64,000 nucleotides of DNA from an uncultured virus (IMG/VR IMGVR_UViG_3300044609_001498) (IMGVR_UViG_3300044609_001498); one strand, 5' to 3'; positions 1-64,000 are shown, counted from the first letter of the stretch. Made by a program: numbers and translations. Notes: a model not told the origin generated them from the sequence alone.

Positions 1-1
1 A

Positions 2-595
2 GGTTTTTGTAGTAATTGCTCTACCCTGACCGGAACCTGTTATAACTTCACCACTTTCGGCATCTACAAATCTAACTTGAAGACCGAGTTGAGTTACTTG
101 TTTGATTGTAACTCCCGAAGTCTCAACAACTTCTTCTTCGCCTACTGAAAAATCATAAACTTCAATATAAACAAAATACTTTGCAAGTTTGATTTTGCCT
201 TTTCCGTCTACTTTATTTTCGGTAAAACCTTTCGCAGAAGCTTTGAATTGGTTAACCATTCTTTCTTTAATCTCTAGCTTATCTTCAGTAAATACAAATC
301 TATCAGTTTCTTCTAGATATTCAAGAACAATATTAGTTACACCCATTCCAACTCTAGCGTCTTTAAGCTCGGGATACATTTCGTAGACTTCTTCACTGAT
401 TCCAATTTTTAAAATTTGAATTGGAATTTGAATAGTGTCTTCGTAAGGAGGAAGAGCTTCAAGGCTTTTCTTTTTCTCAAACCCTGCAGTATACTCCTCG
501 GTTTTAATTGTACCTATAGTCTGAGCGTGAGACTCTTTCGGAGTCCCACACCCATATACAAATAGAATCAAAAATGCAAATTTACCAAGGCGCAT
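2..595 (-). CDS. CsgG/HfaB-like lipoprotein (3' end runs off the window; absent from ORF track)
   Basis: Manual translation from ATG at 595: MRLGKFAFLILFVYGCGTPKESHAQ...VGMGVTNIVLEYLEETDRFVFTE...LGLQVRFVDAESGEVITGSGQG. Signal peptide with lipobox (VYGC) and CsgG-like motifs; frame open to the window edge. Confidence 0.6.
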   Translation of the reverse strand, partial: MRLGKFAFLILFVYGCGTPKESHAQTIGTIKTEEYTAGFEKKKSLEALPPYEDTIQIPIQILKIGISEEVYEMYPELKDARVGMGVTNIVLEYLEETDRFVFTEDKLEIKERMVNQFKASAKGFTENKVDGKGKIKLAKYFVYIEVYDFSVGEEEVVETSGVTIKQVTQLGLQVRFVDAESGEVITGSGQGRAITTKT

Positions 596-905
596 CTTCA
601 GTTTCGCTTTTCTTTTCAGGTTTCGCTGGAGTTGAAACTGGCTTTTCAACTACTCTCTCAACTACCTTTGTTCCTCCACCATTATTTGATGAATTGTTCT
701 GTGAAGAGTTATCAACACTTAAGTTGATAACTGGAGCGGGTGCTGGAGCAGCTACTTCAGTTTTAGGAGCTTCTTCACTTTCACTGCTGAATAGCGTTGA
801 AGTAAACCATGCTCCTCCTGCAGTTACTGCTGTTGTGATGGCTGCAATGATAGTCTTTTTAAGACCAGACCATGAACCATCATTTGTTTCTAGTTCTTCT
901 GACAT
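582..905 (-). CDS. small single-TM protein with low-complexity tail
   Basis: Hydrophobic segment TIIAAITTAVTAGGAWF; overlaps the next gene's start. Confidence 0.7.
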   Translation of the reverse strand: MSEELETNDGSWSGLKKTIIAAITTAVTAGGAWFTSTLFSSESEEAPKTEVAAPAPAPVINLSVDNSSQNNSSNNGGGTKVVERVVEKPVSTPAKPEKKSETEDAPW

Positions 906-929
906 AATTTATTTGTTTTTTTGGTTTGT

Positions 930-2843
930 TTATTGCTCTGCTACGATTGCTTTTGCAGCAATAGCTTCGTTATTAGTTTCAAGAACTACATAATACATTC
1001 CATCGATTAGACCTGATAAATCAACTCTATATTGATATGCTCCCGCTGGCATATTTTGTTGAACTACTTGAACTCTTCTAATTCCCATAAAATCATAAAA
1101 TGCAACACTAACATCGCTTTGTTCTGTGATGTTAAATTGTACAGTTGCTATATCAGCAACCGGATTAGGAAACAGTCTGATGTTCGCCTTATCAGTATTA
1201 ACAAAGGGATTGTCAACTGGACTAATCCTTAAAACTTCTACTCTGCCATCAGTTGGTGTAATTACCATATCTTTGGCTAATCTATCACCTGCAAATTTAC
1301 GAGTAACATATAATGGAGATTTACCCCATTCGTTTTTTGGTTTGATAGCATAAAACTGAAGAGTTATTGCGTGATCATCATTTTTTAAATTATTCTCTCC
1401 GCTCTGAGTTTCATATCCACCCCATTCTACAACACCATCGGCTGGGTTAAAAAATGTCATCCATTTACTTGATTGCTCGCTACCAATAATACTTCTAAAT
1501 TCAAGAAGATCTTTATCATATTTGATAGCTAATTGGAGGGCACCTAATTCATTTTCAGTTTTTACTTTAACTGGAATATTCACCAAGTTTCCTTCTTCAA
1601 CCTTTATTGATGGCATGTTAACTTCCATAGTTTTTAGACCAATTATATCGTACTCTACAGTTTGATCTATGATATAGTTGTTAGCATTGTTTGGATTAGT
1701 AATTTTAATAGGAACTGTTCTGGCCATTTTGAATCCAGTACCGTTAGCATCACCAGGAGCCAACACATAGAATGTAACTGAATCTTTTCCAGATCCGGTA
1801 ATCACAAATGCAAGATTAGTTGCGCCAGAGATAGAAGATCTATAGTTGGTGCTTGAACCGTTGATAGTGCTGTATTCAGATTGACTAAAGAATAAAACAT
1901 CTTTAACTGAATTAGCCCATCCAGTAAATCTACCTGCTACTCTACCAAATACTCCATATACATCTGATATTGTGATATTATTAGATCCGTTAATGTCTGC
2001 AGAATAATAATCAAATCCGGTAGGTTGATCTAGACCAAGAACGAATCTATTAATTTTCTGTGCATCTGCAGTAGATACAATGTTTCCGTATGATAGAGTA
2101 TCTCCCTTGATGTACATTCTGGCATCATAGTAAGTAGTATCCAGAGCTACTTTGTTAAATGCGAATCTGCCATCAGTTCCTGTAGTATCAAGAGCTACTT
2201 GAGACCAGGTACTTCCAGTTTTTGGTTTTCTTTCCAGAGCTACAATTACATTCTTAGTTGCTGATCCTGTTACGTTAGCCAGTTTACCTTTAAATGTAAG
2301 TGACTGCTTGATGAATTCACCACCGTAGCTGTGAGCTCCTAGAGTAGTATCGATAGCAGTTACTAAAGAAGCATATCTCGGAAAACTTGAAGTAGCAGAG
2401 AATTCTAGATCTGCAATAGTTCCATCAATATAATTCTGGAAATTAGAAGAGTGTTTGAAAGTAATTTCAAAAATTTCTCCGTTAGGAATAGAATATGTGC
2501 TGCTACTTCCGGTGTAAGATACAGTAAGAGTAATTACAGAATTTGCAGTATCAACATTCTGATTACTAAAGTGTGTGCTGGAATTTAACAATAAACTAAC
2601 TATTGGAGTTCCACCGTCAAATGCATTCCGATCATAAGCAATTCTAAATTGAAGAGCTGTGATTTTTGATGTTGTGGAATTTCCGTAGTGAATTTTAGCT
2701 TTTGTTTCACCGGCAGAAACGCTACCAATATTGTAGCTTGTGTCGATTAACGCCCATACTCCCGAAGAAGGAGTTGGGAGAGTTTGTGCAAATGACATTG
2801 CACTCATAAATAGTACAGTTACAGCTGTAAGTAATTTTTTCAT
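930..2843 (-). CDS. secreted cohesin/dockerin-like protein with T9SS type A C-terminal sorting domain
   Basis: Signal peptide MKKLL..AMSFA/Q (likely start 2843); cohesin-like segments (ALQFRIAYD; VNIPV..LGALQLAIKYDKDLLEF); dockerin-like ADINGSNNITISD; CTD LFPNPV..YDFMG..LSGLIDGMYYVVL. Confidence 0.8.
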   Translation of the reverse strand: MKKLLTAVTVLFMSAMSFAQTLPTPSSGVWALIDTSYNIGSVSAGETKAKIHYGNSTTSKITALQFRIAYDRNAFDGGTPIVSLLLNSSTHFSNQNVDTANSVITLTVSYTGSSSTYSIPNGEIFEITFKHSSNFQNYIDGTIADLEFSATSSFPRYASLVTAIDTTLGAHSYGGEFIKQSLTFKGKLANVTGSATKNVIVALERKPKTGSTWSQVALDTTGTDGRFAFNKVALDTTYYDARMYIKGDTLSYGNIVSTADAQKINRFVLGLDQPTGFDYYSADINGSNNITISDVYGVFGRVAGRFTGWANSVKDVLFFSQSEYSTINGSSTNYRSSISGATNLAFVITGSGKDSVTFYVLAPGDANGTGFKMARTVPIKITNPNNANNYIIDQTVEYDIIGLKTMEVNMPSIKVEEGNLVNIPVKVKTENELGALQLAIKYDKDLLEFRSIIGSEQSSKWMTFFNPADGVVEWGGYETQSGENNLKNDDHAITLQFYAIKPKNEWGKSPLYVTRKFAGDRLAKDMVITPTDGRVEVLRISPVDNPFVNTDKANIRLFPNPVADIATVQFNITEQSDVSVAFYDFMGIRRVQVVQQNMPAGAYQYRVDLSGLIDGMYYVVLETNNEAIAAKAIVAEQ

Positions 2844-2893
2844 CTTCCCCAAGATTTTTTTTTATTTATCTTTGGAGAGTGAAAATTATTGCT

Positions 2894-3055
2894 TTAAATA
2901 TCCCAGAATTTAATCCTTTCTCGAGACTTTTTTCGGGACTTTTCTTTCTTTTTGTCTTTTATAACCCTGGGTCTGAATCGACCGTCAAAAAAACCCTGCT
3001 CCTTAGCGGAATATCTTTCTCTTCCTTTTGCTAATTTGAGCAGTTTGTCTTTCAT
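2894..3055 (-). CDS. small basic protein, 53 aa (not in ORF track)
   Basis: Manual translation MKDKLLKLAKGRERYSAKEQGFFDGRFRPRVIKDKKKEKSRKKSRERIKFWDI*; fills the gap between two genes, A-rich leader. Confidence 0.7.
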   Translation of the reverse strand: MKDKLLKLAKGRERYSAKEQGFFDGRFRPRVIKDKKKEKSRKKSRERIKFWDI

Positions 3056-3058
3056 GTT

Positions 3059-3865
3059 TTATTTATCATACCTCATCCTCTTTAAGGATCTCTTTTGAGG
3101 TTTTCCATTAAAATCAATTGCATAGGGAGATTTAGATCCTCTCTCCACACAGTCGATAAAGGCGAGATGACAAACTACTTGGTTCCCGCTGTTTGATCTA
3201 TGGGTTCCAGCTATATGAATTTCAATATCAGAGACTGGAGTATGTCCTACAACTTGCGAAACTACTTCAGGATCGTTTATCAATTCTCTTTTGTCTGCCC
3301 AGAAAATTCCAGGATTTCTGCTTGAACCACCTCTACCATATCCTGCATAAAAGATAGGTTCATAATTCATCTTATAGAGAATATTAAGAGCATCTGCGTA
3401 GTTTTCGTATCCGATACCCTCTTCATCTAGAAATCTTTTATAAATTTCCCAGCTTCCGCGAGTCAGTCCTGCATGACTCCATAAAATATCTTCGTGTTGA
3501 TATGCAGCTTGAAAAAGATGAGAATTCATTCTCATAATTTCATTAAAATCAAACCACATCTCAGGTCTTATTCCACTACAGCGATATTTCTTATCAATAT
3601 AGTGAATATCATGATTTCCCAACAAGAGAACTACTTTATCGCCTAAAGTCTCTTTCAGATGAATAATCTCCATTATGTTATGCTTCATTTCAGCATTTGA
3701 AACCGTGAAAGAATCAAAATAGTCTCCGACGAAGATAATTTTGTCATGCTTGATTACCGAATGATCTTGGTCAGATCTCCATTTCTCATATCCGCCGCTG
3801 AATATAAAATCTTTCCAATTCGAAAGACCGTGAACATCTCCTATGCTTAATATACTTTTTATCAT
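3059..3865 (-). CDS. calcineurin-like metallophosphoesterase
   Basis: GDVHG, GDYFD, GNHD, SHAG and GHT motifs. Confidence 0.9.
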   Translation of the reverse strand: MIKSILSIGDVHGLSNWKDFIFSGGYEKWRSDQDHSVIKHDKIIFVGDYFDSFTVSNAEMKHNIMEIIHLKETLGDKVVLLLGNHDIHYIDKKYRCSGIRPEMWFDFNEIMRMNSHLFQAAYQHEDILWSHAGLTRGSWEIYKRFLDEEGIGYENYADALNILYKMNYEPIFYAGYGRGGSSRNPGIFWADKRELINDPEVVSQVVGHTPVSDIEIHIAGTHRSNSGNQVVCHLAFIDCVERGSKSPYAIDFNGKPQKRSLKRMRYDK

Positions 3866-3868
3866 ACT

Positions 3869-4246
3869 TTATTTTATTTGGGAATCTCCCTTCCATACTC
3901 GATAAGAATCTGAATCGAAATGTTGAGTAGAAACTTCAAAGACTACACCATCAGTAAGAGCTTCTAACTGGTGAGGTTGTCCAGGTTTTTGTCTTACTAC
4001 ATCACCGGGTTTAAGTTTAACTTCTACAGTTTCTGCGCTTTCAGTATCAATCCATCGATAGATGAATTCTCCTTTATCCACATACCAAGTTTCGTCTTTG
4101 ATCATGTGATAGTGCATTGAAAACTTGCAACCAGCTTTAAATATCAAAAGCTTTCCACAATAGAGCTCGTTATTTTCAATGATTAGCTCTTCTCCCCAAC
4201 CCTTCGGTACTTGACATCCACAGGTTACTACAGGTTTTTCTCTCAT
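3869..4246 (-). CDS. cupin domain protein (sugar isomerase-like)
   Basis: VPKGWG..SMHYH..KDETW..PHQL..FEVST cupin motifs. Confidence 0.8.
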   Translation of the reverse strand: MREKPVVTCGCQVPKGWGEELIIENNELYCGKLLIFKAGCKFSMHYHMIKDETWYVDKGEFIYRWIDTESAETVEVKLKPGDVVRQKPGQPHQLEALTDGVVFEVSTQHFDSDSYRVWKGDSQIK

Positions 4247-4809
4247 AATAGAAATTTTAAAATTTTATCTTTAATTCCAGATTGTTTAATACCTTCAACT
4301 GATGACGGGGTTAAAACAAAATTATCTAAACCCCAGTCTTTCCAATCCTCGCCAGTTTTACCCATGTTCAAGTCATCAATTGAAACCCAATGTGTAATTT
4401 CCGGATGGTCATGCAAGTATTGTTTAATTTCGATTACTCGTGTCATTTCTAAATCCCACTCAGGTGACCAGATCCAATTATTATACCACGTACACTGACC
4501 TAAATTTGGTGTAAGAGCAATCGGTTTTTTAATAATACCCTTTGACTCATAGTACTCTCCCATTTCTTCGCAAGTTGCCCAAAGTTTCCAATCAGAGCTT
4601 ACTACAATCTCTGCTCCTGTTTTTTCTAAGATTTCATTTAGAACTTTAACAGCCTTTTGATTAAAATTATCAAACCGGTACTCAACCGGCATTTCTAATG
4701 TGGTCATAGATAATTTACGACCACCCCACTTATTTTGTTTCTTAAATCTATTACCCCACTCTGTGGATAAACAGATTACACCATCATGATCTAAAAATAT
4801 TACTTTCAC
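4243..4809 (-). CDS. HAD-superfamily protein (Swiss Army Knife RNA repair-like HAD)
   Basis: IFLDHDGV, IVVSSDW and SIDD motifs. Confidence 0.8.
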   Translation of the reverse strand: MKVIFLDHDGVICLSTEWGNRFKKQNKWGGRKLSMTTLEMPVEYRFDNFNQKAVKVLNEILEKTGAEIVVSSDWKLWATCEEMGEYYESKGIIKKPIALTPNLGQCTWYNNWIWSPEWDLEMTRVIEIKQYLHDHPEITHWVSIDDLNMGKTGEDWKDWGLDNFVLTPSSVEGIKQSGIKDKILKFLL

Positions 4810-5102
4810 TCTCTTACAATATATTCTGAGTTTTGAGTTTTGAATCTGACAAATTCTAATAGTCCTTCTTCATTCTTTTTTTCTTCAATAATTTCTGTGA
4901 CTTTAGTAGTCAACCAATAATCTTGATTGGAATAAGATCTTGCGGTAACTGAACCTACTAAAAGAGAACATCCGACTACGGGTTTGTGATCTACAATTTC
5001 TTTAAAGGTTCCATCTTCATTCCAAGCTATTGCTTGAATGCGACCACCCTGCTCTTTAAATTCTTCTCTACCGTCTGGGTGTATTTTGATAAGTTTTGGC
5101 AT
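4806..5102 (-). CDS. hypothetical phage protein
   Basis: ORF with 4-nt overlap to the next gene; YWLTT..FKTQNSEY. Confidence 0.7.
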   Translation of the reverse strand: MPKLIKIHPDGREEFKEQGGRIQAIAWNEDGTFKEIVDHKPVVGCSLLVGSVTARSYSNQDYWLTTKVTEIIEEKKNEEGLLEFVRFKTQNSEYIVRE

Positions 5103-5156
5103 ATTATAAATTTAATTAAAAAAATCGAAAACAAAAAATAGAGCCCTTCTATTTGT

Positions 5157-5903
5157 TTAATCTAATTTTTCTCCGCAGCTAGGGCAGAATTTCCAAGTTT
5201 GTTTTTTAACACGAGTTCCACAATCAGAACAATAATTTCTAATCTTAGAAACTTCCACTGGTTTAGTAGATTCAGGTAAAATTTTCCACTCTGAACTCTG
5301 AAAATAAAAAGTATCAAAATTCATGTTACTAACTCCAAATGACTGATCAGAGGATTCTCCCATTTCTACTCTACCGGTTTCTAGGCTACATGTATTAGAA
5401 ACTGTAGTTGTGAATGATCCAGCTACCGAGGTTGCTATATTAGCATTTGAAAAAAACTGGATGTTGTTGGGGTCTGGGTGAGTAACTGGAATATACGGAG
5501 TTCCTGTTCCGTATGTGTAAGTTGGTTTGTATGTCCAATCTATTCCAGTAGACCATTTAGGAACTGTAAGTTGTTGTTCTCTAAAAAATTCAACCCTTAT
5601 CAGCCCATTGTTCGCAATAGCTGATGCCGTCTCGATTGAAGCATCGACTTTATAAGTCTCAAAGAGAAACTTATTGTTAGTGTCGATAAATCTGTCAAGA
5701 AAGAATCTTTGCCCAGGTTTTAGAATTAAACCTGAATTGCTAATGAGATTTCCGTTTAGCCAAATTTTGGCGAGAACATTTACAGTTTCACCATTGAATA
5801 GTTCGATTTCAAAATTACTGCCATCTTTCAGATAGACTGATTTTTCGTACGAACGAAGACGATTTCGGTTGAGCGCAATATGCGCAGAGGTGTTTGATTT
5901 CAT
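5157..5903 (-). CDS. hypothetical protein with C-terminal zinc ribbon
   Basis: C-terminal CSDC..FCPSCG; beta-rich N-terminal domain. Confidence 0.75.
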   Translation of the reverse strand: MKSNTSAHIALNRNRLRSYEKSVYLKDGSNFEIELFNGETVNVLAKIWLNGNLISNSGLILKPGQRFFLDRFIDTNNKFLFETYKVDASIETASAIANNGLIRVEFFREQQLTVPKWSTGIDWTYKPTYTYGTGTPYIPVTHPDPNNIQFFSNANIATSVAGSFTTTVSNTCSLETGRVEMGESSDQSFGVSNMNFDTFYFQSSEWKILPESTKPVEVSKIRNYCSDCGTRVKKQTWKFCPSCGEKLD

Positions 5904-6018
5904 ATTTTTTCTTTTTGTTAATCTTTTTGTAGCTTGTTGGAGCTACTCTAGGGCTGTAAACCCAAGACAAACATTAGAAGGGCTCTATGTAGTTTATATA
6001 TTAGAGAAAGAAAAAGGT

Positions 6019-6630
6019 TTAGGGAGAAGTAGGATAGAGTTTAAAGACAATAGTATTGGGTGATGGATTGTCAGTAACGACTGCCCAGAACATTATGTTT
6101 CCTACGCTAGGATCAGGTACATATCTAATACTATAAGGTGCTAATGGATCAGGTCCAATAGCTGGTAAGTTGTAAGGTGCTCCTAAACCCGTTAAATAGA
6201 TTTGTTCAAATATTTTTGTATATGTAGGAGTACTTCCACTCGTACCAGAAGATCCCGAAGATCCACTTGTCCCGGATCCACTAGTTCCAGATGATCCCGA
6301 AGTTCCAGGTGCTCCGGTTGCTCCCGAAGTCCCAGAAGTTCCGTTTGTACCAGAAGTGCCGTTTGTACCGGAAGTACCGTTAGTTCCGCTAGTTCCGCTA
6401 GTTCCTGAAGAACCTGAAGTTCCTGCTATATTAGATCTAACAAATTTAGTTCCATCCCATTGTAAAACTTCTCCCACAGAAATACCTGTCAAATCTACAT
6501 CTACTAGATCGCCAACAGAGTCTTCTCCTTTAATTAGATTGGAGTCTAACCAATCTGAGTAATCATCAGCAAGAGGTTTATCTCCTGTTTCGAATCTTTG
6601 TTTTAGAAAACTTCTAGATCTTTGGGACAT
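6019..6630 (-). CDS. Gly-Ser/Thr triplet-repeat fibre-like protein
   Basis: GTS/GSS/GTN repeats after an LVDVDL..GEVLQWDG fibre-type motif; late-type promoter upstream. Confidence 0.7.
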   Translation of the reverse strand: MSQRSRSFLKQRFETGDKPLADDYSDWLDSNLIKGEDSVGDLVDVDLTGISVGEVLQWDGTKFVRSNIAGTSGSSGTSGTSGTNGTSGTNGTSGTNGTSGTSGATGAPGTSGSSGTSGSGTSGSSGSSGTSGSTPTYTKIFEQIYLTGLGAPYNLPAIGPDPLAPYSIRYVPDPSVGNIMFWAVVTDNPSPNTIVFKLYPTSP

Positions 6631-6659
6631 TGTGTAGATTTTTTTTATATATCTACAGT

Positions 6660-8219
6660 CTAGTCTTTGCGGTTATCTATGTGAATAATAACTTGTTTGT
6701 AGTGTTCTAAAAAATGTTCATTCCACAAATCCCATTTGATGTTGACATTATCTATAGAATAGACTTCATGATTTGGGAATTCTTTTAAAAATACATCTCT
6801 AAAAAATCTGAACTTTTCAACATAATCATGATTATGTAGACGTATATGCCACTCGCCTGTTATTTTTTTCACATTATTTTTAATCCATTCTAGATTTTCC
6901 TGTGTAAAAATATCAAATTCTCCTCCTTCACAGTCTACTTTCAAAAAATCAATTTTTTCTATACTGTATAATTCTATGAATTTTTGAAATGTAATAGCTT
7001 CCATTGAGCTTTCTCCGCCGAATAGATGGTCATTTTCTACTGTGGAATTTACACTAGATATGCCTTTATTGATAGGAGTTGCGGGACTACCAATGATATT
7101 CTTAACTAAGATTTTAAATTCTCTTTCGCTAGGCTCAAAACAAAAAACATGTTTGGGTTTTTTGTGTAGAATTGAGTATGTAAAAGGTCCTACACTGGCT
7201 CCGATGTCGACTACTATATCATCTTTTTCTACTTCAAAAAATCTTTCATAACATTTGTCGATGAATATTTCTTTGGTTAATGATTCTTTGTGATATTGGC
7301 CCATGTGTTTATGAGAACCGTCAGGGTAAATGTGATATACATTAGAAGGTTCATCCATCCAACCCCATTCAAAATTTTCTATGTTCATAGGTTTGTTTTT
7401 TAGTATTATATCTACTAATTCGTTTATTTCTTTTTTATAATCATTATATGTCCTAGGACAATGCGCATCGATGTAATATCCTGATTTTAGTTTGTCAATG
7501 TCATAAATACCGTCTCTCTTCTGAGACTCTATTAAAATAGAATTTAGATTTGCTGTAGGAAAATTATGTCTATCGATTCTTTTTTCCGATTTCCACGGAG
7601 TTGTCCAATTTCTAACTAATTTAACAACATTTATTCCGTGATTAGTATTATCTACTTTGTCACCGAAATATAATTCATCTGTCCCCCACCCCAAATTAAG
7701 TTTTTGTAATGCATCAACATATTCTTCAAAACTCCTATCAGTGTTTAATACTTTATTGAAATTTTTTCCTTTGCCTATAATATAACAAATTGGATATCTG
7801 TTTTCACATGATTCATTGTGATTTTGGCACTCAATTCTTTCTAAATCATAAGCCTTGGAATCCATAATAATTAAAGACTCATCGTCAATGTTTTCTATTT
7901 GCTTTACGAAATAATCTTCGCTTATCATCAACATATCAATATCTGCGGTTAAGCAAATTTCATCAGGGAAGTATTTTGTGGCATACATACGAACCACCTG
8001 ACTTTGAAATGAAGTTATAATATCTGAGCAATTATTTTTGTTTATCTTTTTAACTATTCCTCCATGTGCATCTTTGTAAAAGTCGCTATCTTCATTCGTA
8101 ATGTGAAATAATACGGGTTCTGCTTTTAAAACTTCTCTAACCAATTTAGCCTGTATTGGCCAAAAATCAGCATATATTGGATTATCGTCTAACCCAAAAA
8201 TTACTTTACTTATTTTCAT
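6660..8219 (-). CDS. glycosyltransferase-like N-terminal domain fused to FkbM-family methyltransferase
   Basis: N-terminal ADIDM DxD motif and WGTDE; C-terminal VDIGASVG..FEP..KVDCEGGE. Confidence 0.75.
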   Translation of the reverse strand: MKISKVIFGLDDNPIYADFWPIQAKLVREVLKAEPVLFHITNEDSDFYKDAHGGIVKKINKNNCSDIITSFQSQVVRMYATKYFPDEICLTADIDMLMISEDYFVKQIENIDDESLIIMDSKAYDLERIECQNHNESCENRYPICYIIGKGKNFNKVLNTDRSFEEYVDALQKLNLGWGTDELYFGDKVDNTNHGINVVKLVRNWTTPWKSEKRIDRHNFPTANLNSILIESQKRDGIYDIDKLKSGYYIDAHCPRTYNDYKKEINELVDIILKNKPMNIENFEWGWMDEPSNVYHIYPDGSHKHMGQYHKESLTKEIFIDKCYERFFEVEKDDIVVDIGASVGPFTYSILHKKPKHVFCFEPSEREFKILVKNIIGSPATPINKGISSVNSTVENDHLFGGESSMEAITFQKFIELYSIEKIDFLKVDCEGGEFDIFTQENLEWIKNNVKKITGEWHIRLHNHDYVEKFRFFRDVFLKEFPNHEVYSIDNVNIKWDLWNEHFLEHYKQVIIHIDNRKD

Positions 8220-8815
8220 TGCTTTTTAACTTTAATAGTATCAAAACCACTTTCAATTTTATAATAACCGTGATTTCTTAATGAATCCATAATACTTTGA
8301 AATTCATTTTCATCGGTCAAAGAATTATATTCAAATAGTATTTCGTTAGGTAATATTGAGTTGGACGATAAAATATTTTGAATTATTTTACAGTCGTGTC
8401 CTTCAGTATCTATTTTTAATAAATAGACAGAAGTTATGTCGTAAATATCTATCAATGTAGACCAAGTAATACATTTACACTTAGAAGTTTTGTATATTGT
8501 AGATAAATTATGTTCTGCTAACTCTTTAAACGCTGTAGGGTGAGGATTTATAATAGAATTACAACCTCTTAACCAATGGGGGAGATCATATTTTTTTATA
8601 TCATCTGGAGATATCCAAAAAACGTCAGTTTCAAAGTTTGAATCGCTAATCGCGCAATTAACTTTAATGACATTGTCATTATTCGGTAAGTTATCTAAAT
8701 AATATTTTAGAGGTTCTATAGATATTCCAATTTTACCTGTTGTAGTTTCTAGCAGAGTATCAAAATCGCTAGTTCCTATTTCTATAAAGTCATACTTCAT
8801 TTGTTCTTTATCCAA
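8216..8815 (-). CDS. FkbM-family methyltransferase
   Basis: FIEIG, SIEP, NCAIS, LKIDTEGHD. Confidence 0.8.
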   Translation of the reverse strand: MDKEQMKYDFIEIGTSDFDTLLETTTGKIGISIEPLKYYLDNLPNNDNVIKVNCAISDSNFETDVFWISPDDIKKYDLPHWLRGCNSIINPHPTAFKELAEHNLSTIYKTSKCKCITWSTLIDIYDITSVYLLKIDTEGHDCKIIQNILSSNSILPNEILFEYNSLTDENEFQSIMDSLRNHGYYKIESGFDTIKVKKQ

Positions 8816-9735
8816 TTTTTTTTGATGTATTTTTCTTTATCAATAATACTAAAATCATATGAACGTATTAAAGCGTCATTAAGAAATATTTTTATTTTAT
8901 TGATTTCTTCAGTTCTACCGAGGGTGCGAGTCATCCAAGTTCCTTTGTTGTGATTGCTAAAAACTTTTACAGTATCATCGTTTATTATTACGCTAATATC
9001 GTTTATTCCAGTATGATTAAAATCAAAAAGGACAAAATTGTTTCCATCAGAAACTACTGTTATCCAGTCTTCTTCGTTTGTAGTATATTTATTTGTTTCT
9101 ATTTTTCCGCTTAATAAAGAAGAAACACCTTTACAGAAAGCTTTTTCTTCTCTTATCATTTTAAAATTAAAAGATTCAAGAATATTATCTTCTGATTCTT
9201 CTAAAAATAAATAGAAAATATTATCGCTAAGATCAAACCAATTTTCTTTGATTTTTTTAACATTAAAAGAAATTAACGGAAAGGAAGTATGTAAATCATG
9301 ATGTTCATACCATACCACTGAATATTCTTCTAATATTTGAGAGTTCTCTCTAAATTCAGTATCATCTATTATAAGACCATCATACTCTAAAAAATGAACC
9401 TTTTCGTATCCAAAAGATTTAGCTGCAGAAAGGCCATTTAAAATGAGAGATCCAGCTGCTATTAAATGATTAAAGTTTTTAAATTCGGTTGTTGAAATTT
9501 CCAGAGATTCGTTTCCAAACCACCATTTGATTTTTTGATCTAAATCTGTCAATAAAACATTCTTTTTCTGAAAGATAAAATAGTCAGATTTTTCAACTAC
9601 TTCATCTGAAATAGAACTGTGTGAAGAGATCATCACATCAAAATGTTCTCTGTCTATACTTTCTAAAAGATCATCTAATATAGAAATTCTTTCTGCGTCT
9701 GGCGTATATGCTGTTATAAGAATCAGATCCTTCAT
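8797..9735 (-). CDS. putative GT-A-like protein (local paralog family)
   Basis: KDLILITAY..DVMISSH..GYEKVHFLEYD shared with neighbouring genes. Confidence 0.55.
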   Translation of the reverse strand: MKDLILITAYTPDAERISILDDLLESIDREHFDVMISSHSSISDEVVEKSDYFIFQKKNVLLTDLDQKIKWWFGNESLEISTTEFKNFNHLIAAGSLILNGLSAAKSFGYEKVHFLEYDGLIIDDTEFRENSQILEEYSVVWYEHHDLHTSFPLISFNVKKIKENWFDLSDNIFYLFLEESEDNILESFNFKMIREEKAFCKGVSSLLSGKIETNKYTTNEEDWITVVSDGNNFVLFDFNHTGINDISVIINDDTVKVFSNHNKGTWMTRTLGRTEEINKIKIFLNDALIRSYDFSIIDKEKYIKKNWIKNK

Positions 9736-9975
9736 TTAATGTTGTATATTTTTAGGATATTTTTTCCTTAACCATCCAATAAACTCCCCATTTTCATCAT
9801 ATTCATTATCATAATAAGGTAATTTATCATTATATAGGATCTGCTTTAAGTATGGTTTTTACAAGGTCAGCTTGGATAGGCCAAAAGTCAGCGTAAGTCG
9901 GATTATCATCCATACTAAAAATTACTTTATCAATTTTCATTTTTTAACTTTAATAGTATCAAATCCCTTTCAATT
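9736..9975 (-). pseudogene. remnant: truncated copy of the 8216/6660 gene junction plus an orphan 3' end
   Basis: 9830-9940 encodes MKIDKVIFSMDDNPTYADFWPIQADLVKTILKADPI*, matching the N-terminus of 6660..8219; the preceding bases match the end of 8216..8815. Confidence 0.8.
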
Positions 9976-10992
9976 TCATTCATTCTGATAGTAAATTCTA
10001 TTTAGTTCTTTGAAAAGATCTATATTATTTTCATTTAATTCTATATGTCTTTTCATTTTATTGTTAATCAAAATTGTGATATTCTTTATATCATTTGGAT
10101 GACCTAGTGTTTTAATAGACCACTGAAATTTTTCTATTTTATTAAAATTTACTATTTTTTCATTATTGACTATTACAACTACATCTGTAGGTTTTTCTGA
10201 AGCTTCATTCCAAACTAAAAATCTAATTTCATCTGAAGAATGATCATAAAAAGGAATTGCCCACTGCATTTCAAATTCGCCTTTATGAAAATCCACCATT
10301 CTAAGTATATTTCCGTTCTTCATTATCAAATTGTGATCTTTAAAGAGAACTTTTCTATTTTCAGAAGTGTATATTCGGTGAGTTCTTACTTCTGTAGTTT
10401 TAGAAGCACTATTTTCAATTTCATTTAAAATTTCTTCTCTGTCAAACTTAAATATGCTTTCTGGCATACTTGATATTTTCGCTGCATGAAAATTACCGAT
10501 TCCATATTCTAAGGTATCAAAAACTGAATCATTTTTGGTATATAGAATAGCATCATATTCATCTAATGCACGAGAATTATTGTAAAATTCTGTAAAATCT
10601 TGGAAGTATGCATCATATTCAATAAATTGTACTTTTTCATATCCAAATGCTTTAGACATTGCATATCCCGTAATTAGTTGTTTATGCAGAGTTAAGTAAG
10701 TATTTCCACTCCCAAAAAAGATAGATTGAATTCTCATAGTATCATTAGGAGAAAACCACGGCTCATTCTGATATATCCAATCTTTCAACAGCTCATTGTC
10801 TTCATCATATATAGACCAGTTTACTCTTTCTTGAACGTCTGTGCTTATTGGAGTGTGACTTATTACCATAAGATCAAAATCCTTTCTAACTGGTTGTAGA
10901 CCTATCACTAAATCAAGAAGAATTGCTCTTCTGTCTTCGGATGGACAATGAGCAGTTATAATTATAAGATCTTTTTTCTTCTGCATATACAT
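9976..10992 (-). CDS. putative GT-A-like protein (local paralog family)
   Basis: KDLIIITAH..DLMVISH..GYEKVQFIEYD. Confidence 0.55.
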   Translation of the reverse strand: MYMQKKKDLIIITAHCPSEDRRAILLDLVIGLQPVRKDFDLMVISHTPISTDVQERVNWSIYDEDNELLKDWIYQNEPWFSPNDTMRIQSIFFGSGNTYLTLHKQLITGYAMSKAFGYEKVQFIEYDAYFQDFTEFYNNSRALDEYDAILYTKNDSVFDTLEYGIGNFHAAKISSMPESIFKFDREEILNEIENSASKTTEVRTHRIYTSENRKVLFKDHNLIMKNGNILRMVDFHKGEFEMQWAIPFYDHSSDEIRFLVWNEASEKPTDVVVIVNNEKIVNFNKIEKFQWSIKTLGHPNDIKNITILINNKMKRHIELNENNIDLFKELNRIYYQNE

Positions 10993-11972
10993 TATCTGTT
11001 ATAATACACTTGATTCATTGAGATTTTTTCGTATCTATCAGTAAAGTCTACCACTTTATTGTTATAAGTAAAGATTATGCTCCTAATATTTGTAGAACTG
11101 TAAGGAAATTCAATAATTTCCCATTCTTTAATATTTTTTATAAATTTTTCTCCATTGATTTCAATTTCAATTTCAATTTCATGATTAAAGTCATAAAGAC
11201 AAATTCTTAAATTATCAGTTAAATCAATCCAACCTAAAGTATCATGCTCATGTTGAGTTTTATCATTTTTTGATAAAAACATTTTAAAATCATCGAACAT
11301 TGAATAATTAAAAAAATCGAAATTTTCATAGTAATATATTCTATCTTTTACACAATGATTTGAAATTTTGATTGGAAATTTCTTAGTCCATTTTGAAGCT
11401 TCATTTTCTGCAAATCCATAATCATTTCGATATGAATTGAGATCTATTTCTTTCTCTATACTTTCCATTATTTCTCTATCAAAAATCATAAAGTGTAAAG
11501 TAGTTTCCCAAAGTTTTGTAGGATCTCTAGGATCTCTTCTAGGGTGTATTAAATTTACTTCTGAACCTATCAATTCACTTTCGATAATTTCATCAATTTC
11601 AACATCATAGATCATATGATAGAAAATATCATAATCGAATGTCAGCGCAATTTGTGATAATTTTTTTGTTTGATATAATGCAGACCATCCATAATCTGGT
11701 AAACATTCATGAAACATAATAGATCTACCGTCTTCTAAAGGTCTTCTTCTCCAGTGAGTAAATGCTTTATCAGGCCATTTTAATACAGGATTTTCTTTAG
11801 TATAAAAGAAAAAGTCACATAAATCTATAATATCATTTTTAATAGGAATGAAATTTGGTCCGAGTGCCATTACATCTACTCCCAGACTCTTGATTTTAAT
11901 GATAGTTTCCCTTAAAACATTTTGCTTTTCTTCTGTATCACAAAAAGTACTTATAAGCGCGATCTTTTTCAT
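10992..11972 (-). CDS. putative GT-A-like protein (local paralog family, divergent)
   Basis: KIALISTFCDTEEK..DYDIFYHMIYD. Confidence 0.5.
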   Translation of the reverse strand: MKKIALISTFCDTEEKQNVLRETIIKIKSLGVDVMALGPNFIPIKNDIIDLCDFFFYTKENPVLKWPDKAFTHWRRRPLEDGRSIMFHECLPDYGWSALYQTKKLSQIALTFDYDIFYHMIYDVEIDEIIESELIGSEVNLIHPRRDPRDPTKLWETTLHFMIFDREIMESIEKEIDLNSYRNDYGFAENEASKWTKKFPIKISNHCVKDRIYYYENFDFFNYSMFDDFKMFLSKNDKTQHEHDTLGWIDLTDNLRICLYDFNHEIEIEIEINGEKFIKNIKEWEIIEFPYSSTNIRSIIFTYNNKVVDFTDRYEKISMNQVYYNR

Positions 11973-12005
11973 AATTTTTCTTGAACTCGATAAAATTAAA
12001 TTCTT

Positions 12006-12617
12006 TCATATTTTTAATTTTTTTGCTGGCAACCCTACATAAATTCCAGGCTCCATTACATTTTTAACTAAACCACAGTTCAAACCCAGAGTCACATCAT
12101 CACAAACTTTTAATTTTTCTCTAATTGATGAATTTGATCCCATATATAACCGGTTTCCCGCTGTTACATTACCTGATATAATTGCTCCGGGCATCATGCT
12201 TAAATAGTCACCTACTACAGTATCGTGACCGATATGATTACCTCTGTTTAAGATTGCATGATTTCCAAGATGCACATTTGTGGTAATTATCGAAAAAGCT
12301 CCGATAAAAGAACCTTCTCCGATACTGAAATTTCCAAAATCAAAAACAATAGCAGCATTATGAATAAAGGTAAAAAATTCAGTTTCGGCAGGTAGCCTTT
12401 TAACCATCATTTCTCTATCTTTAGGATCTGCGACTGCTACCATCATCATCATTTCTTCTGGATTGAATTCTGAAATCGGCTTAGCTAGATCATTCGCATA
12501 CTCATCATCTACATAGAACTGTAATTCTAGATTTTCTTTCTCAATGATGTCTTTCATCTGAAAAGAAACCTCTCTAGCATGGCCACCGAATCCATATATT
12601 GCCAGACTCTTACTCAT
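12006..12617 (-). CDS. NeuD/PglD/PerB-family sugar acetyltransferase
   Basis: IYGFGGHAREV N-terminus, hexapeptide repeats, IGHD, YVGLPAK; likely start 12617. Confidence 0.9.
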   Translation of the reverse strand: MSKSLAIYGFGGHAREVSFQMKDIIEKENLELQFYVDDEYANDLAKPISEFNPEEMMMMVAVADPKDREMMVKRLPAETEFFTFIHNAAIVFDFGNFSIGEGSFIGAFSIITTNVHLGNHAILNRGNHIGHDTVVGDYLSMMPGAIISGNVTAGNRLYMGSNSSIREKLKVCDDVTLGLNCGLVKNVMEPGIYVGLPAKKLKI

Positions 12618-13257
12618 CTTCTCTGTTTGCTTTTGTATAAATCTCAAATTTAGAGAGATCTGGATATGGAAGCTCTAGATCAGGATTGTGCTTCTTTGTT
12701 CCATCTGTGTTGTAGAATTGGTTAATCAAGAGGAGACCTCGAGCTGCTAGTTCAGGCATCATATAGAAATTCCAACCCAACATATCGAAGTGATCATCAT
12801 GATAAGAAGTTTCCCTTCGACCTGAATAACGTGCTCTCTTGAACCACAGATATGCATCGTAGTTATCAGTTAGAATAGCTCCACCCTTTGACAACTTAAA
12901 ATGTTTGTAGGGACCTGTAAAAGAAATACACATATGAGTTCCAGGTTTGTACATATCAGCAGTAAAAGCCAGAGCCGAATCCCAAACATTAGTAGGTTCA
13001 AGCTGATATGCACCTTTAATTTTTTTTCCTTTCACGGGAGTAAAGTTAACCTTTGCTCCTGCGTGAATAATTTCACAAGGAACTGATGGGTAAGTTCGGG
13101 AAGGGATTGTAATTTCTATTCCTTTTACTCCCTCGTACATAAGAGCAAGAAAAAGAGCATTAGACTGATTATCTACAGTTATTGCGAATTTTGCTCCTGT
13201 ATACTCAGCAAGTTTTTGTTCAAAATCTTCAGTGATTTTGTAAATTCCGTTAGCCAT
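12610..13257 (-). CDS. DegT/DnrJ/EryC1/StrS-family aminotransferase (short form)
   Basis: FEQKLAEYTGAKFAI, DSA, SFTGPYKHF..GGAILTDN, GWNFYM. Confidence 0.85.
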   Translation of the reverse strand: MANGIYKITEDFEQKLAEYTGAKFAITVDNQSNALFLALMYEGVKGIEITIPSRTYPSVPCEIIHAGAKVNFTPVKGKKIKGAYQLEPTNVWDSALAFTADMYKPGTHMCISFTGPYKHFKLSKGGAILTDNYDAYLWFKRARYSGRRETSYHDDHFDMLGWNFYMMPELAARGLLLINQFYNTDGTKKHNPDLELPYPDLSKFEIYTKANREDE

Positions 13258-13260
13258 TTT

Positions 13261-16200
13261 TTATAAAAAGTTTTTTAGTTGATAGATTACATCTTCGGGT
13301 TGAATAGATTTGCTACATTCAAATTGTCTCGTAGTTCCTTTCTGATCTGGACACCAATTCCAATCACCTGCATCTAATCTAAATCTATTGAAACATCCAT
13401 TGCAGACATTTGGATTCCAAATTCTGAGAAGATTTTCATCTTCAAATTCAGTATGTGGTTTACTGAATCCAGAGATCATTACTACTTTAGTTCCTGATGC
13501 CCAGGCCAACCAACTTAAACCTGATCCAACTCCAATAAATGCATCTGCATGAGCCAGATAATTAATTCGATCGCTTAGAGGAAAATTACCAGATCTATCG
13601 ATAATTCCTTCAGGCGCCGCATTGCCCATATAAGTTCCAGTTTCTTTGGAAATAAGGACTACTTCGTATCCTTCAGATTTCAAATAGTCTACTACAGTTT
13701 GCCATCCATGTGGATGATTCCAATATTTAGCTTGTGCGGTTGCATGGATTCCAATGCAAATATATTTTCCTTCAATTGGTCTTCCAGTTTGGGGCTTGAC
13801 TAATCTTGGTTTGTACGTCTTTAAATCTAATCCTAAAATATCTGATGCAGCTTGTTGCATAGGAATATCTCTAAAATGGCACGGGTGCATTGAAGTATTA
13901 TAAGTATCAGAATCTCTTTCATAGAACCATCCGATTTTATATCCTGCATAAATATTAGGTACTCCAACTCCTCTTTCTACAAACTGGATGCTAGGATATT
14001 CAGATCTGAAAAGATCATTTTTAAAAGTACTGACTATTAATTTGCAATTATGCTTCTTCTGGAATTCTTCTATTGGTGCAAACCAAGCGATAGTATCTCC
14101 TAAAGATTCAGATTCTAAAGAAATAAATACTCTCTTTTCATTTAGATCGAAATGATGTTCGAATATTACTTTGTCTTTACTTAAGTCAGTGACTTTTACC
14201 AACCAATCTACATAGTATTCTCTGCTACATCCTACCCAACAGTTATTTTCGATATTATGTGTATAAACAGCTTTGTTCTCTTTTTTATCGATAAATTCTA
14301 CTCGATATTTTCCTTTCTTTACTCGAGTAGTTAGTTCTAACCAAGGGCCTTTAACAAAATGAAATGAAATAATCTCTGAATCTTCTATTAGGGATTCTGA
14401 TTCAAATTCTTCAGATGTTTTTAGTCTTCCGGGATTATCTAGAGAAACTATCAACCGATTCTTTGTCTTCAGATCCTCTACTCTGATTTCTTCGGGTATG
14501 CTTGCTTCTCTTTCTAACTTAACAAATTTCTGAGTGCTAAAATCCAAGTCTAAATATTTGTCACCTTGTAAAATTCTAAAACTCGATTCAGATCCAGGCT
14601 TTCCGCTTAGATAAAGGAAAAGATCTCCAGATTGATTGATACAGGGAAGAACTATTGAACCTGACAAAGAAGTAACTTCAAAAGAAGAAAGAAGATCAAA
14701 TTTACTATGACCTTGTACTTCAGATGTTTGCAAAATTGATCGAGTATAAGGTGAAGAATTTACCAGTTTTGTAATAACATTTTCTATAGAAGAGCTTTCT
14801 GGAGAATAATTTACATATTCTTCTGGTGTGTTAATCTTAAATAGAAGATTCATGAATTTTTGAACATCTACCGAAAAAAGACCGGTGTTTATGAGATTGT
14901 CTTTCCAATGAGTACCCACAAAAAAGTCACTACTCTCTTCGACTTGTTCTTCTAGAGTCTTTAGAGTCTTTTCATCAAAAAGAAGATAATCATAATTCAC
15001 AAAATATATTCTCTCGAATCCTTCAACAAACGCAAATCTTAGTGCTCTTTTTAGAAGATCATAAACTGCATATCCATAGTCATTTCTTTGTGTATGAGTT
15101 AATTCGAAGGCCTCTCCTTTAAGCAAAAGCCGAGGAAAGGGTTTCCTATTACCCCACTCTTCAAGAGTAAAGACAGGATTCTCTTTAACTACCAGGGTAT
15201 AATTTGAATCTACATTGGTAGGGATATGACTCATTACTAGAGTTTTATATCCTTGACGTTTGATCTCATGATTACATATTTTTAGATATGCTTCTCTCTC
15301 CTCGTTATCGGGGTGCGATAGAATAACTACAAGATCTTTAGTCCCGGACTTTCCAGTTGCGTCTTCTTGATTCATTAAGAGCTTCAAGTATTCGAAGCCG
15401 GTTTTTGCAACTCTTGACCATGAAAATTCTTCTCTGATACGAAGTACTTGTTCCATCGCTTCAGCTTTCTTTTCATTCCAATTCTCGTAAGTTTCTCTTA
15501 ATGCTCTCTTTAGATCATCATAGTCTGGCTCACAATAGTCACCTGGTAAGTATCCTTGAAACCAAGACTTACCAGTACCTAGTTCAGCTTTACGCATTTC
15601 TGTGTACTGAACTGGAGTTCCGATACCTTCTGCAAATTCTAGCTGAGCTCCGTAATTTGAATAGATGACTGGTGTTCCAGCTGCAATTGCTTCTGCTAAT
15701 GGAATATTCCAACCTTCACTTCGAGCACATGTTACAAGAACATGTCCTGTCTTTACAAAATTTGCATAATCAGATCTAGAAGGAAAGTGTTTTATCTTTA
15801 TCCTATCGTCCTGTAAGCCATGAAATTCTAATCTCTCTTCGGTAGAATTCATTCCATCAATAGAGAACAAGTTATCAGCACTTAAAATAAAGTCTACCTC
15901 TTCTTCGGGTTTGAATTCTTCTAGAAAAGACTTGAGAATTTCAGGTACCGCTTTTCTATAATCCCATCTACCGAAGAAAAGAAACTTAAATCTATTATCA
16001 GAATAATCTGGTAGAATTTCAGTAACTGTACTATTATGAAACTCCTCATCAATTCCTTCTGGGACTACAAATATTCGGTGTAGGGGATATCCCTGTTCTA
16101 GCAACATTTCTCTGTGCCATTTTGTAGGAACAAAGATGTGAGTAAAATTATTCTGAATTGCTCTGTAGAAATTGTCTTCTAAGCGAGTTGTCTCCCATAC

Positions 16201-16602
16201 AAGATATGCAATTCTGATCTTTACTCTGGGATCGGGCTTTTCATAATAGTAATAGTGATTAGTGTCCATCAACACAATATCAATATCTGGTACAAATTCG
16301 CTCTCTCCTCTAAAATCTTTAAAGCTTAGATGAGACCAGGCTTCTACGTGCTGCATTGGAAAATCTTCAAAACTTCCTCCACCCCCTTCTTCCAATTCGT
16401 GTATACCTGAAGTATTTAAACTGATAGTTTCTAGAATTTGATAATCTCTATCGACGAGGTGACTTTCGGGTTTATCATCCCACGTGTAATTTCGAACTCG
16501 TAAATCTGTGTGGTATGAAAGATTTCTAAAAAATCCTCTAGCATGTGCGGCAAATCCAGTTTTGCCAATATAACATGTATGTGCTCTTATTTTTATTTCC
16601 AT
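13261..16602 (-). CDS. GT4 glycosyltransferase + paralog domain + Aah/TibC-type (autotransporter) O-heptosyltransferase fusion
   Basis: GT4: FGRWDYRK..SEGWNIPLAEA; C-terminal FHFVKGP, SLGDTIAWF..FQKKHNC, FIGVGSGLSWLAW, Cys cluster CNGC..WNWCP..FECSK. Confidence 0.85.
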   Translation of the reverse strand: MEIKIRAHTCYIGKTGFAAHARGFFRNLSYHTDLRVRNYTWDDKPESHLVDRDYQILETISLNTSGIHELEEGGGGSFEDFPMQHVEAWSHLSFKDFRGESEFVPDIDIVLMDTNHYYYYEKPDPRVKIRIAYLVWETTRLEDNFYRAIQNNFTHIFVPTKWHREMLLEQGYPLHRIFVVPEGIDEEFHNSTVTEILPDYSDNRFKFLFFGRWDYRKAVPEILKSFLEEFKPEEEVDFILSADNLFSIDGMNSTEERLEFHGLQDDRIKIKHFPSRSDYANFVKTGHVLVTCARSEGWNIPLAEAIAAGTPVIYSNYGAQLEFAEGIGTPVQYTEMRKAELGTGKSWFQGYLPGDYCEPDYDDLKRALRETYENWNEKKAEAMEQVLRIREEFSWSRVAKTGFEYLKLLMNQEDATGKSGTKDLVVILSHPDNEEREAYLKICNHEIKRQGYKTLVMSHIPTNVDSNYTLVVKENPVFTLEEWGNRKPFPRLLLKGEAFELTHTQRNDYGYAVYDLLKRALRFAFVEGFERIYFVNYDYLLFDEKTLKTLEEQVEESSDFFVGTHWKDNLINTGLFSVDVQKFMNLLFKINTPEEYVNYSPESSSIENVITKLVNSSPYTRSILQTSEVQGHSKFDLLSSFEVTSLSGSIVLPCINQSGDLFLYLSGKPGSESSFRILQGDKYLDLDFSTQKFVKLEREASIPEEIRVEDLKTKNRLIVSLDNPGRLKTSEEFESESLIEDSEIISFHFVKGPWLELTTRVKKGKYRVEFIDKKENKAVYTHNIENNCWVGCSREYYVDWLVKVTDLSKDKVIFEHHFDLNEKRVFISLESESLGDTIAWFAPIEEFQKKHNCKLIVSTFKNDLFRSEYPSIQFVERGVGVPNIYAGYKIGWFYERDSDTYNTSMHPCHFRDIPMQQAASDILGLDLKTYKPRLVKPQTGRPIEGKYICIGIHATAQAKYWNHPHGWQTVVDYLKSEGYEVVLISKETGTYMGNAAPEGIIDRSGNFPLSDRINYLAHADAFIGVGSGLSWLAWASGTKVVMISGFSKPHTEFEDENLLRIWNPNVCNGCFNRFRLDAGDWNWCPDQKGTTRQFECSKSIQPEDVIYQLKNFL

Positions 16603-16883
16603 TTATCGTATCTTAATTTCGAGATCCAATCGTGAACTTCTGTACACAATTCATATTCTTCCATTTCTTCGATAGCTGGAAGATTTGTTTCGAGAGTATC
16701 TAAATAATTTTCTTTAGTGCAATAAATATCAAGGCCATCTGGTTCGATAGTGGCCAAAGTTACTTTATCGACTTTGCTTCTTAAAGCTTCGCATATTTTC
16801 TTACACACGTTAATGTGCATATCATCTGAGTAGCGATGAACAAGTTCCTCTACGCTCTCATCATCCCTTCTTTGAAGAATCAT
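16593..16883 (-). CDS. hypothetical protein
   Basis: Likely start MILQRR at 16883; C-terminal EEYELC motif. Confidence 0.6.
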   Translation of the reverse strand: MILQRRDDESVEELVHRYSDDMHINVCKKICEALRSKVDKVTLATIEPDGLDIYCTKENYLDTLETNLPAIEEMEEYELCTEVHDWISKLRYDKWK

Positions 16884-17193
16884 TGTACTGATCGTAATCG
16901 AGTTTTTGGTAAATTGGTTCTTTCTTCGGGCTTTCAATCTTTCCGTGTAAGATATCAAGCAAATAATCTATTCCTTCGTCCATGTCATTTCCACGGTAAG
17001 AAAAGATCATTTTTGTCTGATCAGCTTTACCTCGATTAGATGCTTCAAAACATGAAGTATGGATTCCATATCTTCTATGATCTGCAATCGTAATTCGAAA
17101 GTGTCTATTTTTCCATTTGATATGGACTGCGGAGGCTTTAGTATCTGAGGGTAGATCTCTGATAAAGGTTGGATTCACAAATTCATCTTCCAT
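16861..17193 (-). CDS. hypothetical protein
   Basis: ORF preceded by AAAC-N17-TATAAT. Confidence 0.65.
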   Translation of the reverse strand: MEDEFVNPTFIRDLPSDTKASAVHIKWKNRHFRITIADHRRYGIHTSCFEASNRGKADQTKMIFSYRGNDMDEGIDYLLDILHGKIESPKKEPIYQKLDYDQYNDSSKKG

Positions 17194-17197
17194 AAGT

Positions 17198-17224
17198 ATT
17201 ATATAAGAAAGGGAAGAAGAGTTT
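17198..17224 (-). promoter_or_regulatory. phage promoter motif AAAC-N17-TAWAA(T/A/C), one of nine copies
   Basis: Exact 17-nt spacing also at 19614-19640, 20879-20905, 25444-25470, 28667-28693, 43736-43762, 45440-45466, 53081-53107 and 63467-63493, each just upstream of a start codon. Confidence 0.75.
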
Positions 17225-17915
17225 AAGATCTTACTCCAAGTTTAGTTCTAATAGACTGAAGAGAAGATTTTATGATTTGATTAACTCGAGTACGAGTTAA
17301 ACCATATCTTTCTGAAATAAGATCTTTGGATAGTTCGTATTCTCTATCAATTCCATAATATGCAAGAACAATTTCTCTATCTCTTTCATTTATACAATCA
17401 ATACACTTTTTAACGAAGAATTTTGCATATTCGAGATTTTCTCCTTTTGTGTATTCGCATTCAGCTGGAAAGAAGTTTTCATTTGACCTATCATCGTCTT
17501 CGCTAACATTGGTATCAAGACTGATTGATTTTTCAATTTCCACCTTTCCTAATATTTTCCTCATGTCATTGATAACATTCATCGGAAGTCTAACTTGTCT
17601 TCCTTTTTGAGATATTGCGAAAAGAATAGCTTGTCTTATCCACCATGAAGCATAGGTAGAAAATCTGTTTCCTTTGTCTCCATCGTAACGAGTTGCAGCT
17701 TCGATTAAACCTAGATTTCCTTCTGCTACGATGTCTTCAAAATCCAAACCTGCATTTTGATATGATTGAGCTATCTTAAGAACTAATCTAAGATTGTGCT
17801 TAATCAAAATTTCTAGAGAAGCTTTATCGCCCTTTTTAATTTCTCTAGATAAGATTACTTCTTCTTCATAAGAAAGTAATCTAATTTTCCTGATTTCTTT
17901 GTAATAATTTTCCAT
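17223..17915 (-). CDS. RpoD/SigA-like sigma-70 factor
   Basis: Region 1.2 LLSYEEE; region 2 NLRLVLKIA..EGNLGLIEAA..RFSTYASWWIRQAI; region 4 HTH LTRTRVNQI. Confidence 0.95.
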   Translation of the reverse strand: MENYYKEIRKIRLLSYEEEVILSREIKKGDKASLEILIKHNLRLVLKIAQSYQNAGLDFEDIVAEGNLGLIEAATRYDGDKGNRFSTYASWWIRQAILFAISQKGRQVRLPMNVINDMRKILGKVEIEKSISLDTNVSEDDDRSNENFFPAECEYTKGENLEYAKFFVKKCIDCINERDREIVLAYYGIDREYELSKDLISERYGLTRTRVNQIIKSSLQSIRTKLGVRS

Positions 17916-17943
17916 TGTATTTTAGGTAAGTTAAATATTAATT

Positions 17944-17951
17944 CAAAAATA
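17944..17951 (-). promoter_or_regulatory. Bacteroidota housekeeping -7 promoter element (TAnnTTTG)
   Basis: TATTTTTG on the minus strand about 30 nt upstream of the sigma gene start, in an AT-rich gap after a terminator. Confidence 0.5.
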
Positions 17952-18044
17952 ATAAAAGTTTTAGAAAAGTAAATAGGTAATATTAACATGTTTTAAACAT
18001 TTTTATTTAATGTATAAAAATTAATACATTTGAGCTTCTGAGAC

Positions 18045-18070
18045 AAAAAAGGAGCCTCTTTTGAGGCTCC
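18045..18070 (-). terminator. intrinsic terminator
   Basis: GGAGCCTC-AAAA-GAGGCTCC followed by T6 on the minus strand. Confidence 0.9.
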
Positions 18071-18131
18071 TGTGCATGAAAAGCTAGATCAGGGGAAGAT
18101 ACTTACAGCTATAACATGCAATATTTCTTCG

Positions 18132-19598
18132 TTATTTGACTACGTTTGCCATCAAAGTAGCCTTAACACCCGTTTCTTTATGTATAACATAAGCATGAAG
18201 AGCTCTAGTTGAACCTTCATACCCATGATTATGATGCCATCTATCGCTGCCAGATAGGCTTGGCATTTGGAATACTCTAACTCCATTATAATCTTTTACT
18301 ACTTCATGATGTAAATGTCCGGTAAAGAAGACTTTGTTCGAACACTTAGACCATTCTTCCGGAGCCTCATTTGCCATCAACATTGGTAAATCTGAATGTT
18401 TTGCCCCATCACCGTGAGTGAATCCCATTAAAGTTTTTCCGTAGGTAAAATACTGTCTAAAACGATGAGACTCTAAAACATTAACATCGTCTGCATTCCG
18501 ATAGTATGCACCCAAGAATTGTAAAAGAGCATGTGATAATTTAAAGTCGTGGTTTCCTGCAGCTAATACAATTTCCACGTTAGCCACCTGTCTCATGATA
18601 TCGATAAATTCTACCATCAACTGGTTTCCTTCTACCATTATCTGAACATAAGTTCCATCACAGTCTTGAGGAGTACCTTTTGTGGTAGTTCCACCCAGAG
18701 TATCAATATGAAAAAAGTCAGAGCCTACTGGAATAATAACCTTTTCTACACTATACTTGATAATATCTGGAATCAGGCTTCTTGTCTTTTCGAGTAAAAG
18801 CTCTTTAGCAATCTGGCGATTATATTGCTCCATTACTTCACCTGACCATGAATATTTTCCATAGTGTAGATCGTAGGGAGAAATAACTACTGCATGAGGT
18901 TCACCTTCTGGAAGCTTTAGCTTTTCAACTTTGTAGCTTAAAAGATAGTCTTTCATTTTTTCTATGAAAGGATTCACCTTTAATCCCTGAAAAGCCCACC
19001 AATTAGAAGCTGCATCTTGAAGCATTTTTTCTTCTTTTCGAGTGTACTTTTGAAAATAGGAAAATTTTCTCTTCTGTAGAAGATCGTTAACCATTTCGTC
19101 CAAGTCTTTGTTCATCAATTCTTCCTCGGTAACTGGCTCTGAATCGTGAGTCCAGCCGAAAGTGGTTTTTATATGAACAAAAATATTTCTGGGTATTTCA
19201 AAGTTCCTACAGATTTCATTGATTGTTTCTGGCGATCCATCCATGTTTGAATATCTCGCTTTCATATCTCTAACAATCGTACCAGTAAATCTGTAAGGCT
19301 TATTTTTGATATGTACTATGTAGAGATCTTTAATCTCATCATAATAATAACTTTGTTCATGTTGGTATCTATCTGCGAAAGTGCTTTCTTCTTTTTCAAG
19401 CTCTTCAGAAATCTCCTGAAACGGAGCTGATTCAACAGCTTTGTTGATAAATGTAGAAATCGCTCTTCTGAATGAATCCATGTTAGAAATCTCTAGCGAG
19501 AAATCTTCGATAAGCTTTCGCGAGATTTGCGAGTAATTAAGTCCCTGAGAATAGAATTCCAGAATTTCTTCTGAATATTTTCTAATAATATCCTGCAT
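18132..19598 (-). CDS. metallophosphoesterase with N-terminal HTH-like region
   Basis: DLHYG, GSDFFH, GNHD, THGD, GHLHH. Confidence 0.85.
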   Translation of the reverse strand: MQDIIRKYSEEILEFYSQGLNYSQISRKLIEDFSLEISNMDSFRRAISTFINKAVESAPFQEISEELEKEESTFADRYQHEQSYYYDEIKDLYIVHIKNKPYRFTGTIVRDMKARYSNMDGSPETINEICRNFEIPRNIFVHIKTTFGWTHDSEPVTEEELMNKDLDEMVNDLLQKRKFSYFQKYTRKEEKMLQDAASNWWAFQGLKVNPFIEKMKDYLLSYKVEKLKLPEGEPHAVVISPYDLHYGKYSWSGEVMEQYNRQIAKELLLEKTRSLIPDIIKYSVEKVIIPVGSDFFHIDTLGGTTTKGTPQDCDGTYVQIMVEGNQLMVEFIDIMRQVANVEIVLAAGNHDFKLSHALLQFLGAYYRNADDVNVLESHRFRQYFTYGKTLMGFTHGDGAKHSDLPMLMANEAPEEWSKCSNKVFFTGHLHHEVVKDYNGVRVFQMPSLSGSDRWHHNHGYEGSTRALHAYVIHKETGVKATLMANVVK

Positions 19599-19604
19599 CT
19601 AATA

Positions 19605-19892
19605 TTATTTATTTTTATATAAAAGTTTCTTAAAAAGTTTAAGAATCAAAGAAAATGGATAAGTAATTGCTCTAGATAAAAGAGCATTTGAAACTTCTCT
19701 TTTGTAGTTTTTTATTTGTCTGTTGTACTCAATTGGAGATATTTTTCTTTCAGAAAATTCCTTTAGAGTTTCTAAATTGTGATTATCAACTTCTTTAACT
19801 ATTTTTTCTGCTATTTCGTTTCTCTCGCTCTTCATTACCCGGAAAAAGTAAAATATTACAAGAGAGAGATATGCCAATATAAAGATCATCAT
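19605..19892 (-). CDS. small membrane protein
   Basis: N-terminal hydrophobic helix; ATGA overlap. Confidence 0.6.
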   Translation of the reverse strand: MMIFILAYLSLVIFYFFRVMKSERNEIAEKIVKEVDNHNLETLKEFSERKISPIEYNRQIKNYKREVSNALLSRAITYPFSLILKLFKKLLYKNK

Positions 19893-20668
19893 TTAAGTTG
19901 AACGTAGTAGTTTATCATCTCTGACATATCAGTAACTCCTCGCTTTCTAACAACTCTAGAAGCGCAATCATTTGCAAATTTAATAGACTTCTTGATGTCA
20001 ACTGTTTTTGTATAAGCCGCAACCAGGGCAGAAATAAAGGTATCTCCGGCTCCTGCTACATCTCTAACTTCAGCAGGTTTAGTAGGAAAGATTCTGTCAT
20101 TCCAAGAAGCCCCCTCAGATCCCAGCGTAACAATCATTCTATTTTTAATTTCTTTTAGAATATCTATATTATGGGCAGAATTTAGAGATTCAGATTTATT
20201 AACTTTAACCCAAGATGCGAACTTAATCCATTCACCAAACGGTTTCTTTGTGTCAATAAAACTGCATTTAGCCATTCTGAGAATATAATCTATTGCTTCT
20301 TCGTGCAAGAATCCTTTGTTATAATCAGATACTATCACAGCATCATATTTTTCGATTTCTGCATTGCTCAAATCATTCATCGAAACTTCTTCTGCTCTAT
20401 CATTCTGATCAACACGCAAAAGAATATAGTTTGAATTTTTTTCAACGTACCGAGTCTTCGTGATTTGATTTTTATTTGAGATAAAATCTACACTAAAAAC
20501 TCCCAGACTTTCGAGATTTTCTACCACATTTCCAGCCATTCCTCTATTAGAGGAAGTGTGAGTAGGAGTAAAAACTGGAGTAGGAGCTTCGGGATTTAGT
20601 CTTTTACACTCTCCATACACAAATTCATCGGTGCATGAATCACCGATCACTAAAATACGCTTTTTCAC
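19889..20668 (-). CDS. hldE: HldE/RfaE heptose-7-phosphate kinase domain (PfkB family)
   Basis: ILVIGD..D..G.C.RLNPEAPTPV, SDYNKG, DVAGAGDTF; no adenylyltransferase domain. Confidence 0.85.
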   Translation of the reverse strand: MKKRILVIGDSCTDEFVYGECKRLNPEAPTPVFTPTHTSSNRGMAGNVVENLESLGVFSVDFISNKNQITKTRYVEKNSNYILLRVDQNDRAEEVSMNDLSNAEIEKYDAVIVSDYNKGFLHEEAIDYILRMAKCSFIDTKKPFGEWIKFASWVKVNKSESLNSAHNIDILKEIKNRMIVTLGSEGASWNDRIFPTKPAEVRDVAGAGDTFISALVAAYTKTVDIKKSIKFANDCASRVVRKRGVTDMSEMINYYVQLK

Positions 20669-20874
20669 GAGATCTTTTCTGTAATCTTTTTCTTTAATTC
20701 TTCAAAAACATTAGAGAATTTTAACTCTCTGGAGAATATTTCAGTAAGCCCGGGATCAGCATCTAGAAACAGCATAATGTCTTCTTCAAGAGAAGAATCT
20801 GTAGAAAAGATGGTAGAATTTATAAACTGTTTTGATTTGACTTCAAGCCAAATTTCAAAATATGAAGATTCCAT
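20665..20874 (-). CDS. hypothetical protein
   Basis: Start reassigned to MESSY (20874) because the AAAC-N17-TAAAAT motif sits directly upstream. Confidence 0.6.
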   Translation of the reverse strand: MESSYFEIWLEVKSKQFINSTIFSTDSSLEEDIMLFLDADPGLTEIFSRELKFSNVFEELKKKITEKIS

Positions 20875-20930
20875 ATCTATTTTATGGAAAATATAAGAAA
20901 TGTTTAATAAGTGTAGTGTGTGTATCTGTA

Positions 20931-21021
20931 TTAGTTTCCTACCACCCAGCATTCCCCATCTCCTGTGTAGTTATCTAGAAGGTACTTTTCTGCTGTCTCT
21001 CGATCTGGGTGGTGGATATTG
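20931..21021 (-). pseudogene. possible orphan 3' gene fragment
   Basis: Start-less open frame NIHHPDRETAEKYLLDNYTGDGECWVVGN* directly after the stop of 21022..21846. Confidence 0.4.
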
Positions 21022-21846
21022 TTAGTCTAATCTTTTTAATACATCGCTGATGCGTAAAAACATTTCAATCGCAACTGGTGCTGATAGTAGTGCGATTAGA
21101 AAGTTGTTTACATATGAGTATACAGTTATCACACTACCTATTGTGATGTCTTTTGTTGTGGTTATTAGAAGTATAATCGATAAAATTAAAAAGACATACT
21201 TGATGCCGTTTATAAGAAACCAATTTTTACCCTGGATTGTTGATTGGCAGATTTCAATCTTTCTTCTCCTGTTAAAGAAAGATTCGGAACTTGCATATCC
21301 ACATTCAATTGATTTTGCTTGAGTTTCGTAGTGATTATTTGCTATAACAATCCCTTGCTTTATTTTTTTATAAAGTATAAATACTGAACTTACGATAAAA
21401 ATAATTGAGACGCTAACGAGCACACCAACTTGCCAATTCTCGGAAAAGATAAAAATAAAGGAGCCAATTATAGTTACAATTGTTGCGATATAATAATGCA
21501 CATAACCTTCTAAGACATTAACAATTTCATGCGCCATACCTGTTCTGGCTATCTTAGTTGAGACATCAACGTCATCCTTTTTAAGAAATTTTAACGCTAT
21601 GTCATTATAAATGGTGGTGTAGACTTTTGTGTCATAAACCATTCGCTTGTAATTGAAGAAGTTCGATAAAAAATATGAAATACCTAAAAGCACAATCCAA
21701 TACCAATTACCAGCAATCAATCCATCTATACTCTTCCCCAATAAGAAAGGTGTTGATAAAATGGAAAGTTCTGTAAGTAACATAAACAAGTATATCCATG
21801 TTAATTGGGTTTTGTATTGCTTAAATATCCCAATGAGTTTATTCAT
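21022..21846 (-). CDS. ABC transporter six-TM-type membrane domain protein (no ATPase)
   Basis: About 6 hydrophobic helices; PFLLGKSIDGL, YDTKVY, IGSVITVYSY. Confidence 0.75.
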   Translation of the reverse strand: MNKLIGIFKQYKTQLTWIYLFMLLTELSILSTPFLLGKSIDGLIAGNWYWIVLLGISYFLSNFFNYKRMVYDTKVYTTIYNDIALKFLKKDDVDVSTKIARTGMAHEIVNVLEGYVHYYIATIVTIIGSFIFIFSENWQVGVLVSVSIIFIVSSVFILYKKIKQGIVIANNHYETQAKSIECGYASSESFFNRRRKIEICQSTIQGKNWFLINGIKYVFLILSIILLITTTKDITIGSVITVYSYVNNFLIALLSAPVAIEMFLRISDVLKRLD

Positions 21847-21849
21847 AAT

Positions 21850-23148
21850 TTAATTTGATAAAGGTGCTTTGATTGCCGGGTGGGATTGGTAGTTTGCGAG
21901 TTGAATATCGGCTTCTAATAAACATTTACAAAAGTTACTATCCCGAAATCCATTAAATACTGCAATAGCATCCAATGGGCCTTCTCCGCATTCTCCGCCT
22001 TCATAAGGCCAGAACTCAGTATTAATGTTCAGTGTTGGTAATGGAAAAGGTTCTCTTGTATATTTAGGCGTACTATCTTTAGCAATTTCTTCTACTATAT
22101 AAAGATTCTCCATCTCTACGTCGGTGTTCTTTATAACCCATTGAACTTGTTCTTCCCATGTCATCTCTCTACGAATTTGCTCTTTAGCCTGCTCAACATG
22201 GTTTGAATATAGGTGTACGTCTCCGAGATTACCAATCAATTCATCAGGAACCATATTTACTACTTTGGCAATAATTTCAAGTAATAAACCATAAGAAGCA
22301 ATGTTGAATGGTAATCCTAAGAATGTATCTACTGAACGTTGATTCCACATTAAAGAGATTGCTCTGGTTGGGATATTTGCTTCCTCTAATTGTCGTTTAC
22401 CTTCTTTTATTTCATCTTCTGTCCAATTTGTTGATGGAGGCAGAGTATATTGTGTATCTTTTAAAACCAAGGCTCTACGTTCTTCCAAACTCAACTCTCT
22501 TGTATAAACTTGAAATCCATAATGACAAGGTGGAAGAACCATTTGGTCTAATTCACCTACATTCCAAGCAGAAACCATTAGTCTCCTTGAGTCTGGATTT
22601 GTTTTAAGGTCTTGGATTAGGTTTTGGATTTGGTCTATTTGGGTTTCACTAACTTTTGTATTCCAATCATATCCATCTTCTCCTCTCCATTTTCTCCACT
22701 GCTTACCATATACCGGACCTAACTCACCCCACTTCTTAGCAAATTCATCATCTGTTTTAATTTTGTTGATGAATTCTTCTTGTGTGAATGGTTCAGTCAA
22801 TGTTCTATTTTTCTTAGAATTTTCTAATAATTTGGTTTTACCAACATATTCACCTTTATTATATCTTTTAATATACGCTTTATAACAATCTCCATCCCAA
22901 ATATGACAATCGTTATCAACAAGAAATTTGATGTTTGTATCTCCACGAAGAAACCAGAGTAACTCAGTCACCATCGTCTTCCAAGCCATCTTTTTGGTTG
23001 TTAATAACGGGAAGCCTTCAGACATCTTATGTCTTATCTGTCTACCGAAAACAGAAATCGTACCTGTTCCGGTACGATCTGATTTTTTAATTCCGCTATC
23101 AAGAATGTCTTGAAGGAGTGCTTGATATTGTTTATCTAAGTTATTCAT
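21850..23148 (-). CDS. thyA: thymidylate synthase with insertions
   Basis: DRTGTGT, FPLLTTKK, LGPVYGKQWR, LPPCH, QRSVDTFLGLPFNIASY, HLYSNH. Confidence 0.97.
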   Translation of the reverse strand: MNNLDKQYQALLQDILDSGIKKSDRTGTGTISVFGRQIRHKMSEGFPLLTTKKMAWKTMVTELLWFLRGDTNIKFLVDNDCHIWDGDCYKAYIKRYNKGEYVGKTKLLENSKKNRTLTEPFTQEEFINKIKTDDEFAKKWGELGPVYGKQWRKWRGEDGYDWNTKVSETQIDQIQNLIQDLKTNPDSRRLMVSAWNVGELDQMVLPPCHYGFQVYTRELSLEERRALVLKDTQYTLPPSTNWTEDEIKEGKRQLEEANIPTRAISLMWNQRSVDTFLGLPFNIASYGLLLEIIAKVVNMVPDELIGNLGDVHLYSNHVEQAKEQIRREMTWEEQVQWVIKNTDVEMENLYIVEEIAKDSTPKYTREPFPLPTLNINTEFWPYEGGECGEGPLDAIAVFNGFRDSNFCKCLLEADIQLANYQSHPAIKAPLSN

Positions 23149-23892
23149 TTAAAATTTTGTATAGTTCTGAGTGTTATGAATGTGGTCTTGCCAAAGAGCT
23201 GCATGCTGTTCTGAAATTTCGTGCTCAGGTCTAGTATTTGTAAAGTAGTACAGAGCTAAAGAGTAACGAGAAACCTCTTCGGGGCACTGTAATGGTTGTG
23301 GGTGACCGTGAAATGCATCATCCGTAATGTTAAAAATAACTGCCCGGTTAAAAACTGGTTCAATACTGTGAGTGTTCTTAGACATGTCTTTTTCCCAAAG
23401 TTCTAAATTTCCTCCCCATGTTAAATCCCAATCTTTATTCAAATATACAAGTAGGTTGATTCTACGGTGTAGTTTAGTTACAGGATGTATATTGTAATCT
23501 GCGTGAACCGCAAGGCGACCTCCAGTATTGATTTTATGCATTCCTCCCCCAGCAAAAGTATTATCAGGTATAACATTTTCAATTCCTGTTAGATTTTCTA
23601 AGAAAGTTGTAACTTCTTTAGAATTTAAGTAGTTTAAAGCTTTCCAAGCTGTCGGTGCACCTTCTTGTATGTCGTATAGGTTCTCTTCACACCAGGGACT
23701 AAAAAATTTATTAACTTGGTGTTTTGCAGAATACTCCGACGCATCGTATCCCCAGTGTTCGAATCTTTGTATTTCTTGTGCAATTTGATTTGCAGTATCT
23801 TCTTGTAAAAAATTATCAATGATAATACAAGGGAAAGGATAGGCAGTCCGGTAACTAGTCTTAAAGGAGTGTGCGAGTTGAAGATTAATCAT
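23149..23892 (-). CDS. 2OG-Fe(II) oxygenase (prolyl hydroxylase-like)
   Basis: HAD (HxD), RRINLLVYLN, WGGNLELW, FHGH, RYSLALYY. Confidence 0.9.
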   Translation of the reverse strand: MINLQLAHSFKTSYRTAYPFPCIIIDNFLQEDTANQIAQEIQRFEHWGYDASEYSAKHQVNKFFSPWCEENLYDIQEGAPTAWKALNYLNSKEVTTFLENLTGIENVIPDNTFAGGGMHKINTGGRLAVHADYNIHPVTKLHRRINLLVYLNKDWDLTWGGNLELWEKDMSKNTHSIEPVFNRAVIFNITDDAFHGHPQPLQCPEEVSRYSLALYYFTNTRPEHEISEQHAALWQDHIHNTQNYTKF

Positions 23893-23898
23893 ATTTAT

Positions 23899-24387
23899 CT
23901 ATTTTTTAATCCAAAGTTTACTTTTATCTATAGGTTCTGGAGTCCATCCTAGCATTCTAAGTTCTTTTCTGAATAGTTCTAACCAATAGATATCGGCAGG
24001 TCTTAATCTACCACCGCTTTCTGGTAAATAGTCAGATACTCTCGTTTTTAATTCCATAAGTTTAGCTTTCAAAAGGTCTCTTCTAAAATCTTCAGAGCCC
24101 ATCATTGAATCTTCTAAATTTCCGCTATGGGAATATTTGCTGTAAGAATCTACTTTTTCTTTAGCGTGGAAACGAAGGGTATAATTCGGATCATCTAATC
24201 CTGCAAGATTTCTTTGTATTCTCAAAGCTTTAATATGAACCTTACACACAGGTCTCTTAATATATTTGTGATAAACTTGATAGGGTGTGATGTTGTGAAT
24301 TTGAGCAAGATTTGTGATCATTTTAAAAAGAATCCAGCATAAGCCTCCTACCGAAGCATACATAATTATAAGTAGAAATATCGTCAT
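23899..24387 (-). CDS. hypothetical membrane-anchored protein
   Basis: N-terminal TM helix. Confidence 0.6.
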   Translation of the reverse strand: MTIFLLIIMYASVGGLCWILFKMITNLAQIHNITPYQVYHKYIKRPVCKVHIKALRIQRNLAGLDDPNYTLRFHAKEKVDSYSKYSHSGNLEDSMMGSEDFRRDLLKAKLMELKTRVSDYLPESGGRLRPADIYWLELFRKELRMLGWTPEPIDKSKLWIKK

Positions 24388-24422
24388 GTACTATTTTAAT
24401 CAAAAAAAATGAAAAGAAAAAA

Positions 24423-25025
24423 TTAAGAAGCCTTTTTTGCTCTAGTTTTTTTCAATATGGGAACTTCTCCTAAGATTTCATCAACTATTCCATATTTCAG
24501 AGCTTCTTTGGGAGTAATGTACCACTCACTCTTGGAATGTTTATGCTTTAACAAATCTTCATCTTTCAACTTTGTCTTTTTAAGCAGAACAGAGTCAAAT
24601 ATTTTTTCGAGTCTTTCGATTTCTTGTATGTCTTTTTTCAAACCTTCCAGTTTGTCATAAGATAATGAGCTGATCTGATGATACATTGCAGTGGAATATG
24701 CATGTATTCTTCTGAAGTCACCAGAGGCTAAAATTAAAAGACCCATACTCATAGCTGAACCTATACAAGTAACTACTACCGGAGTACGAGAAATATCCAT
24801 AGCTCCAATTAAACCTAAACCATCATACACACTTCCTCCGTATGTATTTAAAATCAAGTGAATAGGTTGTCTTTCATATTCTGTAAAAAGAGCTTCTGCC
24901 TGCTCATCTTCCATGTTTAGCTCATAGATAGATCTTATGATTTCTCTAACTGAATCTTGAGTAACATCTTCCCCAAGAACGAGTACTCTATTTTTCTTTT
25001 TTTGATCTTGTATCAATTCCATCAA
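24423..25025 (-). CDS. clpP: ClpP-family protease
   Basis: LNTYGGSVYDG, GSAMSMG (Ser), MYHQ (His), EALKYGIVDEI. Confidence 0.9.
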   Translation of the reverse strand: MMELIQDQKKKNRVLVLGEDVTQDSVREIIRSIYELNMEDEQAEALFTEYERQPIHLILNTYGGSVYDGLGLIGAMDISRTPVVVTCIGSAMSMGLLILASGDFRRIHAYSTAMYHQISSLSYDKLEGLKKDIQEIERLEKIFDSVLLKKTKLKDEDLLKHKHSKSEWYITPKEALKYGIVDEILGEVPILKKTRAKKAS

Positions 25026-25221
25026 ATTTTTCGTATGATATATTTCCGACTAGCTGATATGCTTCTAATAAATTCTCCTGAGCGATTTCTATTAAATCTT
25101 TAACTTTAGGTTCAAGTTTTCCTACAGGGTGCTGGTGTAAATGATCGTCAATAATAGAAGTAATCATGTGGATGCGATCTAACATCTCATGATAGTGAAA
25201 CTCGTCTAATTCGGGTTTCAT
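24988..25221 (-). CDS. hypothetical protein
   Basis: ORF within the operon; FHYHEMLDR. Confidence 0.65.
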   Translation of the reverse strand: MKPELDEFHYHEMLDRIHMITSIIDDHLHQHPVGKLEPKVKDLIEIAQENLLEAYQLVGNISYEKFDGIDTRSKKEK

Positions 25222-25439
25222 TTTTCTAGCTTCTTAACGAGTACTGCTGAAAATGGAATTGAAATAATACTAGAAAGAACGAGAGGAACTGTCACGCTCT
25301 CGATGATATCCCACCATAGAGAAAAAGACTTCTCATGAGCTGAATATAACATAAATAGAGATAAAAATAAAAGTTGAATCAGTGCGAATACCCCGATAAA
25401 AAGTAGAGTCTGCCCTCCACCGCTTTGTTTCTCGTTCAT
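25218..25439 (-). CDS. small two-TM protein
   Basis: Two hydrophobic helices; promoter motif upstream. Confidence 0.6.
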   Translation of the reverse strand: MNEKQSGGGQTLLFIGVFALIQLLFLSLFMLYSAHEKSFSLWWDIIESVTVPLVLSSIISIPFSAVLVKKLEK

Positions 25440-25472
25440 AAATATTATAGTTAGAAACTCAGATAAGTTTTC

Positions 25473-26057
25473 TTAAAGCTTATATTCGGTATAAGATTTT
25501 TTTGTAGGCTTAATATTCGGGAAATAAAACTTTTCAGTTTTATTTCCGGTTATAATCGTTTTTGTAAATCCGTCTGGGATTGTTGCGCCTGTGGGTAATA
25601 CTTTTGAATTTGAACTATAATGAACATCAATTATCACTTTTACAGTTCCGGCTTTAGCAAGAGTTCTTTCGTAGGTTTCTAAAAATCTCCAAACACCACG
25701 GTTTAAATTTTCTTGTTGGAGTGCGCAATTCAGATATGTAAAAGTATTTTTTAGTTTGTCTTTATCACATGCAAAATCTGCAGCAGGTGCCATGTGGCCT
25801 TTGTCATATTCATTATTTGCGTAATCTGCATTGTCAGATGTTTTGATACTGTCACAATTAAAAAAATCTAACCCTTCTCTTGAAAATTTAGATTCTGTAC
25901 ATTGCACCGTATATTCAACTTTCTTTGGCTGTTCAAGAACTTCTGAATATACAATCGTAAACATATTAGTCTTTACAATAACGTTGTCTCTAAGTTTTGG
26001 AGGGGTTGCACTTGAAAATAAAAGGAGTGCGAGTAATATGAATGTTAGTTTTTTCAT
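25473..26057 (-). CDS. DNA/RNA non-specific endonuclease (NucA/EndoG family), signal peptide
   Basis: YDKGHMAPAADF, LNRGVW..LE; MKKLTFILLALLLFS signal at 26057. Confidence 0.9.
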   Translation of the reverse strand: MKKLTFILLALLLFSSATPPKLRDNVIVKTNMFTIVYSEVLEQPKKVEYTVQCTESKFSREGLDFFNCDSIKTSDNADYANNEYDKGHMAPAADFACDKDKLKNTFTYLNCALQQENLNRGVWRFLETYERTLAKAGTVKVIIDVHYSSNSKVLPTGATIPDGFTKTIITGNKTEKFYFPNIKPTKKSYTEYKL

Positions 26058-26089
26058 TTTGGAATTTATTTTATATATCTCACCAACAA

Positions 26090-26653
26090 CTAGTCCCACC
26101 AGTATTCTATTCTTTCATGTAAAATTCTAAACAGTAAGTTTTTCGCTTTCCTATGTCTCACAATACCAATCGCTAACCCTAGACCCTGATTGCTAGATCT
26201 GTAATTTTCTAAAGTAAAGTCTTTCATCACAACTCTTTTAGCGTGCGGATATTTTGCAATAAAGATTTCTAATTCATCCCTTGTAGTTTCAGATTTCCAT
26301 TCTGTTAAATCGCTATTTTCAATCTTTTCAAATCTGCTTTCAAATTCATAATAGTCGAAATATTCACCTTGATAGTATTCTTCTTGGATACGTTCAATCA
26401 GTTTAACGCAGATTCGCATATAGAATACTTCTCTTTCCCATCCTACAAATCTTTGATTTTTTTCGAAATAGTCTGCAGTGTTTTTAATCTTGAACTTTAG
26501 TGGTTCAAATATAAAGTGATTATCACAATCACGGTCTTTCCAGACAATAGGAAACCATCTCCAAAGATTTTTAAATCCTTTTGCAATATCGCGGTGAAGA
26601 TATTTACCTTCCCACTTAAACCATCTGTAGATTTTCCAATACAAGTTGATCAT
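26090..26653 (-). CDS. hypothetical phage protein
   Basis: Trp-rich; ends IEYWWD. Confidence 0.7.
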   Translation of the reverse strand: MINLYWKIYRWFKWEGKYLHRDIAKGFKNLWRWFPIVWKDRDCDNHFIFEPLKFKIKNTADYFEKNQRFVGWEREVFYMRICVKLIERIQEEYYQGEYFDYYEFESRFEKIENSDLTEWKSETTRDELEIFIAKYPHAKRVVMKDFTLENYRSSNQGLGLAIGIVRHRKAKNLLFRILHERIEYWWD

Positions 26654-28662
26654 TTTTTAAAAGTAACTATGATTTCTTCGTTCTTTTCATCAATTTTAAG
26701 AGTCTTTCCTTTTTCTGGATTCTCTTTCAGAATAACTTCTGAGAGCTTATCTTCTACTATTTTTTGTAGAGTTCTTCCCAGGATACGGGCTCCGAATTTT
26801 TCGTTTGTTCCTCTTTCAACAATAAGATCTTTTGCTTTATCTGTAAGTTGAATCTTATATCCAATCTCTTCAACTCTAGACTTTAAATCTACAAGATGAA
26901 TTTCAAGAATTTTTCTCATATCTTCTTTTGTAAGAGTATTGAAATAGATAACTTCATCTAATCGATTAATAAATTCAGGAGAAAAGAATTTTTCAATTGC
27001 TTTATCCATAATCTCTTTTTTCTTTGTATCGTCAGGTTGTGAAGATGATCCGAAGCCAAGATTTTTTGATTCTGAAGCCATTCGAGCTCCAAGATTTGAA
27101 GTCATAATGATCAGAGTGTTTCTAAAGTTAATCTTTCTATTATGATTATCTGTCAAGAAACCTTCATCTAGAACTTGAAGAAGAATATTAAAGATATCAG
27201 GGTGTGCTTTTTCAATCTCATCAAAAAGAATTACTGAGTATGGCTTTTTTCTTACTTTTTCGGTAAGCACTCCAGCTTCATCATATCCAACATAGCCCGG
27301 AGGAGCTCCAATAAGTTTAGAGATGGAGTGCTTTTCCATATATTCACTCATATCAACTCTGATCAGCGAATCATCCCCGTGAAACATATATCGAGCAACG
27401 GCTTTTGCTAACTCTGTTTTTCCGACTCCAGTACTTCCAGTAAAAATAAAATTTCCAATTGGTCGACTATTCTTACCCAGGCCTATTTTATTTCTTTGAA
27501 TCGTAACTGCTATTTTTTCTACTGCTTCATCTTGCCCTATCACTCGCGATTTCAGAAATTCTGTAAGACCTAGTAGTCTTCTTGCTTCATCTTCACCCAT
27601 TTCATTTACCGGAATTCCTGTCATATGCGAAATGACTTCATAGATATCTCTTTCAGTTACTGGGGTTTTATTTTTTCGAGTCCTGTCTTTCCATGCTGCT
27701 TTTTGATCTTCGATCGCATGCTTTAGATTTTTAACTTCATCTCTGAGCTGAGCAGCTTTTTCATATTGCTGTCTCTGGACACTCTCCATTTTTTTAGACT
27801 CTACGATTTTTAAATCTGTTTCCATTTCCAAAATTTCAGCTGGGAGATTGTTCTTCTTTAGATAAACTCTAGATCCTACTTCATCAATAATATCAATAGC
27901 TTTATCGGGTAATTGTCTATCTGTGATGTATCTTTCGCTTAAAATTACGCTCTTCTCAATAATTACATCAGAATATGTTACAAAGTGATGATCTTCATAT
28001 TTGTTTCTAATATTCTTGATAATTTCAATGGTCTCTGAAACTGATGGAGCTTCTACTACTACCTTTTGAAATCTTCTTTCGAGTGCAGAATCACTTTCAA
28101 TTGATTTTCTATATTCATCGAAAGTAGTTGCTCCGATACACTGAATTTCACCTCTAGCCAGAGCAGGTTTTAAAATATTCGCTGCATCTAGAGATCCAGA
28201 AGAATTTCCCGCTCCTACCATTGTATGAATCTCATCCAAGAAAATAATGATATGCGGATTCTGTAAAAGCTCTTCAACTACAGCTTTAATCCGTTCTTCA
28301 AACTGACCTCTATATTTCGTGCCAGCCACCATCGAAGTCATATCTAACATATAGATCTGCTTTTCTTGAAGACTTAATGGAACATTTCCTTCAACAATTC
28401 TATTTGCCAAACCCTCAACGATTGCAGTTTTTCCGGTACCTGATTCTCCAATCAGAACTGGGTTGTTCTTTTTTCTCCTTCCTAGAATTTGGGTAATTCT
28501 TTCTATTTCTCTTTCTCTCCCTATAATGGGGTCGAGCTTACCTTCTTTCGCAAGCTTAGTTAAATCTCTCCCGAAGGAATTAAGAACTGGTGTTTTAGTT
28601 CTTTCCTTCTTCCTTTCTCTTGGCTGATCCTCAGAATCATCGTATACGTCTCCAAAACTCAT
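26650..28662 (-). CDS. clpC: ClpC-type AAA+ ATPase lacking the N-terminal repeat domain
   Basis: Two Walker A motifs (GESGTGKT, GSTGVGKT), UVR-like middle (YEKAAQLRD), GAPPGYVGY, LGF ClpP-docking loop. Confidence 0.92.
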   Translation of the reverse strand: MSFGDVYDDSEDQPRERKKERTKTPVLNSFGRDLTKLAKEGKLDPIIGREREIERITQILGRRKKNNPVLIGESGTGKTAIVEGLANRIVEGNVPLSLQEKQIYMLDMTSMVAGTKYRGQFEERIKAVVEELLQNPHIIIFLDEIHTMVGAGNSSGSLDAANILKPALARGEIQCIGATTFDEYRKSIESDSALERRFQKVVVEAPSVSETIEIIKNIRNKYEDHHFVTYSDVIIEKSVILSERYITDRQLPDKAIDIIDEVGSRVYLKKNNLPAEILEMETDLKIVESKKMESVQRQQYEKAAQLRDEVKNLKHAIEDQKAAWKDRTRKNKTPVTERDIYEVISHMTGIPVNEMGEDEARRLLGLTEFLKSRVIGQDEAVEKIAVTIQRNKIGLGKNSRPIGNFIFTGSTGVGKTELAKAVARYMFHGDDSLIRVDMSEYMEKHSISKLIGAPPGYVGYDEAGVLTEKVRKKPYSVILFDEIEKAHPDIFNILLQVLDEGFLTDNHNRKINFRNTLIIMTSNLGARMASESKNLGFGSSSQPDDTKKKEIMDKAIEKFFSPEFINRLDEVIYFNTLTKEDMRKILEIHLVDLKSRVEEIGYKIQLTDKAKDLIVERGTNEKFGARILGRTLQKIVEDKLSEVILKENPEKGKTLKIDEKNEEIIVTFKK

Positions 28663-28692
28663 ATAGATTATATGAAGACGTGTGATTTAGTT

Positions 28693-29286
28693 TCAGGAGA
28701 AAAGCTTTTTATCGCCTAGAATAGAATCAAGATCTCTGGCGACTTTAGCAATATTAGAATCAGTTTGATATTGAACAGCTACCATCGGATAGCAGATGTA
28801 GACGTTTAAATCTGTTCTACTTATAAATCTATCAATGTCTGCTGGCTTTATGCCATTCTCTGGTTGATGTTCTAACATCTTCTGAAATGCTGTATTTCTC
28901 CATAAGGCCATGTGTAAACCTGAAAAGTCCCTACATTTAGCTAGAGAATCATTTATAATTTGAGGTTTGTCCCAGATATAAATCCCACCTAAGAATATGT
29001 CCCAGTCGTCAGGGAGAGTCTGATAAACTTCTTCGAATCTTTTTCTACTTTGGGGTGAAGTAAATTTTACATCATCCTCGAAAGTCAATATCATGTCCTC
29101 TCCGGTACGCAAAGATTCCATAAATAGATTCCTAAATCCTTTAGATAAAGCTCTACAGCCATCTTCAGGGTCCTTCAGAGCATTAAAGATATTGCATTCT
29201 GGATATTGGACGAATAGATCTTTTTTCATCAGTTCGTACCTATCTTTTCTCTCTTCGAGATGAATTACATATTTCTTACAGTTCAT
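28693..29286 (-). CDS. GT25-like glycosyltransferase
   Basis: YVIHLEERKDR, TFEDDV, WDIFLGG. Confidence 0.8.
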   Translation of the reverse strand: MNCKKYVIHLEERKDRYELMKKDLFVQYPECNIFNALKDPEDGCRALSKGFRNLFMESLRTGEDMILTFEDDVKFTSPQSRKRFEEVYQTLPDDWDIFLGGIYIWDKPQIINDSLAKCRDFSGLHMALWRNTAFQKMLEHQPENGIKPADIDRFISRTDLNVYICYPMVAVQYQTDSNIAKVARDLDSILGDKKLFS

Positions 29287-30178
29287 CTGATGTTATTTCA
29301 TGAATACACTCTTCTATTTTGAATTCGTATTCTTCCATAGGCGAATTTCTACTATCGATTATATAATCCCCAAGCATAAAATTTATGTTATTTACACCAT
29401 CTGTAGATCCAGCAGTATATGGATTAACCATATTAATTTTAAATTCTTTGTAAAATTCTGCGGGTTCGTATTCACCGCCTATATTTATAGAGTTAGCTCC
29501 TGCTATTACAGCTTCTACTGCAATAGAAGAATTTGAATTAGTGATAGCATTATTACATTTGAAAAGAAGATCGAAAGAACTTGATTCAGTGTCTAATAAA
29601 TTCATTTTTATTCCAGCCCTTTTAAGTTTTTCTATAAGAACATACGAACCTGAATATGCAGGAAATTTAATCGGAATGTTATTATCAAAAATGTACTTGT
29701 AATCTTTATAAAAACTGCTGTAGTCTCTATCTTTATAAATGTAGATCAAAGATGGAAAAAATATAGTTTCATATTTAACCTCGACTTCAGACTTATAATA
29801 TTTTGGATATCCTATTGGAATTTTTTTGTTTGGTAGATCCTTAAAAAAATAATCCCATTTCATGGTAGGTAGTAATAAGTTCCAATCTTGCATTTCAATT
29901 TCGGACCTCGTATGTATACCTAAATCATGTAGACTATAGTATTTTTTAATAGGATTTAGTATTGAAATAATTCTATCAATCGTAAATCCGGTAGAAAAAT
30001 GATCAGTTGTTATCAGAACTACCCGTTCGCCTATAAGTGAATTTATCTTATCGCTTATATCTTCATCATCGTCTATAAGTTTAAAGCATTTGAATTCCCT
30101 GTTCATTTTTTGATACAAATTATCAAACACATCAGTGGATGAACTTCCATCTTTGAAGAGATAAATTTTTTCTTTCAT
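29276..30178 (-). CDS. hypothetical glycan-island protein (GT-B-like C-terminus)
   Basis: AITNSNSSIAVEAVIAG resembles capsule/teichoic-acid GT-B motifs. Confidence 0.5.
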   Translation of the reverse strand: MKEKIYLFKDGSSSTDVFDNLYQKMNREFKCFKLIDDDEDISDKINSLIGERVVLITTDHFSTGFTIDRIISILNPIKKYYSLHDLGIHTRSEIEMQDWNLLLPTMKWDYFFKDLPNKKIPIGYPKYYKSEVEVKYETIFFPSLIYIYKDRDYSSFYKDYKYIFDNNIPIKFPAYSGSYVLIEKLKRAGIKMNLLDTESSSFDLLFKCNNAITNSNSSIAVEAVIAGANSINIGGEYEPAEFYKEFKINMVNPYTAGSTDGVNNINFMLGDYIIDSRNSPMEEYEFKIEECIHEITSDEL

Positions 30179-30615
30179 TTTAAATATTGGAATTGAAATC
30201 TTTGTAGGTTGGAAGTAAAAAATGGATCTTTCTTCTCAAATTCTTGCATATATTTATCGCTAAGAATAGTTTGAAAAACTGTTATTCCTTCATTTCTCAA
30301 ATAATCTACATAATACGGATTATCATCGAAATATACTTCTATTTTTTTATCTTTTACTGCATTTAATTTATGTTCTCTCATTCTGAGAAAATGATTGTGA
30401 TCCATATTTTCTTTTGAATATTCAAATCCATAGATTATTTCATCATAAAGATCACATAATCCCATTATTTCTAATTCTTTTTCAATTTCTAATCTATTTT
30501 TTTCTGGAGTTCCAGTTACTATATAGATCTTTCCTGATTTCCAAGAAGAAAAAAGATTCCTAAAAAAATCTGGATTGTACGAAATTGTGTCATGAAAGTC
30601 TGCTCCTATATTCAT
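30175..30615 (-). CDS. HAD-superfamily phosphatase
   Basis: IGADFHDTI, YIVTG, YFDDNP. Confidence 0.75.
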   Translation of the reverse strand: MNIGADFHDTISYNPDFFRNLFSSWKSGKIYIVTGTPEKNRLEIEKELEIMGLCDLYDEIIYGFEYSKENMDHNHFLRMREHKLNAVKDKKIEVYFDDNPYYVDYLRNEGITVFQTILSDKYMQEFEKKDPFFTSNLQRFQFQYLK

Positions 30616-31013
30616 AAAATCTTTTCCTTTATTATAGTAGAAGATATCCCAGGGTATCTAGGTATTTTAACCATTTCAATCTTATTTTCTTTACAGAGTG
30701 CGATAGCCCTTTGATGTTCTTCTAGATATCCGAATTCTTCTCCGACTGCAAAGATTGATATCTCTTGATCTTTAATATACTGAAAATAATCTAAGTTTCT
30801 ATATACTAGTGCATAATCAACAAATTTAATATTTTCTATTACTTCTAATCTCCAATCTTCCTTTATAATTGGCTTACATTTAGTATTTATGCATATATCA
30901 TCAGAACATACACCTACTACGAGATAATCTCCTAACTTTTTAGCCTCTCTTAGAACATTCAAATGCCCGATATGAAAAAGATCCCAAACTCCCGGAATAT
31001 AAACTCTTTTCAT
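30612..31013 (-). CDS. TagD-like nucleotidyltransferase
   Basis: GVWDLFHIGH (HIGH), LVVGV.SD, ISSTIIK. Confidence 0.9.
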   Translation of the reverse strand: MKRVYIPGVWDLFHIGHLNVLREAKKLGDYLVVGVCSDDICINTKCKPIIKEDWRLEVIENIKFVDYALVYRNLDYFQYIKDQEISIFAVGEEFGYLEEHQRAIALCKENKIEMVKIPRYPGISSTIIKEKIL

Positions 31014-31630
31014 CTTTTACAAATAAAAAAATATTGCTTGGTACCATACTTACTTTCTATCTTGTCCGGAAAAGATCTTCTATATTCAACATAGGGGTAA
31101 TATTTTTTAAGAACTTCTAAATATTCTTCAACAGTTCGATACACCGAGGCAATGTGATCGGAAAGATCTTCTGAATATTTATTTATGGTTAGTCTTTCTG
31201 AATGCTCGCATGTTATTCTGGTTAAAAAAATATCAGACTTAATATTTCCTATTATCGAATCTAAAACAGCATCATCAAAAATACAGGGAAAGATATTCAT
31301 AGATATAGTAACATCAGTGACTGGAAGACTTCGATCAATATTAAAATCTACCGTTTTTTTGATTATTTTAGAATCTCTTTCTCCCCAATTTCCACTCATT
31401 AAACCTTCTGCTATATCATAACAATAAAAATCTTTTATGTATGTAGTTTCTCTAAGGAGAATTACTGTTGATCCGTCACCGCACCCAATATCCAACAAAG
31501 TGTTGGTATCTTTTGGTATATTTTCCAGTAGAAAGTCTAATTCGTACTTTCTTCTTTCTTTGATAAACGGATAATTTGGATATTCTTTCTTACTTATCCA
31601 AAAGTTATTTGATATTTTAGACTCTTCCAT
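31010..31630 (-). CDS. class I SAM-dependent methyltransferase
   Basis: LLDIGCGDG motif I. Confidence 0.8.
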   Translation of the reverse strand: MEESKISNNFWISKKEYPNYPFIKERRKYELDFLLENIPKDTNTLLDIGCGDGSTVILLRETTYIKDFYCYDIAEGLMSGNWGERDSKIIKKTVDFNIDRSLPVTDVTISMNIFPCIFDDAVLDSIIGNIKSDIFLTRITCEHSERLTINKYSEDLSDHIASVYRTVEEYLEVLKKYYPYVEYRRSFPDKIESKYGTKQYFFICKR

Positions 31631-31647
31631 AAAAATTCTTTAATTGA

Positions 31648-31746
31648 TTAGTAGTCCAAATCTAAACTATCATTTGACAAATAACTTTTTATTAATGGAC
31701 CAGAGTGTATGTGATAATCTAGTGGTATGTACAAGAGCTTCTTCAC
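31648..31746 (-). pseudogene. possible truncated gene start (32 aa)
   Basis: GTG-start MKKLLYIPLDYHIHSGPLIKSYLSNDSLDLDY* fills the gap and resembles the first strand of a glycosyltransferase. Confidence 0.35.
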
Positions 31747-31753
31747 CGAAAAA

Positions 31754-32383
31754 TCATTCTCTTTCCGGTTTTTCTCCTCTATTTTCTCCAGCTCGTTGAA
31801 AATGATATGCAAAAGAATTAACAACGGCGAATGTTGATCCAGCAGCTATACATCGATCTCTAAATTCTGAATCATTGGGGTGAGGAAATGGCTTGGTAAA
31901 ATCAAATCCTCCCATTTTAATATACCACGATTTTTTCCAAACAGAAGGAGAGTACCAGCAAAAACCGTTTCGAATTGATGAGCGATTACTTGAATATTCT
32001 TCTACCCATTTTTCAAAGCTGCTCCTATCAAACGAGCTGGCAGTTCTTCCAAAATCTTTACATATGTTAGTGTCAGCTACTCCAATTGCTCCACATTCAA
32101 CTAATTCTAGTCCTAACCAATCAGCATCGTCTTTATGCTTAATGATATTATCCATAAATTTTGGGGCATATATTATATCTGAATTATCCCATAAAATAAG
32201 ATCATATTTAGCACGCCGCATCATCCAATCCCAGGATTCATAAACTAAATCGGGCCTGCCAGTATTTGATAACATTAATATTTCATACGGATAGGTGGAA
32301 TTTTCTTCCAACATTTTTAATTTTAATTGAAGAACTGCATCATTTTCGGAGTTCATGGCGTGTGGAAAAACTATACTAATCAT
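31754..32383 (-). CDS. GT2-like glycosyltransferase
   Basis: MISIVFP start (32383), AKYDLILWDNSD, GGFD..D.EF..R, YHFQR. Confidence 0.75.
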   Translation of the reverse strand: MISIVFPHAMNSENDAVLQLKLKMLEENSTYPYEILMLSNTGRPDLVYESWDWMMRRAKYDLILWDNSDIIYAPKFMDNIIKHKDDADWLGLELVECGAIGVADTNICKDFGRTASSFDRSSFEKWVEEYSSNRSSIRNGFCWYSPSVWKKSWYIKMGGFDFTKPFPHPNDSEFRDRCIAAGSTFAVVNSFAYHFQRAGENRGEKPERE

Positions 32384-33414
32384 ATCATTTCTTTTATTAT
32401 TTTTATTAAATCGTATTTTTGGATCCAATTTGGATAATGATTTCTAAATTTTGTCATATCACTAATGTACCAAATGTGGTCTCCTTCTCTTGGCGTTTCG
32501 AGCAATTCATAGTCTACTCTTTTACCTGAAATTTCGTAAATTAATTCAATAGCTTCTAGTATTGAGCAATTTGAAAGATTTCCTCCACCTATATTATAAA
32601 CCTCCCCAGGTTTAGGATTTTTGTAAAACTCATAAAAGGCAGAAACAACATCGCTAGAATGAATATTGTCTCTTACTTGCTTACCTTTATATCCGTTAAT
32701 ATAATATTTCTCCCCTGTCATTGCGCATTTTACTAAATAAGAGAGAAATCCGTGTGCCTTAACCCCCGAATGATTTTGGCCAGTTAAACACCCTCCTCTA
32801 AAAGTACCGGTTTTTAATCCAAAATATTTTCCGTATTCTTGAGTTATTAGATCGCCATAAGCTTTTGATACCCCGAATAGAGAATGTTTACATTGATCTA
32901 TTGATAGATTTTCGTCTATACCACTAGTAAGAAATTCAAGATTAGTTGGATTAAATCTAGAATCAGACTCTGTATATTCCGTTATGTTATTTGGTAAATC
33001 TCCATAAACTTTATTAGTAGAAGTAAAAATAAAAACTGCATCAGGAAAGTAATTTCTAGTTATCTCCAACATATTTAACGTTCCTAATGCATTTGTATTA
33101 AAATCTTCAAATGGATTTGTTGCTGCCCAGTCATGAGAAGGTTGAGCAGCCGTATGAATAATCATCTTTAGATCTTTAATACCTAATAAATTATTTTCTA
33201 AGTCTTGATACGATGAAATATTAATTGAAAGATGCTGATAATTTTCAAGGTCTTTTAATTGAGAAAGCATTCCGTTTGTACTTGCTTCTTTTCCAAAAAA
33301 TTTAGATCTTGAATCATCGTCTATTCCTATTATCTTAAATCCGTGGCTGTGAAAGAATTTAACAGCTTCACTTCCGATTAATCCACAGGATCCGGTTATA
33401 ATTACAGTTTCCAT
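32380..33414 (-). CDS. NAD-dependent epimerase, CDP-paratose 2-epimerase-like
   Basis: ITGSCGLIG, HTAAQPSHD, STNKVYG, FGVSK, GKQVRDNIH. Confidence 0.85.
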   Translation of the reverse strand: METVIITGSCGLIGSEAVKFFHSHGFKIIGIDDDSRSKFFGKEASTNGMLSQLKDLENYQHLSINISSYQDLENNLLGIKDLKMIIHTAAQPSHDWAATNPFEDFNTNALGTLNMLEITRNYFPDAVFIFTSTNKVYGDLPNNITEYTESDSRFNPTNLEFLTSGIDENLSIDQCKHSLFGVSKAYGDLITQEYGKYFGLKTGTFRGGCLTGQNHSGVKAHGFLSYLVKCAMTGEKYYINGYKGKQVRDNIHSSDVVSAFYEFYKNPKPGEVYNIGGGNLSNCSILEAIELIYEISGKRVDYELLETPREGDHIWYISDMTKFRNHYPNWIQKYDLIKIIKEMI

Positions 33415-33423
33415 TTAAAAATT

Positions 33424-34077
33424 TTACTTTTTTTGTATAGCTATGATATTTCTATGAAAATGTATAACAAAAGGATATTCACTAGTAGTGTCGGACTCAG
33501 TCCACGATCCTATTAAATAATTGAATAATTCATTGAACAATAGTAATCTATGATCTGGGTGTAAAGCAGACCAATCTTCTATCACATAAACACCATTATT
33601 TTTTATAAAAGGCCATAAATGCTTGAAATTAGGAATTATAGTGTCGATTGTATGAGCGCCATCATCTATTAACATATCAATAGAATTTTCTAGAGAATCT
33701 TCTATTATTTTCTCTAACTCAATAACCTTACCACTATCACAATTATAAACAGATATTCCTCTCTCTTTCATATAATCTTTTGCGCATTCCGATAGTTGTT
33801 CAATATTAATATCAATTCCAACAATCTTAGTATTAAACTCGAATGAGTTTAAGATTAAATCCCAAAGCACCATGCTACCGCCGTTTTTAGTTCCAATCTC
33901 AAATAAAGAAGTAGGTACCCCATATAGGTCTAGTAGCCACTCATACGCACCAAGGGTAGCTTTGTTTTTATGATGAATTATTTCGGATTCTATTCCTAAT
34001 TCAAAGGGGCTAATTCCATACTTTCCTAGATTAAAATACTCAAAACTTAAGTATTTTTTATTAAATGATCTACACAT
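33424..34077 (-). CDS. SAM-dependent methyltransferase (CmcI/Methyltransf_24-like)
   Basis: FEIGTKNGGS, GIDI, LIDDGAH, GVYVIED. Confidence 0.8.
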   Translation of the reverse strand: MCRSFNKKYLSFEYFNLGKYGISPFELGIESEIIHHKNKATLGAYEWLLDLYGVPTSLFEIGTKNGGSMVLWDLILNSFEFNTKIVGIDINIEQLSECAKDYMKERGISVYNCDSGKVIELEKIIEDSLENSIDMLIDDGAHTIDTIIPNFKHLWPFIKNNGVYVIEDWSALHPDHRLLLFNELFNYLIGSWTESDTTSEYPFVIHFHRNIIAIQKK

Positions 34078-34089
34078 ATTGCTTATTGT

Positions 34090-34623
34090 TTATATATTTT
34101 GTATTTTTATTATACCTATCCCGCTAGCTATTTCGGTATTAGAATCTATAAATTCAAAAAATTCATATTGATCCTTGATTTCATTCCAAAACTTGGAAAC
34201 GCCTTCACAATCTCGCTGTCCTAATATATCATGAAATGCCATATATTTACAAAAACTCTTGTAATTCAAATAATCAGATTTAACTCCTGAATAAGAATGA
34301 TCTCCGTCTATAAAATAAAGATCACAGGACTTTGCAATTTTAATAATTTCAGGATCTGTTGAATTTCCATGTACTATCGGTAGGTCAGCGTGAGAGTCTC
34401 GAGGTTCTAGCGTAATTCCAACTGCATCGAGGTTAAGTTCATCTCTCATAAATCTTAATAATTGGCCAGCAGCACAGCCTATTTCTGTATATGTTTGAAT
34501 ATTTTTTTCTAATATAAATTCACAAAGCTTTTCAAGTTCATATGCATTTTGTTCAAGTCCACCGCTCGTGTTTGTTCCCCCTAATGCCCAATGCAGCGAA
34601 TATTTTTTTATTTTATCTTTCAT
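34090..34623 (-). CDS. SAM-dependent methyltransferase (Methyltransf_24-like)
   Basis: TEIGCAAG, FIDGDHSY.GV..D, FHDI. Confidence 0.8.
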   Translation of the reverse strand: MKDKIKKYSLHWALGGTNTSGGLEQNAYELEKLCEFILEKNIQTYTEIGCAAGQLLRFMRDELNLDAVGITLEPRDSHADLPIVHGNSTDPEIIKIAKSCDLYFIDGDHSYSGVKSDYLNYKSFCKYMAFHDILGQRDCEGVSKFWNEIKDQYEFFEFIDSNTEIASGIGIIKIQNI

Positions 34624-34626
34624 GAT

Positions 34627-35361
34627 TTAACTTATTATTTCTTTATTAAAATTTGGATGATTTTTTAAACATTCGGGCATTGTATTTTTGTCAAAGTGTA
34701 TAGCTTCTCCCCAAACTGTACATGTTGGATGAATATCTTTATCTCCAGGTTGCCAAGCATAATAAGTATTATCTAACCAGCCTGGTTTTATTTCGTTTTT
34801 ATGCCCGTGAATTTCAAATTTGTAATCCATTATTTTTTTAGATTGAGCATATCCGAAATGATAAATTTTTCCTCCAATAGTTTCTTCATCCCTGTTTTCA
34901 GCATTCACTTTAAAAAGTCTAGCCGGTAAAAATCCGTCATAACATGCCCAATTAAAAGATTTCCAAAAATTTATGAAGCCTGATACATTTCTTCTCCAAG
35001 ATTTTCCGTTATATGTTTCTTCAATCGCCTTTGTCAATTCAGAAGGCTCCCATATTTCATCAGCATCAACTGCAAGTAATACATCATACCCACTAGTATA
35101 TTCCCAAATTTGATCTCTGTGTGATCCTTCCTCGTGAGCCCTGACAATAACCCATTCGAGTTTATCTCCTGCAGCTTTCATTGCAACTTGTTTAATTTCT
35201 TCTTCGCTTTCGGGGCACGATACGCTAGTATGATGACCGTAACTTGGTTCAGAAGTGTACAGAATTACAATTTTATCAACATTATCAAATATAGATTGAA
35301 TTGAAGCTTCTAAATACTCAGCTCCATAATGAATAGGGTAGTATGCTAGTGTTTTTATCAT
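34627..35361 (-). CDS. GT2-like glycosyltransferase
   Basis: VDADE, YHFGY. Confidence 0.8.
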   Translation of the reverse strand: MIKTLAYYPIHYGAEYLEASIQSIFDNVDKIVILYTSEPSYGHHTSVSCPESEEEIKQVAMKAAGDKLEWVIVRAHEEGSHRDQIWEYTSGYDVLLAVDADEIWEPSELTKAIEETYNGKSWRRNVSGFINFWKSFNWACYDGFLPARLFKVNAENRDEETIGGKIYHFGYAQSKKIMDYKFEIHGHKNEIKPGWLDNTYYAWQPGDKDIHPTCTVWGEAIHFDKNTMPECLKNHPNFNKEIIS

Positions 35362-36014
35362 AATAATTGTTTTTTTATTTTTTCAAGTGCTAAATCCATT
35401 TTATTTTTGGCATGAAAGCCAAACACGTTATGGAGACCGTGTTCTCTGGTCATTTCATTTTCAACTGAGAAGCGAGTTGCAACTTCGACTGGGGCTATTT
35501 TCAAACCTTGATTTTCAAGTTCTTCTTTTTTTCCGCTAACAATAAAAGTGTCTTCGTTTTGTCCGGCCCAATCAGTAATTGTCGATGTCCACTCTAATAG
35601 TCTTTTGCTCCTAAGAGAGAATCCTCCGTTTCCTACTTGATGACCTTCTCTGGGCCATCCCATATATAGTGGCCAAGGAGAACCTATCCAATCATAGTTA
35701 AAAAATTCATCTTCCCATAATTCAGGATTAACAATAAATCCATCGTCTTGAAATACGAGACAAAAATCTGAATTTACAACTTCATTCAGTCTAAATATAC
35801 AGAATTTTGAGTAACCATTAACATCCATCGGAGCTATTTGATTAAACTGCACATCAGGAATTTGAGGATCAAAAGTACCAAAGAATTTTACTTCGTGAAA
35901 GTCTACAACTGAAGTCATATATGACATAATCAGCTTGTATCTTTCCAATATATCTGAAGTCATTTCTCTGCCGTCAATACATACAGCTGTTACTCTTTTG
36001 AGATTTAATTTCAT
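35358..36014 (-). CDS. DUF5672-type glycosyltransferase-like protein
   Basis: FQDDGF, YDWIGSPW, VGNGGFSLRSK, NED, FSVE, FGFH. Confidence 0.85.
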   Translation of the reverse strand: MKLNLKRVTAVCIDGREMTSDILERYKLIMSYMTSVVDFHEVKFFGTFDPQIPDVQFNQIAPMDVNGYSKFCIFRLNEVVNSDFCLVFQDDGFIVNPELWEDEFFNYDWIGSPWPLYMGWPREGHQVGNGGFSLRSKRLLEWTSTITDWAGQNEDTFIVSGKKEELENQGLKIAPVEVATRFSVENEMTREHGLHNVFGFHAKNKMDLALEKIKKQLL

Positions 36015-36850
36015 CTTCTAATTATTTGTTTAAAGAGAACATCATCAGCTGATTCTAATTTTTTAACTCTTTCTAAATTTTCTTTTAAAGCTTCTATTTT
36101 TGAATTATATAAATCTTCTGTGAGAGTATCGATCCCTTTAAAATCTTCCCAAAAAATTATTCCTTCTGGGTTAAAATCTTCAGTGACTGACCTTGTTCCC
36201 CAGTAGATTGGAATTGTTCCAGTTGCAAAACAATCTGTAATTTTTTCAGTGTAGTACTTTTCATATACTGCATTCTCAAAAACTACAGAAAAACGATAGT
36301 CTTGTAAAGCAGGTAATTTAGATCTCCACCAGTCTCCTGTCGGACCGACCCCTTCTCCGATTCTGGGTGATCCGTGAGCTCCACCAAAAAGATCCAGGTG
36401 GGGTTGTAGTTGAGCTGCAATTTCTAATCTAAATCTGTGGCCTGGTGTTCTATCCTTCGGAGAAGAGATCATCGAACATCTTTTAGACTTTTCAAAAATT
36501 TGCATTTCGTTTGGTTTCGTCCAAGACAAATTGGAACCCGGAGGCGCATAAATAAAAAAAGGATCAGACAGCAATTCTCTGTCACATGTAAATATTCCAG
36601 AAAAGAATCTTTTGTACAAACTGGTGTTTGATTTTACCTTTCCGTATATTTCATCACAAATGTCTCTAGATTCGCAAAGCCATCCATATTTTCCAGCATG
36701 TTTAGGAGTATGAAGACCCTTTTCAATATCTCCATCTATGTAAATGTGATATGCCGAATCTCCGTGAGTCCATCTGAATCCCTTTGGGGATAAGTTTGAA
36801 CATGAAGAATATTCTGCAGGAAACGGAAGACCTATACCTTTAATTTCCAT
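36011..36850 (-). CDS. GT10 alpha-1,3-fucosyltransferase-like
   Basis: YRFSVVFEN..YYTEKITDCF..GTIPIYWG signature. Confidence 0.9.
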   Translation of the reverse strand: MEIKGIGLPFPAEYSSCSNLSPKGFRWTHGDSAYHIYIDGDIEKGLHTPKHAGKYGWLCESRDICDEIYGKVKSNTSLYKRFFSGIFTCDRELLSDPFFIYAPPGSNLSWTKPNEMQIFEKSKRCSMISSPKDRTPGHRFRLEIAAQLQPHLDLFGGAHGSPRIGEGVGPTGDWWRSKLPALQDYRFSVVFENAVYEKYYTEKITDCFATGTIPIYWGTRSVTEDFNPEGIIFWEDFKGIDTLTEDLYNSKIEALKENLERVKKLESADDVLFKQIIRR

Positions 36851-37931
36851 AATGCTTGTCCCAATCTTTTTCTAAAGTATTTTTAACTTCTATTTTTATT
36901 TCATTATGACCTGCATTAGCGAGACCATAATATACTTCTCCACCGGATTCTGCCTTTATTTTTCCTACAAAAGGTCCTAAAATATCTTTACTAGACTCTG
37001 GTAGATAGATTTTTATTCTGGAATGATTTGAAAAATTCATCAATGAATTATAAGCAATTTCTACACCGTCCATTCCTTCTATCTTTACATCTAATATGAA
37101 AGTTTTTACATCACTCGATATGTTCCATCTCTGTTCATTTGTCATTGCTTGAACTTCTATGTGAACTTGTTTTTTCTCAAAGATTGCACTATTTCCATTA
37201 TAGATGTAGCGGCCATTTACAAAATCATACCAGTTTTGAGAAAGAAGAAATGTACTATATTGCCCTTTCAACTTTTCAAGAACATAGTGTTTTAGGGCAT
37301 CGTGATCAAGTTCGGTAATTCCCTTTCTCAGTGCAGAGTTTGTATGAACTACCCACTCTCTAACAATTCTGAATGCGCCTTCTGTATAGTTTAAGAGAAC
37401 CGGAGATGCCTTAATTCCATTCATATCTCCACTGTGAGTAGCTAATCCAATATCTTGAGAAAGATAATTAAATTCTGCAAAAGGTTCTCTAAAGTCTGTG
37501 TCACAGTCCATCCATAGAATATCCCTCTTGTATTCTATCATTTTTTCAAGAATAAATTCAGGCTTCATTAAACAGTTTGCACTGTAACCTCCCTTTGAAA
37601 TTTTTTCTACGATATCAAAATCAATTCCAAACTGATTACATCTATCGATAAGAGTGATAGCAAAATTCTTGTAATAGTCACCTGGCTGAAAATCTGCATA
37701 ATAACTTATCAGCTTGGGCTTAAGTAAATTTTTTTGCACGGTTATATTTTTTCTGGTGTGTTGTTGTTTCTTATATTGTCTGCCTTCATGCATTCCATGA
37801 TTAATCCAGTGCCTCATTGCTCCTTCTATTCCATGAAAACCCCCCGCTGCAACATCTGGATTCAGCTCTAGATAGTCTCTATAGTCAAAATCCTGGGGGA
37901 TTTGGCCTTTAACTTGTCTACTATACCTCAT
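36840..37931 (-). CDS. glycosyltransferase with N-terminal Y..LNPDV..H...G..EGR module
   Basis: KPEFIL..ILWMDCD (DxD); N-terminal module shared with 37954..38775. Confidence 0.7.
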   Translation of the reverse strand: MRYSRQVKGQIPQDFDYRDYLELNPDVAAGGFHGIEGAMRHWINHGMHEGRQYKKQQHTRKNITVQKNLLKPKLISYYADFQPGDYYKNFAITLIDRCNQFGIDFDIVEKISKGGYSANCLMKPEFILEKMIEYKRDILWMDCDTDFREPFAEFNYLSQDIGLATHSGDMNGIKASPVLLNYTEGAFRIVREWVVHTNSALRKGITELDHDALKHYVLEKLKGQYSTFLLSQNWYDFVNGRYIYNGNSAIFEKKQVHIEVQAMTNEQRWNISSDVKTFILDVKIEGMDGVEIAYNSLMNFSNHSRIKIYLPESSKDILGPFVGKIKAESGGEVYYGLANAGHNEIKIEVKNTLEKDWDKHYGN

Positions 37932-37953
37932 TTTATTATTTATTATTTATTTA

Positions 37954-38775
37954 TCAAAAATCTAAACCGATTGATGTCTGATGACAGACAAAATATTCAG
38001 GAGTTTGAATTTTTCGATGTCGTAATTGGATAAGAGACATAATTGTTTCATAGTCATGTCCATAACCGTCGGCCCAATTTACAGATACTGATCTTTTGTG
38101 TGTAAAATTACTTGTTCCGATTCTCGAGTATTCTAGTGTAGAATTTCTAAGAGTCTTTTGTTTTCCGTCATATAAATAGTCATCAAAAAAACACCAATCA
38201 GAATCATAATCAAATCCCTTAGAAAGAGAATCTAAATGTTTAGCTCCAAACATGTCATCAGTATCTAAATAGCAGACAAGATTGCCGGTGGCTACTCTTA
38301 ATCCTGCATTTCTAACTTCTCCACTGAATAGGGGTTGCTTTTCTAAAGAAATAAGAATAATTTGATTTCCCAGATACCGTAAAAATCTTCTCTTAAGTAT
38401 GTCAGAAGTTCTATGACACCCATCTGAGATAATTATCAATTCAGAATTTCTATAGGTTTGATAAAGAAAAGAATTTACTGCTCTTTCAAATTTTGTTTCT
38501 CTGTTCTTGGCTGATGTAGTTAATTCTGTAGAATATTCTCCTAAATAAGAAGGCATAATTACACTAATCTTCCCTCTTCTCTGTGGCTGAACAAATTTAT
38601 ATTTTCTACCTTCGTACTGTCCGTATGCAAGCCAGTGTTGTATGGCTCCCTCCTTTCCTACATAGCCGCCTGTAGAAACGTCTGGATTCAGCAGATGATA
38701 CGACTCATAATTAAAATCTCTAGGGAGAGAAAATGTAGGTTTTTTTTCTATTTTTGAAATTCTTTGAGATTTCAT
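37954..38775 (-). CDS. GT2 glycosyltransferase with N-terminal Y..LNPDV module
   Basis: ISVIMPSY, ELIIISDG, RNAGL, YLDTDD. Confidence 0.85.
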   Translation of the reverse strand: MKSQRISKIEKKPTFSLPRDFNYESYHLLNPDVSTGGYVGKEGAIQHWLAYGQYEGRKYKFVQPQRRGKISVIMPSYLGEYSTELTTSAKNRETKFERAVNSFLYQTYRNSELIIISDGCHRTSDILKRRFLRYLGNQIILISLEKQPLFSGEVRNAGLRVATGNLVCYLDTDDMFGAKHLDSLSKGFDYDSDWCFFDDYLYDGKQKTLRNSTLEYSRIGTSNFTHKRSVSVNWADGYGHDYETIMSLIQLRHRKIQTPEYFVCHQTSIGLDF

Positions 38776-39578
38776 ATTACTTGAGTAGATTGAGCCAGAG
38801 TTCCATCAAAAGTACTTTCATGATCAGCCATTGACTGTAAATAGTGAGCTCCCCATCCTCTTCTCTTATTTGCTTCGCTCAGTCTTCCTCTATATTGAAT
38901 GTTTCTATTTAAGAAGTTATCCCTTCCCAGAAATTTGTAATGTAGTAGTTTAGCTTCTTTGTCTTCTAGAATCTTTATATTTCCTTGTGGCTTTGCGTAG
39001 TGACATCCTGCGGTATAATTCATTTCTTTAATCACACCCGGGTTGAAAACACACATCTTTGATTCTGGATCAAAAGGCAGACCTGTTTTAACAGTTTCTA
39101 CTAAAGGGTTTCCGTACTGGGGGAATTCAAAAGAAGCCATATTATAACCCTGCGGCTTAATAATGGTAAAGCCTCTGCTCTTTGTAGTGTTCAAAAAGTT
39201 TTGGATATTTTGATGATAAAAAAATTCGTCCATATCACAAACAATTACCCAGTCTGCAGTGCCTCTGACTTCTTTCCATGCATTATTTTTGATCTTTAAG
39301 TAAAGATCATCTCTGATCTGATTATTACTTGAATATTCTCTGCGCTGAACTTTAGGATATTTGCTCATAATTTGAGCAGAAGAATCTGTAGATTCATTAT
39401 CATAAATAATGATCTTATCTGCAAATTCTGAGTAATGTTCAATAAAGAAAGGAAGAAGCTTTTCTTCATTCCAACAAATAGTATAGACAAATATCTTTCC
39501 TCCTAGCTTGCTGTGCGGCAAAACTATCTTTTTGGTTTCTTGTTTCTGAACTAATATTTGTCTTCTATGTATTGTCAT
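38772..39578 (-). CDS. GT2-like glycosyltransferase
   Basis: NEEKLLPFFIEHY, YDNESTD, CDMDEF, LLHYK. Confidence 0.85.
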   Translation of the reverse strand: MTIHRRQILVQKQETKKIVLPHSKLGGKIFVYTICWNEEKLLPFFIEHYSEFADKIIIYDNESTDSSAQIMSKYPKVQRREYSSNNQIRDDLYLKIKNNAWKEVRGTADWVIVCDMDEFFYHQNIQNFLNTTKSRGFTIIKPQGYNMASFEFPQYGNPLVETVKTGLPFDPESKMCVFNPGVIKEMNYTAGCHYAKPQGNIKILEDKEAKLLHYKFLGRDNFLNRNIQYRGRLSEANKRRGWGAHYLQSMADHESTFDGTLAQSTQVI

Positions 39579-40474
39579 TATTTCCTCACCTTCTCATAAT
39601 TTTGTATGAAATATTCTATTGTTTCTGACAAGCCTTCATCAAGCGGAGTAAACTTATAATTTATGATCGATAATAGCTTGGAATTATCGGAAGGTTTTCT
39701 AAATTGCCCATTAGGTTTATCAGAAAGCCACTTTATTTTTCCCTTAAAGTTCATAATTTTTCCAATCATCTCTGCGACTTCTCTGATTGAAATTTCAGAA
39801 GAAGTAGAAAGAATTACGGGAGAATCATCTTCATATTTTTCTAATAAAAGATCACAAATTTCAGCTACATCTCTAGAAAAAATAAATTCTCGTAAGGGTG
39901 TACCGTCTCCCCAAATTTCCCAGTCAGTATTATTCTTTTTTGCTAAATAACATTTATGAATAAGAGCTGGCAATACATGACTGTTTTCGAGATTGTAATT
40001 ATCTTGTGGACCATATACATTAGTAGGAATTACACAAAAATATTTGGTTCCATATTGTTGATTGTACGCTCTCACTTGAACATCTGCCATTCTTTTGGCA
40101 TAAGCATAAGCATCATTCGATGAGTGCGGAGGACCTAAATGAATCTTGGTTTCATCTAGAGGATATTCTACAGAATCTGGGAAAACACAAGTCGAAAGAA
40201 ACACTATCAGTTTTTCAACCTTTCTCATTGCTGCTTCATGAATAATATTCGAGTTCATCGTAATATTATCATAGAAAAAATTGGCTTTATAATTCATATT
40301 AGCCCAGACACCACCTACCTTTGCAGCAGTGTGTATAATAGTAGTAGGAGCAAAGTCTCCTATCATTCTAATTACTTCTGATCTGTTTCTTAGATCGTAG
40401 TCAGAACTTTTTAATTTCATTCCCTCTGAAAATTCAGATCCTATCAGTCCGCTTCCTCCTGTAATTATTTTCAT
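39578..40474 (-). CDS. fcl: GDP-L-fucose synthase
   Basis: ITGGSGLIG, AAKVGG, YAYAK, PTNVYGP.DN, SHVLPALI, WGDGTPLREF. Confidence 0.95.
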   Translation of the reverse strand: MKIITGGSGLIGSEFSEGMKLKSSDYDLRNRSEVIRMIGDFAPTTIIHTAAKVGGVWANMNYKANFFYDNITMNSNIIHEAAMRKVEKLIVFLSTCVFPDSVEYPLDETKIHLGPPHSSNDAYAYAKRMADVQVRAYNQQYGTKYFCVIPTNVYGPQDNYNLENSHVLPALIHKCYLAKKNNTDWEIWGDGTPLREFIFSRDVAEICDLLLEKYEDDSPVILSTSSEISIREVAEMIGKIMNFKGKIKWLSDKPNGQFRKPSDNSKLLSIINYKFTPLDEGLSETIEYFIQNYEKVRK

Positions 40475-40477
40475 AAA

Positions 40478-41449
40478 TTATTTATTCTTGTAGTATTGTA
40501 GCCAATATTCAATCATCTCGTCTAACATTGATTCAAATGTATATTCAGGTTCCCATCCGGTAAGATTTCTAAGTTTTGAAGAATCGCCTTTTAAATCACG
40601 TAACTCTTCAGGTCTAAAATATTTTTCATCTATTTTTAAATAGTCTCTATAATTCAAATCTAAAGAGGAAAAAACATATTCACACAAATCTTTAACTGAA
40701 TGAGATATTCCAGTTGAACAAACAAAATCATCAGGTCTTTCTTGTTGTAGAATCATCCACATCGCTTTTACGTAATCTTTAGCATGACCCCAATCTCGAG
40801 TAGCTTCTAAATTTCCAAGACGTAGAGAATCTGACATGAATAGCTTTATCTTTACGGCTTCTTTAACTACTTTGTTTGTAACGAAATTTGTTCCTCTTCT
40901 GGGAGATTCGTGATTGAAAAGAATTCCATTAGATACAAACATCCCATAAGAATTTCTATAATTTCTAGAGATATTATATGCATAAACTTTTGCACAACCA
41001 TAGGGAGAAACTGGCACTAGTGGAGTATTTTCTCTCTGAAAGCCGTCAGTATCAATAGAGTTTCCGAACATCTCAGAAGATGAAGCTTGATAAATTTTTG
41101 TGTTCGGCTTAATCAGTTTTACAGATTCTAATAAATTCAGGGTTCCAATTCCTGTAGTATTTGCAGTGTAAATAGGTTGATCAAAACTAATTCTAACATG
41201 AGACTGTGCTGCTAAATTATAAATTTCGTCTGGTCTAACTTCTTCTATCACTCTGATTAGAGATGAAAGGTCAGTCATGTCACCGTAAAAAAGTTTTAAC
41301 TCGGAGTATACCCCATTTAGTCGATAAGTTTGATTTTCTGATACTGAATTTCTTTTTAATATCCCATACACTTCATAACCTTTTTCCAAAAGAAATTCTG
41401 ATAAGTATGATCCGTCTTGTCCGTTAATTCCGGTAATTAGTGCTTTCAT
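40478..41449 (-). CDS. gmd: GDP-mannose 4,6-dehydratase
   Basis: ALITGINGQDGSYL, NLAAQSHV, QASSSEMFG, FNHESPRRG, RDWGHAKDYV. Confidence 0.97.
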   Translation of the reverse strand: MKALITGINGQDGSYLSEFLLEKGYEVYGILKRNSVSENQTYRLNGVYSELKLFYGDMTDLSSLIRVIEEVRPDEIYNLAAQSHVRISFDQPIYTANTTGIGTLNLLESVKLIKPNTKIYQASSSEMFGNSIDTDGFQRENTPLVPVSPYGCAKVYAYNISRNYRNSYGMFVSNGILFNHESPRRGTNFVTNKVVKEAVKIKLFMSDSLRLGNLEATRDWGHAKDYVKAMWMILQQERPDDFVCSTGISHSVKDLCEYVFSSLDLNYRDYLKIDEKYFRPEELRDLKGDSSKLRNLTGWEPEYTFESMLDEMIEYWLQYYKNK

Positions 41450-42114
41450 AGTCCTGTATTTATTTTTAAGAATTTTCTAAACTCTGGGCTTTGAACTTTG
41501 GCCCATCTTTTGCAATTTTCAACGGCTTCTTCATATGAATATCCAGCTTCGGGTGGATGATAAACACTTACCAAGTCGTCTACCACCGATCGAAGACCTA
41601 GTTCTCTACAAAAGAATCCTTTCATTACATCTAAGCCCCATCCGATTTTATTCAATCTTACATCAACTGGGTGCATTTTTGAAAGTATGGATCTTCTTGT
41701 TAAAAACATAAAACCTTCTACGAAATTTACATCTCGATATTTATGGCTTCCGGTTTGTTGTTTTAAGAAAAGGTGCGAGCGACCTTCTACACTAGGAGTA
41801 TATAGACCTATATCACTAAATGATCGATGGTCACAGAGCCTACGTGTTAGCTTCCAGTAATTATCTTCGTCTATTCTTACATCAGATGCGATAAAAAGAA
41901 GCCATTTTTTATCAGTTTCTTTTAAAAGCTCACATGCTTTATTAAAGAGACCTGAATAATAAACATTGTCTAATAAGATAAATCGGTTATCCTTTACTTC
42001 GGATCCAGAATCGATTACGATTGTTTTAAAATCTCTTGAAAATTGCGTAAGCAATTTAAGAGCATTTTCATTGTGATTGTGATTAACTACTGTGACTAAA
42101 ATATCTGGATGCAC
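41446..42114 (-). CDS. GT2-like glycosyltransferase
   Basis: VIDSGS, IASDV, GWGLD, VYH. Confidence 0.7.
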   Translation of the reverse strand: MHPDILVTVVNHNHNENALKLLTQFSRDFKTIVIDSGSEVKDNRFILLDNVYYSGLFNKACELLKETDKKWLLFIASDVRIDEDNYWKLTRRLCDHRSFSDIGLYTPSVEGRSHLFLKQQTGSHKYRDVNFVEGFMFLTRRSILSKMHPVDVRLNKIGWGLDVMKGFFCRELGLRSVVDDLVSVYHPPEAGYSYEEAVENCKRWAKVQSPEFRKFLKINTGL

Positions 42115-42115
42115 T

Positions 42116-42772
42116 CTATATAAGATTTCTCATTCTATTATAGAACTGGACATCTATTTGGTTTATTTTTCCGTTGAACCAGAACTGAGCTTTCTGCATT
42201 GTCCATTTGAGATTATTTCGATGCCCAGACCCACCAGTCAACCCGATTCCGTGTTTTACACCAATTGTATAAATCTTCTCTCTATCAAATTTAATAGTGG
42301 CTTTTCTGCATTTCCATTCTCTCCAAATCCACAAATCAGTGAAAGGATCATTATCTGCGGGCCAAGTCATCCCAGTAAATTTGAGATTAACCAAAGTAGA
42401 AAAAGCAGAAGAACGATCTGCGTGATTAGAATGCCAAAGATTTTGTAGTTTTAGATGATAGTAATAAGTCTCTTCTATGCCAAAAAGATCAGGACGTCCT
42501 CTAGATTCCCACATCCTTACCATCCACTCAATGTACTCGTGATGATACCAATCATCATCTTCAATAAATAGAGCAATGTCACAGCCTCTTTTTATAGCTT
42601 CTGCAATTCCTCTTCTGTAACGAAGAGTTATATCTTTCTCATCGTCTCTACTCTGAAAGTTTACAAATATAACTTCGTCAGGAGGAAGTGTTTGACGATG
42701 AATCATTCGTCTACACTGGGCTAAAAAATCTTTTCTATCACCTCGAGTAGGAGTGATTGTGGCTATTTTCAT
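42116..42772 (-). CDS. GT2-like glycosyltransferase
   Basis: ITPTRGDR, QT, FIEDDDWY. Confidence 0.8.
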   Translation of the reverse strand: MKIATITPTRGDRKDFLAQCRRMIHRQTLPPDEVIFVNFQSRDDEKDITLRYRRGIAEAIKRGCDIALFIEDDDWYHHEYIEWMVRMWESRGRPDLFGIEETYYYHLKLQNLWHSNHADRSSAFSTLVNLKFTGMTWPADNDPFTDLWIWREWKCRKATIKFDREKIYTIGVKHGIGLTGGSGHRNNLKWTMQKAQFWFNGKINQIDVQFYNRMRNLI

Positions 42773-43497
42773 CTGCCTCTATTTCCGGAAGAACCACTAC
42801 TGCCCTTAGGTTGCTGAGATTTCCAAACATCATATCGATCAGTAATCTCTACAATCATTTTATTTCTTACGATATCTTCTCTATCAAATTTGTGATGAGT
42901 AACTCCTTTTACGTCAGAAATCATTCCGATGAAGTTTTCGAATGCAGAATCTTTTTCTCTAATATCAATCTGATTAGTATCACCCATTACTAGAATTTTA
43001 CTCTTATTTCCTAAACGAGTAAGATACAAGATTAGCTGGCTTTCGATAGTGTTTTGGGCTTCATCTAAAATCATTAGAGAATGATCGAAGGTTGCTCCTC
43101 TCATAAAGGCAAGAGGTCTAAATTCGATAATACCAAAAGCGAACAATTCATTTACTGCTGCTTCTGGGATAATTTTTTTTAGAGTAAGTATAAAACTTTC
43201 TAAATAAGGAGCAATTTTCTCATCTACAGTACCTGGTAAATATCCTAATTTTTCTCCAGATTCTTGAATAGGTTTCGTTAAAATAATTTTTCGAATGGCT
43301 CCTTTGCTCAATAGACGAAGAGCACTGTACATTGCAGTAAAAGTCTTGCTTGTTCCGGCTGGGCCTGTTGCAAATATTACTTCATTGCTACATATATTTT
43401 CGTAGAGTTCTTGTTGTTTTGGGGTTAGTCTAACATTATCTAAATCGATAGTATAATCTCTTTGTGCGTTTGCGTTTTTATCTCTTTTAACCGCCAT
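42769..43497 (-). CDS. phoH: PhoH-family ATPase
   Basis: GPAGTSKT, LGYLPG, FMRGATF, ILDEAQN, TRLG, GDTNQID. Confidence 0.95.
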   Translation of the reverse strand: MAVKRDKNANAQRDYTIDLDNVRLTPKQQELYENICSNEVIFATGPAGTSKTFTAMYSALRLLSKGAIRKIILTKPIQESGEKLGYLPGTVDEKIAPYLESFILTLKKIIPEAAVNELFAFGIIEFRPLAFMRGATFDHSLMILDEAQNTIESQLILYLTRLGNKSKILVMGDTNQIDIREKDSAFENFIGMISDVKGVTHHKFDREDIVRNKMIVEITDRYDVWKSQQPKGSSGSSGNRGR

Positions 43498-43729
43498 GAT
43501 TTACGACATTAATATTTTTTTCTAATTGTTGTTCTTGTTCTTGTTCTTCCGATATCCAATCTTTAATACTTTCAATAGTTTCGGCTATTGAACATAGATT
43601 GATCTTGCAGTCGCTGTCAATAATTAGGGCATCAGGTTTAGTTAAATAACATTCAATTCCTTCTGCTCCTTTTTCTTTATAAACAATTTTAAGAGATTCT
43701 CTTGAGATATATCTTTTATTGAAACCCAT
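43487..43729 (-). CDS. hypothetical protein
   Basis: MGFNKRYI start; promoter motif upstream. Confidence 0.65.
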   Translation of the reverse strand: MGFNKRYISRESLKIVYKEKGAEGIECYLTKPDALIIDSDCKINLCSIAETIESIKDWISEEQEQEQQLEKNINVVNHGG

Positions 43730-43738
43730 ATACCTATT

Positions 43739-43933
43739 TTATCTTTCTTTTTTGTTTAGTTTAGAAAATAAGAAATATAAGCCAAAAAATAATCCCGAAA
43801 GAAGGTAAAAAATTAAGTCCGTAACCCAATAGGACCCTGTCCACTTCGTTGTCAACGCGAATAGGGCATCGAAGCCCAAAGGGTTGAAAAAGGTGGCTAA
43901 TATAAGACACAGGGTTGCTACTTTCTTGTTCAT
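43739..43933 (-). CDS. small two-TM membrane protein
   Basis: Two hydrophobic helices, FFNPLGFD. Confidence 0.7.
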   Translation of the reverse strand: MNKKVATLCLILATFFNPLGFDALFALTTKWTGSYWVTDLIFYLLSGLFFGLYFLFSKLNKKER

Positions 43934-43960
43934 TCCGTTTATGACTGTCGCCTTCCATTT

Positions 43961-44572
43961 TTAAGAATTTTTTAAATGTTGAAATAGCAATCCAGATAGA
44001 AAAGCAGCTGATTCTCTAACTGTAGTTAAATCTTCATCTTCAAATCCGATTCTTCTCACTCTTTCAACACCGAGACAACCGAAAATTTTACCGTTATGTG
44101 TTTTTAGAGGAACCATAACAATAGATTTGCATCCTGTTGTATCTGCTACGTTTTTTAATCCGTAGGTTCTCTCGTCAACATTAAAATTTTGAACTAAAAG
44201 TTCATCATTCGCTATTATTTCTGAAAAGCTTTTAGCAAAGAGAGAACATGGAATGTTTTGAAACTGTGGAGTAATCTTTTGAATACCGTCATGCACAGTT
44301 TCATAAAAAATACTAAATTTTTGGATGCTTTTTCCAGTAGGATAAAAGTGTCCTCCATTGTGAAATTGAGCAATCCAAACTCTATCAAGATCTAAACCAA
44401 AAAGTAAATCGTCAACTTCTTGATCTACTACAGCACCAAACTCAAAGGCCTCTGTTAATAAATCTTGTTTTTTGCTTTCAAATCTCTTTTTAGCATACAT
44501 GATCGCAATTGGACCAAAAATACCAGAAATAAAAGCTATAAGTATTTCAGTTACTGAAGATGATATATCCAC
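43961..44572 (-). CDS. TM + GAF-like domain protein (possible T4 gpT-type holin)
   Basis: N-terminal TM; DRVWIAQFHNGG..KFSIFYE..SIVMVPL..FGCLGVE GAF-like; late-type promoter upstream. Confidence 0.6.
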   Translation of the reverse strand: MDISSSVTEILIAFISGIFGPIAIMYAKKRFESKKQDLLTEAFEFGAVVDQEVDDLLFGLDLDRVWIAQFHNGGHFYPTGKSIQKFSIFYETVHDGIQKITPQFQNIPCSLFAKSFSEIIANDELLVQNFNVDERTYGLKNVADTTGCKSIVMVPLKTHNGKIFGCLGVERVRRIGFEDEDLTTVRESAAFLSGLLFQHLKNS

Positions 44573-44607
44573 ACCCGATTTGTTTTTTTATTTATCTTTC
44601 CGAGAGC

Positions 44608-44634
44608 AAAAAAAAGCGGGCCAAAGCCCGCTTT
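44608..44634 (-). terminator. intrinsic terminator
   Basis: AAAGCGGGC-TTTG-GCCCGCTTT followed by a T tract on the minus strand. Confidence 0.9.
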
Positions 44635-44650
44635 AGTATGGAAAATCAAA

Positions 44651-45202
44651 TTACTCACTAACTACTTCAGCTTCAGCTTCAATTTGAGTTTCTTGTGAAA
44701 TTTCTGATTGAGGTGCTGCAGTATGTAACTGCATTTCATCATCTAATACGCTTAGACGAGTGTGAATTTCTCTAAGAGTATTATTATCTTTAGCAACAAT
44801 TTCCATTGCATTTGAAATGCTTTCGCCTACAGTAGCTAAAATTTGAATATGTTCTTTAGCCTCATAGAAACCTTGACCTGTATATTTCAGCATAGTTTGA
44901 TATAAACTGGAAATATTAGCGGTTCTCAAATGAATGTTTCCATTCTCATCTAGTTTAGCTTTTTGATCTCTAAGATCCATTACTAGAGCTATAAGAGCCG
45001 CTGCTTCGGTGTGAGACCATTTAGCTTTTTCGACATGCTTAATCATTGTATTCAATCCCTTAGAATCTGCTACATTGATAGGGTATGTTCTATCTCTATT
45101 TTCAATTAAAATCTTTCCAGAGATATCGGAAAGTTCTTTGATTTCTGCTTCAATTTCTTGAGCAGTCATTTCTTTTGGGTTTTTATTACTTACTTGTATC
45201 AT
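44651..45202 (-). CDS. hypothetical protein
   Basis: Helical ORF with ATGA overlap. Confidence 0.7.
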   Translation of the reverse strand: MIQVSNKNPKEMTAQEIEAEIKELSDISGKILIENRDRTYPINVADSKGLNTMIKHVEKAKWSHTEAAALIALVMDLRDQKAKLDENGNIHLRTANISSLYQTMLKYTGQGFYEAKEHIQILATVGESISNAMEIVAKDNNTLREIHTRLSVLDDEMQLHTAAPQSEISQETQIEAEAEVVSE

Positions 45203-45435
45203 TTTGCTTTGCTTCTTGTTCTAGTTGGGGTTGAGGATTCTTCAGACGGTGTTTCTGGTGCTTTTTCTTCAGATTCTGCAGAGGTTACTTTAGCCGCGTT
45301 TTTGAAAAATTTAACAGCTTTAGCCAGCAATTCTGCATCATCTAAAGTGTATGCACCCTGTTTCTGAGCAATTTCTACGCCCTGAATCAAGACGCTTATT
45401 GCTCTAGATGCGTTCATTTCTAATTGTTTTTCCAT
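45199..45435 (-). CDS. hypothetical protein
   Basis: AQKQGAYTLDDAELL; promoter motif upstream. Confidence 0.7.
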   Translation of the reverse strand: MEKQLEMNASRAISVLIQGVEIAQKQGAYTLDDAELLAKAVKFFKNAAKVTSAESEEKAPETPSEESSTPTRTRSKAK

Positions 45436-45464
45436 AGTTTTTATATAAGAAAATGCTTTTTTGT

Positions 45465-45836
45465 TTATTTTATTTGAATAGAAATCTTTTCGTTTCTTTC
45501 TTCTTTGGCAGGAAATAAGATTGTTAAAATTCCATTTTTGTATTCTGCGGAAATGTTTTTAATTTCACAATGGTCAGGAACTGCAATTCTTTGTGAAAAT
45601 TTTTCTCCCCATTTATTAGCCCTTTCGGTGTAAACATTTACGACTGTGGACTCTGCATCTATATGAATTTCATCTTTTTCATATCCGGGAAGAGCCATTT
45701 CAACTTCAAATCCGTTTTCGACTTCTCTGGCCTCTATCCCCCAATTTCTAGTTTTGGTAATTGAAGAAGTTTTCCATAGAGGGCCGCGATCTAAAAGATC
45801 AAACATTTCTCTTAAGTTAATTGGATTGTAAAACAT
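45465..45836 (-). CDS. Hsp20/alpha-crystallin small heat shock protein
   Basis: LPGYEKDEI, ISAEYKNGILTI.FP. Confidence 0.9.
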   Translation of the reverse strand: MFYNPINLREMFDLLDRGPLWKTSSITKTRNWGIEAREVENGFEVEMALPGYEKDEIHIDAESTVVNVYTERANKWGEKFSQRIAVPDHCEIKNISAEYKNGILTILFPAKEERNEKISIQIK

Positions 45837-45878
45837 ATTTTCTTATATTTTTTTATTTTGATTTGTTTATTAAATATC

Positions 45879-45961
45879 TCAAAAAGTATGCCAAAAAGAA
45901 AAATGAGACAAAATGTCTCATTTTATAATTTTTTCTAATAAACTTTATGACAAAATGTCAT
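45879..45961 (-). promoter_or_regulatory. sigma54-like -24/-12 promoter with two upstream GACA-N3-TGTC palindromes
   Basis: TGGCATACTTTTTGA (45879-45893); palindromes AAAATGAGACA-AAA-TGTCTCATTTT (45900-45924) and ATGACA-AAA-TGTCAT (45947-45961). Confidence 0.65.
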
Positions 45962-46106
45962 TATCTTCTTTTTCTACTACCAACTACGAACTTATTAGTT
46001 CTTGTTCTATTTGACATCGATCCACCTCGCTGTCTTGTGGTCGAATCTTCTGAAGAATCCTCCGTTATTGTCGAAGGGGTTGAATATCTCTTTCGTATTT
46101 GATCTA

Positions 46107-47030
46107 TCAACTTTTTTTTTCTTCGGCGTTTTCGTTTTCTTCTTCCGTTTGAATAGATTCTGAGAAATCATTTTCTTCTGAGACTACAACTTCCGGTTCT
46201 TCAGTAACTTCAATCTCTCCAACTTCTTCTTCAACTTCTTCTTCAACTTCTTCTGCAATATCGTTTAGGACTTGATCTAAAGCGTGTGATTCGTCCCATT
46301 CGACATCTTCGTTAAAGTCTGTTAATGAAGCTTCTTCCCATTCTTTGATTTCTTCTTCTAAATCATCATATGCTTCTACTACCTTTCTCATATCTTCTAC
46401 ATTTTCTTCTATTGAAGGTTCTGAATATGATTCTGCGTACTTAAGTGGGATATCTACTAAATAATCTTCGAAGGATTCCTTTTTCGGTTCTTCCTTTATC
46501 TCATTTTTTTGTAAATTAAAAAGATATTCTTCTGATCCTAAAATTTCTTCTTTTACTTCTTTCTCTTCCTCTTCTATTAGTTTTTCTTTCTCAGACTCTG
46601 GCTTGATATAATCTACCAGGGATTTGATAAATCCTAATGCAACAAGAGGTAATATTGCTCCTGACACTGCAGCAATGATTCTCTTTTGAAAGATTACTTC
46701 TTCTTCTATTAATCCAAAAAGTTCTGACCATGAAGTAAAATCCTGAAGATTAGTAAATGCGTAGTACATATTACCCTGCATTTGCATCAGAGTGATTGCG
46801 CTGAATAGAGTCCAAACCAAGCCTCTATTCATTTTATCTAAAATAACCAAAGAAGCTAATGAAGCAGCAGCTCCAACTTCAAAGGCAATAGCCAAAGTGA
46901 CTGCTAGCCAATACGGGTTTGAAAGTTCGAAAAAGTCTATTACGTGAATAGTCGAAATAATCGAAACCATCAAATAAAGGATCACAAAGGTTGAGATTAC
47001 TGATCCTCTTACTATTTTTTCTTTTTTCAT
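46107..47030 (-). CDS. four-TM membrane protein with acidic tail
   Basis: Four hydrophobic helices, then a Glu-rich tail; A9 run just before the stop. Confidence 0.75.
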   Translation of the reverse strand: MKKEKIVRGSVISTFVILYLMVSIISTIHVIDFFELSNPYWLAVTLAIAFEVGAAASLASLVILDKMNRGLVWTLFSAITLMQMQGNMYYAFTNLQDFTSWSELFGLIEEEVIFQKRIIAAVSGAILPLVALGFIKSLVDYIKPESEKEKLIEEEEKEVKEEILGSEEYLFNLQKNEIKEEPKKESFEDYLVDIPLKYAESYSEPSIEENVEDMRKVVEAYDDLEEEIKEWEEASLTDFNEDVEWDESHALDQVLNDIAEEVEEEVEEEVGEIEVTEEPEVVVSEENDFSESIQTEEENENAEEKKS

Positions 47031-47413
47031 TTTTTATCTTTGTTTAATTCTATTGTTTTCTTCTTTGACTCCTCTTTAACTTTTTCAATATATTCTAGAG
47101 CTCTTCCAAGTCTTTTAATAACTTTTGGATCTTTAGCGTGTTTATGAGCAGCTCGAGTTCTTTGATGAATGAGATTAATTATTTGAGACTGTCTAACATG
47201 AGGTTTAGACTTAAAGTCTTCTCTGTTAAGAGTATCTACTATATCTTCCTTTGTTCTAAATTTTACAGGTACTGTATCATCTGGATTTTCATCTGTGTAT
47301 AGTCTACGACCGGATCCTTCAGGTTTTTTACCAGTACCTTCTTCTGGATCCACATACGGATAGCGTCCAGCTTCTCCGATGAATTCTTCGAATAACATAA
47401 TATGTTTCATCAA
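47027..47413 (-). CDS. putative internal virion protein
   Basis: N-terminal MKHIMLFEEFIGE resembles the T4 capsid-targeting sequence; GATATATA upstream. Confidence 0.55.
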   Translation of the reverse strand: MMKHIMLFEEFIGEAGRYPYVDPEEGTGKKPEGSGRRLYTDENPDDTVPVKFRTKEDIVDTLNREDFKSKPHVRQSQIINLIHQRTRAAHKHAKDPKVIKRLGRALEYIEKVKEESKKKTIELNKDKK

Positions 47414-47455
47414 CTATATTTCAATTATATATCCTAAAGCCATTTATAGTTACAT

Positions 47456-49456
47456 TTATAAACTATACTTAGATCTATCTGCATTGTAATTATCCAAAAC
47501 TTCCGATGCAGTTAATGCTCTATTGTATAAGCGGGTTATTCCAATTTTACCGTCAAAGTATTGTAGAGATTCACCATTATTATATGAACCGATGTATAAA
47601 TTAGCAGAAGTGTTTAATATACTTGGTAAACTGTGACTTACAGTACCTATGCTTGAACCGTTGACAAATGTTTGAAGTGTATTAGCAGCAACATTTGTAA
47701 ATACATAAACTATTTGGGACCAAGAACCAATAGTTCCTACATAATTTGTACTGTTTACGAATAGTGTTGAGCCTGATCCAGAGCCCGAACCTATTTGAGC
47801 ATAATAGGTTGTATTGGTTGTTCTTATACTATAACTCACATCTACTGCGAGTCCGCCTGGATCGAACTTTCCTAATACAACATCGTTACCTGAAACAGAT
47901 TGGTTAACCCATACTTCCATTGTCCAATCCCCACTCCCCGGTTCTAATAATGCATTGTCAGCAATACTAACTTGAGACGAAGAACCATTGTATACAAAGT
48001 AAGGGGATGTATATGTTATATTTGACATCGTTCCATTTCTACCGTTACCACTTAAATCAGTAATAGTTGTACCACTGCCTGGATATGATGATGCACTTGA
48101 TGGGTCGTAATATAATACCAAACCATTGGTGGTTATATTAACGATAGTTGGTACGGTAGAATTATAATTAGATAATACCTGTGCGTCGGTTAAAGCGGTA
48201 TTATATACTCGCATTATACCAAATCTACCATCAAAATAACTTCCGTCACCCTGATTTGTAGAATCTTGGGGACCAAAGTTCATATAAAATGGTAGAGAAT
48301 AATCCATAGGTGAATCCCATGCTACATTCACCGAACCCTTAAATACCCCATCAAGGTATCCCCTACATACTGAACCGTTGTAGGTTAAAACTATTTGATG
48401 CCATTCATTAAATGAAACTGCACCTATGTTGCCGGTTGAAGCTAATACAGTTCCATCCCAAAGTCCAACTTCTAAATTACCACCAACTATTTCTATTGCG
48501 GAAGCGTGGTATCCCGTATTATTTGGAGTCGGAGTACCATTATATTGAACCAGTACTCCATTATTAGTCGGATATACCCATACCTCTACTGAATGAACTT
48601 CGTTAAGTGCTGTTATTACTGAACTTAAATTTGGTGTTGTTACATAATCATCACTAAAAGTAAAATAATTACTAGTCCAGGTTGGAGAACCTGTGATTGT
48701 TCCATTCCTACTATTACCACTTAAATCATTGATAGTTGTTCCACTACCACTATATGATGATGTATTAAATGTGTTATAATCCAGAACCAGATTAAAGGCT
48801 GGAGAAAGTGTGTTATATTGTTCTACGATCTCAGGAAAGGATAATTTTCTATTGTATAAGTACAAGTTTGCAACATAACCCCAAGGTTGGGTTACATTAT
48901 GATTATTTCCCCATCCGAAATGTGCAGTTCCCCCTGCTCCATAAGAGATTGAACTTCCAACTTGTAATCCGTTTATGTAAAATGTTTGAGATGAACTATC
49001 TCCGACTATCGCATATTGAACCCAAACCCCGACTGAAGATGCAGTGTTGTAACCAGAGCTTCTAAATGCACTGTCCCAATAACCTAGAGTATCAGTTCCA
49101 TCGAGAATTGTGATTGGTGTGTATCTAGGTGAATTGGTGTAAAGTAATGTTCTGAATGCTGATGGATTAGCTTCCAATCTCGCCCAAGTAATATAGGTGT
49201 ATCCCGAAGTTGGTAAAGTAGGACCAGTTCCATCCACAACAACTCTTTTAGTTCCTGTTGTGCAATCAAAACACCTTATGCCATTAAGAACTGTGTAAGT
49301 TGCACCGGTTAAAGTGTGATCGTATGGGCCAGCCAAGTCAAATACTGCTGTACCAGTACCAGGATAACTTGAAGGATCATTTGCATCTAAATGAATAATA
49401 AGCCCTTCATCTAGATTTGAAATCGACTTAATAAATGAAAATGGAAATACTATCAT
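47456..49456 (-). CDS. triple LamG/concanavalin A-like domain protein (fibre/adhesin-like)
   Basis: Three units each starting SY.G.GT...DL.G and ending LYNR.L...E....YN. Confidence 0.85.
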   Translation of the reverse strand: MIVFPFSFIKSISNLDEGLIIHLDANDPSSYPGTGTAVFDLAGPYDHTLTGATYTVLNGIRCFDCTTGTKRVVVDGTGPTLPTSGYTYITWARLEANPSAFRTLLYTNSPRYTPITILDGTDTLGYWDSAFRSSGYNTASSVGVWVQYAIVGDSSSQTFYINGLQVGSSISYGAGGTAHFGWGNNHNVTQPWGYVANLYLYNRKLSFPEIVEQYNTLSPAFNLVLDYNTFNTSSYSGSGTTINDLSGNSRNGTITGSPTWTSNYFTFSDDYVTTPNLSSVITALNEVHSVEVWVYPTNNGVLVQYNGTPTPNNTGYHASAIEIVGGNLEVGLWDGTVLASTGNIGAVSFNEWHQIVLTYNGSVCRGYLDGVFKGSVNVAWDSPMDYSLPFYMNFGPQDSTNQGDGSYFDGRFGIMRVYNTALTDAQVLSNYNSTVPTIVNITTNGLVLYYDPSSASSYPGSGTTITDLSGNGRNGTMSNITYTSPYFVYNGSSSQVSIADNALLEPGSGDWTMEVWVNQSVSGNDVVLGKFDPGGLAVDVSYSIRTTNTTYYAQIGSGSGSGSTLFVNSTNYVGTIGSWSQIVYVFTNVAANTLQTFVNGSSIGTVSHSLPSILNTSANLYIGSYNNGESLQYFDGKIGITRLYNRALTASEVLDNYNADRSKYSL

Positions 49457-50520
49457 TATGTAAAGTTTTGTACATATGATCCAAAGTACTTAGATCCATC
49501 ATAAACAAAAGTGTAAACATCGTATCTGCTGGCTGTTGCTGTCATAGTAGGCGTAGATGCACCAGCCCAAGCCACGGTTACAGGCCATGTAATCGTATAA
49601 GATCCTTCTGCGTTTTGTCTTATAATAAGAATATATGTGGCACCAGCATTTGGGTTACTGAAAGTAAATGTTGTAGTTGCTGCGTTTAATGTAAATGTCT
49701 GTATATTACTATCATTCCAATTGACAGTGGTGCTTGCCGAGGTGTTACCGTTAGCATCAGCCGTTACCCAAGCTTGTCCGTTGATCTGTATGTTTCCTGA
49801 ATATGGAGAACTGAATGATGTACCACTTGTCCCAGACGATCCTGAAGATCCTGAAGATCCAGATGAACCTGAAGAACCTGAAGAACCACTTGAACCCGAG
49901 CTTCCTGAACTACCTGATGAACCGCTTGTTCCTGAAGAACCGCTAGAACCATCTGTACCGCTAGTTCCTGATGAACCTGATGAACCACTAGATCCTGAAG
50001 AACCAGATGTCCCGGAAGATCCCGAAGAACCTGAAGTTCCACTAGATCCTGAAGAACCTGAAGTTCCTGAAGAACCAGAAGAACCTGAAGTTCCTGAAGA
50101 TCCCGAAGAACCTGAAGTTCCACTAGATCCTGAAGAACCTGAAGTTCCTGAAGAACCAGAAGAACCTGAAGTTCCTGAAGAACCAGATGTTCCTGAACTA
50201 CCACTAGATCCTGAAGAACCTGAAGTTCCTGAAGAACCAGAAGAACCTGAAGTTCCTGAAGAACCAGATGTTCCTGAACTACCACTAAGACCAGAAGAAC
50301 CGGACAAACCTGGCGAACCAGACAGAGCTACAGTCCATGAACTATAAGTACCCGATCCATTTACCTGAATAGGAGTAAAAACAAGATTTCCGGTATTTGG
50401 ATTATAGCTGACAACTCTTCCGATGATATAATTGTTTTCATCATGTGACAACTGTATGAAATCAAGCGGTTGAAATAAAAGATATGAATCAGTAATAAGC
50501 GAAATATCAGAATATGGCAT
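49456..50520 (-). CDS. Gly-Ser-Ser/Gly-Thr-Ser repeat fibre protein
   Basis: Long GSS/GTS triplet tract; C-terminal fibre-type domain (TFTFSNP..ITWP..V.W..YDVYTF.YDG). Confidence 0.75.
   Translation of the reverse strand: MPYSDISLITDSYLLFQPLDFIQLSHDENNYIIGRVVSYNPNTGNLVFTPIQVNGSGTYSSWTVALSGSPGLSGSSGLSGSSGTSGSSGTSGSSGSSGTSGSSGSSGSSGTSGSSGTSGSSGSSGTSGSSGSSGTSGSSGSSGTSGSSGSSGTSGSSGSSGTSGSSGSSGTSGSSGSSGSSGSSGTSGTDGSSGSSGTSGSSGSSGSSGSSGSSGSSGSSGSSGSSGSSGTSGTSFSSPYSGNIQINGQAWVTADANGNTSASTTVNWNDSNIQTFTLNAATTTFTFSNPNAGATYILIIRQNAEGSYTITWPVTVAWAGASTPTMTATASRYDVYTFVYDGSKYFGSYVQNFT
50015..50287. repeat. 81-bp tandem repeat (about 3.3 copies) within 9-bp-periodic GSS/GTS coding tract
   Basis: ccacta anchors recur at 50039, 50120, 50201 and 50282. 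Confidence 0.85.
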
Positions 50521-50528
50521 GTTTCTTC

Positions 50529-51086
50529 TTATGTTGGTATTGTTATGGTATTACCACTTGTTCCGTGATAATCAGGAGCTATTCCACTAGTTCCAGCAGA
50601 ACCAGATGATCCAGAGGAAGTACTAGAAGACATATTATTAAATCTAGTAGCTTTAATGTTTCCAATCCAAAGACATGTGATGTAAACATTATCAGAATTC
50701 CCAGCAGAATCTAGTGAAGTTAACCTAATGTCTGCTAATAATTTACCAGTCATTGCATACAGAGTTAAACTCCCAGGAATACAAAAACTTAAGATTCCAT
50801 CTACATCATCTACAGTGAGGGGCTGATCTAATTCAGATCCTATCAATCTAGGATCTGAAAAAATCCCTACTGTATTTCCACCAATATCAGTTACAACAAC
50901 TTGAATTAGATCAAAGTTTGCTAAATTAGCTCTTTCTAGATTTGCGTCGTAAATTTGAATAGAAAAGCAGGGAGATTCTCCCTGCACTATGTCCACTATG
51001 CAATCTACAAACGCTCCGTATTTTCCGCACATTGAAGGTGCAGCACATCCGGTTGCAGATTTTAAAAGTGAAGCAATAGTCGCCAT
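50529..51086 (-). CDS. putative baseplate/fibre-anchor protein
   Basis: IVQGE N-terminal beta domain (BppU-like by eye), short Ser/Gly tract. Confidence 0.55.
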   Translation of the reverse strand: MATIASLLKSATGCAAPSMCGKYGAFVDCIVDIVQGESPCFSIQIYDANLERANLANFDLIQVVVTDIGGNTVGIFSDPRLIGSELDQPLTVDDVDGILSFCIPGSLTLYAMTGKLLADIRLTSLDSAGNSDNVYITCLWIGNIKATRFNNMSSSTSSGSSGSAGTSGIAPDYHGTSGNTITIPT

Positions 51087-51087
51087 T

Positions 51088-51387
51088 TTATTTTTTATTT
51101 TTCTGTAGAGATTCGATCTCTTTTTCTATTTCAAATTGTCTGTTTACGTCCATCAACTTTCTATCAGTAGCTTGAATAAGTCTTTTTTCAACCTTTAAAC
51201 CTTCAATTTGAAGATCCTTTTTACTGATAGCTTTTTGATCTAGAGAATCAATTTTAGCTGATAGAGTTTCCACTCTTTTACGAAGAGGCTTAGCATCATC
51301 TCCGCATGTTTGAACAAAAATCAAAATCAAAAAAACAGCTACGAGTTTTTGAAAGTGTTTGTTTAGAAAATTTTCTATTTTATTCAT
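51088..51387 (-). CDS. membrane-anchored coiled-coil protein, possible lipoprotein
   Basis: LVAVFLILIFVQTC followed by a coiled coil. Confidence 0.6.
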   Translation of the reverse strand: MNKIENFLNKHFQKLVAVFLILIFVQTCGDDAKPLRKRVETLSAKIDSLDQKAISKKDLQIEGLKVEKRLIQATDRKLMDVNRQFEIEKEIESLQKNKK

Positions 51388-51390
51388 AGT

Positions 51391-51894
51391 TTAAAAATTA
51401 GATAGTTTTTTATATTCGTCATACCATTCTTCAAATGTCATGTCATTTATCCCATAAACATAAACCGATGTTGACGGCCAGTCATATGATCTACCTTTAG
51501 AAAAGTAAAAATAGCCTTTACCTCTATTCAATATTTCTTCTACATTTTTACTCTTTAAAAAAGCGTTCACTTGAGCAACAGACTTGGGGTAAGAATCTAG
51601 CCTTGATGATCCATCATCTACAAACTGTTCAAAGGTTTTAACGTAGTTTTCTTCTACTTCTACCTTTTTAGTGTTTGGTATTCTGTATGCATTTACTGTG
51701 CTATAGTAGTCATCTTCTGGGCAAGAACAATATTTTACTTTATTGCCGCAACGTGGGCAAGTTCCCTGTTTTTTCTTGTCCCAACGGGAAATCATCTCTT
51801 CCGCATTTTTGTCTACTGGTGGTTCTTCGCCTGCAGACTTCTTCTTCATAAAAGTATTAAGAAGTTCTTGTTCGTTCTCGTTGATTTCGGACAT
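51391..51894 (-). CDS. hypothetical protein with Cys4 motif
   Basis: CPRC..CSC; internal YVKTFEQF; TATAAATA upstream. Confidence 0.65.
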   Translation of the reverse strand: MSEINENEQELLNTFMKKKSAGEEPPVDKNAEEMISRWDKKKQGTCPRCGNKVKYCSCPEDDYYSTVNAYRIPNTKKVEVEENYVKTFEQFVDDGSSRLDSYPKSVAQVNAFLKSKNVEEILNRGKGYFYFSKGRSYDWPSTSVYVYGINDMTFEEWYDEYKKLSNF

Positions 51895-51906
51895 TACAAA
51901 TTTTTT

Positions 51907-52659
51907 TTATTTGTTATTTATATATTCGGAAACCTCGACAGGAAATTTAGAATGAAAGCCTTTTACTAATTCGATGAATTTTGTATAGTATTCTTTAATA
52001 GCCGATTGATCCATTGTAAAGATTTGTGGAAAATGATCTTGTTCATTACTGATCCAAATTTCTGCTCTTTGGGGTTTAATTCCAAACATTTCCCAATAAG
52101 CTACAAAATATGCACTGATTTGCATTTTATATCCTTCTATCCACTCTTCTTTCTTTGGTTTTTTACTTGTCTTATAATCTGCTATGACTATACTTGAATC
52201 CAAAGATTCGTAAATATCATCTACTCTACCTGCATATCCTCCGCCGTTAAGCGAGAATAACATTTCTTCGTGCATTACTACTCTTTTAATGACATCGAAA
52301 TGACCTCCGTTATAAAAATTGAAAAAAAGCATTCTACCGACTTTTATTTCATCTTCAGTAAAATTATTTCTTCTTGCATATGTAGTAGTAACTTCTAAAG
52401 AATCTAACAGTTTATCTCTCTTTTCTTCTTTTTCAGATGTTAAAAAATTTTCTATATACGTATGCATTAGAGTGCCTCGATTGGCACTAAATTTTGAAAT
52501 TTTGTCTGCTTCTTCTTCTCCTATTCTTTTTCTCCATTGTTCAAGACCGGTTTTATCAGTCATTGAACCTATAATAGTAGTTACTGAAGGTAAATAGATT
52601 AGATTGTTTTCGTCAACAACATAATATCTCTTGTTGTTAATACTTACGGTCTTTCCCAT
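51907..52659 (-). CDS. PD-(D/E)xK exonuclease (Cas4/RecB-like phage nuclease)
   Basis: LPSVTTI, RGTLMH, YAGRVD, ADYKTS, QISAY. Confidence 0.9.
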   Translation of the reverse strand: MGKTVSINNKRYYVVDENNLIYLPSVTTIIGSMTDKTGLEQWRKRIGEEEADKISKFSANRGTLMHTYIENFLTSEKEEKRDKLLDSLEVTTTYARRNNFTEDEIKVGRMLFFNFYNGGHFDVIKRVVMHEEMLFSLNGGGYAGRVDDIYESLDSSIVIADYKTSKKPKKEEWIEGYKMQISAYFVAYWEMFGIKPQRAEIWISNEQDHFPQIFTMDQSAIKEYYTKFIELVKGFHSKFPVEVSEYINNK

Positions 52660-53069
52660 TAAATATATTTAGAAAGATAGAGAGTCCAGAAAAAATAGAG
52701 ACAAGTAATTACAGATCCAGTGATAAGAAGATTAAAGATGAATCTTGACCAGTTTAAATAATCTGATTCGGGATAAAGAACAAGTAAATAGGCAGCTTCC
52801 CCTTCAATTTTTGAAAATTCAGGATAAACAACATCAGCTAATCCTAGGGATATTAACATTTTGTCATACTCTCTCAATTGAGAAATTACATAAGTCTGTT
52901 CTAAATAGGGATTTTCGATAATCTCATCAGGCAGATTTACTACCGTGTACATTCTACCAACCCAATCGACTCTTAAATTATTCTCTTCGAGGAGATTTTG
53001 ATTTCTGCGAGCGATTCTTCGAACCATTCTCCATATCGAGATTTCTTTAAAGAAATTTATCCAGTACAT
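52659..53069 (-). CDS. hypothetical membrane protein
   Basis: LRVDWVGRMYTVVNLP; C-terminal TM. Confidence 0.7.
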   Translation of the reverse strand: MYWINFFKEISIWRMVRRIARRNQNLLEENNLRVDWVGRMYTVVNLPDEIIENPYLEQTYVISQLREYDKMLISLGLADVVYPEFSKIEGEAAYLLVLYPESDYLNWSRFIFNLLITGSVITCLYFFWTLYLSKYI

Positions 53070-53105
53070 AACCTTTCTTTTTTATAGAAAGAAAGAGCAT
53101 AAAGT

Positions 53106-53576
53106 TTACATCTCAAAGAAGTCTGCGTCTTCTTGCAGAACTTCTTTATAATAAGATTCTTTAGCTCTTAAATCTCTTAGAGCTTCTATCAACTGATTTT
53201 TAACTTTTTGTCTTTCAGTTACTCTGTCTTTAGACATTGTGATAAAAGTCTTTTGAAGATCTGTAAATTTGCTTATAGATTTAGTGTAGTCTTCGAATGC
53301 GGCGGTTAAAGCACCTTCTATGAAACCTTCACCTATCATTGGTGAAAATTCGCCGGAAAAAAAATTAGTAACTTCTTCAATGTCATCTTTAGATGTGGCA
53401 ATATGATCAGATGCCCAATCATGACCGTTCGCTAATATTGCGGCAACTTGATCTTCTGGGAGAGATAAAAGCATATTTACGTCTTTCTGAATCGTTTTAA
53501 GATTTCCAAAGAACATATAGTGAGGAGCTTCACCTGAATCACCTTCTTTAATGTATTCTTGAAACTTCTTGAGCAT
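53106..53576 (-). CDS. putative internal virion protein
   Basis: N-terminal MLKKFQEYIKE; YMFF.NL..GHDWASDHI; GATATATA upstream. Confidence 0.55.
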   Translation of the reverse strand: MLKKFQEYIKEGDSGEAPHYMFFGNLKTIQKDVNMLLSLPEDQVAAILANGHDWASDHIATSKDDIEEVTNFFSGEFSPMIGEGFIEGALTAAFEDYTKSISKFTDLQKTFITMSKDRVTERQKVKNQLIEALRDLRAKESYYKEVLQEDADFFEM

Positions 53577-53590
53577 AATTTTTATTTTTT

Positions 53591-54331
53591 TTATATATCT
53601 TCGCGCACACAGAAGATAGGATGATTGCCTAGAATTTCTTGGATAATCTTCCTCCCTCTATGTATTCTATTTTTAACAGTTTGAAGATTTATAAGAGAAG
53701 ATTTTAGTTTCTTCAGAGCATATTTTCTCTCATCCTCAGTTAAATTGGAATCTTCTTCTATCTCTTTGATTTTTTCAAAGATTGGATTGTTTATCTTTGC
53801 TTCAATATCTTGATACGCCATTTTTCCAAAGAAACGATCCATCATTATCTGGCGATATTTTGGCTTCAGAGAGTTTATTGCATCTACGCAAATATTATAT
53901 TTTTTCTGTAGATTTTCTTCTTTTTCTAGATGCTCTTTTTCTACATTTGTTTGTTGATAAGACTCGTCTATACTCAAAGATTTTCCCCCAAATCTTTTTA
54001 GATCATCACTATCAATAGCTTCATATCCTTTATCTGCAAAAGCGTTCAAAGAAGTAAAAGAGTTACGATAATAAATGAAATGAATTGCGTCATTTTTAGC
54101 TATTCGATAGAGCCAAGTTGTAACTTCATATTGGGGATTATAAGTGTCTATTAAGGTGTATAATTTAGTTAGAGTATCTGATACGATATCATTGGCAGCT
54201 TCTCTATCTTTAACGATATTATAGATGTAGTTTGTCAAACCGGGTTTGATACGAGCATAGAGCTTGTTGAATGTCTTTTCGTCTTTTGTTTCCTTAAAAT
54301 GTATTGCCAGTTGCCGGTAGGTTTCGTTCAT
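53591..54331 (-). CDS. ECF-like sigma-70 factor
   Basis: Region 2 DIVSDTL..TTWLYRIAKN; region 4 LKPKYRQI..TVKNRIHRGR with an insertion. Confidence 0.9.
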   Translation of the reverse strand: MNETYRQLAIHFKETKDEKTFNKLYARIKPGLTNYIYNIVKDREAANDIVSDTLTKLYTLIDTYNPQYEVTTWLYRIAKNDAIHFIYYRNSFTSLNAFADKGYEAIDSDDLKRFGGKSLSIDESYQQTNVEKEHLEKEENLQKKYNICVDAINSLKPKYRQIMMDRFFGKMAYQDIEAKINNPIFEKIKEIEEDSNLTEDERKYALKKLKSSLINLQTVKNRIHRGRKIIQEILGNHPIFCVREDI

Positions 54332-54858
54332 TTTCTATTTTCTTCAAATTCTTTAACAAAGTCTAATATTGCGTTTATTTCTACCGGATAATAGTCCCAA
54401 AGTTCTACAGAACAATTTACTCTTCTGGAAAGAGTAAGATCTGTTTTAATTTCTGATTTTCCGCCATGTAGGTGTATAGTCCCTGAATCCTTTCCATTCC
54501 AATCTTCTTGTGGATAGTGAGACATTACGATTCCATATTTAGGCAATTCTACGATTTTATCTTTAGCTAATGTAAGATGATTTTTAGCTATACTAGATAG
54601 TTCAACTGAAGCTTTATCGTTTTGAGTTGGAATTAAGATTATCTTTCCATTTAGTAACTGTAAATACTCAGATCCTATAAGAGGATCCCATATAAAATTT
54701 CCTAAATGATAAACTGTATCTTCGCTTTTAACTTTAGAGTTCCAACGTCTAACAAAATCTTGGTTCATTTCTTCTATAGAAGAATATGACCTATTGTTAA
54801 TCTTTAGGATATTCGTTCTTCCAATAAAATGATCCGAGGTCACGTATGTTTGCGACAT
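54328..54858 (-). CDS. metallophosphoesterase-like protein (degenerate)
   Basis: TSDH, WNSKV..D.VYHLGNF, SHYP, HLHG; GNHD replaced by QND. Confidence 0.75.
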   Translation of the reverse strand: MSQTYVTSDHFIGRTNILKINNRSYSSIEEMNQDFVRRWNSKVKSEDTVYHLGNFIWDPLIGSEYLQLLNGKIILIPTQNDKASVELSSIAKNHLTLAKDKIVELPKYGIVMSHYPQEDWNGKDSGTIHLHGGKSEIKTDLTLSRRVNCSVELWDYYPVEINAILDFVKEFEENRK

Positions 54859-54939
54859 ATTTATTTAAGGTAGTAATAAAGTTTAATAATAAAATATAAT
54901 CAAAATGGACGAGAATGAAAAGTCTAGATTGAACTATTT

Positions 54940-55074
54940 TCAACATTTTTCCTTTCTGTTCTCTAGATAGATTTCATAATCATTTCTAGTCATCCAGTGA
55001 GTATCGCCATTCGGCGACATGCACAAAAAACCTTCTGAAGTTTCCTTTAGAATTGTAATATTCCAGCTTGTCAT
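54940..55074 (-). CDS. small hypothetical protein, 44 aa (not in ORF track)
   Basis: MTSWNITILKETSEGFLCMSPNGDTHWMTRNDYEIYLENRKEKC*; ATGA overlap with the upstream gene. Confidence 0.55.
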   Translation of the reverse strand: MTSWNITILKETSEGFLCMSPNGDTHWMTRNDYEIYLENRKEKC

Positions 55075-56042
55075 AGTTTGTCTTCTATATAATCCGCAAG
55101 TAATTGAGGAAAATCTAAGTCCTGAATTTCAGAAAAATAGTGATACTGTGGAGAGCTGTTCACTTCCATTATGTACCATTTTTTATCATCTTTCGACTGT
55201 ATTAAATCTACACCAGCCATCTGTTTTCTGGTGGTTTGAGCTGCAGCTAGTGCAAGATCTTTTTCTTTTTGGGGAAGGTCTTCCATCTTTCCCTTTCCGC
55301 CTAAAGACATATTATTTCTGAACTCCTTTTTGTCTTCAGTCCAACGCTTTGCGATAGCTATAATCTTCCCATCAAAAATAAGAACTCTATAATCTCCATC
55401 GTTTGGAATAAACTTTTGGATCATTTTAAAGCTTTCAAAGTTTCCTTGGTGTTTTTCATCAGAAATGCCGAAAAGCTTTTTTAGTTCTTTTTCATCATCG
55501 GCTTTACTAACTCCTGCTCCGCCTGCACTATCCATATCTTTAACAACTACTGGAAAATCCCATTTGTTATTTTTCATATAGTTTAATGATTCTTCAAATG
55601 AAGCAGAAACGAAAGTTGGAATATAAGGGAGACCTTCTCTTGAAAGATTCCACATATCTTCAAGCTTGTTTCCCCTGTCTCTAGGAGTTCCATAGGAAAA
55701 ATAAGGAATATTTTTATCTTTTAAATAATCGGTTACGATATTAGCTAACTCCATTTTTTTGGCCATCAAGCCTAAAAATACAAAGTCGAATGAAGATAGA
55801 GACTCTTCGTTTACGAATAGATCCGAGTTCGAAAAAACGAGATCAGAATACTCTGCGTTAACTGGTGTAAATCCCTTTTCTTTCAGCTTACTAGCCAAAA
55901 TATTATTTGCTCTTCTGTAACCGTCTGCATATTTCTTTTCTGTTCCTTCAGCAGAAACACTATCAACCATAAAATTCAAGACTAGAATTCTAGGACTTTT
56001 TTCTTCTCGAATAAATTCTTCGAACAGCTTAATCTTATTCAT
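55071..56042 (-). CDS. RimK-family ATP-grasp ligase
   Basis: FPVVVK..GGAGV, IQKFI..DYRV, FRNN.SLGG, GVDLI, MEVNSSP; likely start MNKIKLFEEF at 56042. Confidence 0.9.
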   Translation of the reverse strand: MNKIKLFEEFIREEKSPRILVLNFMVDSVSAEGTEKKYADGYRRANNILASKLKEKGFTPVNAEYSDLVFSNSDLFVNEESLSSFDFVFLGLMAKKMELANIVTDYLKDKNIPYFSYGTPRDRGNKLEDMWNLSREGLPYIPTFVSASFEESLNYMKNNKWDFPVVVKDMDSAGGAGVSKADDEKELKKLFGISDEKHQGNFESFKMIQKFIPNDGDYRVLIFDGKIIAIAKRWTEDKKEFRNNMSLGGKGKMEDLPQKEKDLALAAAQTTRKQMAGVDLIQSKDDKKWYIMEVNSSPQYHYFSEIQDLDFPQLLADYIEDKL

Positions 56043-57525
56043 CTTCGTCCTCCACATCATTGTCTACAGATATACCAGCATGTTTGTCTCCTTTAGCATC
56101 GACTGCATTAAAGTTTTTATCTACTGAAGAAATGTTAGTAATATAGAATTCTCTATCAGGATTTACCATGATACCAGCTCTTTCCATAAATTTTCTATTT
56201 GCAAGAAAAGGAGTGCTTTTACCTGATCTATCGACTGGACTTACTTCAACATCTCTAAGAACTTTACCACCTACACTGATATCGATAAGCATAATAGGTC
56301 TTTTGAATGTATGCTTTCCAACTTCAGCTTTTGAATATCCTATGATCTGATTCTTATAAGTTTTACCTTTCAATTTCCAAATTAAAGTATCTCCTTCTAT
56401 TTCGTAAGAATCGACATGCATCGAACTACTCTTAGAACCGTTTCCGGTATCGAATTTAGCTACAAATTTTCCTACTCCATGAATATCGATAATTTCTCTA
56501 AAACCTGTTTCAAATCTGTCCATCATCCAATTTCCTTGGTCTTGAAGAAAATCAAGAACTTTTCCAGTCACAGAAATTCCAGTTGTTTTTTCGATACCTT
56601 TCGTTCCAGGTGAAGAGTTTACTTCAAGAACATAAGGCTTTCCTGTCTTTTTGTCGATGATAATATCTACACCACACCAAACACATCCTACGATTTTAGC
56701 TGCTTTTTTGGCAATTTCTTCGATCTCTGGAGTTAGTTTAATTTTTTGTGTTGTTGCACCAAGAGAAAAATTAGTTCTAAAGTCTTTCTTTACTCTATTT
56801 CTCCTCATTGCTCCTATAATTTGAGAAGACTCTGGTGAATCATCTTCTGGATCAAAACTTCTATTTAAAACGTGTATTCTGATATCATAATCAGAAGGAA
56901 TCATTTCCTGAATCAGGATTTCTGCTCCCTTGTCCAGTTTCTTTAAAGTCTGATACACTGATTTTAGAGAGGCATAAGAATCTACTATCGAAACTCCAAC
57001 ACCTTGAGTGCCAGAAAGAAGTTTTACAACAACTGGAAATTTGCTTCCAACCTTTTTGATAGCTTCATCTATGCTTTCATCATTTGGTAGAAGCGCAGTC
57101 TTAGGAACTGGAATACCCGCAGCTTCTAACTGTGCCCCTGCAAGATACTTATTTTCGCAGGTTTCCATAGATTGAATGTTATTCACGCAGAAAAATTTAG
57201 CTTTTTCTAAACTATACGCTAAATTTTTTGTAAATGTATTAGAGAGAACTCCTCTTCTACTGAGAACTACTGTTTCTGATCTATTAACCGTTGGGCCTTT
57301 GCCTGTTTCTGTATTTTCTATTTTAAACTTGTTATCATCAATCTTAACAAGTTTAGTTGAATTTACATCTACAACATATGCTTTGAATCCTCTCTTCTTT
57401 GCCTCTTCGACAAATCTTTCTGAGGTATCAGAAGACTTAGGTCTTGCAGTAAGAATTAATATTGTCTTATGTTCTGAAGCTCCTTCTGATAAGAAAGAGT
57501 CTAGATTTTTAATTTGTGGCATCAA
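56035..57525 (-). CDS. rimK: RimK-family ATP-grasp ligase fused to RimK-associated aspartic protease-like domain
   Basis: GTQGVGV, IQEMI..DIR, FRTNFSLG, GVDII, LEVNSSPG; C-terminal AKFDTGNG..DRS..FLANRKFM. Confidence 0.9.
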   Translation of the reverse strand: MMPQIKNLDSFLSEGASEHKTILILTARPKSSDTSERFVEEAKKRGFKAYVVDVNSTKLVKIDDNKFKIENTETGKGPTVNRSETVVLSRRGVLSNTFTKNLAYSLEKAKFFCVNNIQSMETCENKYLAGAQLEAAGIPVPKTALLPNDESIDEAIKKVGSKFPVVVKLLSGTQGVGVSIVDSYASLKSVYQTLKKLDKGAEILIQEMIPSDYDIRIHVLNRSFDPEDDSPESSQIIGAMRRNRVKKDFRTNFSLGATTQKIKLTPEIEEIAKKAAKIVGCVWCGVDIIIDKKTGKPYVLEVNSSPGTKGIEKTTGISVTGKVLDFLQDQGNWMMDRFETGFREIIDIHGVGKFVAKFDTGNGSKSSSMHVDSYEIEGDTLIWKLKGKTYKNQIIGYSKAEVGKHTFKRPIMLIDISVGGKVLRDVEVSPVDRSGKSTPFLANRKFMERAGIMVNPDREFYITNISSVDKNFNAVDAKGDKHAGISVDNDVEDEDE

Positions 57526-57538
57526 GGAGATATTTTTC

Positions 57539-57550
57539 TATTTATATATC
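57539..57550 (-). promoter_or_regulatory. T4-late-like promoter (GATATATAAATA); representative of the GATAWATA/TATAAATA motif
   Basis: Related motifs at 2863, 6646, 26072, 37948, 44589, 47426, 51915 and 53592, each 12-25 nt upstream of a start codon. Confidence 0.65.
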
Positions 57551-57562
57551 TCCTCGGAGTGT

Positions 57563-58318
57563 CTAATACCCACCCATAAAAAAAGGAGATGCTAAATATC
57601 CTACAGTTAGAGGTTTTTTAATCATCCAATGTGCTTTTTCTTTCTCTAAAATTTTAACTTTATAGTCTCTTGCAAATTTATTGACATCATGATTTACTGC
57701 AGGCCAATCATAATCGTCTCCTATTAAAATTCCACCCGGAGCTAGTATTCTCCATGCAGTAACTAATTCTATATAAGTTTCATACCATTCGTGAGCAGAA
57801 TCAAGATAGATTACACCCGGACCTCTATCAATTTTTTTATCTTCTCTAAATCTTTCAAGTAATCGCATTCCTACCATACTCGTAGTAGGGAGTGGTAAGA
57901 TAGTTTTTTCGAAACCTTCAGAAATTACATTTCCGAGGAATTTATCCATTAAAGTTGGTCTGCAACCATCTAGATCAAGATATATAGAATTTTTTGCAAT
58001 GAATCCTTGTTCTCTTTGATTTTTTAAAAAAATATTGTGTTCCCACATAGAAACATCTCCGCAAAAAGGGTCTATACATATAATTGATATGTCTTTCTTA
58101 AGACTATTTGCAACTTTAGCCGTTTTAATCGCAGAACCTCCAAACATGCTGCCAATTTCTAACCAAAAATTAGTATTAGTTTCTTCAATTGATTCTCGTA
58201 TTAAAGAAGAATAGATATTTGTCATTGGATAGTCTCTTTCAATGGGAAAATTAATTTTTTTCCATTCGGAATATGGATCAGAAGTGCCATATAGCAATCT
58301 TGACAAATCTTTATACAT
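57563..58318 (-). CDS. SAM-dependent methyltransferase (Methyltransf_24-like)
   Basis: LEIGSMFGGSA, CIDPF, IYLDSAH, GGILIGDDY.W; likely start 58318 overlapping the glf stop. Confidence 0.85.
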   Translation of the reverse strand: MYKDLSRLLYGTSDPYSEWKKINFPIERDYPMTNIYSSLIRESIEETNTNFWLEIGSMFGGSAIKTAKVANSLKKDISIICIDPFCGDVSMWEHNIFLKNQREQGFIAKNSIYLDLDGCRPTLMDKFLGNVISEGFEKTILPLPTTSMVGMRLLERFREDKKIDRGPGVIYLDSAHEWYETYIELVTAWRILAPGGILIGDDYDWPAVNHDVNKFARDYKVKILEKEKAHWMIKKPLTVGYLASPFFMGGY

Positions 58319-59330
58319 TTTTCTCTTTAATGAATTTTTCCACAATAGTAAGAGTAGAGCTGATACATTGATGCATATCAATATAAACATAAAGACCTAA
58401 TCTTCCCATAAAAATTGTCTTTGGATTTTCTATTGCTTGATATTTACTAAAGAGCTCTCTGTTTTTACCTTCAACATCTTTGACTGGATAATATCTTTCA
58501 TTATCATTATCTGCATAATCGCAAGGCTCTTCATAAGTCAAAGTCGTCATTGAGGGATTTTCTCCATGTGCCGGAATATTTTTCCACTCTGTCATTCGAG
58601 TAAATTTACCAGTATGAGTAAAATTCACAGTAACTGCAGGTAACATTTTTGGTGCAGGAAGATCTACAGTATGAAACTTGATTGATCGATAGGGAAGTTC
58701 ACCATAGCAAAAATCATAATATTCATCAATCGGCATACTGTTGAAAACATAATCAAAATTAGCTTCCATACTCTTATGAAATCCAGTTGAAAGATTGATT
58801 TGAATATTTTCATGTTCAAACATATTTTCTACCATCTTAGTATAACCATCTTTTGGCATACATTGAAACTCATCGTCCGGAAAATAAAGATCATTCATAT
58901 CATCTCGAGTAAATTGTTTCACTCGGTTTACAATACCCGGATCAAGTTCTTCAATTTCCTTTCCCCACATTTTCTTTGTGTAAGGTTTAAAGAAAATATC
59001 CAAAATGTTTTCTTCACCAACAATCTCTTTTGTTTCTTTATTCACTGGGAGTGTGACATATCTACCATCTTCCAACTGAGCTTTTACTTTATGAAAGTAA
59101 GGAACCCATTCTGTAAATCTACTTAGATATTTAAAGATCTTTTCATTTCGAGTATGAAAGAGATGTGGTCCATATTTATGAACTCTTATTCCATGTTCAT
59201 TCGTATAATCAAATGCGTTTCCTGCAATGTGATCTCTTTTATCGATAACTGTAACTTTACATCCAGTTTCTGCTAAATGTCTTGAAACTACTGCTCCGCT
59301 TAATCCTGCGCCTACTACTAATATTTTCAT
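58311..59330 (-). CDS. glf: UDP-galactopyranose mutase
   Basis: GAGLSG, HIAGNAFD, HKYGPHLFHT, YTKKMWG, LPYRS, YYPV, GRLG.Y.Y.DM. Confidence 0.95.
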   Translation of the reverse strand: MKILVVGAGLSGAVVSRHLAETGCKVTVIDKRDHIAGNAFDYTNEHGIRVHKYGPHLFHTRNEKIFKYLSRFTEWVPYFHKVKAQLEDGRYVTLPVNKETKEIVGEENILDIFFKPYTKKMWGKEIEELDPGIVNRVKQFTRDDMNDLYFPDDEFQCMPKDGYTKMVENMFEHENIQINLSTGFHKSMEANFDYVFNSMPIDEYYDFCYGELPYRSIKFHTVDLPAPKMLPAVTVNFTHTGKFTRMTEWKNIPAHGENPSMTTLTYEEPCDYADNDNERYYPVKDVEGKNRELFSKYQAIENPKTIFMGRLGLYVYIDMHQCISSTLTIVEKFIKEKNV

Positions 59331-59746
59331 TTTTCTTCTATATTTGTTTTTGAATCGATCATTTTTTGTACCCGAGTTCTGCCTTTTTCTGCAATTGGAA
59401 TTGGATTTCCTTCTTCATCAATATGTACAAATTTGATATGAGTTTTTAAGACAAGAGTCTGTCTGCCAGTGTAAACATTATGAGCTCTTGCCTCTAGGTA
59501 CATCGTGACTGAAGTGTTGCCTAATTCACTTGGCTCTCCGTAAATTTTTAAAAGCTGACTTTCTCTTGCTGGCTTTTCAAAAATACATTTATCAATTGAT
59601 ACAGTAACCATTCTAGGGGTGTCACATAATTGCATGGAATACCCAGCAGCAGCTGCATCGATCCAGGCGAGCAATTTCCCTCCGAAAAGGTTGCCATGAA
59701 AGCCTAAATCTGATTTTTTAATTGGGTGGGTGTTGAGTAATTCCAT
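59327..59746 (-). CDS. hotdog-fold acyl-CoA thioesterase (YciA-like)
   Basis: HGNLFGGKLLAWID, VTVSID..F.KP, GNTS, FVHIDE.G.P. Confidence 0.88.
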   Translation of the reverse strand: MELLNTHPIKKSDLGFHGNLFGGKLLAWIDAAAAGYSMQLCDTPRMVTVSIDKCIFEKPARESQLLKIYGEPSELGNTSVTMYLEARAHNVYTGRQTLVLKTHIKFVHIDEEGNPIPIAEKGRTRVQKMIDSKTNIEEK

Positions 59747-60858
59747 TAAAATAAAGCTATATTTTTGGAAGGTGGTTTAGGTTTATCAGAATCTGCAAAT
59801 GAAATTCCCTTAATCTGATCTTGATACCATTCTAGATCTTGAATATTTTTCCAGTCTTGAGTATTCCAGATTTTATTTAGCAAGGATTCATAATCAGTAT
59901 TTTCAATCTTTTCTTTTACGGTATCAGTATTCACCAAAAGATCTTCACTTATGATTTTTGTTATTTCTGGATGTTGCTCAAAAGCCTGTTCCCATTTACA
60001 TGTATCTAAAATAAAGGGAATGCAAGCTTTTGTAATAGCATCCCAAAATCGAATACTACTAAAATCAGTATCTTCATACGAAGGAATCACAAGAGTAAAT
60101 TCACTCTCTTTAAGCATTTCTGCATAATCGGCTCTTTTTACCGTGGTATCAATTCCTATCTTCGGAAATTTAACCAGAAAATTGACATTTTTAATATCTG
60201 CTAATTGATAATAAAGAGGTTCCCGGTCTTCAGTAACTACTGTAAATCCAAATGCAAATTTCTTTTTCTTTGAATATTTTTTAATCTGCTTTGAAAAACT
60301 CCATTCTACAAAAGGTAGATACTTTGCATCTATTCTTGAGTTCTCATAGAAGAAATATTTTTCTTCAATGCATCCTGTCATTCTATTCCAAGATGCTTCT
60401 TGGGGATCTACATAAACATGAACGACTGGAATTTTCTTTGAAAGATAATAAGGAATGTGATTAACTTCAAAGAAATTTTTCACTGATACAAAAGTAGGTA
60501 GACTATCAGATTCTACTATACCGTTAAAAAAGGAAGTTCCCTTTTCTTCAGCTCCATTTTTAAAGTTTTGCTTTATATCATTATGAATAGTAATTATCTG
60601 AGTTAGATTTTTACTCTTAATTAAATCATCCAAATACTTTTCACGTTCAGAGATACTTTCAATTGTAAAATATTCATCAAGATCAAAAGATTCTATTGCT
60701 GGAAAATTTTCTTCTCCGAATCTTTTTTTAACTTTATCTGGATTTTTACTCAACCACAAAAATCTATTTTGAGGAAAAAGCTCAAGCCATTTTAAAAAAT
60801 GATAGGGTTCATATTCTACTCTTGCAAAAGATGGTCGAGTTCTAATTATTCCAATCAT
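59746..60858 (-). CDS. GT-B glycosyltransferase, putative DNA-modifying
   Basis: YVDPQE, FAFGFT..R, FTLVIPSYE..FSSIRFWDAI...CIPF; operon context. Confidence 0.65.
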   Translation of the reverse strand: MIGIIRTRPSFARVEYEPYHFLKWLELFPQNRFLWLSKNPDKVKKRFGEENFPAIESFDLDEYFTIESISEREKYLDDLIKSKNLTQIITIHNDIKQNFKNGAEEKGTSFFNGIVESDSLPTFVSVKNFFEVNHIPYYLSKKIPVVHVYVDPQEASWNRMTGCIEEKYFFYENSRIDAKYLPFVEWSFSKQIKKYSKKKKFAFGFTVVTEDREPLYYQLADIKNVNFLVKFPKIGIDTTVKRADYAEMLKESEFTLVIPSYEDTDFSSIRFWDAITKACIPFILDTCKWEQAFEQHPEITKIISEDLLVNTDTVKEKIENTDYESLLNKIWNTQDWKNIQDLEWYQDQIKGISFADSDKPKPPSKNIALF

Positions 60859-62012
60859 TAGAATAGTGCAATTACTTTAGGCTTTTCTTTTGGAATTTCT
60901 GTAGCTTGTACACTTTCAAATTCTCCAGTTTCTTCAGGTTCATTTCCGAAGATATGTACTACTTGAGTTTTGTAAAGTTCTTTCATATCCCACTTTTCAA
61001 CAAGCTTTTGTAATTGATCTTCAGTTGAGAAATAACAATCGATATCACCAAAAACTTTCTTTTGTTTGTCGGTTTCAGTCCATACAAAAACAGGAAGACC
61101 TTTTAATAGAGGTTCGTAAAAAGTAGCTCCTAGATATGAAGACTGCTTTCCCTTTCCGATATAAATAGTCCAATCGAATTTTTTCAAGAATGCAGGTAAT
61201 TCAAAATTCTGAATGTATTTTCCATCGCCTGCAATATTTTCTTTTAATTCATCTGAACGAGATCCAGCAAAAGTAATCTCTACATTTCCATTGAAAAGTT
61301 TGTTACAAACTGAAATTCTTTCTGCTGTAAACAGAGGAACATAAACTCCCTTCTTTTCATAACTATTTTTATATTTCATTCCCGAGGTAGGAAGATCATA
61401 TAAAATAATATCTGATAGATAAGAAACTTCAATTCTATCGGTTAGAGTGTCTTTTACATGTACATCAGCCCAGTCTGTGATTTTATTTTCATTCATGAGC
61501 AGAGTAACATTTTCCCAATTTTCGCTTCTTGGAACTCTTTCTAAAATTTGAGGATTATTTTTCAAGAAGTTTTCATTTGTTGATCTTGATTCTAACCAAT
61601 CCCTAATATCATAGAAACCAGAGAATAATTCATCATTGTAGAAAACTGTTGCCTTTTTCGTCCATTTCCCTAGAATTTGAGCAAAATGAATACAGCATTC
61701 TCGAACTACTCCACCAAATGCATTATAATTTTCATGATGGATAAAGAGCATTTCTGCATCTACTACTTGATCGAGAGTTTCTTCTACTAACTCAAATTGA
61801 GTTCCGTTGTAAAGATTAGAGAAATATTCCAGATTATTCTTTCCGATTCCTCCTTTAGTATTACATCTAATATAAAATTTAGCTTCTGGCCAAAGCCTGA
61901 TAGGTAAAGTTACATCTTTAGCTGGTTTTGTTTTCTTCGGATACTTGCCAAAATAGTACACATATACCGATTTCACGGAAGTGTCTGGCTTTTCAAATTT
62001 CGTAACGTTCAT
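60858..62012 (-). CDS. T4 beta-glucosyltransferase-like DNA glycosyltransferase
   Basis: Colinear similarity by eye to T4 Bgt: NAFGG (Bgt NFFGG), KWTKKATVFYND, RISVCNKLF..ITFAG, TIYIG..FYE..D. Confidence 0.7.
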   Translation of the reverse strand: MNVTKFEKPDTSVKSVYVYYFGKYPKKTKPAKDVTLPIRLWPEAKFYIRCNTKGGIGKNNLEYFSNLYNGTQFELVEETLDQVVDAEMLFIHHENYNAFGGVVRECCIHFAQILGKWTKKATVFYNDELFSGFYDIRDWLESRSTNENFLKNNPQILERVPRSENWENVTLLMNENKITDWADVHVKDTLTDRIEVSYLSDIILYDLPTSGMKYKNSYEKKGVYVPLFTAERISVCNKLFNGNVEITFAGSRSDELKENIAGDGKYIQNFELPAFLKKFDWTIYIGKGKQSSYLGATFYEPLLKGLPVFVWTETDKQKKVFGDIDCYFSTEDQLQKLVEKWDMKELYKTQVVHIFGNEPEETGEFESVQATEIPKEKPKVIALF

Positions 62013-62039
62013 ATTAAATTATAATCTTTTTTATTGATA

Positions 62040-62912
62040 TCAGAAAATGTTCTGATAAATCCATTTAAAAATTTCACCTGTTGCTTCTACATCAGATTCG
62101 CCTTTTTCAATTTTATCAATCATTTCCAATACTTTTTCGTTGGGTTTCCCTGATCTATATATCAGGGTCTGATCGATTTTTGGTAAATCTTTTGCAATAA
62201 AATTGTCATCTTTTAACATTTCTTCAACCAGTTGAAAATGTCTTTCATAAATATGAAGAGAATGCGCAAAATGTGTATATGTACCGAGTTCTAAATCTGG
62301 ATATGTAGACTTTAAAAGTTCTAACATTTGGATCTGCAAAACACAGAAGAAAGGAATATCTGTAGGAGTTCCTAAGATGGCATCATTACTTCGCATGTTC
62401 ACAGTAAAATTCAATTTATTTTCTCTGATCTGAAAAATTCCAGTTAGAGTACAAACAAAATCTTTATTTCCACGTCTTTGGTGTTCAGGCATATTAAAAT
62501 GCATAATTGCCTGACGAGTATCTTTATCTTCGACTAATGAATTATAAGCCCATTCCCACTGTGAAATGTTATGCTCATTCTTTTTTGTGAAAATTAAATT
62601 TCCATAAGCAGAATTTAAAGTTCCATCTTCATTTGCAACATGTTGCCAGAACTTTGCGAATCTTTCGATAAAACTTAAATCATTTCTACCAGCAAAGTAC
62701 CATAAAAACTCTGCAGCAATATATTTTTCTTGAGTAGATCTTCTCTCATTTTCATACATTGCAAAGACAGGATTTTCAATTACTAGAGCACAGTCTGTAA
62801 TTTCTCTTATTTCCATTCCCCTAGGCGAACATGTATATTCAGGAGAATTTAAAAGATCGTTCAGAAGATCTCTGTATACAGATGCGAAAGAATTACCCTG
62901 GTATATTTTCAT
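62040..62912 (-). CDS. thymidylate synthase homolog, dCMP hydroxymethylase-type (T4 gp42-like)
   Basis: NSAYG, DTRQA, DFVCT (catalytic Cys), MRSNDAILGTPTD with Asp at the position that is Asn in ThyA, SLHIYERHF. Confidence 0.85.
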   Translation of the reverse strand: MKIYQGNSFASVYRDLLNDLLNSPEYTCSPRGMEIREITDCALVIENPVFAMYENERRSTQEKYIAAEFLWYFAGRNDLSFIERFAKFWQHVANEDGTLNSAYGNLIFTKKNEHNISQWEWAYNSLVEDKDTRQAIMHFNMPEHQRRGNKDFVCTLTGIFQIRENKLNFTVNMRSNDAILGTPTDIPFFCVLQIQMLELLKSTYPDLELGTYTHFAHSLHIYERHFQLVEEMLKDDNFIAKDLPKIDQTLIYRSGKPNEKVLEMIDKIEKGESDVEATGEIFKWIYQNIF

Positions 62913-63462
62913 TTTCTGAATCTAAAATAAAGTCTTTAATAATTTGTGCAATTTCTGTTGGGCTATCTACTCCACAGTCGATCAAGATTTTATTTTGAAT
63001 TTTGCTTTCAAAATAAGCTCTTTCAAACATTTGTTTTTCTTTAGCAATATCTTCTTCGCCTTTGCTTAAAGAATCTCCATCTTCTCTACTGATTAAGATA
63101 GAAGGTTCATTTACCAAAACTACAAGATAAAGATTAGATTTTAGATCTTCGATATATTCTTCTTCAATCTTAAAAACATAATCACCTAAATAATTTCTAT
63201 ATAGAGGAGCATATACAGATTCTCCGAGATGAGATCGATTGAAGATAAAATTTCTATTTTCACCTTTATTCTCTATCATCACATTGAACATATCTCTATA
63301 CATTCTTTCACTATATTCTCTGTTTTGTTCTGGAGTTTCTAGTGGGATTTTGCTATAATGGAAGACATGAAAAGTCTCATCCGAAAAAGACTTTTGTACT
63401 AATCCAACTTGAGTGTCTTTACCACAACGATCTAGACCTTCAAAGATAATATATTTTTGCAT
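62893..63462 (-). CDS. thymidylate kinase-like dNMP kinase
   Basis: IFEGLDRCGKDT P-loop, FNRSHLGE.VY. Confidence 0.85.
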   Translation of the reverse strand: MQKYIIFEGLDRCGKDTQVGLVQKSFSDETFHVFHYSKIPLETPEQNREYSERMYRDMFNVMIENKGENRNFIFNRSHLGESVYAPLYRNYLGDYVFKIEEEYIEDLKSNLYLVVLVNEPSILISREDGDSLSKGEEDIAKEKQMFERAYFESKIQNKILIDCGVDSPTEIAQIIKDFILDSENENIPG

Positions 63463-63493
63463 ATTTGTTATATCAGTTTTTTTACAATTGTTT

Positions 63494-63880
63494 TTACTTT
63501 AGTTTTATTCTTTGATGTAGAGTGTACACTCCTTCGAAAACTCCAAAGTAGTAATACCAATCAGATTTGTTCCAATCTAAAGATTGAATCTTTCTGATAT
63601 CTTTGATTACGAAGGGTGGGAGAATTTCAGTAGAAGAATAAGCTTTAACTTCTATAATCTGTTTCTTTTGATTATAGAGATCATGATATTTAAGATCGCA
63701 GAATTTATATTTTCCAGTTTCGACTAAGTAAAGTTCTGCAACCTTACCCTGCAAAACTGAAGCTCTTAATTCATCATAGCTTCTGCCTCTTCTGCCCGGT
63801 CTTTTGAATATTTGATCGGTTTCTTCATCTACTATTCTATTTAGTAGATCTTTGTCTTTGATATTTTCTATTGTGAACAC
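63494..63880 (-). CDS. PD-(D/E)xK endonuclease-like protein
   Basis: QGKVAELYL..HDL..IIEVK pattern. Confidence 0.55.
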   Translation of the reverse strand: MFTIENIKDKDLLNRIVDEETDQIFKRPGRRGRSYDELRASVLQGKVAELYLVETGKYKFCDLKYHDLYNQKKQIIEVKAYSSTEILPPFVIKDIRKIQSLDWNKSDWYYYFGVFEGVYTLHQRIKLK

Positions 63881-63999
63881 TAAAAATCTGAGTTTTTAAT
63901 CACAATATCAAAGTTATTAAAGTTTTTAAAGTCTTCGCTATCAGCTTGTACTCTTCTCCAAACTGAATCTCCTGGCATATTTCGGGCATCTAGTCTTCT
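63880..63999 (-). CDS. C-terminal end of a guanylate kinase-like protein (5' part outside the window)
   Basis: RRLDARNMPGDSVWRRVQADSEDFKNFNNFDIVIKNSDF*. Confidence 0.5.
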   Translation of the reverse strand, partial: RRLDARNMPGDSVWRRVQADSEDFKNFNNFDIVIKNSDF

Positions 64000-64000
64000 G

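Follow-up and report, generated by a model that had tools for sequence, protein, structure and literature searches.

The TibC-TibA and Aah-AIDA-I systems of Escherichia coli are built around protein O-heptosyltransferases of the BAHT family (TIGR04414; PDB 4RAP/4RB4; PMC4358343), and excerpts of the TibC structure paper (PMC4358343) assign the residue roles used for comparison below. Our literature search returned no publication on Aah/TibC-family enzymes encoded by phages. Here, we describe such an enzyme from a 64,000-nucleotide stretch of DNA of an uncultured virus (IMG/VR IMGVR_UViG_3300044609_001498), hereafter called the window, which comes from a T4-like jumbo phage whose host is probably one of the Bacteroidota. 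The longer record G001 (160,937 bp; about half of the genome by CheckV) covers window positions 2686-64000. The minus strand holds every gene of the region. The initial sequence-only reading had proposed a 1113-residue fusion of a GT4 domain, a domain of unknown type and an Aah/TibC-like domain retaining a Cys cluster, and the profile searches bore out this architecture:

13261-16602, minus strand: fusion ORF of 1113 amino acids (GT4, middle domain and Aah/TibC-type domain)
15331..16602, minus strand: N-terminal GT4 (GT-B) glycosyltransferase domain (PF00534, PF13692, PF13439, phrog_2170)
14380..15330, minus strand: middle domain, residues 425-741, with a predicted GT-A fold followed by a low-confidence beta-sandwich (AlphaFold2)
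13264..14379, minus strand: Aah/TibC-type (BAHT) protein O-heptosyltransferase domain, residues 742-1113 (TIGR04414 and TibC matches)

The curated HMM and all catalytic and metal-binding residues compared place the C-terminal domain in the Aah/TibC (BAHT) family. Residues 742-1110 matched TIGR04414 (hepto_Aah_TibC) with 342.1 bits (E 3.7e-102; cut-off 200), and model positions 9-372 of 374 were covered, including the N-terminal barrel region, as in TibC and Aah. TibC itself (4rap) matched residues 761-1101 with an E value of 4.5e-62, and the identity estimated from the alignment was approximately 45% over 340 residues. Models of LPS heptosyltransferases scored only 18-21 bits on the same domain, and the identity as an LPS GT9 enzyme that the initial reading had named as a refuting outcome is ruled out by the 342 bits for TIGR04414 against 21 for LPS heptosyltransferase I. 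In the alignment, D836 of the fusion corresponds to the catalytic base D110 of TibC, a position shown by the D110A crystal variant, and T955, K959, R1012 and W1031 correspond to the ADP-heptose-binding T226, K230, R286 and W305. All four residues of the Cys cluster (C1067, C1070, C1084 and C1096) align with C339, C342, C358 and C370 of the TibC iron finger and are predicted to bind iron. Across 140 aligned BAHT domains, the catalytic Asp, the Lys and the Trp were invariable, the position of Thr226 was occupied by Thr or Ser, and one iron-finger Cys was kept in all and the other three in 139. The adenine-reading Arg of TibC is present in the window protein, yet in only 49 of the 140 homologues. 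BAHT enzymes typically have a beta-hairpin thumb tipped by two hydrophobic residues and assemble into dodecameric rings. The domain departs from TibC in its thumb hairpin, which is three residues shorter and carries Tyr991-Met992 at its tip instead of Phe-Val (a Tyr-Met tip was found in 16 of 20 phage representatives), and in the stereo-determinant position, which is Gly in place of P300 in TibC and S294 in Aah.

The remaining domains of the fusion may contribute further transferase activities. Residues ~110-410 matched the GT4 families PF00534 (E 8e-9), PF13692 and PF13439 as well as phrog_2170 (E 7e-32); by manual count, 105 of the 120 best long homologues among the matches listed bear a GT4 Pfam domain, and a stand-alone BAHT enzyme occurred in only 2 of 35 other viral loci. 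The middle domain (~425-741) matched no Pfam or NCBIfam family. Its AlphaFold2 model, built on an 18-sequence alignment (mean pLDDT of 73.5), resembled mannosylglycerate synthase over residues 1-219 (Z of 15.7, rmsd of 3.3 A, 168 residues), Chlorella virus hyaluronan synthase (Z of 14.6) and, with Z of ~13.6, the nucleotidyltransferases GlmU/IspD of the same fold. One Asp, D114 of the domain, located in a 'YD' motif, was invariant (18/18 sequences). The domain models as a GT-A fold with a predicted transferase role, and this model is, together with the presence of three stand-alone paralogues in the island, new here. The paralogues and the middle domain matched each other in BLASTP searches over their first ~130 residues (E values from 1.7e-31 to 5e-3) and were aligned together; the paralogues matched no Pfam, NCBIfam or PHROG family, and their Atlas neighbours were viral hypothetical proteins. 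They are accompanied by other sugar-modification genes:

6660..8815, minus strand: two FkbM-type methyltransferase genes (PF05050, E 1.6e-8 and 9.4e-10; TIGR01444)
8797-9735, minus strand: first middle-domain paralogue (BLASTP; the three span 8797..11972)
9976-10992, minus strand: second paralogue, separated from the first by the gap 9736-9975, which holds a gene remnant
10992-11972, minus strand: third paralogue
12006-12647, minus strand: NeuD/PglB/VioB-type sugar N-acetyltransferase (TIGR03570, 140.1 bits, below the cut-off of 160.8)
12610-13257, minus strand: short DegT-type aminotransferase of 215 amino acids (PF01041, E 5.6e-16, covering only profile positions 24-96 of 360)

The first FkbM gene (6660-8219) encodes an extra N-terminal domain of ~320 amino acids that gave weak GT8 and nucleotide-diphospho-sugar-transferase leads (Atlas score of 0.86, TM of 0.54-0.60).

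Four genes outside this cluster may supply the activated donor sugar:

19889..20668, minus strand: short PfkB kinase of 259 amino acids resembling the HldE kinase domain, a candidate heptose-7-phosphate 1-kinase (TIGR02198, phrog_8133)
30612..31013, minus strand: cytidylyl/adenylyltransferase-like protein of 133 amino acids, a candidate sugar-1-phosphate nucleotidyltransferase (PF01467, E 6.9e-20)
3869-4246, minus strand: cupin, a candidate for a donor-sugar step (78% identity, 88/113, to the cupin of the related phage G010)
4243-4809, minus strand: HAD-type phosphatase, a candidate for a donor-sugar step (HAD_SAK_2, E 1.6e-21; 4-nt overlap with the cupin gene)

The kinase had been read as a stand-alone HldE kinase domain; it is indeed of the PfkB type, with TIGR02198 as its best NCBIfam match, but the score of 146.9 bits fell below the cut-off of 345. 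It is a shortened form with respect to the 315 positions of that model and also matched phrog_8133 (E 7e-81). The order BAHT enzyme, nucleotidyltransferase, kinase was found in the viral loci L018 and L036, and in G010 the cupin gene lies directly 5′ of the nucleotidyltransferase and kinase genes; the operon structure in related phages supports a tie between the kinase and the BAHT enzyme. Among 79 other viral loci with a window-type cupin, a nucleotidyltransferase was located within 4 kb in 57, the kinase in 53 and this HAD protein in 2.

The donor might not be ADP-heptose. The transferase could use another sugar that the kinase, nucleotidyltransferase and cupin would make by a GmhA-free route, a reading about the sugar alone that is compatible with whichever acceptor applies. 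Both kinase and nucleotidyltransferase remained under the curated cut-offs: the latter scored 62.6 bits with TIGR02199 (rfaE_dom_II; cut-off 181.5) and slightly higher, 71.1 bits and likewise under the cut-off, as a glycerol-3-phosphate cytidylyltransferase (TIGR01518), and it is only 23-25% identical to the cassette nucleotidyltransferases of G010 and P-SSM2. Of the heptose genes that had been suggested for a search, the adenylyltransferase thus has this sub-threshold candidate, whereas the GmhA isomerase (TIGR00441) gave no match in G001, which covers about half of the genome, and the HAD protein matched no NCBIfam model at E <= 0.001 and hence no GmhB model. The Gly at the stereo-determinant position is also consistent with a different sugar. 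Furthermore, a hand count yielded 31 cyanophage records with the kinase-nucleotidyltransferase-cupin cassette and none with a BAHT match, which indicates that the cassette product is not tied to the BAHT enzyme. Against this stands the retention of all TibC residues that contact heptose and the beta-phosphate, and of the adenine-reading Arg. In addition, GmhA (TIGR00441) was found at 188 bits in the relatives G019, G021-G023 and G026, and the complete relatives G021-G023 combine GmhA (NF001628, 238.7 bits) with a full-length, near-canonical HldE kinase domain (301.5 bits) and a BAHT fusion. We consider a donor other than ADP-heptose conceivable but rather unlikely.

The autotransporter target repeat TIGR04415 had no match at E <= 1 in the 160,937 bp of G001, and the acceptor must therefore be non-canonical. 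The best candidates are collagen-like proteins:

6019..6630, minus strand: collagen-like Gly-Thr/Ser-Ser protein of 203 amino acids, candidate acceptor (PF01391, 31.9 bits)
49456..50520, minus strand: second collagen-like Gly-Ser/Thr-Ser protein, of 354 amino acids, candidate acceptor (PF01391, 89.5 bits; phrog_5073 tail fibre, E 2e-31)

Both exceed the PF01391 gathering threshold of 27.2 bits and are predicted to form a triple helix. The first has a tail-fibre-type N-terminus (PHROG tail fibre and virion structural families) and 17 Gly-X-Y triplets, with Thr in 12 and Ser in 3 of the X positions and Ser in 11 of the Y positions; the second has 56 triplets, with Ser or Thr at X and mostly Ser at Y. 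A third candidate, a proline-free collagen-like fibre of at least 1091 amino acids, lies outside the window (G001:2-3277). The initial reading had named GSS/GTS repeat proteins at 6019, 49456 and 50529, and the first two were confirmed as such by PF01391; the protein at 50529-51086 was rejected, being Ser-rich only in a short C-terminal tail.

The proposed co-occurrence with such repeat genes was recovered in related phages. In 15 of 20 sequence clusters, the TibC-like gene has a collagen-like ORF of at least 12 triplets no more than 10 kb away. In whole records, PF01391 was found in 20 of 23 with a BAHT domain versus 4 of 11 without (Fisher p of 0.005, a value that overstates independence because the compared records are related and mostly fragments), and in records of at least 100 kb in 14/14 versus 1/4. 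These observations support the conclusion that the BAHT enzyme travels with Gly-Ser/Thr-Ser collagen-like fibre genes, although adjacency to fibres is partly expected, since transferase genes of aquatic T4-like phages generally sit in the tail-fibre hypervariable region according to an excerpt of PMC7029224. The glycosylated phage or virion protein could nevertheless be one without the collagen-like repeat, namely another Ser/Thr-rich or beta-helical protein or the type IX cargo protein encoded at 930-2852. TibC recognises a folded beta-helix (PMC4358343). Phage fibres and spikes commonly have this fold, and one window gene encodes a secreted protein that combines a cohesin domain with a Por_Secre_tail domain. 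Moreover, in L018 and L036 the BAHT-nucleotidyltransferase-kinase operon adjoins the gene of a protein of 2266-2472 amino acids, of which 21-22% are Ser+Thr and which is nearly devoid of collagen triplets; within 10 kb, L018 has a single, marginal collagen-like ORF (9 triplets) and L036 has none. However, the collagen-like gene is the nearest repetitive Ser/Thr-rich gene in most clusters and no beta-helix candidate was found in the window, and we regard such an alternative acceptor as quite unlikely.

Transcription signals bear on whether the target is the virion at all:

6646..6653, minus strand: late-promoter-like motif GATATATA(AAAAAA), 23 nt upstream of the collagen-like gene 6019-6630
17944-17951, minus strand: TAnnTTTG element 3′ of the terminator, 28 nt before the sigma-factor gene (sequence read)
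18050-18071, minus strand: terminator of 9 pairs, 6 of them G-C, with a T run, between the kinase and the transferase genes (terminator scan)

Across 163.6 kb, the late-promoter-like motif has 24 sites in sense orientation and a single one in antisense. For 17 of the 24 sense sites, a called start codon follows after 20-34 nt, and the genes concerned include those for the prohead protease, the tail sheath and a gp15-like protein; another site is 102 nt upstream of the major capsid gene. The fibre gene at 6019 shares this late-promoter-like motif with head and tail genes. The transferase genes had been taken as one island at 6019..20668. While these genes are present, their continuity did not hold, as a sigma factor, an Mre11-like nuclease and small ORFs interrupt the island at 16593-19892 and the terminator separates the kinase from the transferase. 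The region 17944..18071 is probably where transcription begins that continues into the transferase island, with TAnnTTTG being what we take to be the Bacteroidota -7 promoter element.

Transcription of the island apparently from this host-type promoter-like element after the terminator, and not from the late motif, would suit transferases, the TibC-like domain included, that modify the host envelope (LPS/O-chain, or surface proteins of the host, for instance adhesins or type IX secretion cargo) and leave the fibres untouched, with superinfection block or an altered cell surface as the purpose. PMC7029224 gives this interpretation to the rfaE and glycosyltransferase genes that aquatic T4-like phages carry in their fibre hypervariable region. 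The HldE kinase domain was found in 129 of 201 genomes of the presumed host phylum (E <= 1e-30), which makes heptose-containing host glycans plausible. Such remodelling is nonetheless unlikely: the domain falls in a protein-modifying family and outside the LPS heptosyltransferases, no acceptor in the host is known, and the link to collagen-like genes would be left unexplained.

The same link would be unaccounted for if part of the sugar apparatus, conceivably including the TibC-like member of a ring-forming family, glycosylated hydroxymethylated pyrimidines of the phage DNA. A divergent thymidylate-synthase-like gene at 62040-62912 (63 bits; cut-off 327) adjoins a nucleotide-kinase-like gene, a pairing typical of base-hypermodifying phages. 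Work on viral transferases that hypermodify DNA, cited in an excerpt of PMC12619734, also counts in favour of this reading. As no BAHT family member is known to act on DNA, we consider it highly improbable.

Collectively, the best explanation as a whole, held with moderate confidence, is that the phage carries a protein O-glycosylation system aimed at its own fibres. The C-terminal domain would be an active Aah/TibC-type transferase that places the first sugar, most likely heptose from ADP-heptose, onto hydroxyls of Ser/Thr in a rod-shaped phage protein built of repeats, with the proline-free Gly-Ser/Thr-Ser collagen-like fibres at 6019, 49456 and G001:2-3277 as the best acceptor candidates. 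This sugar may then be extended and methylated by the two domains fused to the transferase (GT4 and GT-A fold), the three paralogues of the latter and the FkbM methyltransferases, and the HldE-like kinase, the small nucleotidyltransferase and the cupin/HAD pair may supply or boost the activated donor. What the analysis shows are the family membership, catalytic residues, folds, linkage and co-occurrence described above; from there we infer which protein accepts the sugar, which sugar it is and in what order the steps run.

Several known systems share parts of this scheme. The 'LPS gene' clusters of T4-like cyanophages and pelagimyophages (P-SSM2 PSSM2_309-313; PMC7029224) contain homologues of the window kinase (36-46% identity) and cupin (43-51%) beside a nucleotidyltransferase and between tail-fibre genes, but these cyanophages show no TibC-like domain match. 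Their cassette is annotated, not characterised, and is read in the excerpted literature as modifying the host O-chain (PMC7029224). Mycobacteriophages use phage transferases to glycosylate their own structural proteins; in siphoviruses of actinobacteria, the glycans were placed on capsid and tail-tube subunits, at their C-termini (Freeman et al. 2023, Cell Host Microbe, as cited in PMC12619734 and also listed among the references of PMC12801897). The window differs in its enzyme family, in belonging to a T4-like myovirus and in that the acceptor would be a fibre. Proline-poor Gly-X-Thr/Ser repeats with O-linked sugars on hydroxy residues occur in BclA of the Bacillus anthracis exosporium and in giant-virus collagen/fibril glycosylation, and in giant viruses the collagen-like protein and the transferases are both virus encoded, as in the window phage. 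To our knowledge, these systems use other transferase families and other sugars, with neither heptose nor a BAHT enzyme. Unlike in TibC-TibA and Aah-AIDA-I, the enzyme in the window is phage encoded and fused behind a GT4 and a putative GT-A-fold transferase domain, and the 161 kb of G001 contain no autotransporter and no strand-loop-strand target repeat. Finally, whereas TibC and Aah add single heptoses, the fused and neighbouring transferases and the methyltransferases of the window suggest a longer, methylated glycan.

The window has a G+C content of approximately 34%, and its genes are all on the minus strand. The analysis centred on the following genes:

3869-4246, minus strand, cupin
4243-4809, minus strand, HAD phosphatase
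6019-6630, minus strand, collagen-like fibre
13261-16602, minus strand, fusion protein of 1113 residues
19889-20668, minus strand, short HldE-like PfkB kinase
49456-50520, minus strand, collagen-like fibre

Residues ~110-410 of the fusion protein match GT4 families (PF00534, E value of 8e-9; PF13439; phrog_2170, E value of 7e-32), and residues 742-1110 match TIGR04414, the curated equivalog of the Aah/TibC O-heptosyltransferases (bacterial autotransporter heptosyltransferase, BAHT), with 342.1 bits over model positions 9-372 of 374 (cutoff, 200 bits). The models of LPS heptosyltransferases reached only ~20 bits on the same C-terminal domain. The HMM search thus bore out the Aah/TibC-type identity proposed in the sequence-only reading, and, given these two scores, the domain did not resolve as an LPS GT9 enzyme. 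The TibC entries 4rap and 4rb4 were the only solved structures to match the fusion (E value of 4.5e-62, residues 761-1101).

Residue roles in TibC and their counterparts in the window enzyme (roles from PMC4358343; mapped by hand onto the printed window-TibC alignment)
D110, catalytic base: D836
T226 and K230, beta-phosphate contacts: T955 and K959
R286, reads the adenine: R1012
W305, contact to heptose O4: W1031
C339, C342, C358 and C370, iron finger: C1067, C1070, C1084 and C1096
F368, thumb contact: F1094
F265-V266, thumb tip: Y991-M992, in a hairpin 3 residues shorter
P300 (S294 in Aah), stereo-selectivity: G1026

When the window domain was aligned with 19 phage representatives and 120 database homologues, the catalytic Asp, the Lys, the Trp and one Cys were found in all 140 domains and the remaining three Cys in 139. 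The adenine-reading position is occupied by Arg in just 49 of the 140 and, among the 20 phage rows (19 representatives and the window), in the window only.

The stretch between the two transferase domains (residues ~425-741) matched no family. Its first ~130 residues are similar by BLASTP to the products of three island ORFs (8797-9735, 9976-10992 and 10992-11972), with E values within this family from 1.7e-31 for two paralogues down to 5e-3. A profile of the family gave no match to PDB sequences, and the middle domain used as a stand-alone query retrieved just two relatives of 174-555 amino acids. An AlphaFold2 model was built on an alignment of 18 middle-domain sequences, in which one Asp is conserved in all 18; its mean pLDDT of 73.5 denotes moderate confidence. 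Model residues 1-219 adopt a GT-A fold, with mannosylglycerate synthase as the top structure match (Z of 15.7, rmsd of 3.3 Å over 168 residues), followed by the Chlorella virus hyaluronan synthase (Z of 14.6) and nucleotidyltransferases of the same fold (Z of ~13.6), while the last ~90 residues form a beta-sandwich of low confidence. The predicted fold suggests that the fusion most likely joins three transferase domains and that the island most likely carries four copies of an unnamed GT-A-fold family, the fold fitting a glycosyltransferase or a nucleotidyltransferase alike. The N-terminal domain of the neighbouring 6660-8219 protein had no sequence match in the PDB. In the 240-nt gap at 9736-9975 (minus strand), a short ORF begins like the N terminus of this protein (MKI.KVIF..DDNP.YADFWPIQA...) and ends soon after, as the leftover of a gene that was duplicated or recombined within the island.

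Among cultured or deposited phages, the cultured Microcystis phage Mel-JY01 encodes a comparable fusion of 1226 amino acids (86% coverage, 37% identity) annotated as "methyltransferase FkbM." In three uncultured megaphage records the similarity is confined to the C-terminal domain, and in 79 Streptomyces phages to the GT4 part. IMG/VR yielded 35 other loci with a full BAHT domain (41-53% identity); clustering at 90% identity reduced these to 19 groups.

Architectures of the 19 clusters (by Pfam for 12 of the 35 loci; otherwise assigned by length and BLAST coverage)
GT4-BAHT: 5 clusters
GT4-middle-BAHT-methyltransferase: 4 clusters
methyltransferase-middle-BAHT: 8 clusters
stand-alone BAHT: 2 clusters

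In the protein database, long fused forms of 652-2000 amino acids made up 3616 clusters (E value of ≤1e-30), and a GT4 domain was counted by hand in 105 of the best 120 of these; BAHT proteins of 204-651 amino acids formed 4768 clusters (E value of ≤1e-10). Of 25 records picked solely by their portal protein, 14 carried the enzyme, as did 5 of the 6 that were at least 90% complete. In a complete 373-kb relative (L137; G021:C1:1-20000), a row of sugar and fibre genes lies within 14 kb of the genome end and adjoins portal-region genes. The row is made up of genes for a Gly-Thr-Asp/Ser collagen fibre (≥1859 amino acids), an APS-kinase-like protein, a small nucleotidyltransferase, a GT9-like protein, a paralogue of the middle domain and a fusion of the form GT4-BAHT-FkbM.

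The nearest record, G001 (160,937 bp; ~50% complete by CheckV), belongs to the same phage: with window positions 1-20000 as the query, it is identical over 2686-20000, and it contains 93% of the sampled 31-mers of the window and runs ~97 kb past it. This additional part encodes a T4-type gp23 capsid, gp20 portal, gp15, gp32, sheath, terminase and clamp loader. The strand-loop-strand repeat TIGR04415 was not found in G001 at an E value of ≤1; therefore, the canonical acceptor of BAHT enzymes is missing from it. Collagen-like ORFs of at least 12 triplets were present in the flanking DNA of 15 of 20 BAHT clusters, including that of the window. Their X position is Ser or Thr and their Y position mostly Ser (or Asn, Asp or Ala). 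As for the other five clusters, three have loci of ≤9.7 kb and no such ORF, L036 has none and L018 has 9 triplets. Across all 34 records compared, the collagen family PF01391 was found in 20 of 23 records with the enzyme and in 4 of 11 without it (Fisher p of 0.005), and among records of at least 100 kb in 14 of 14 and 1 of 4 (p of 0.005), p values that are indicative only because the records, most of them fragments, are mutually related. The co-occurrence of the transferase with repeat-fibre genes, which the sequence-only reading had proposed as a check, was recovered in relatives. No collagen match was obtained in G008 (429 kb), the one near-complete genome that lacks the enzyme. In such phages, according to PMC7029224, transferase genes are in general often located among the fibre genes. 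The counts by PF01391 replaced a strict DNA pattern of six Gly-[Ser/Thr]-[Ser/Thr] triplets (13 of 23 versus 2 of 11 records), which undercounts because it misses the Gly-Thr-Asp/Ser fibre of G021; the apparent lack of collagen-like genes in the GmhA-bearing clade was an artefact of this miss and was ruled out. Beyond the window, G001:2-3277 encodes a collagen-like fibre of at least 1091 amino acids with 310 uninterrupted Gly-X-Y triplets and a C-terminal Peptidase_S74 intramolecular chaperone domain, its composition shifting along the protein from Gly-Ser/Thr-Ser to Gly-Ala/Asn-Gln.

In 163.6 kb, the motif GATATATA was found 24 times in the sense and once in the antisense orientation, in most cases with an A run (AAAAAA) after it. 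Seventeen of the sense copies stand 20-34 nt upstream of a called start codon; the genes concerned, which include those for the prohead protease, the sheath and a gp15-like protein, mostly encode head and tail proteins. An 18th copy lies 102 nt upstream of the major capsid gene. The copies in the window, which are strand specific, lie at 6646-6653, 26072-26079, 47426-47433, 53592-53599 and 57543-57550. Judged by this distribution, GATATATA(AAAAAA) is probably the late promoter of the phage lineage, and its copy 23 nt upstream of the collagen-like gene 6019-6630 indicates that this gene is probably expressed together with the virion genes. No copy of GATATATA occurs in the transferase island. 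For the latter, a transcription unit from ~17950 through the fusion gene is suggested by the terminator at 18050-18071 together with a TAnnTTTG element, which we take to be the Bacteroidota -7 box, 28 nt upstream of the sigma-factor gene. Expression timing does not discriminate between rival readings. The GATATATA motif also precedes the upstream one (56035-57525) of two adjacent genes for RimK-type ATP-grasp ligases (55071-57525, minus strand).

The secreted product of 930-2852 (minus strand) has a signal peptide and a cohesin domain along with a C-terminal sorting domain for type IX secretion (TIGR04183, 30.1 bits; cutoff, 23). This protein points to a Bacteroidota host and to surface display of a phage protein on that host. 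Only two loci of the prokaryote collection carried a BAHT enzyme, one of them a 254-kb contig binned as "uncultured Bacteroidetes." Since the HldE kinase domain occurs in 129 of 201 genomes of the phylum of this MAG (E value of ≤1e-30), the host may also supply ADP-heptose. No tRNA genes were found in the window.

As for donor genes of the phage, the kinase best matches the HldE kinase domain (146.9 bits, below the cutoff of 345; phrog_8133, E value of 7e-81). In two relatives (L018 and L036), the gene order is GT4-methyltransferase, stand-alone BAHT, nucleotidyltransferase (127-128 amino acids) and kinase (247-251 amino acids). In the closest large relative (G010), which has a BAHT fusion of 1118 amino acids (327 bits), a cupin 78% identical to that of the window is followed by the nucleotidyltransferase (rfaE_dom_II as its best match, 87 bits) and then the kinase. 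The sole nucleotidyltransferase homologue found in the 161 kb of the window's phage (30612-31013) shares 23-25% identity with the cassette enzymes of G010 and P-SSM2. Within ≤4 kb of the cupin at 79 other viral loci, the nucleotidyltransferase was found at 57, the kinase at 53, a window-type HAD phosphatase at 2 and BAHT at 9. T4-like cyanophages carry kinase and cupin side by side (both in 31 records by hand count), in P-SSM2 between tail-fibre genes, and BAHT had no match in the cyanophages with this pair. Five relatives (G019, G021-G023 and G026, of which G021-G023 are complete at 343-373 kb) encode a GmhA homologue (TIGR00441, ~188 bits in all five) together with BAHT; G021 scores 238.7 bits on NF001628 and has a full-length HldE kinase domain (301.5 bits). 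The search for gmhA beyond the window, to which the sequence-only reading had looked, found none in the 161 kb of its phage (~50% complete). The cupin as a sedoheptulose-7-phosphate isomerase in place of GmhA is conceivable only as a possibility: its matches are weak (Lyx_isomer, E value of 2.8e-5 over 29 residues; PDB 7nzo, E value of 0.44), and the idea is weakened because P-SSM2 carries a separately annotated "phosphoheptose isomerase" beside its cupin.

Further sugar genes encode an acetyltransferase of the NeuD/PglB type, a short aminotransferase of the DegT type, methyltransferases of the FkbM (two) and Methyltransf_24 (three) families, and a GT47-like protein. GDP-mannose 4,6-dehydratase, GDP-fucose synthase, a GT10-like (fucosyltransferase-type) gene, two GT2 genes, DUF5672 and UDP-galactopyranose mutase are encoded at 36011-41449 and 58311-59330 (minus strand), a gene content that probably allows the phage to make GDP-fucose and UDP-galactofuranose. 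Elsewhere, a divergent thymidylate-synthase-like gene (63 bits, far under the cutoff) adjoins a nucleotide-kinase-like gene at 62040-63462 (minus strand) and may encode a pyrimidine hydroxymethylase involved in DNA hypermodification. At a separate position, 21850-23148 (minus strand), lies the gene for a true ThyA, which is 432 amino acids long and has a large insertion. A ClpB-like two-ring AAA+ protein (670 amino acids), ClpP and Hsp20 (24423-28662 and 45465-45836, minus strand) make up a phage chaperone and protease set.

In bringing these data together, we infer the acceptor, the sugar and the order of steps. The joint reading, which we hold tentatively and consider unlikely to be right in every part, is that a ring-forming TibC-type enzyme of a large clade of aquatic phages processively O-heptosylates Ser and Thr of proline-free collagen-like triple helices. 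The sugars would stabilize these helices as hydroxyproline does in the collagen of animals. Located on the same dodecamer, the GT4 and GT-A domains of the fusion would act as an assembly line for a methylated oligosaccharide, and a phage cassette of cupin, short kinase, HAD phosphatase and nucleotidyltransferase would provide the donor, bypassing GmhA. If this is true, many large aquatic phages would coat their own fibres with self-made heptose-based glycans, and the "LPS genes" of T4-like phages, usually taken as host-surface modification, would need a new reading; it would also offer a possible explanation for the stable folding of proline-free Gly-Ser-Ser collagens. A full-text literature search of incomplete coverage found no paper describing a phage-encoded BAHT enzyme or heptosylated virions, and none was found on phage Mel-JY01. 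To our knowledge, ring-forming enzymes of the TibC type are known only for threading beta-helical adhesins, and the proposed activity would widen the substrates of TibC and Aah from autotransporter beta-helices to another rod-shaped repeat protein.
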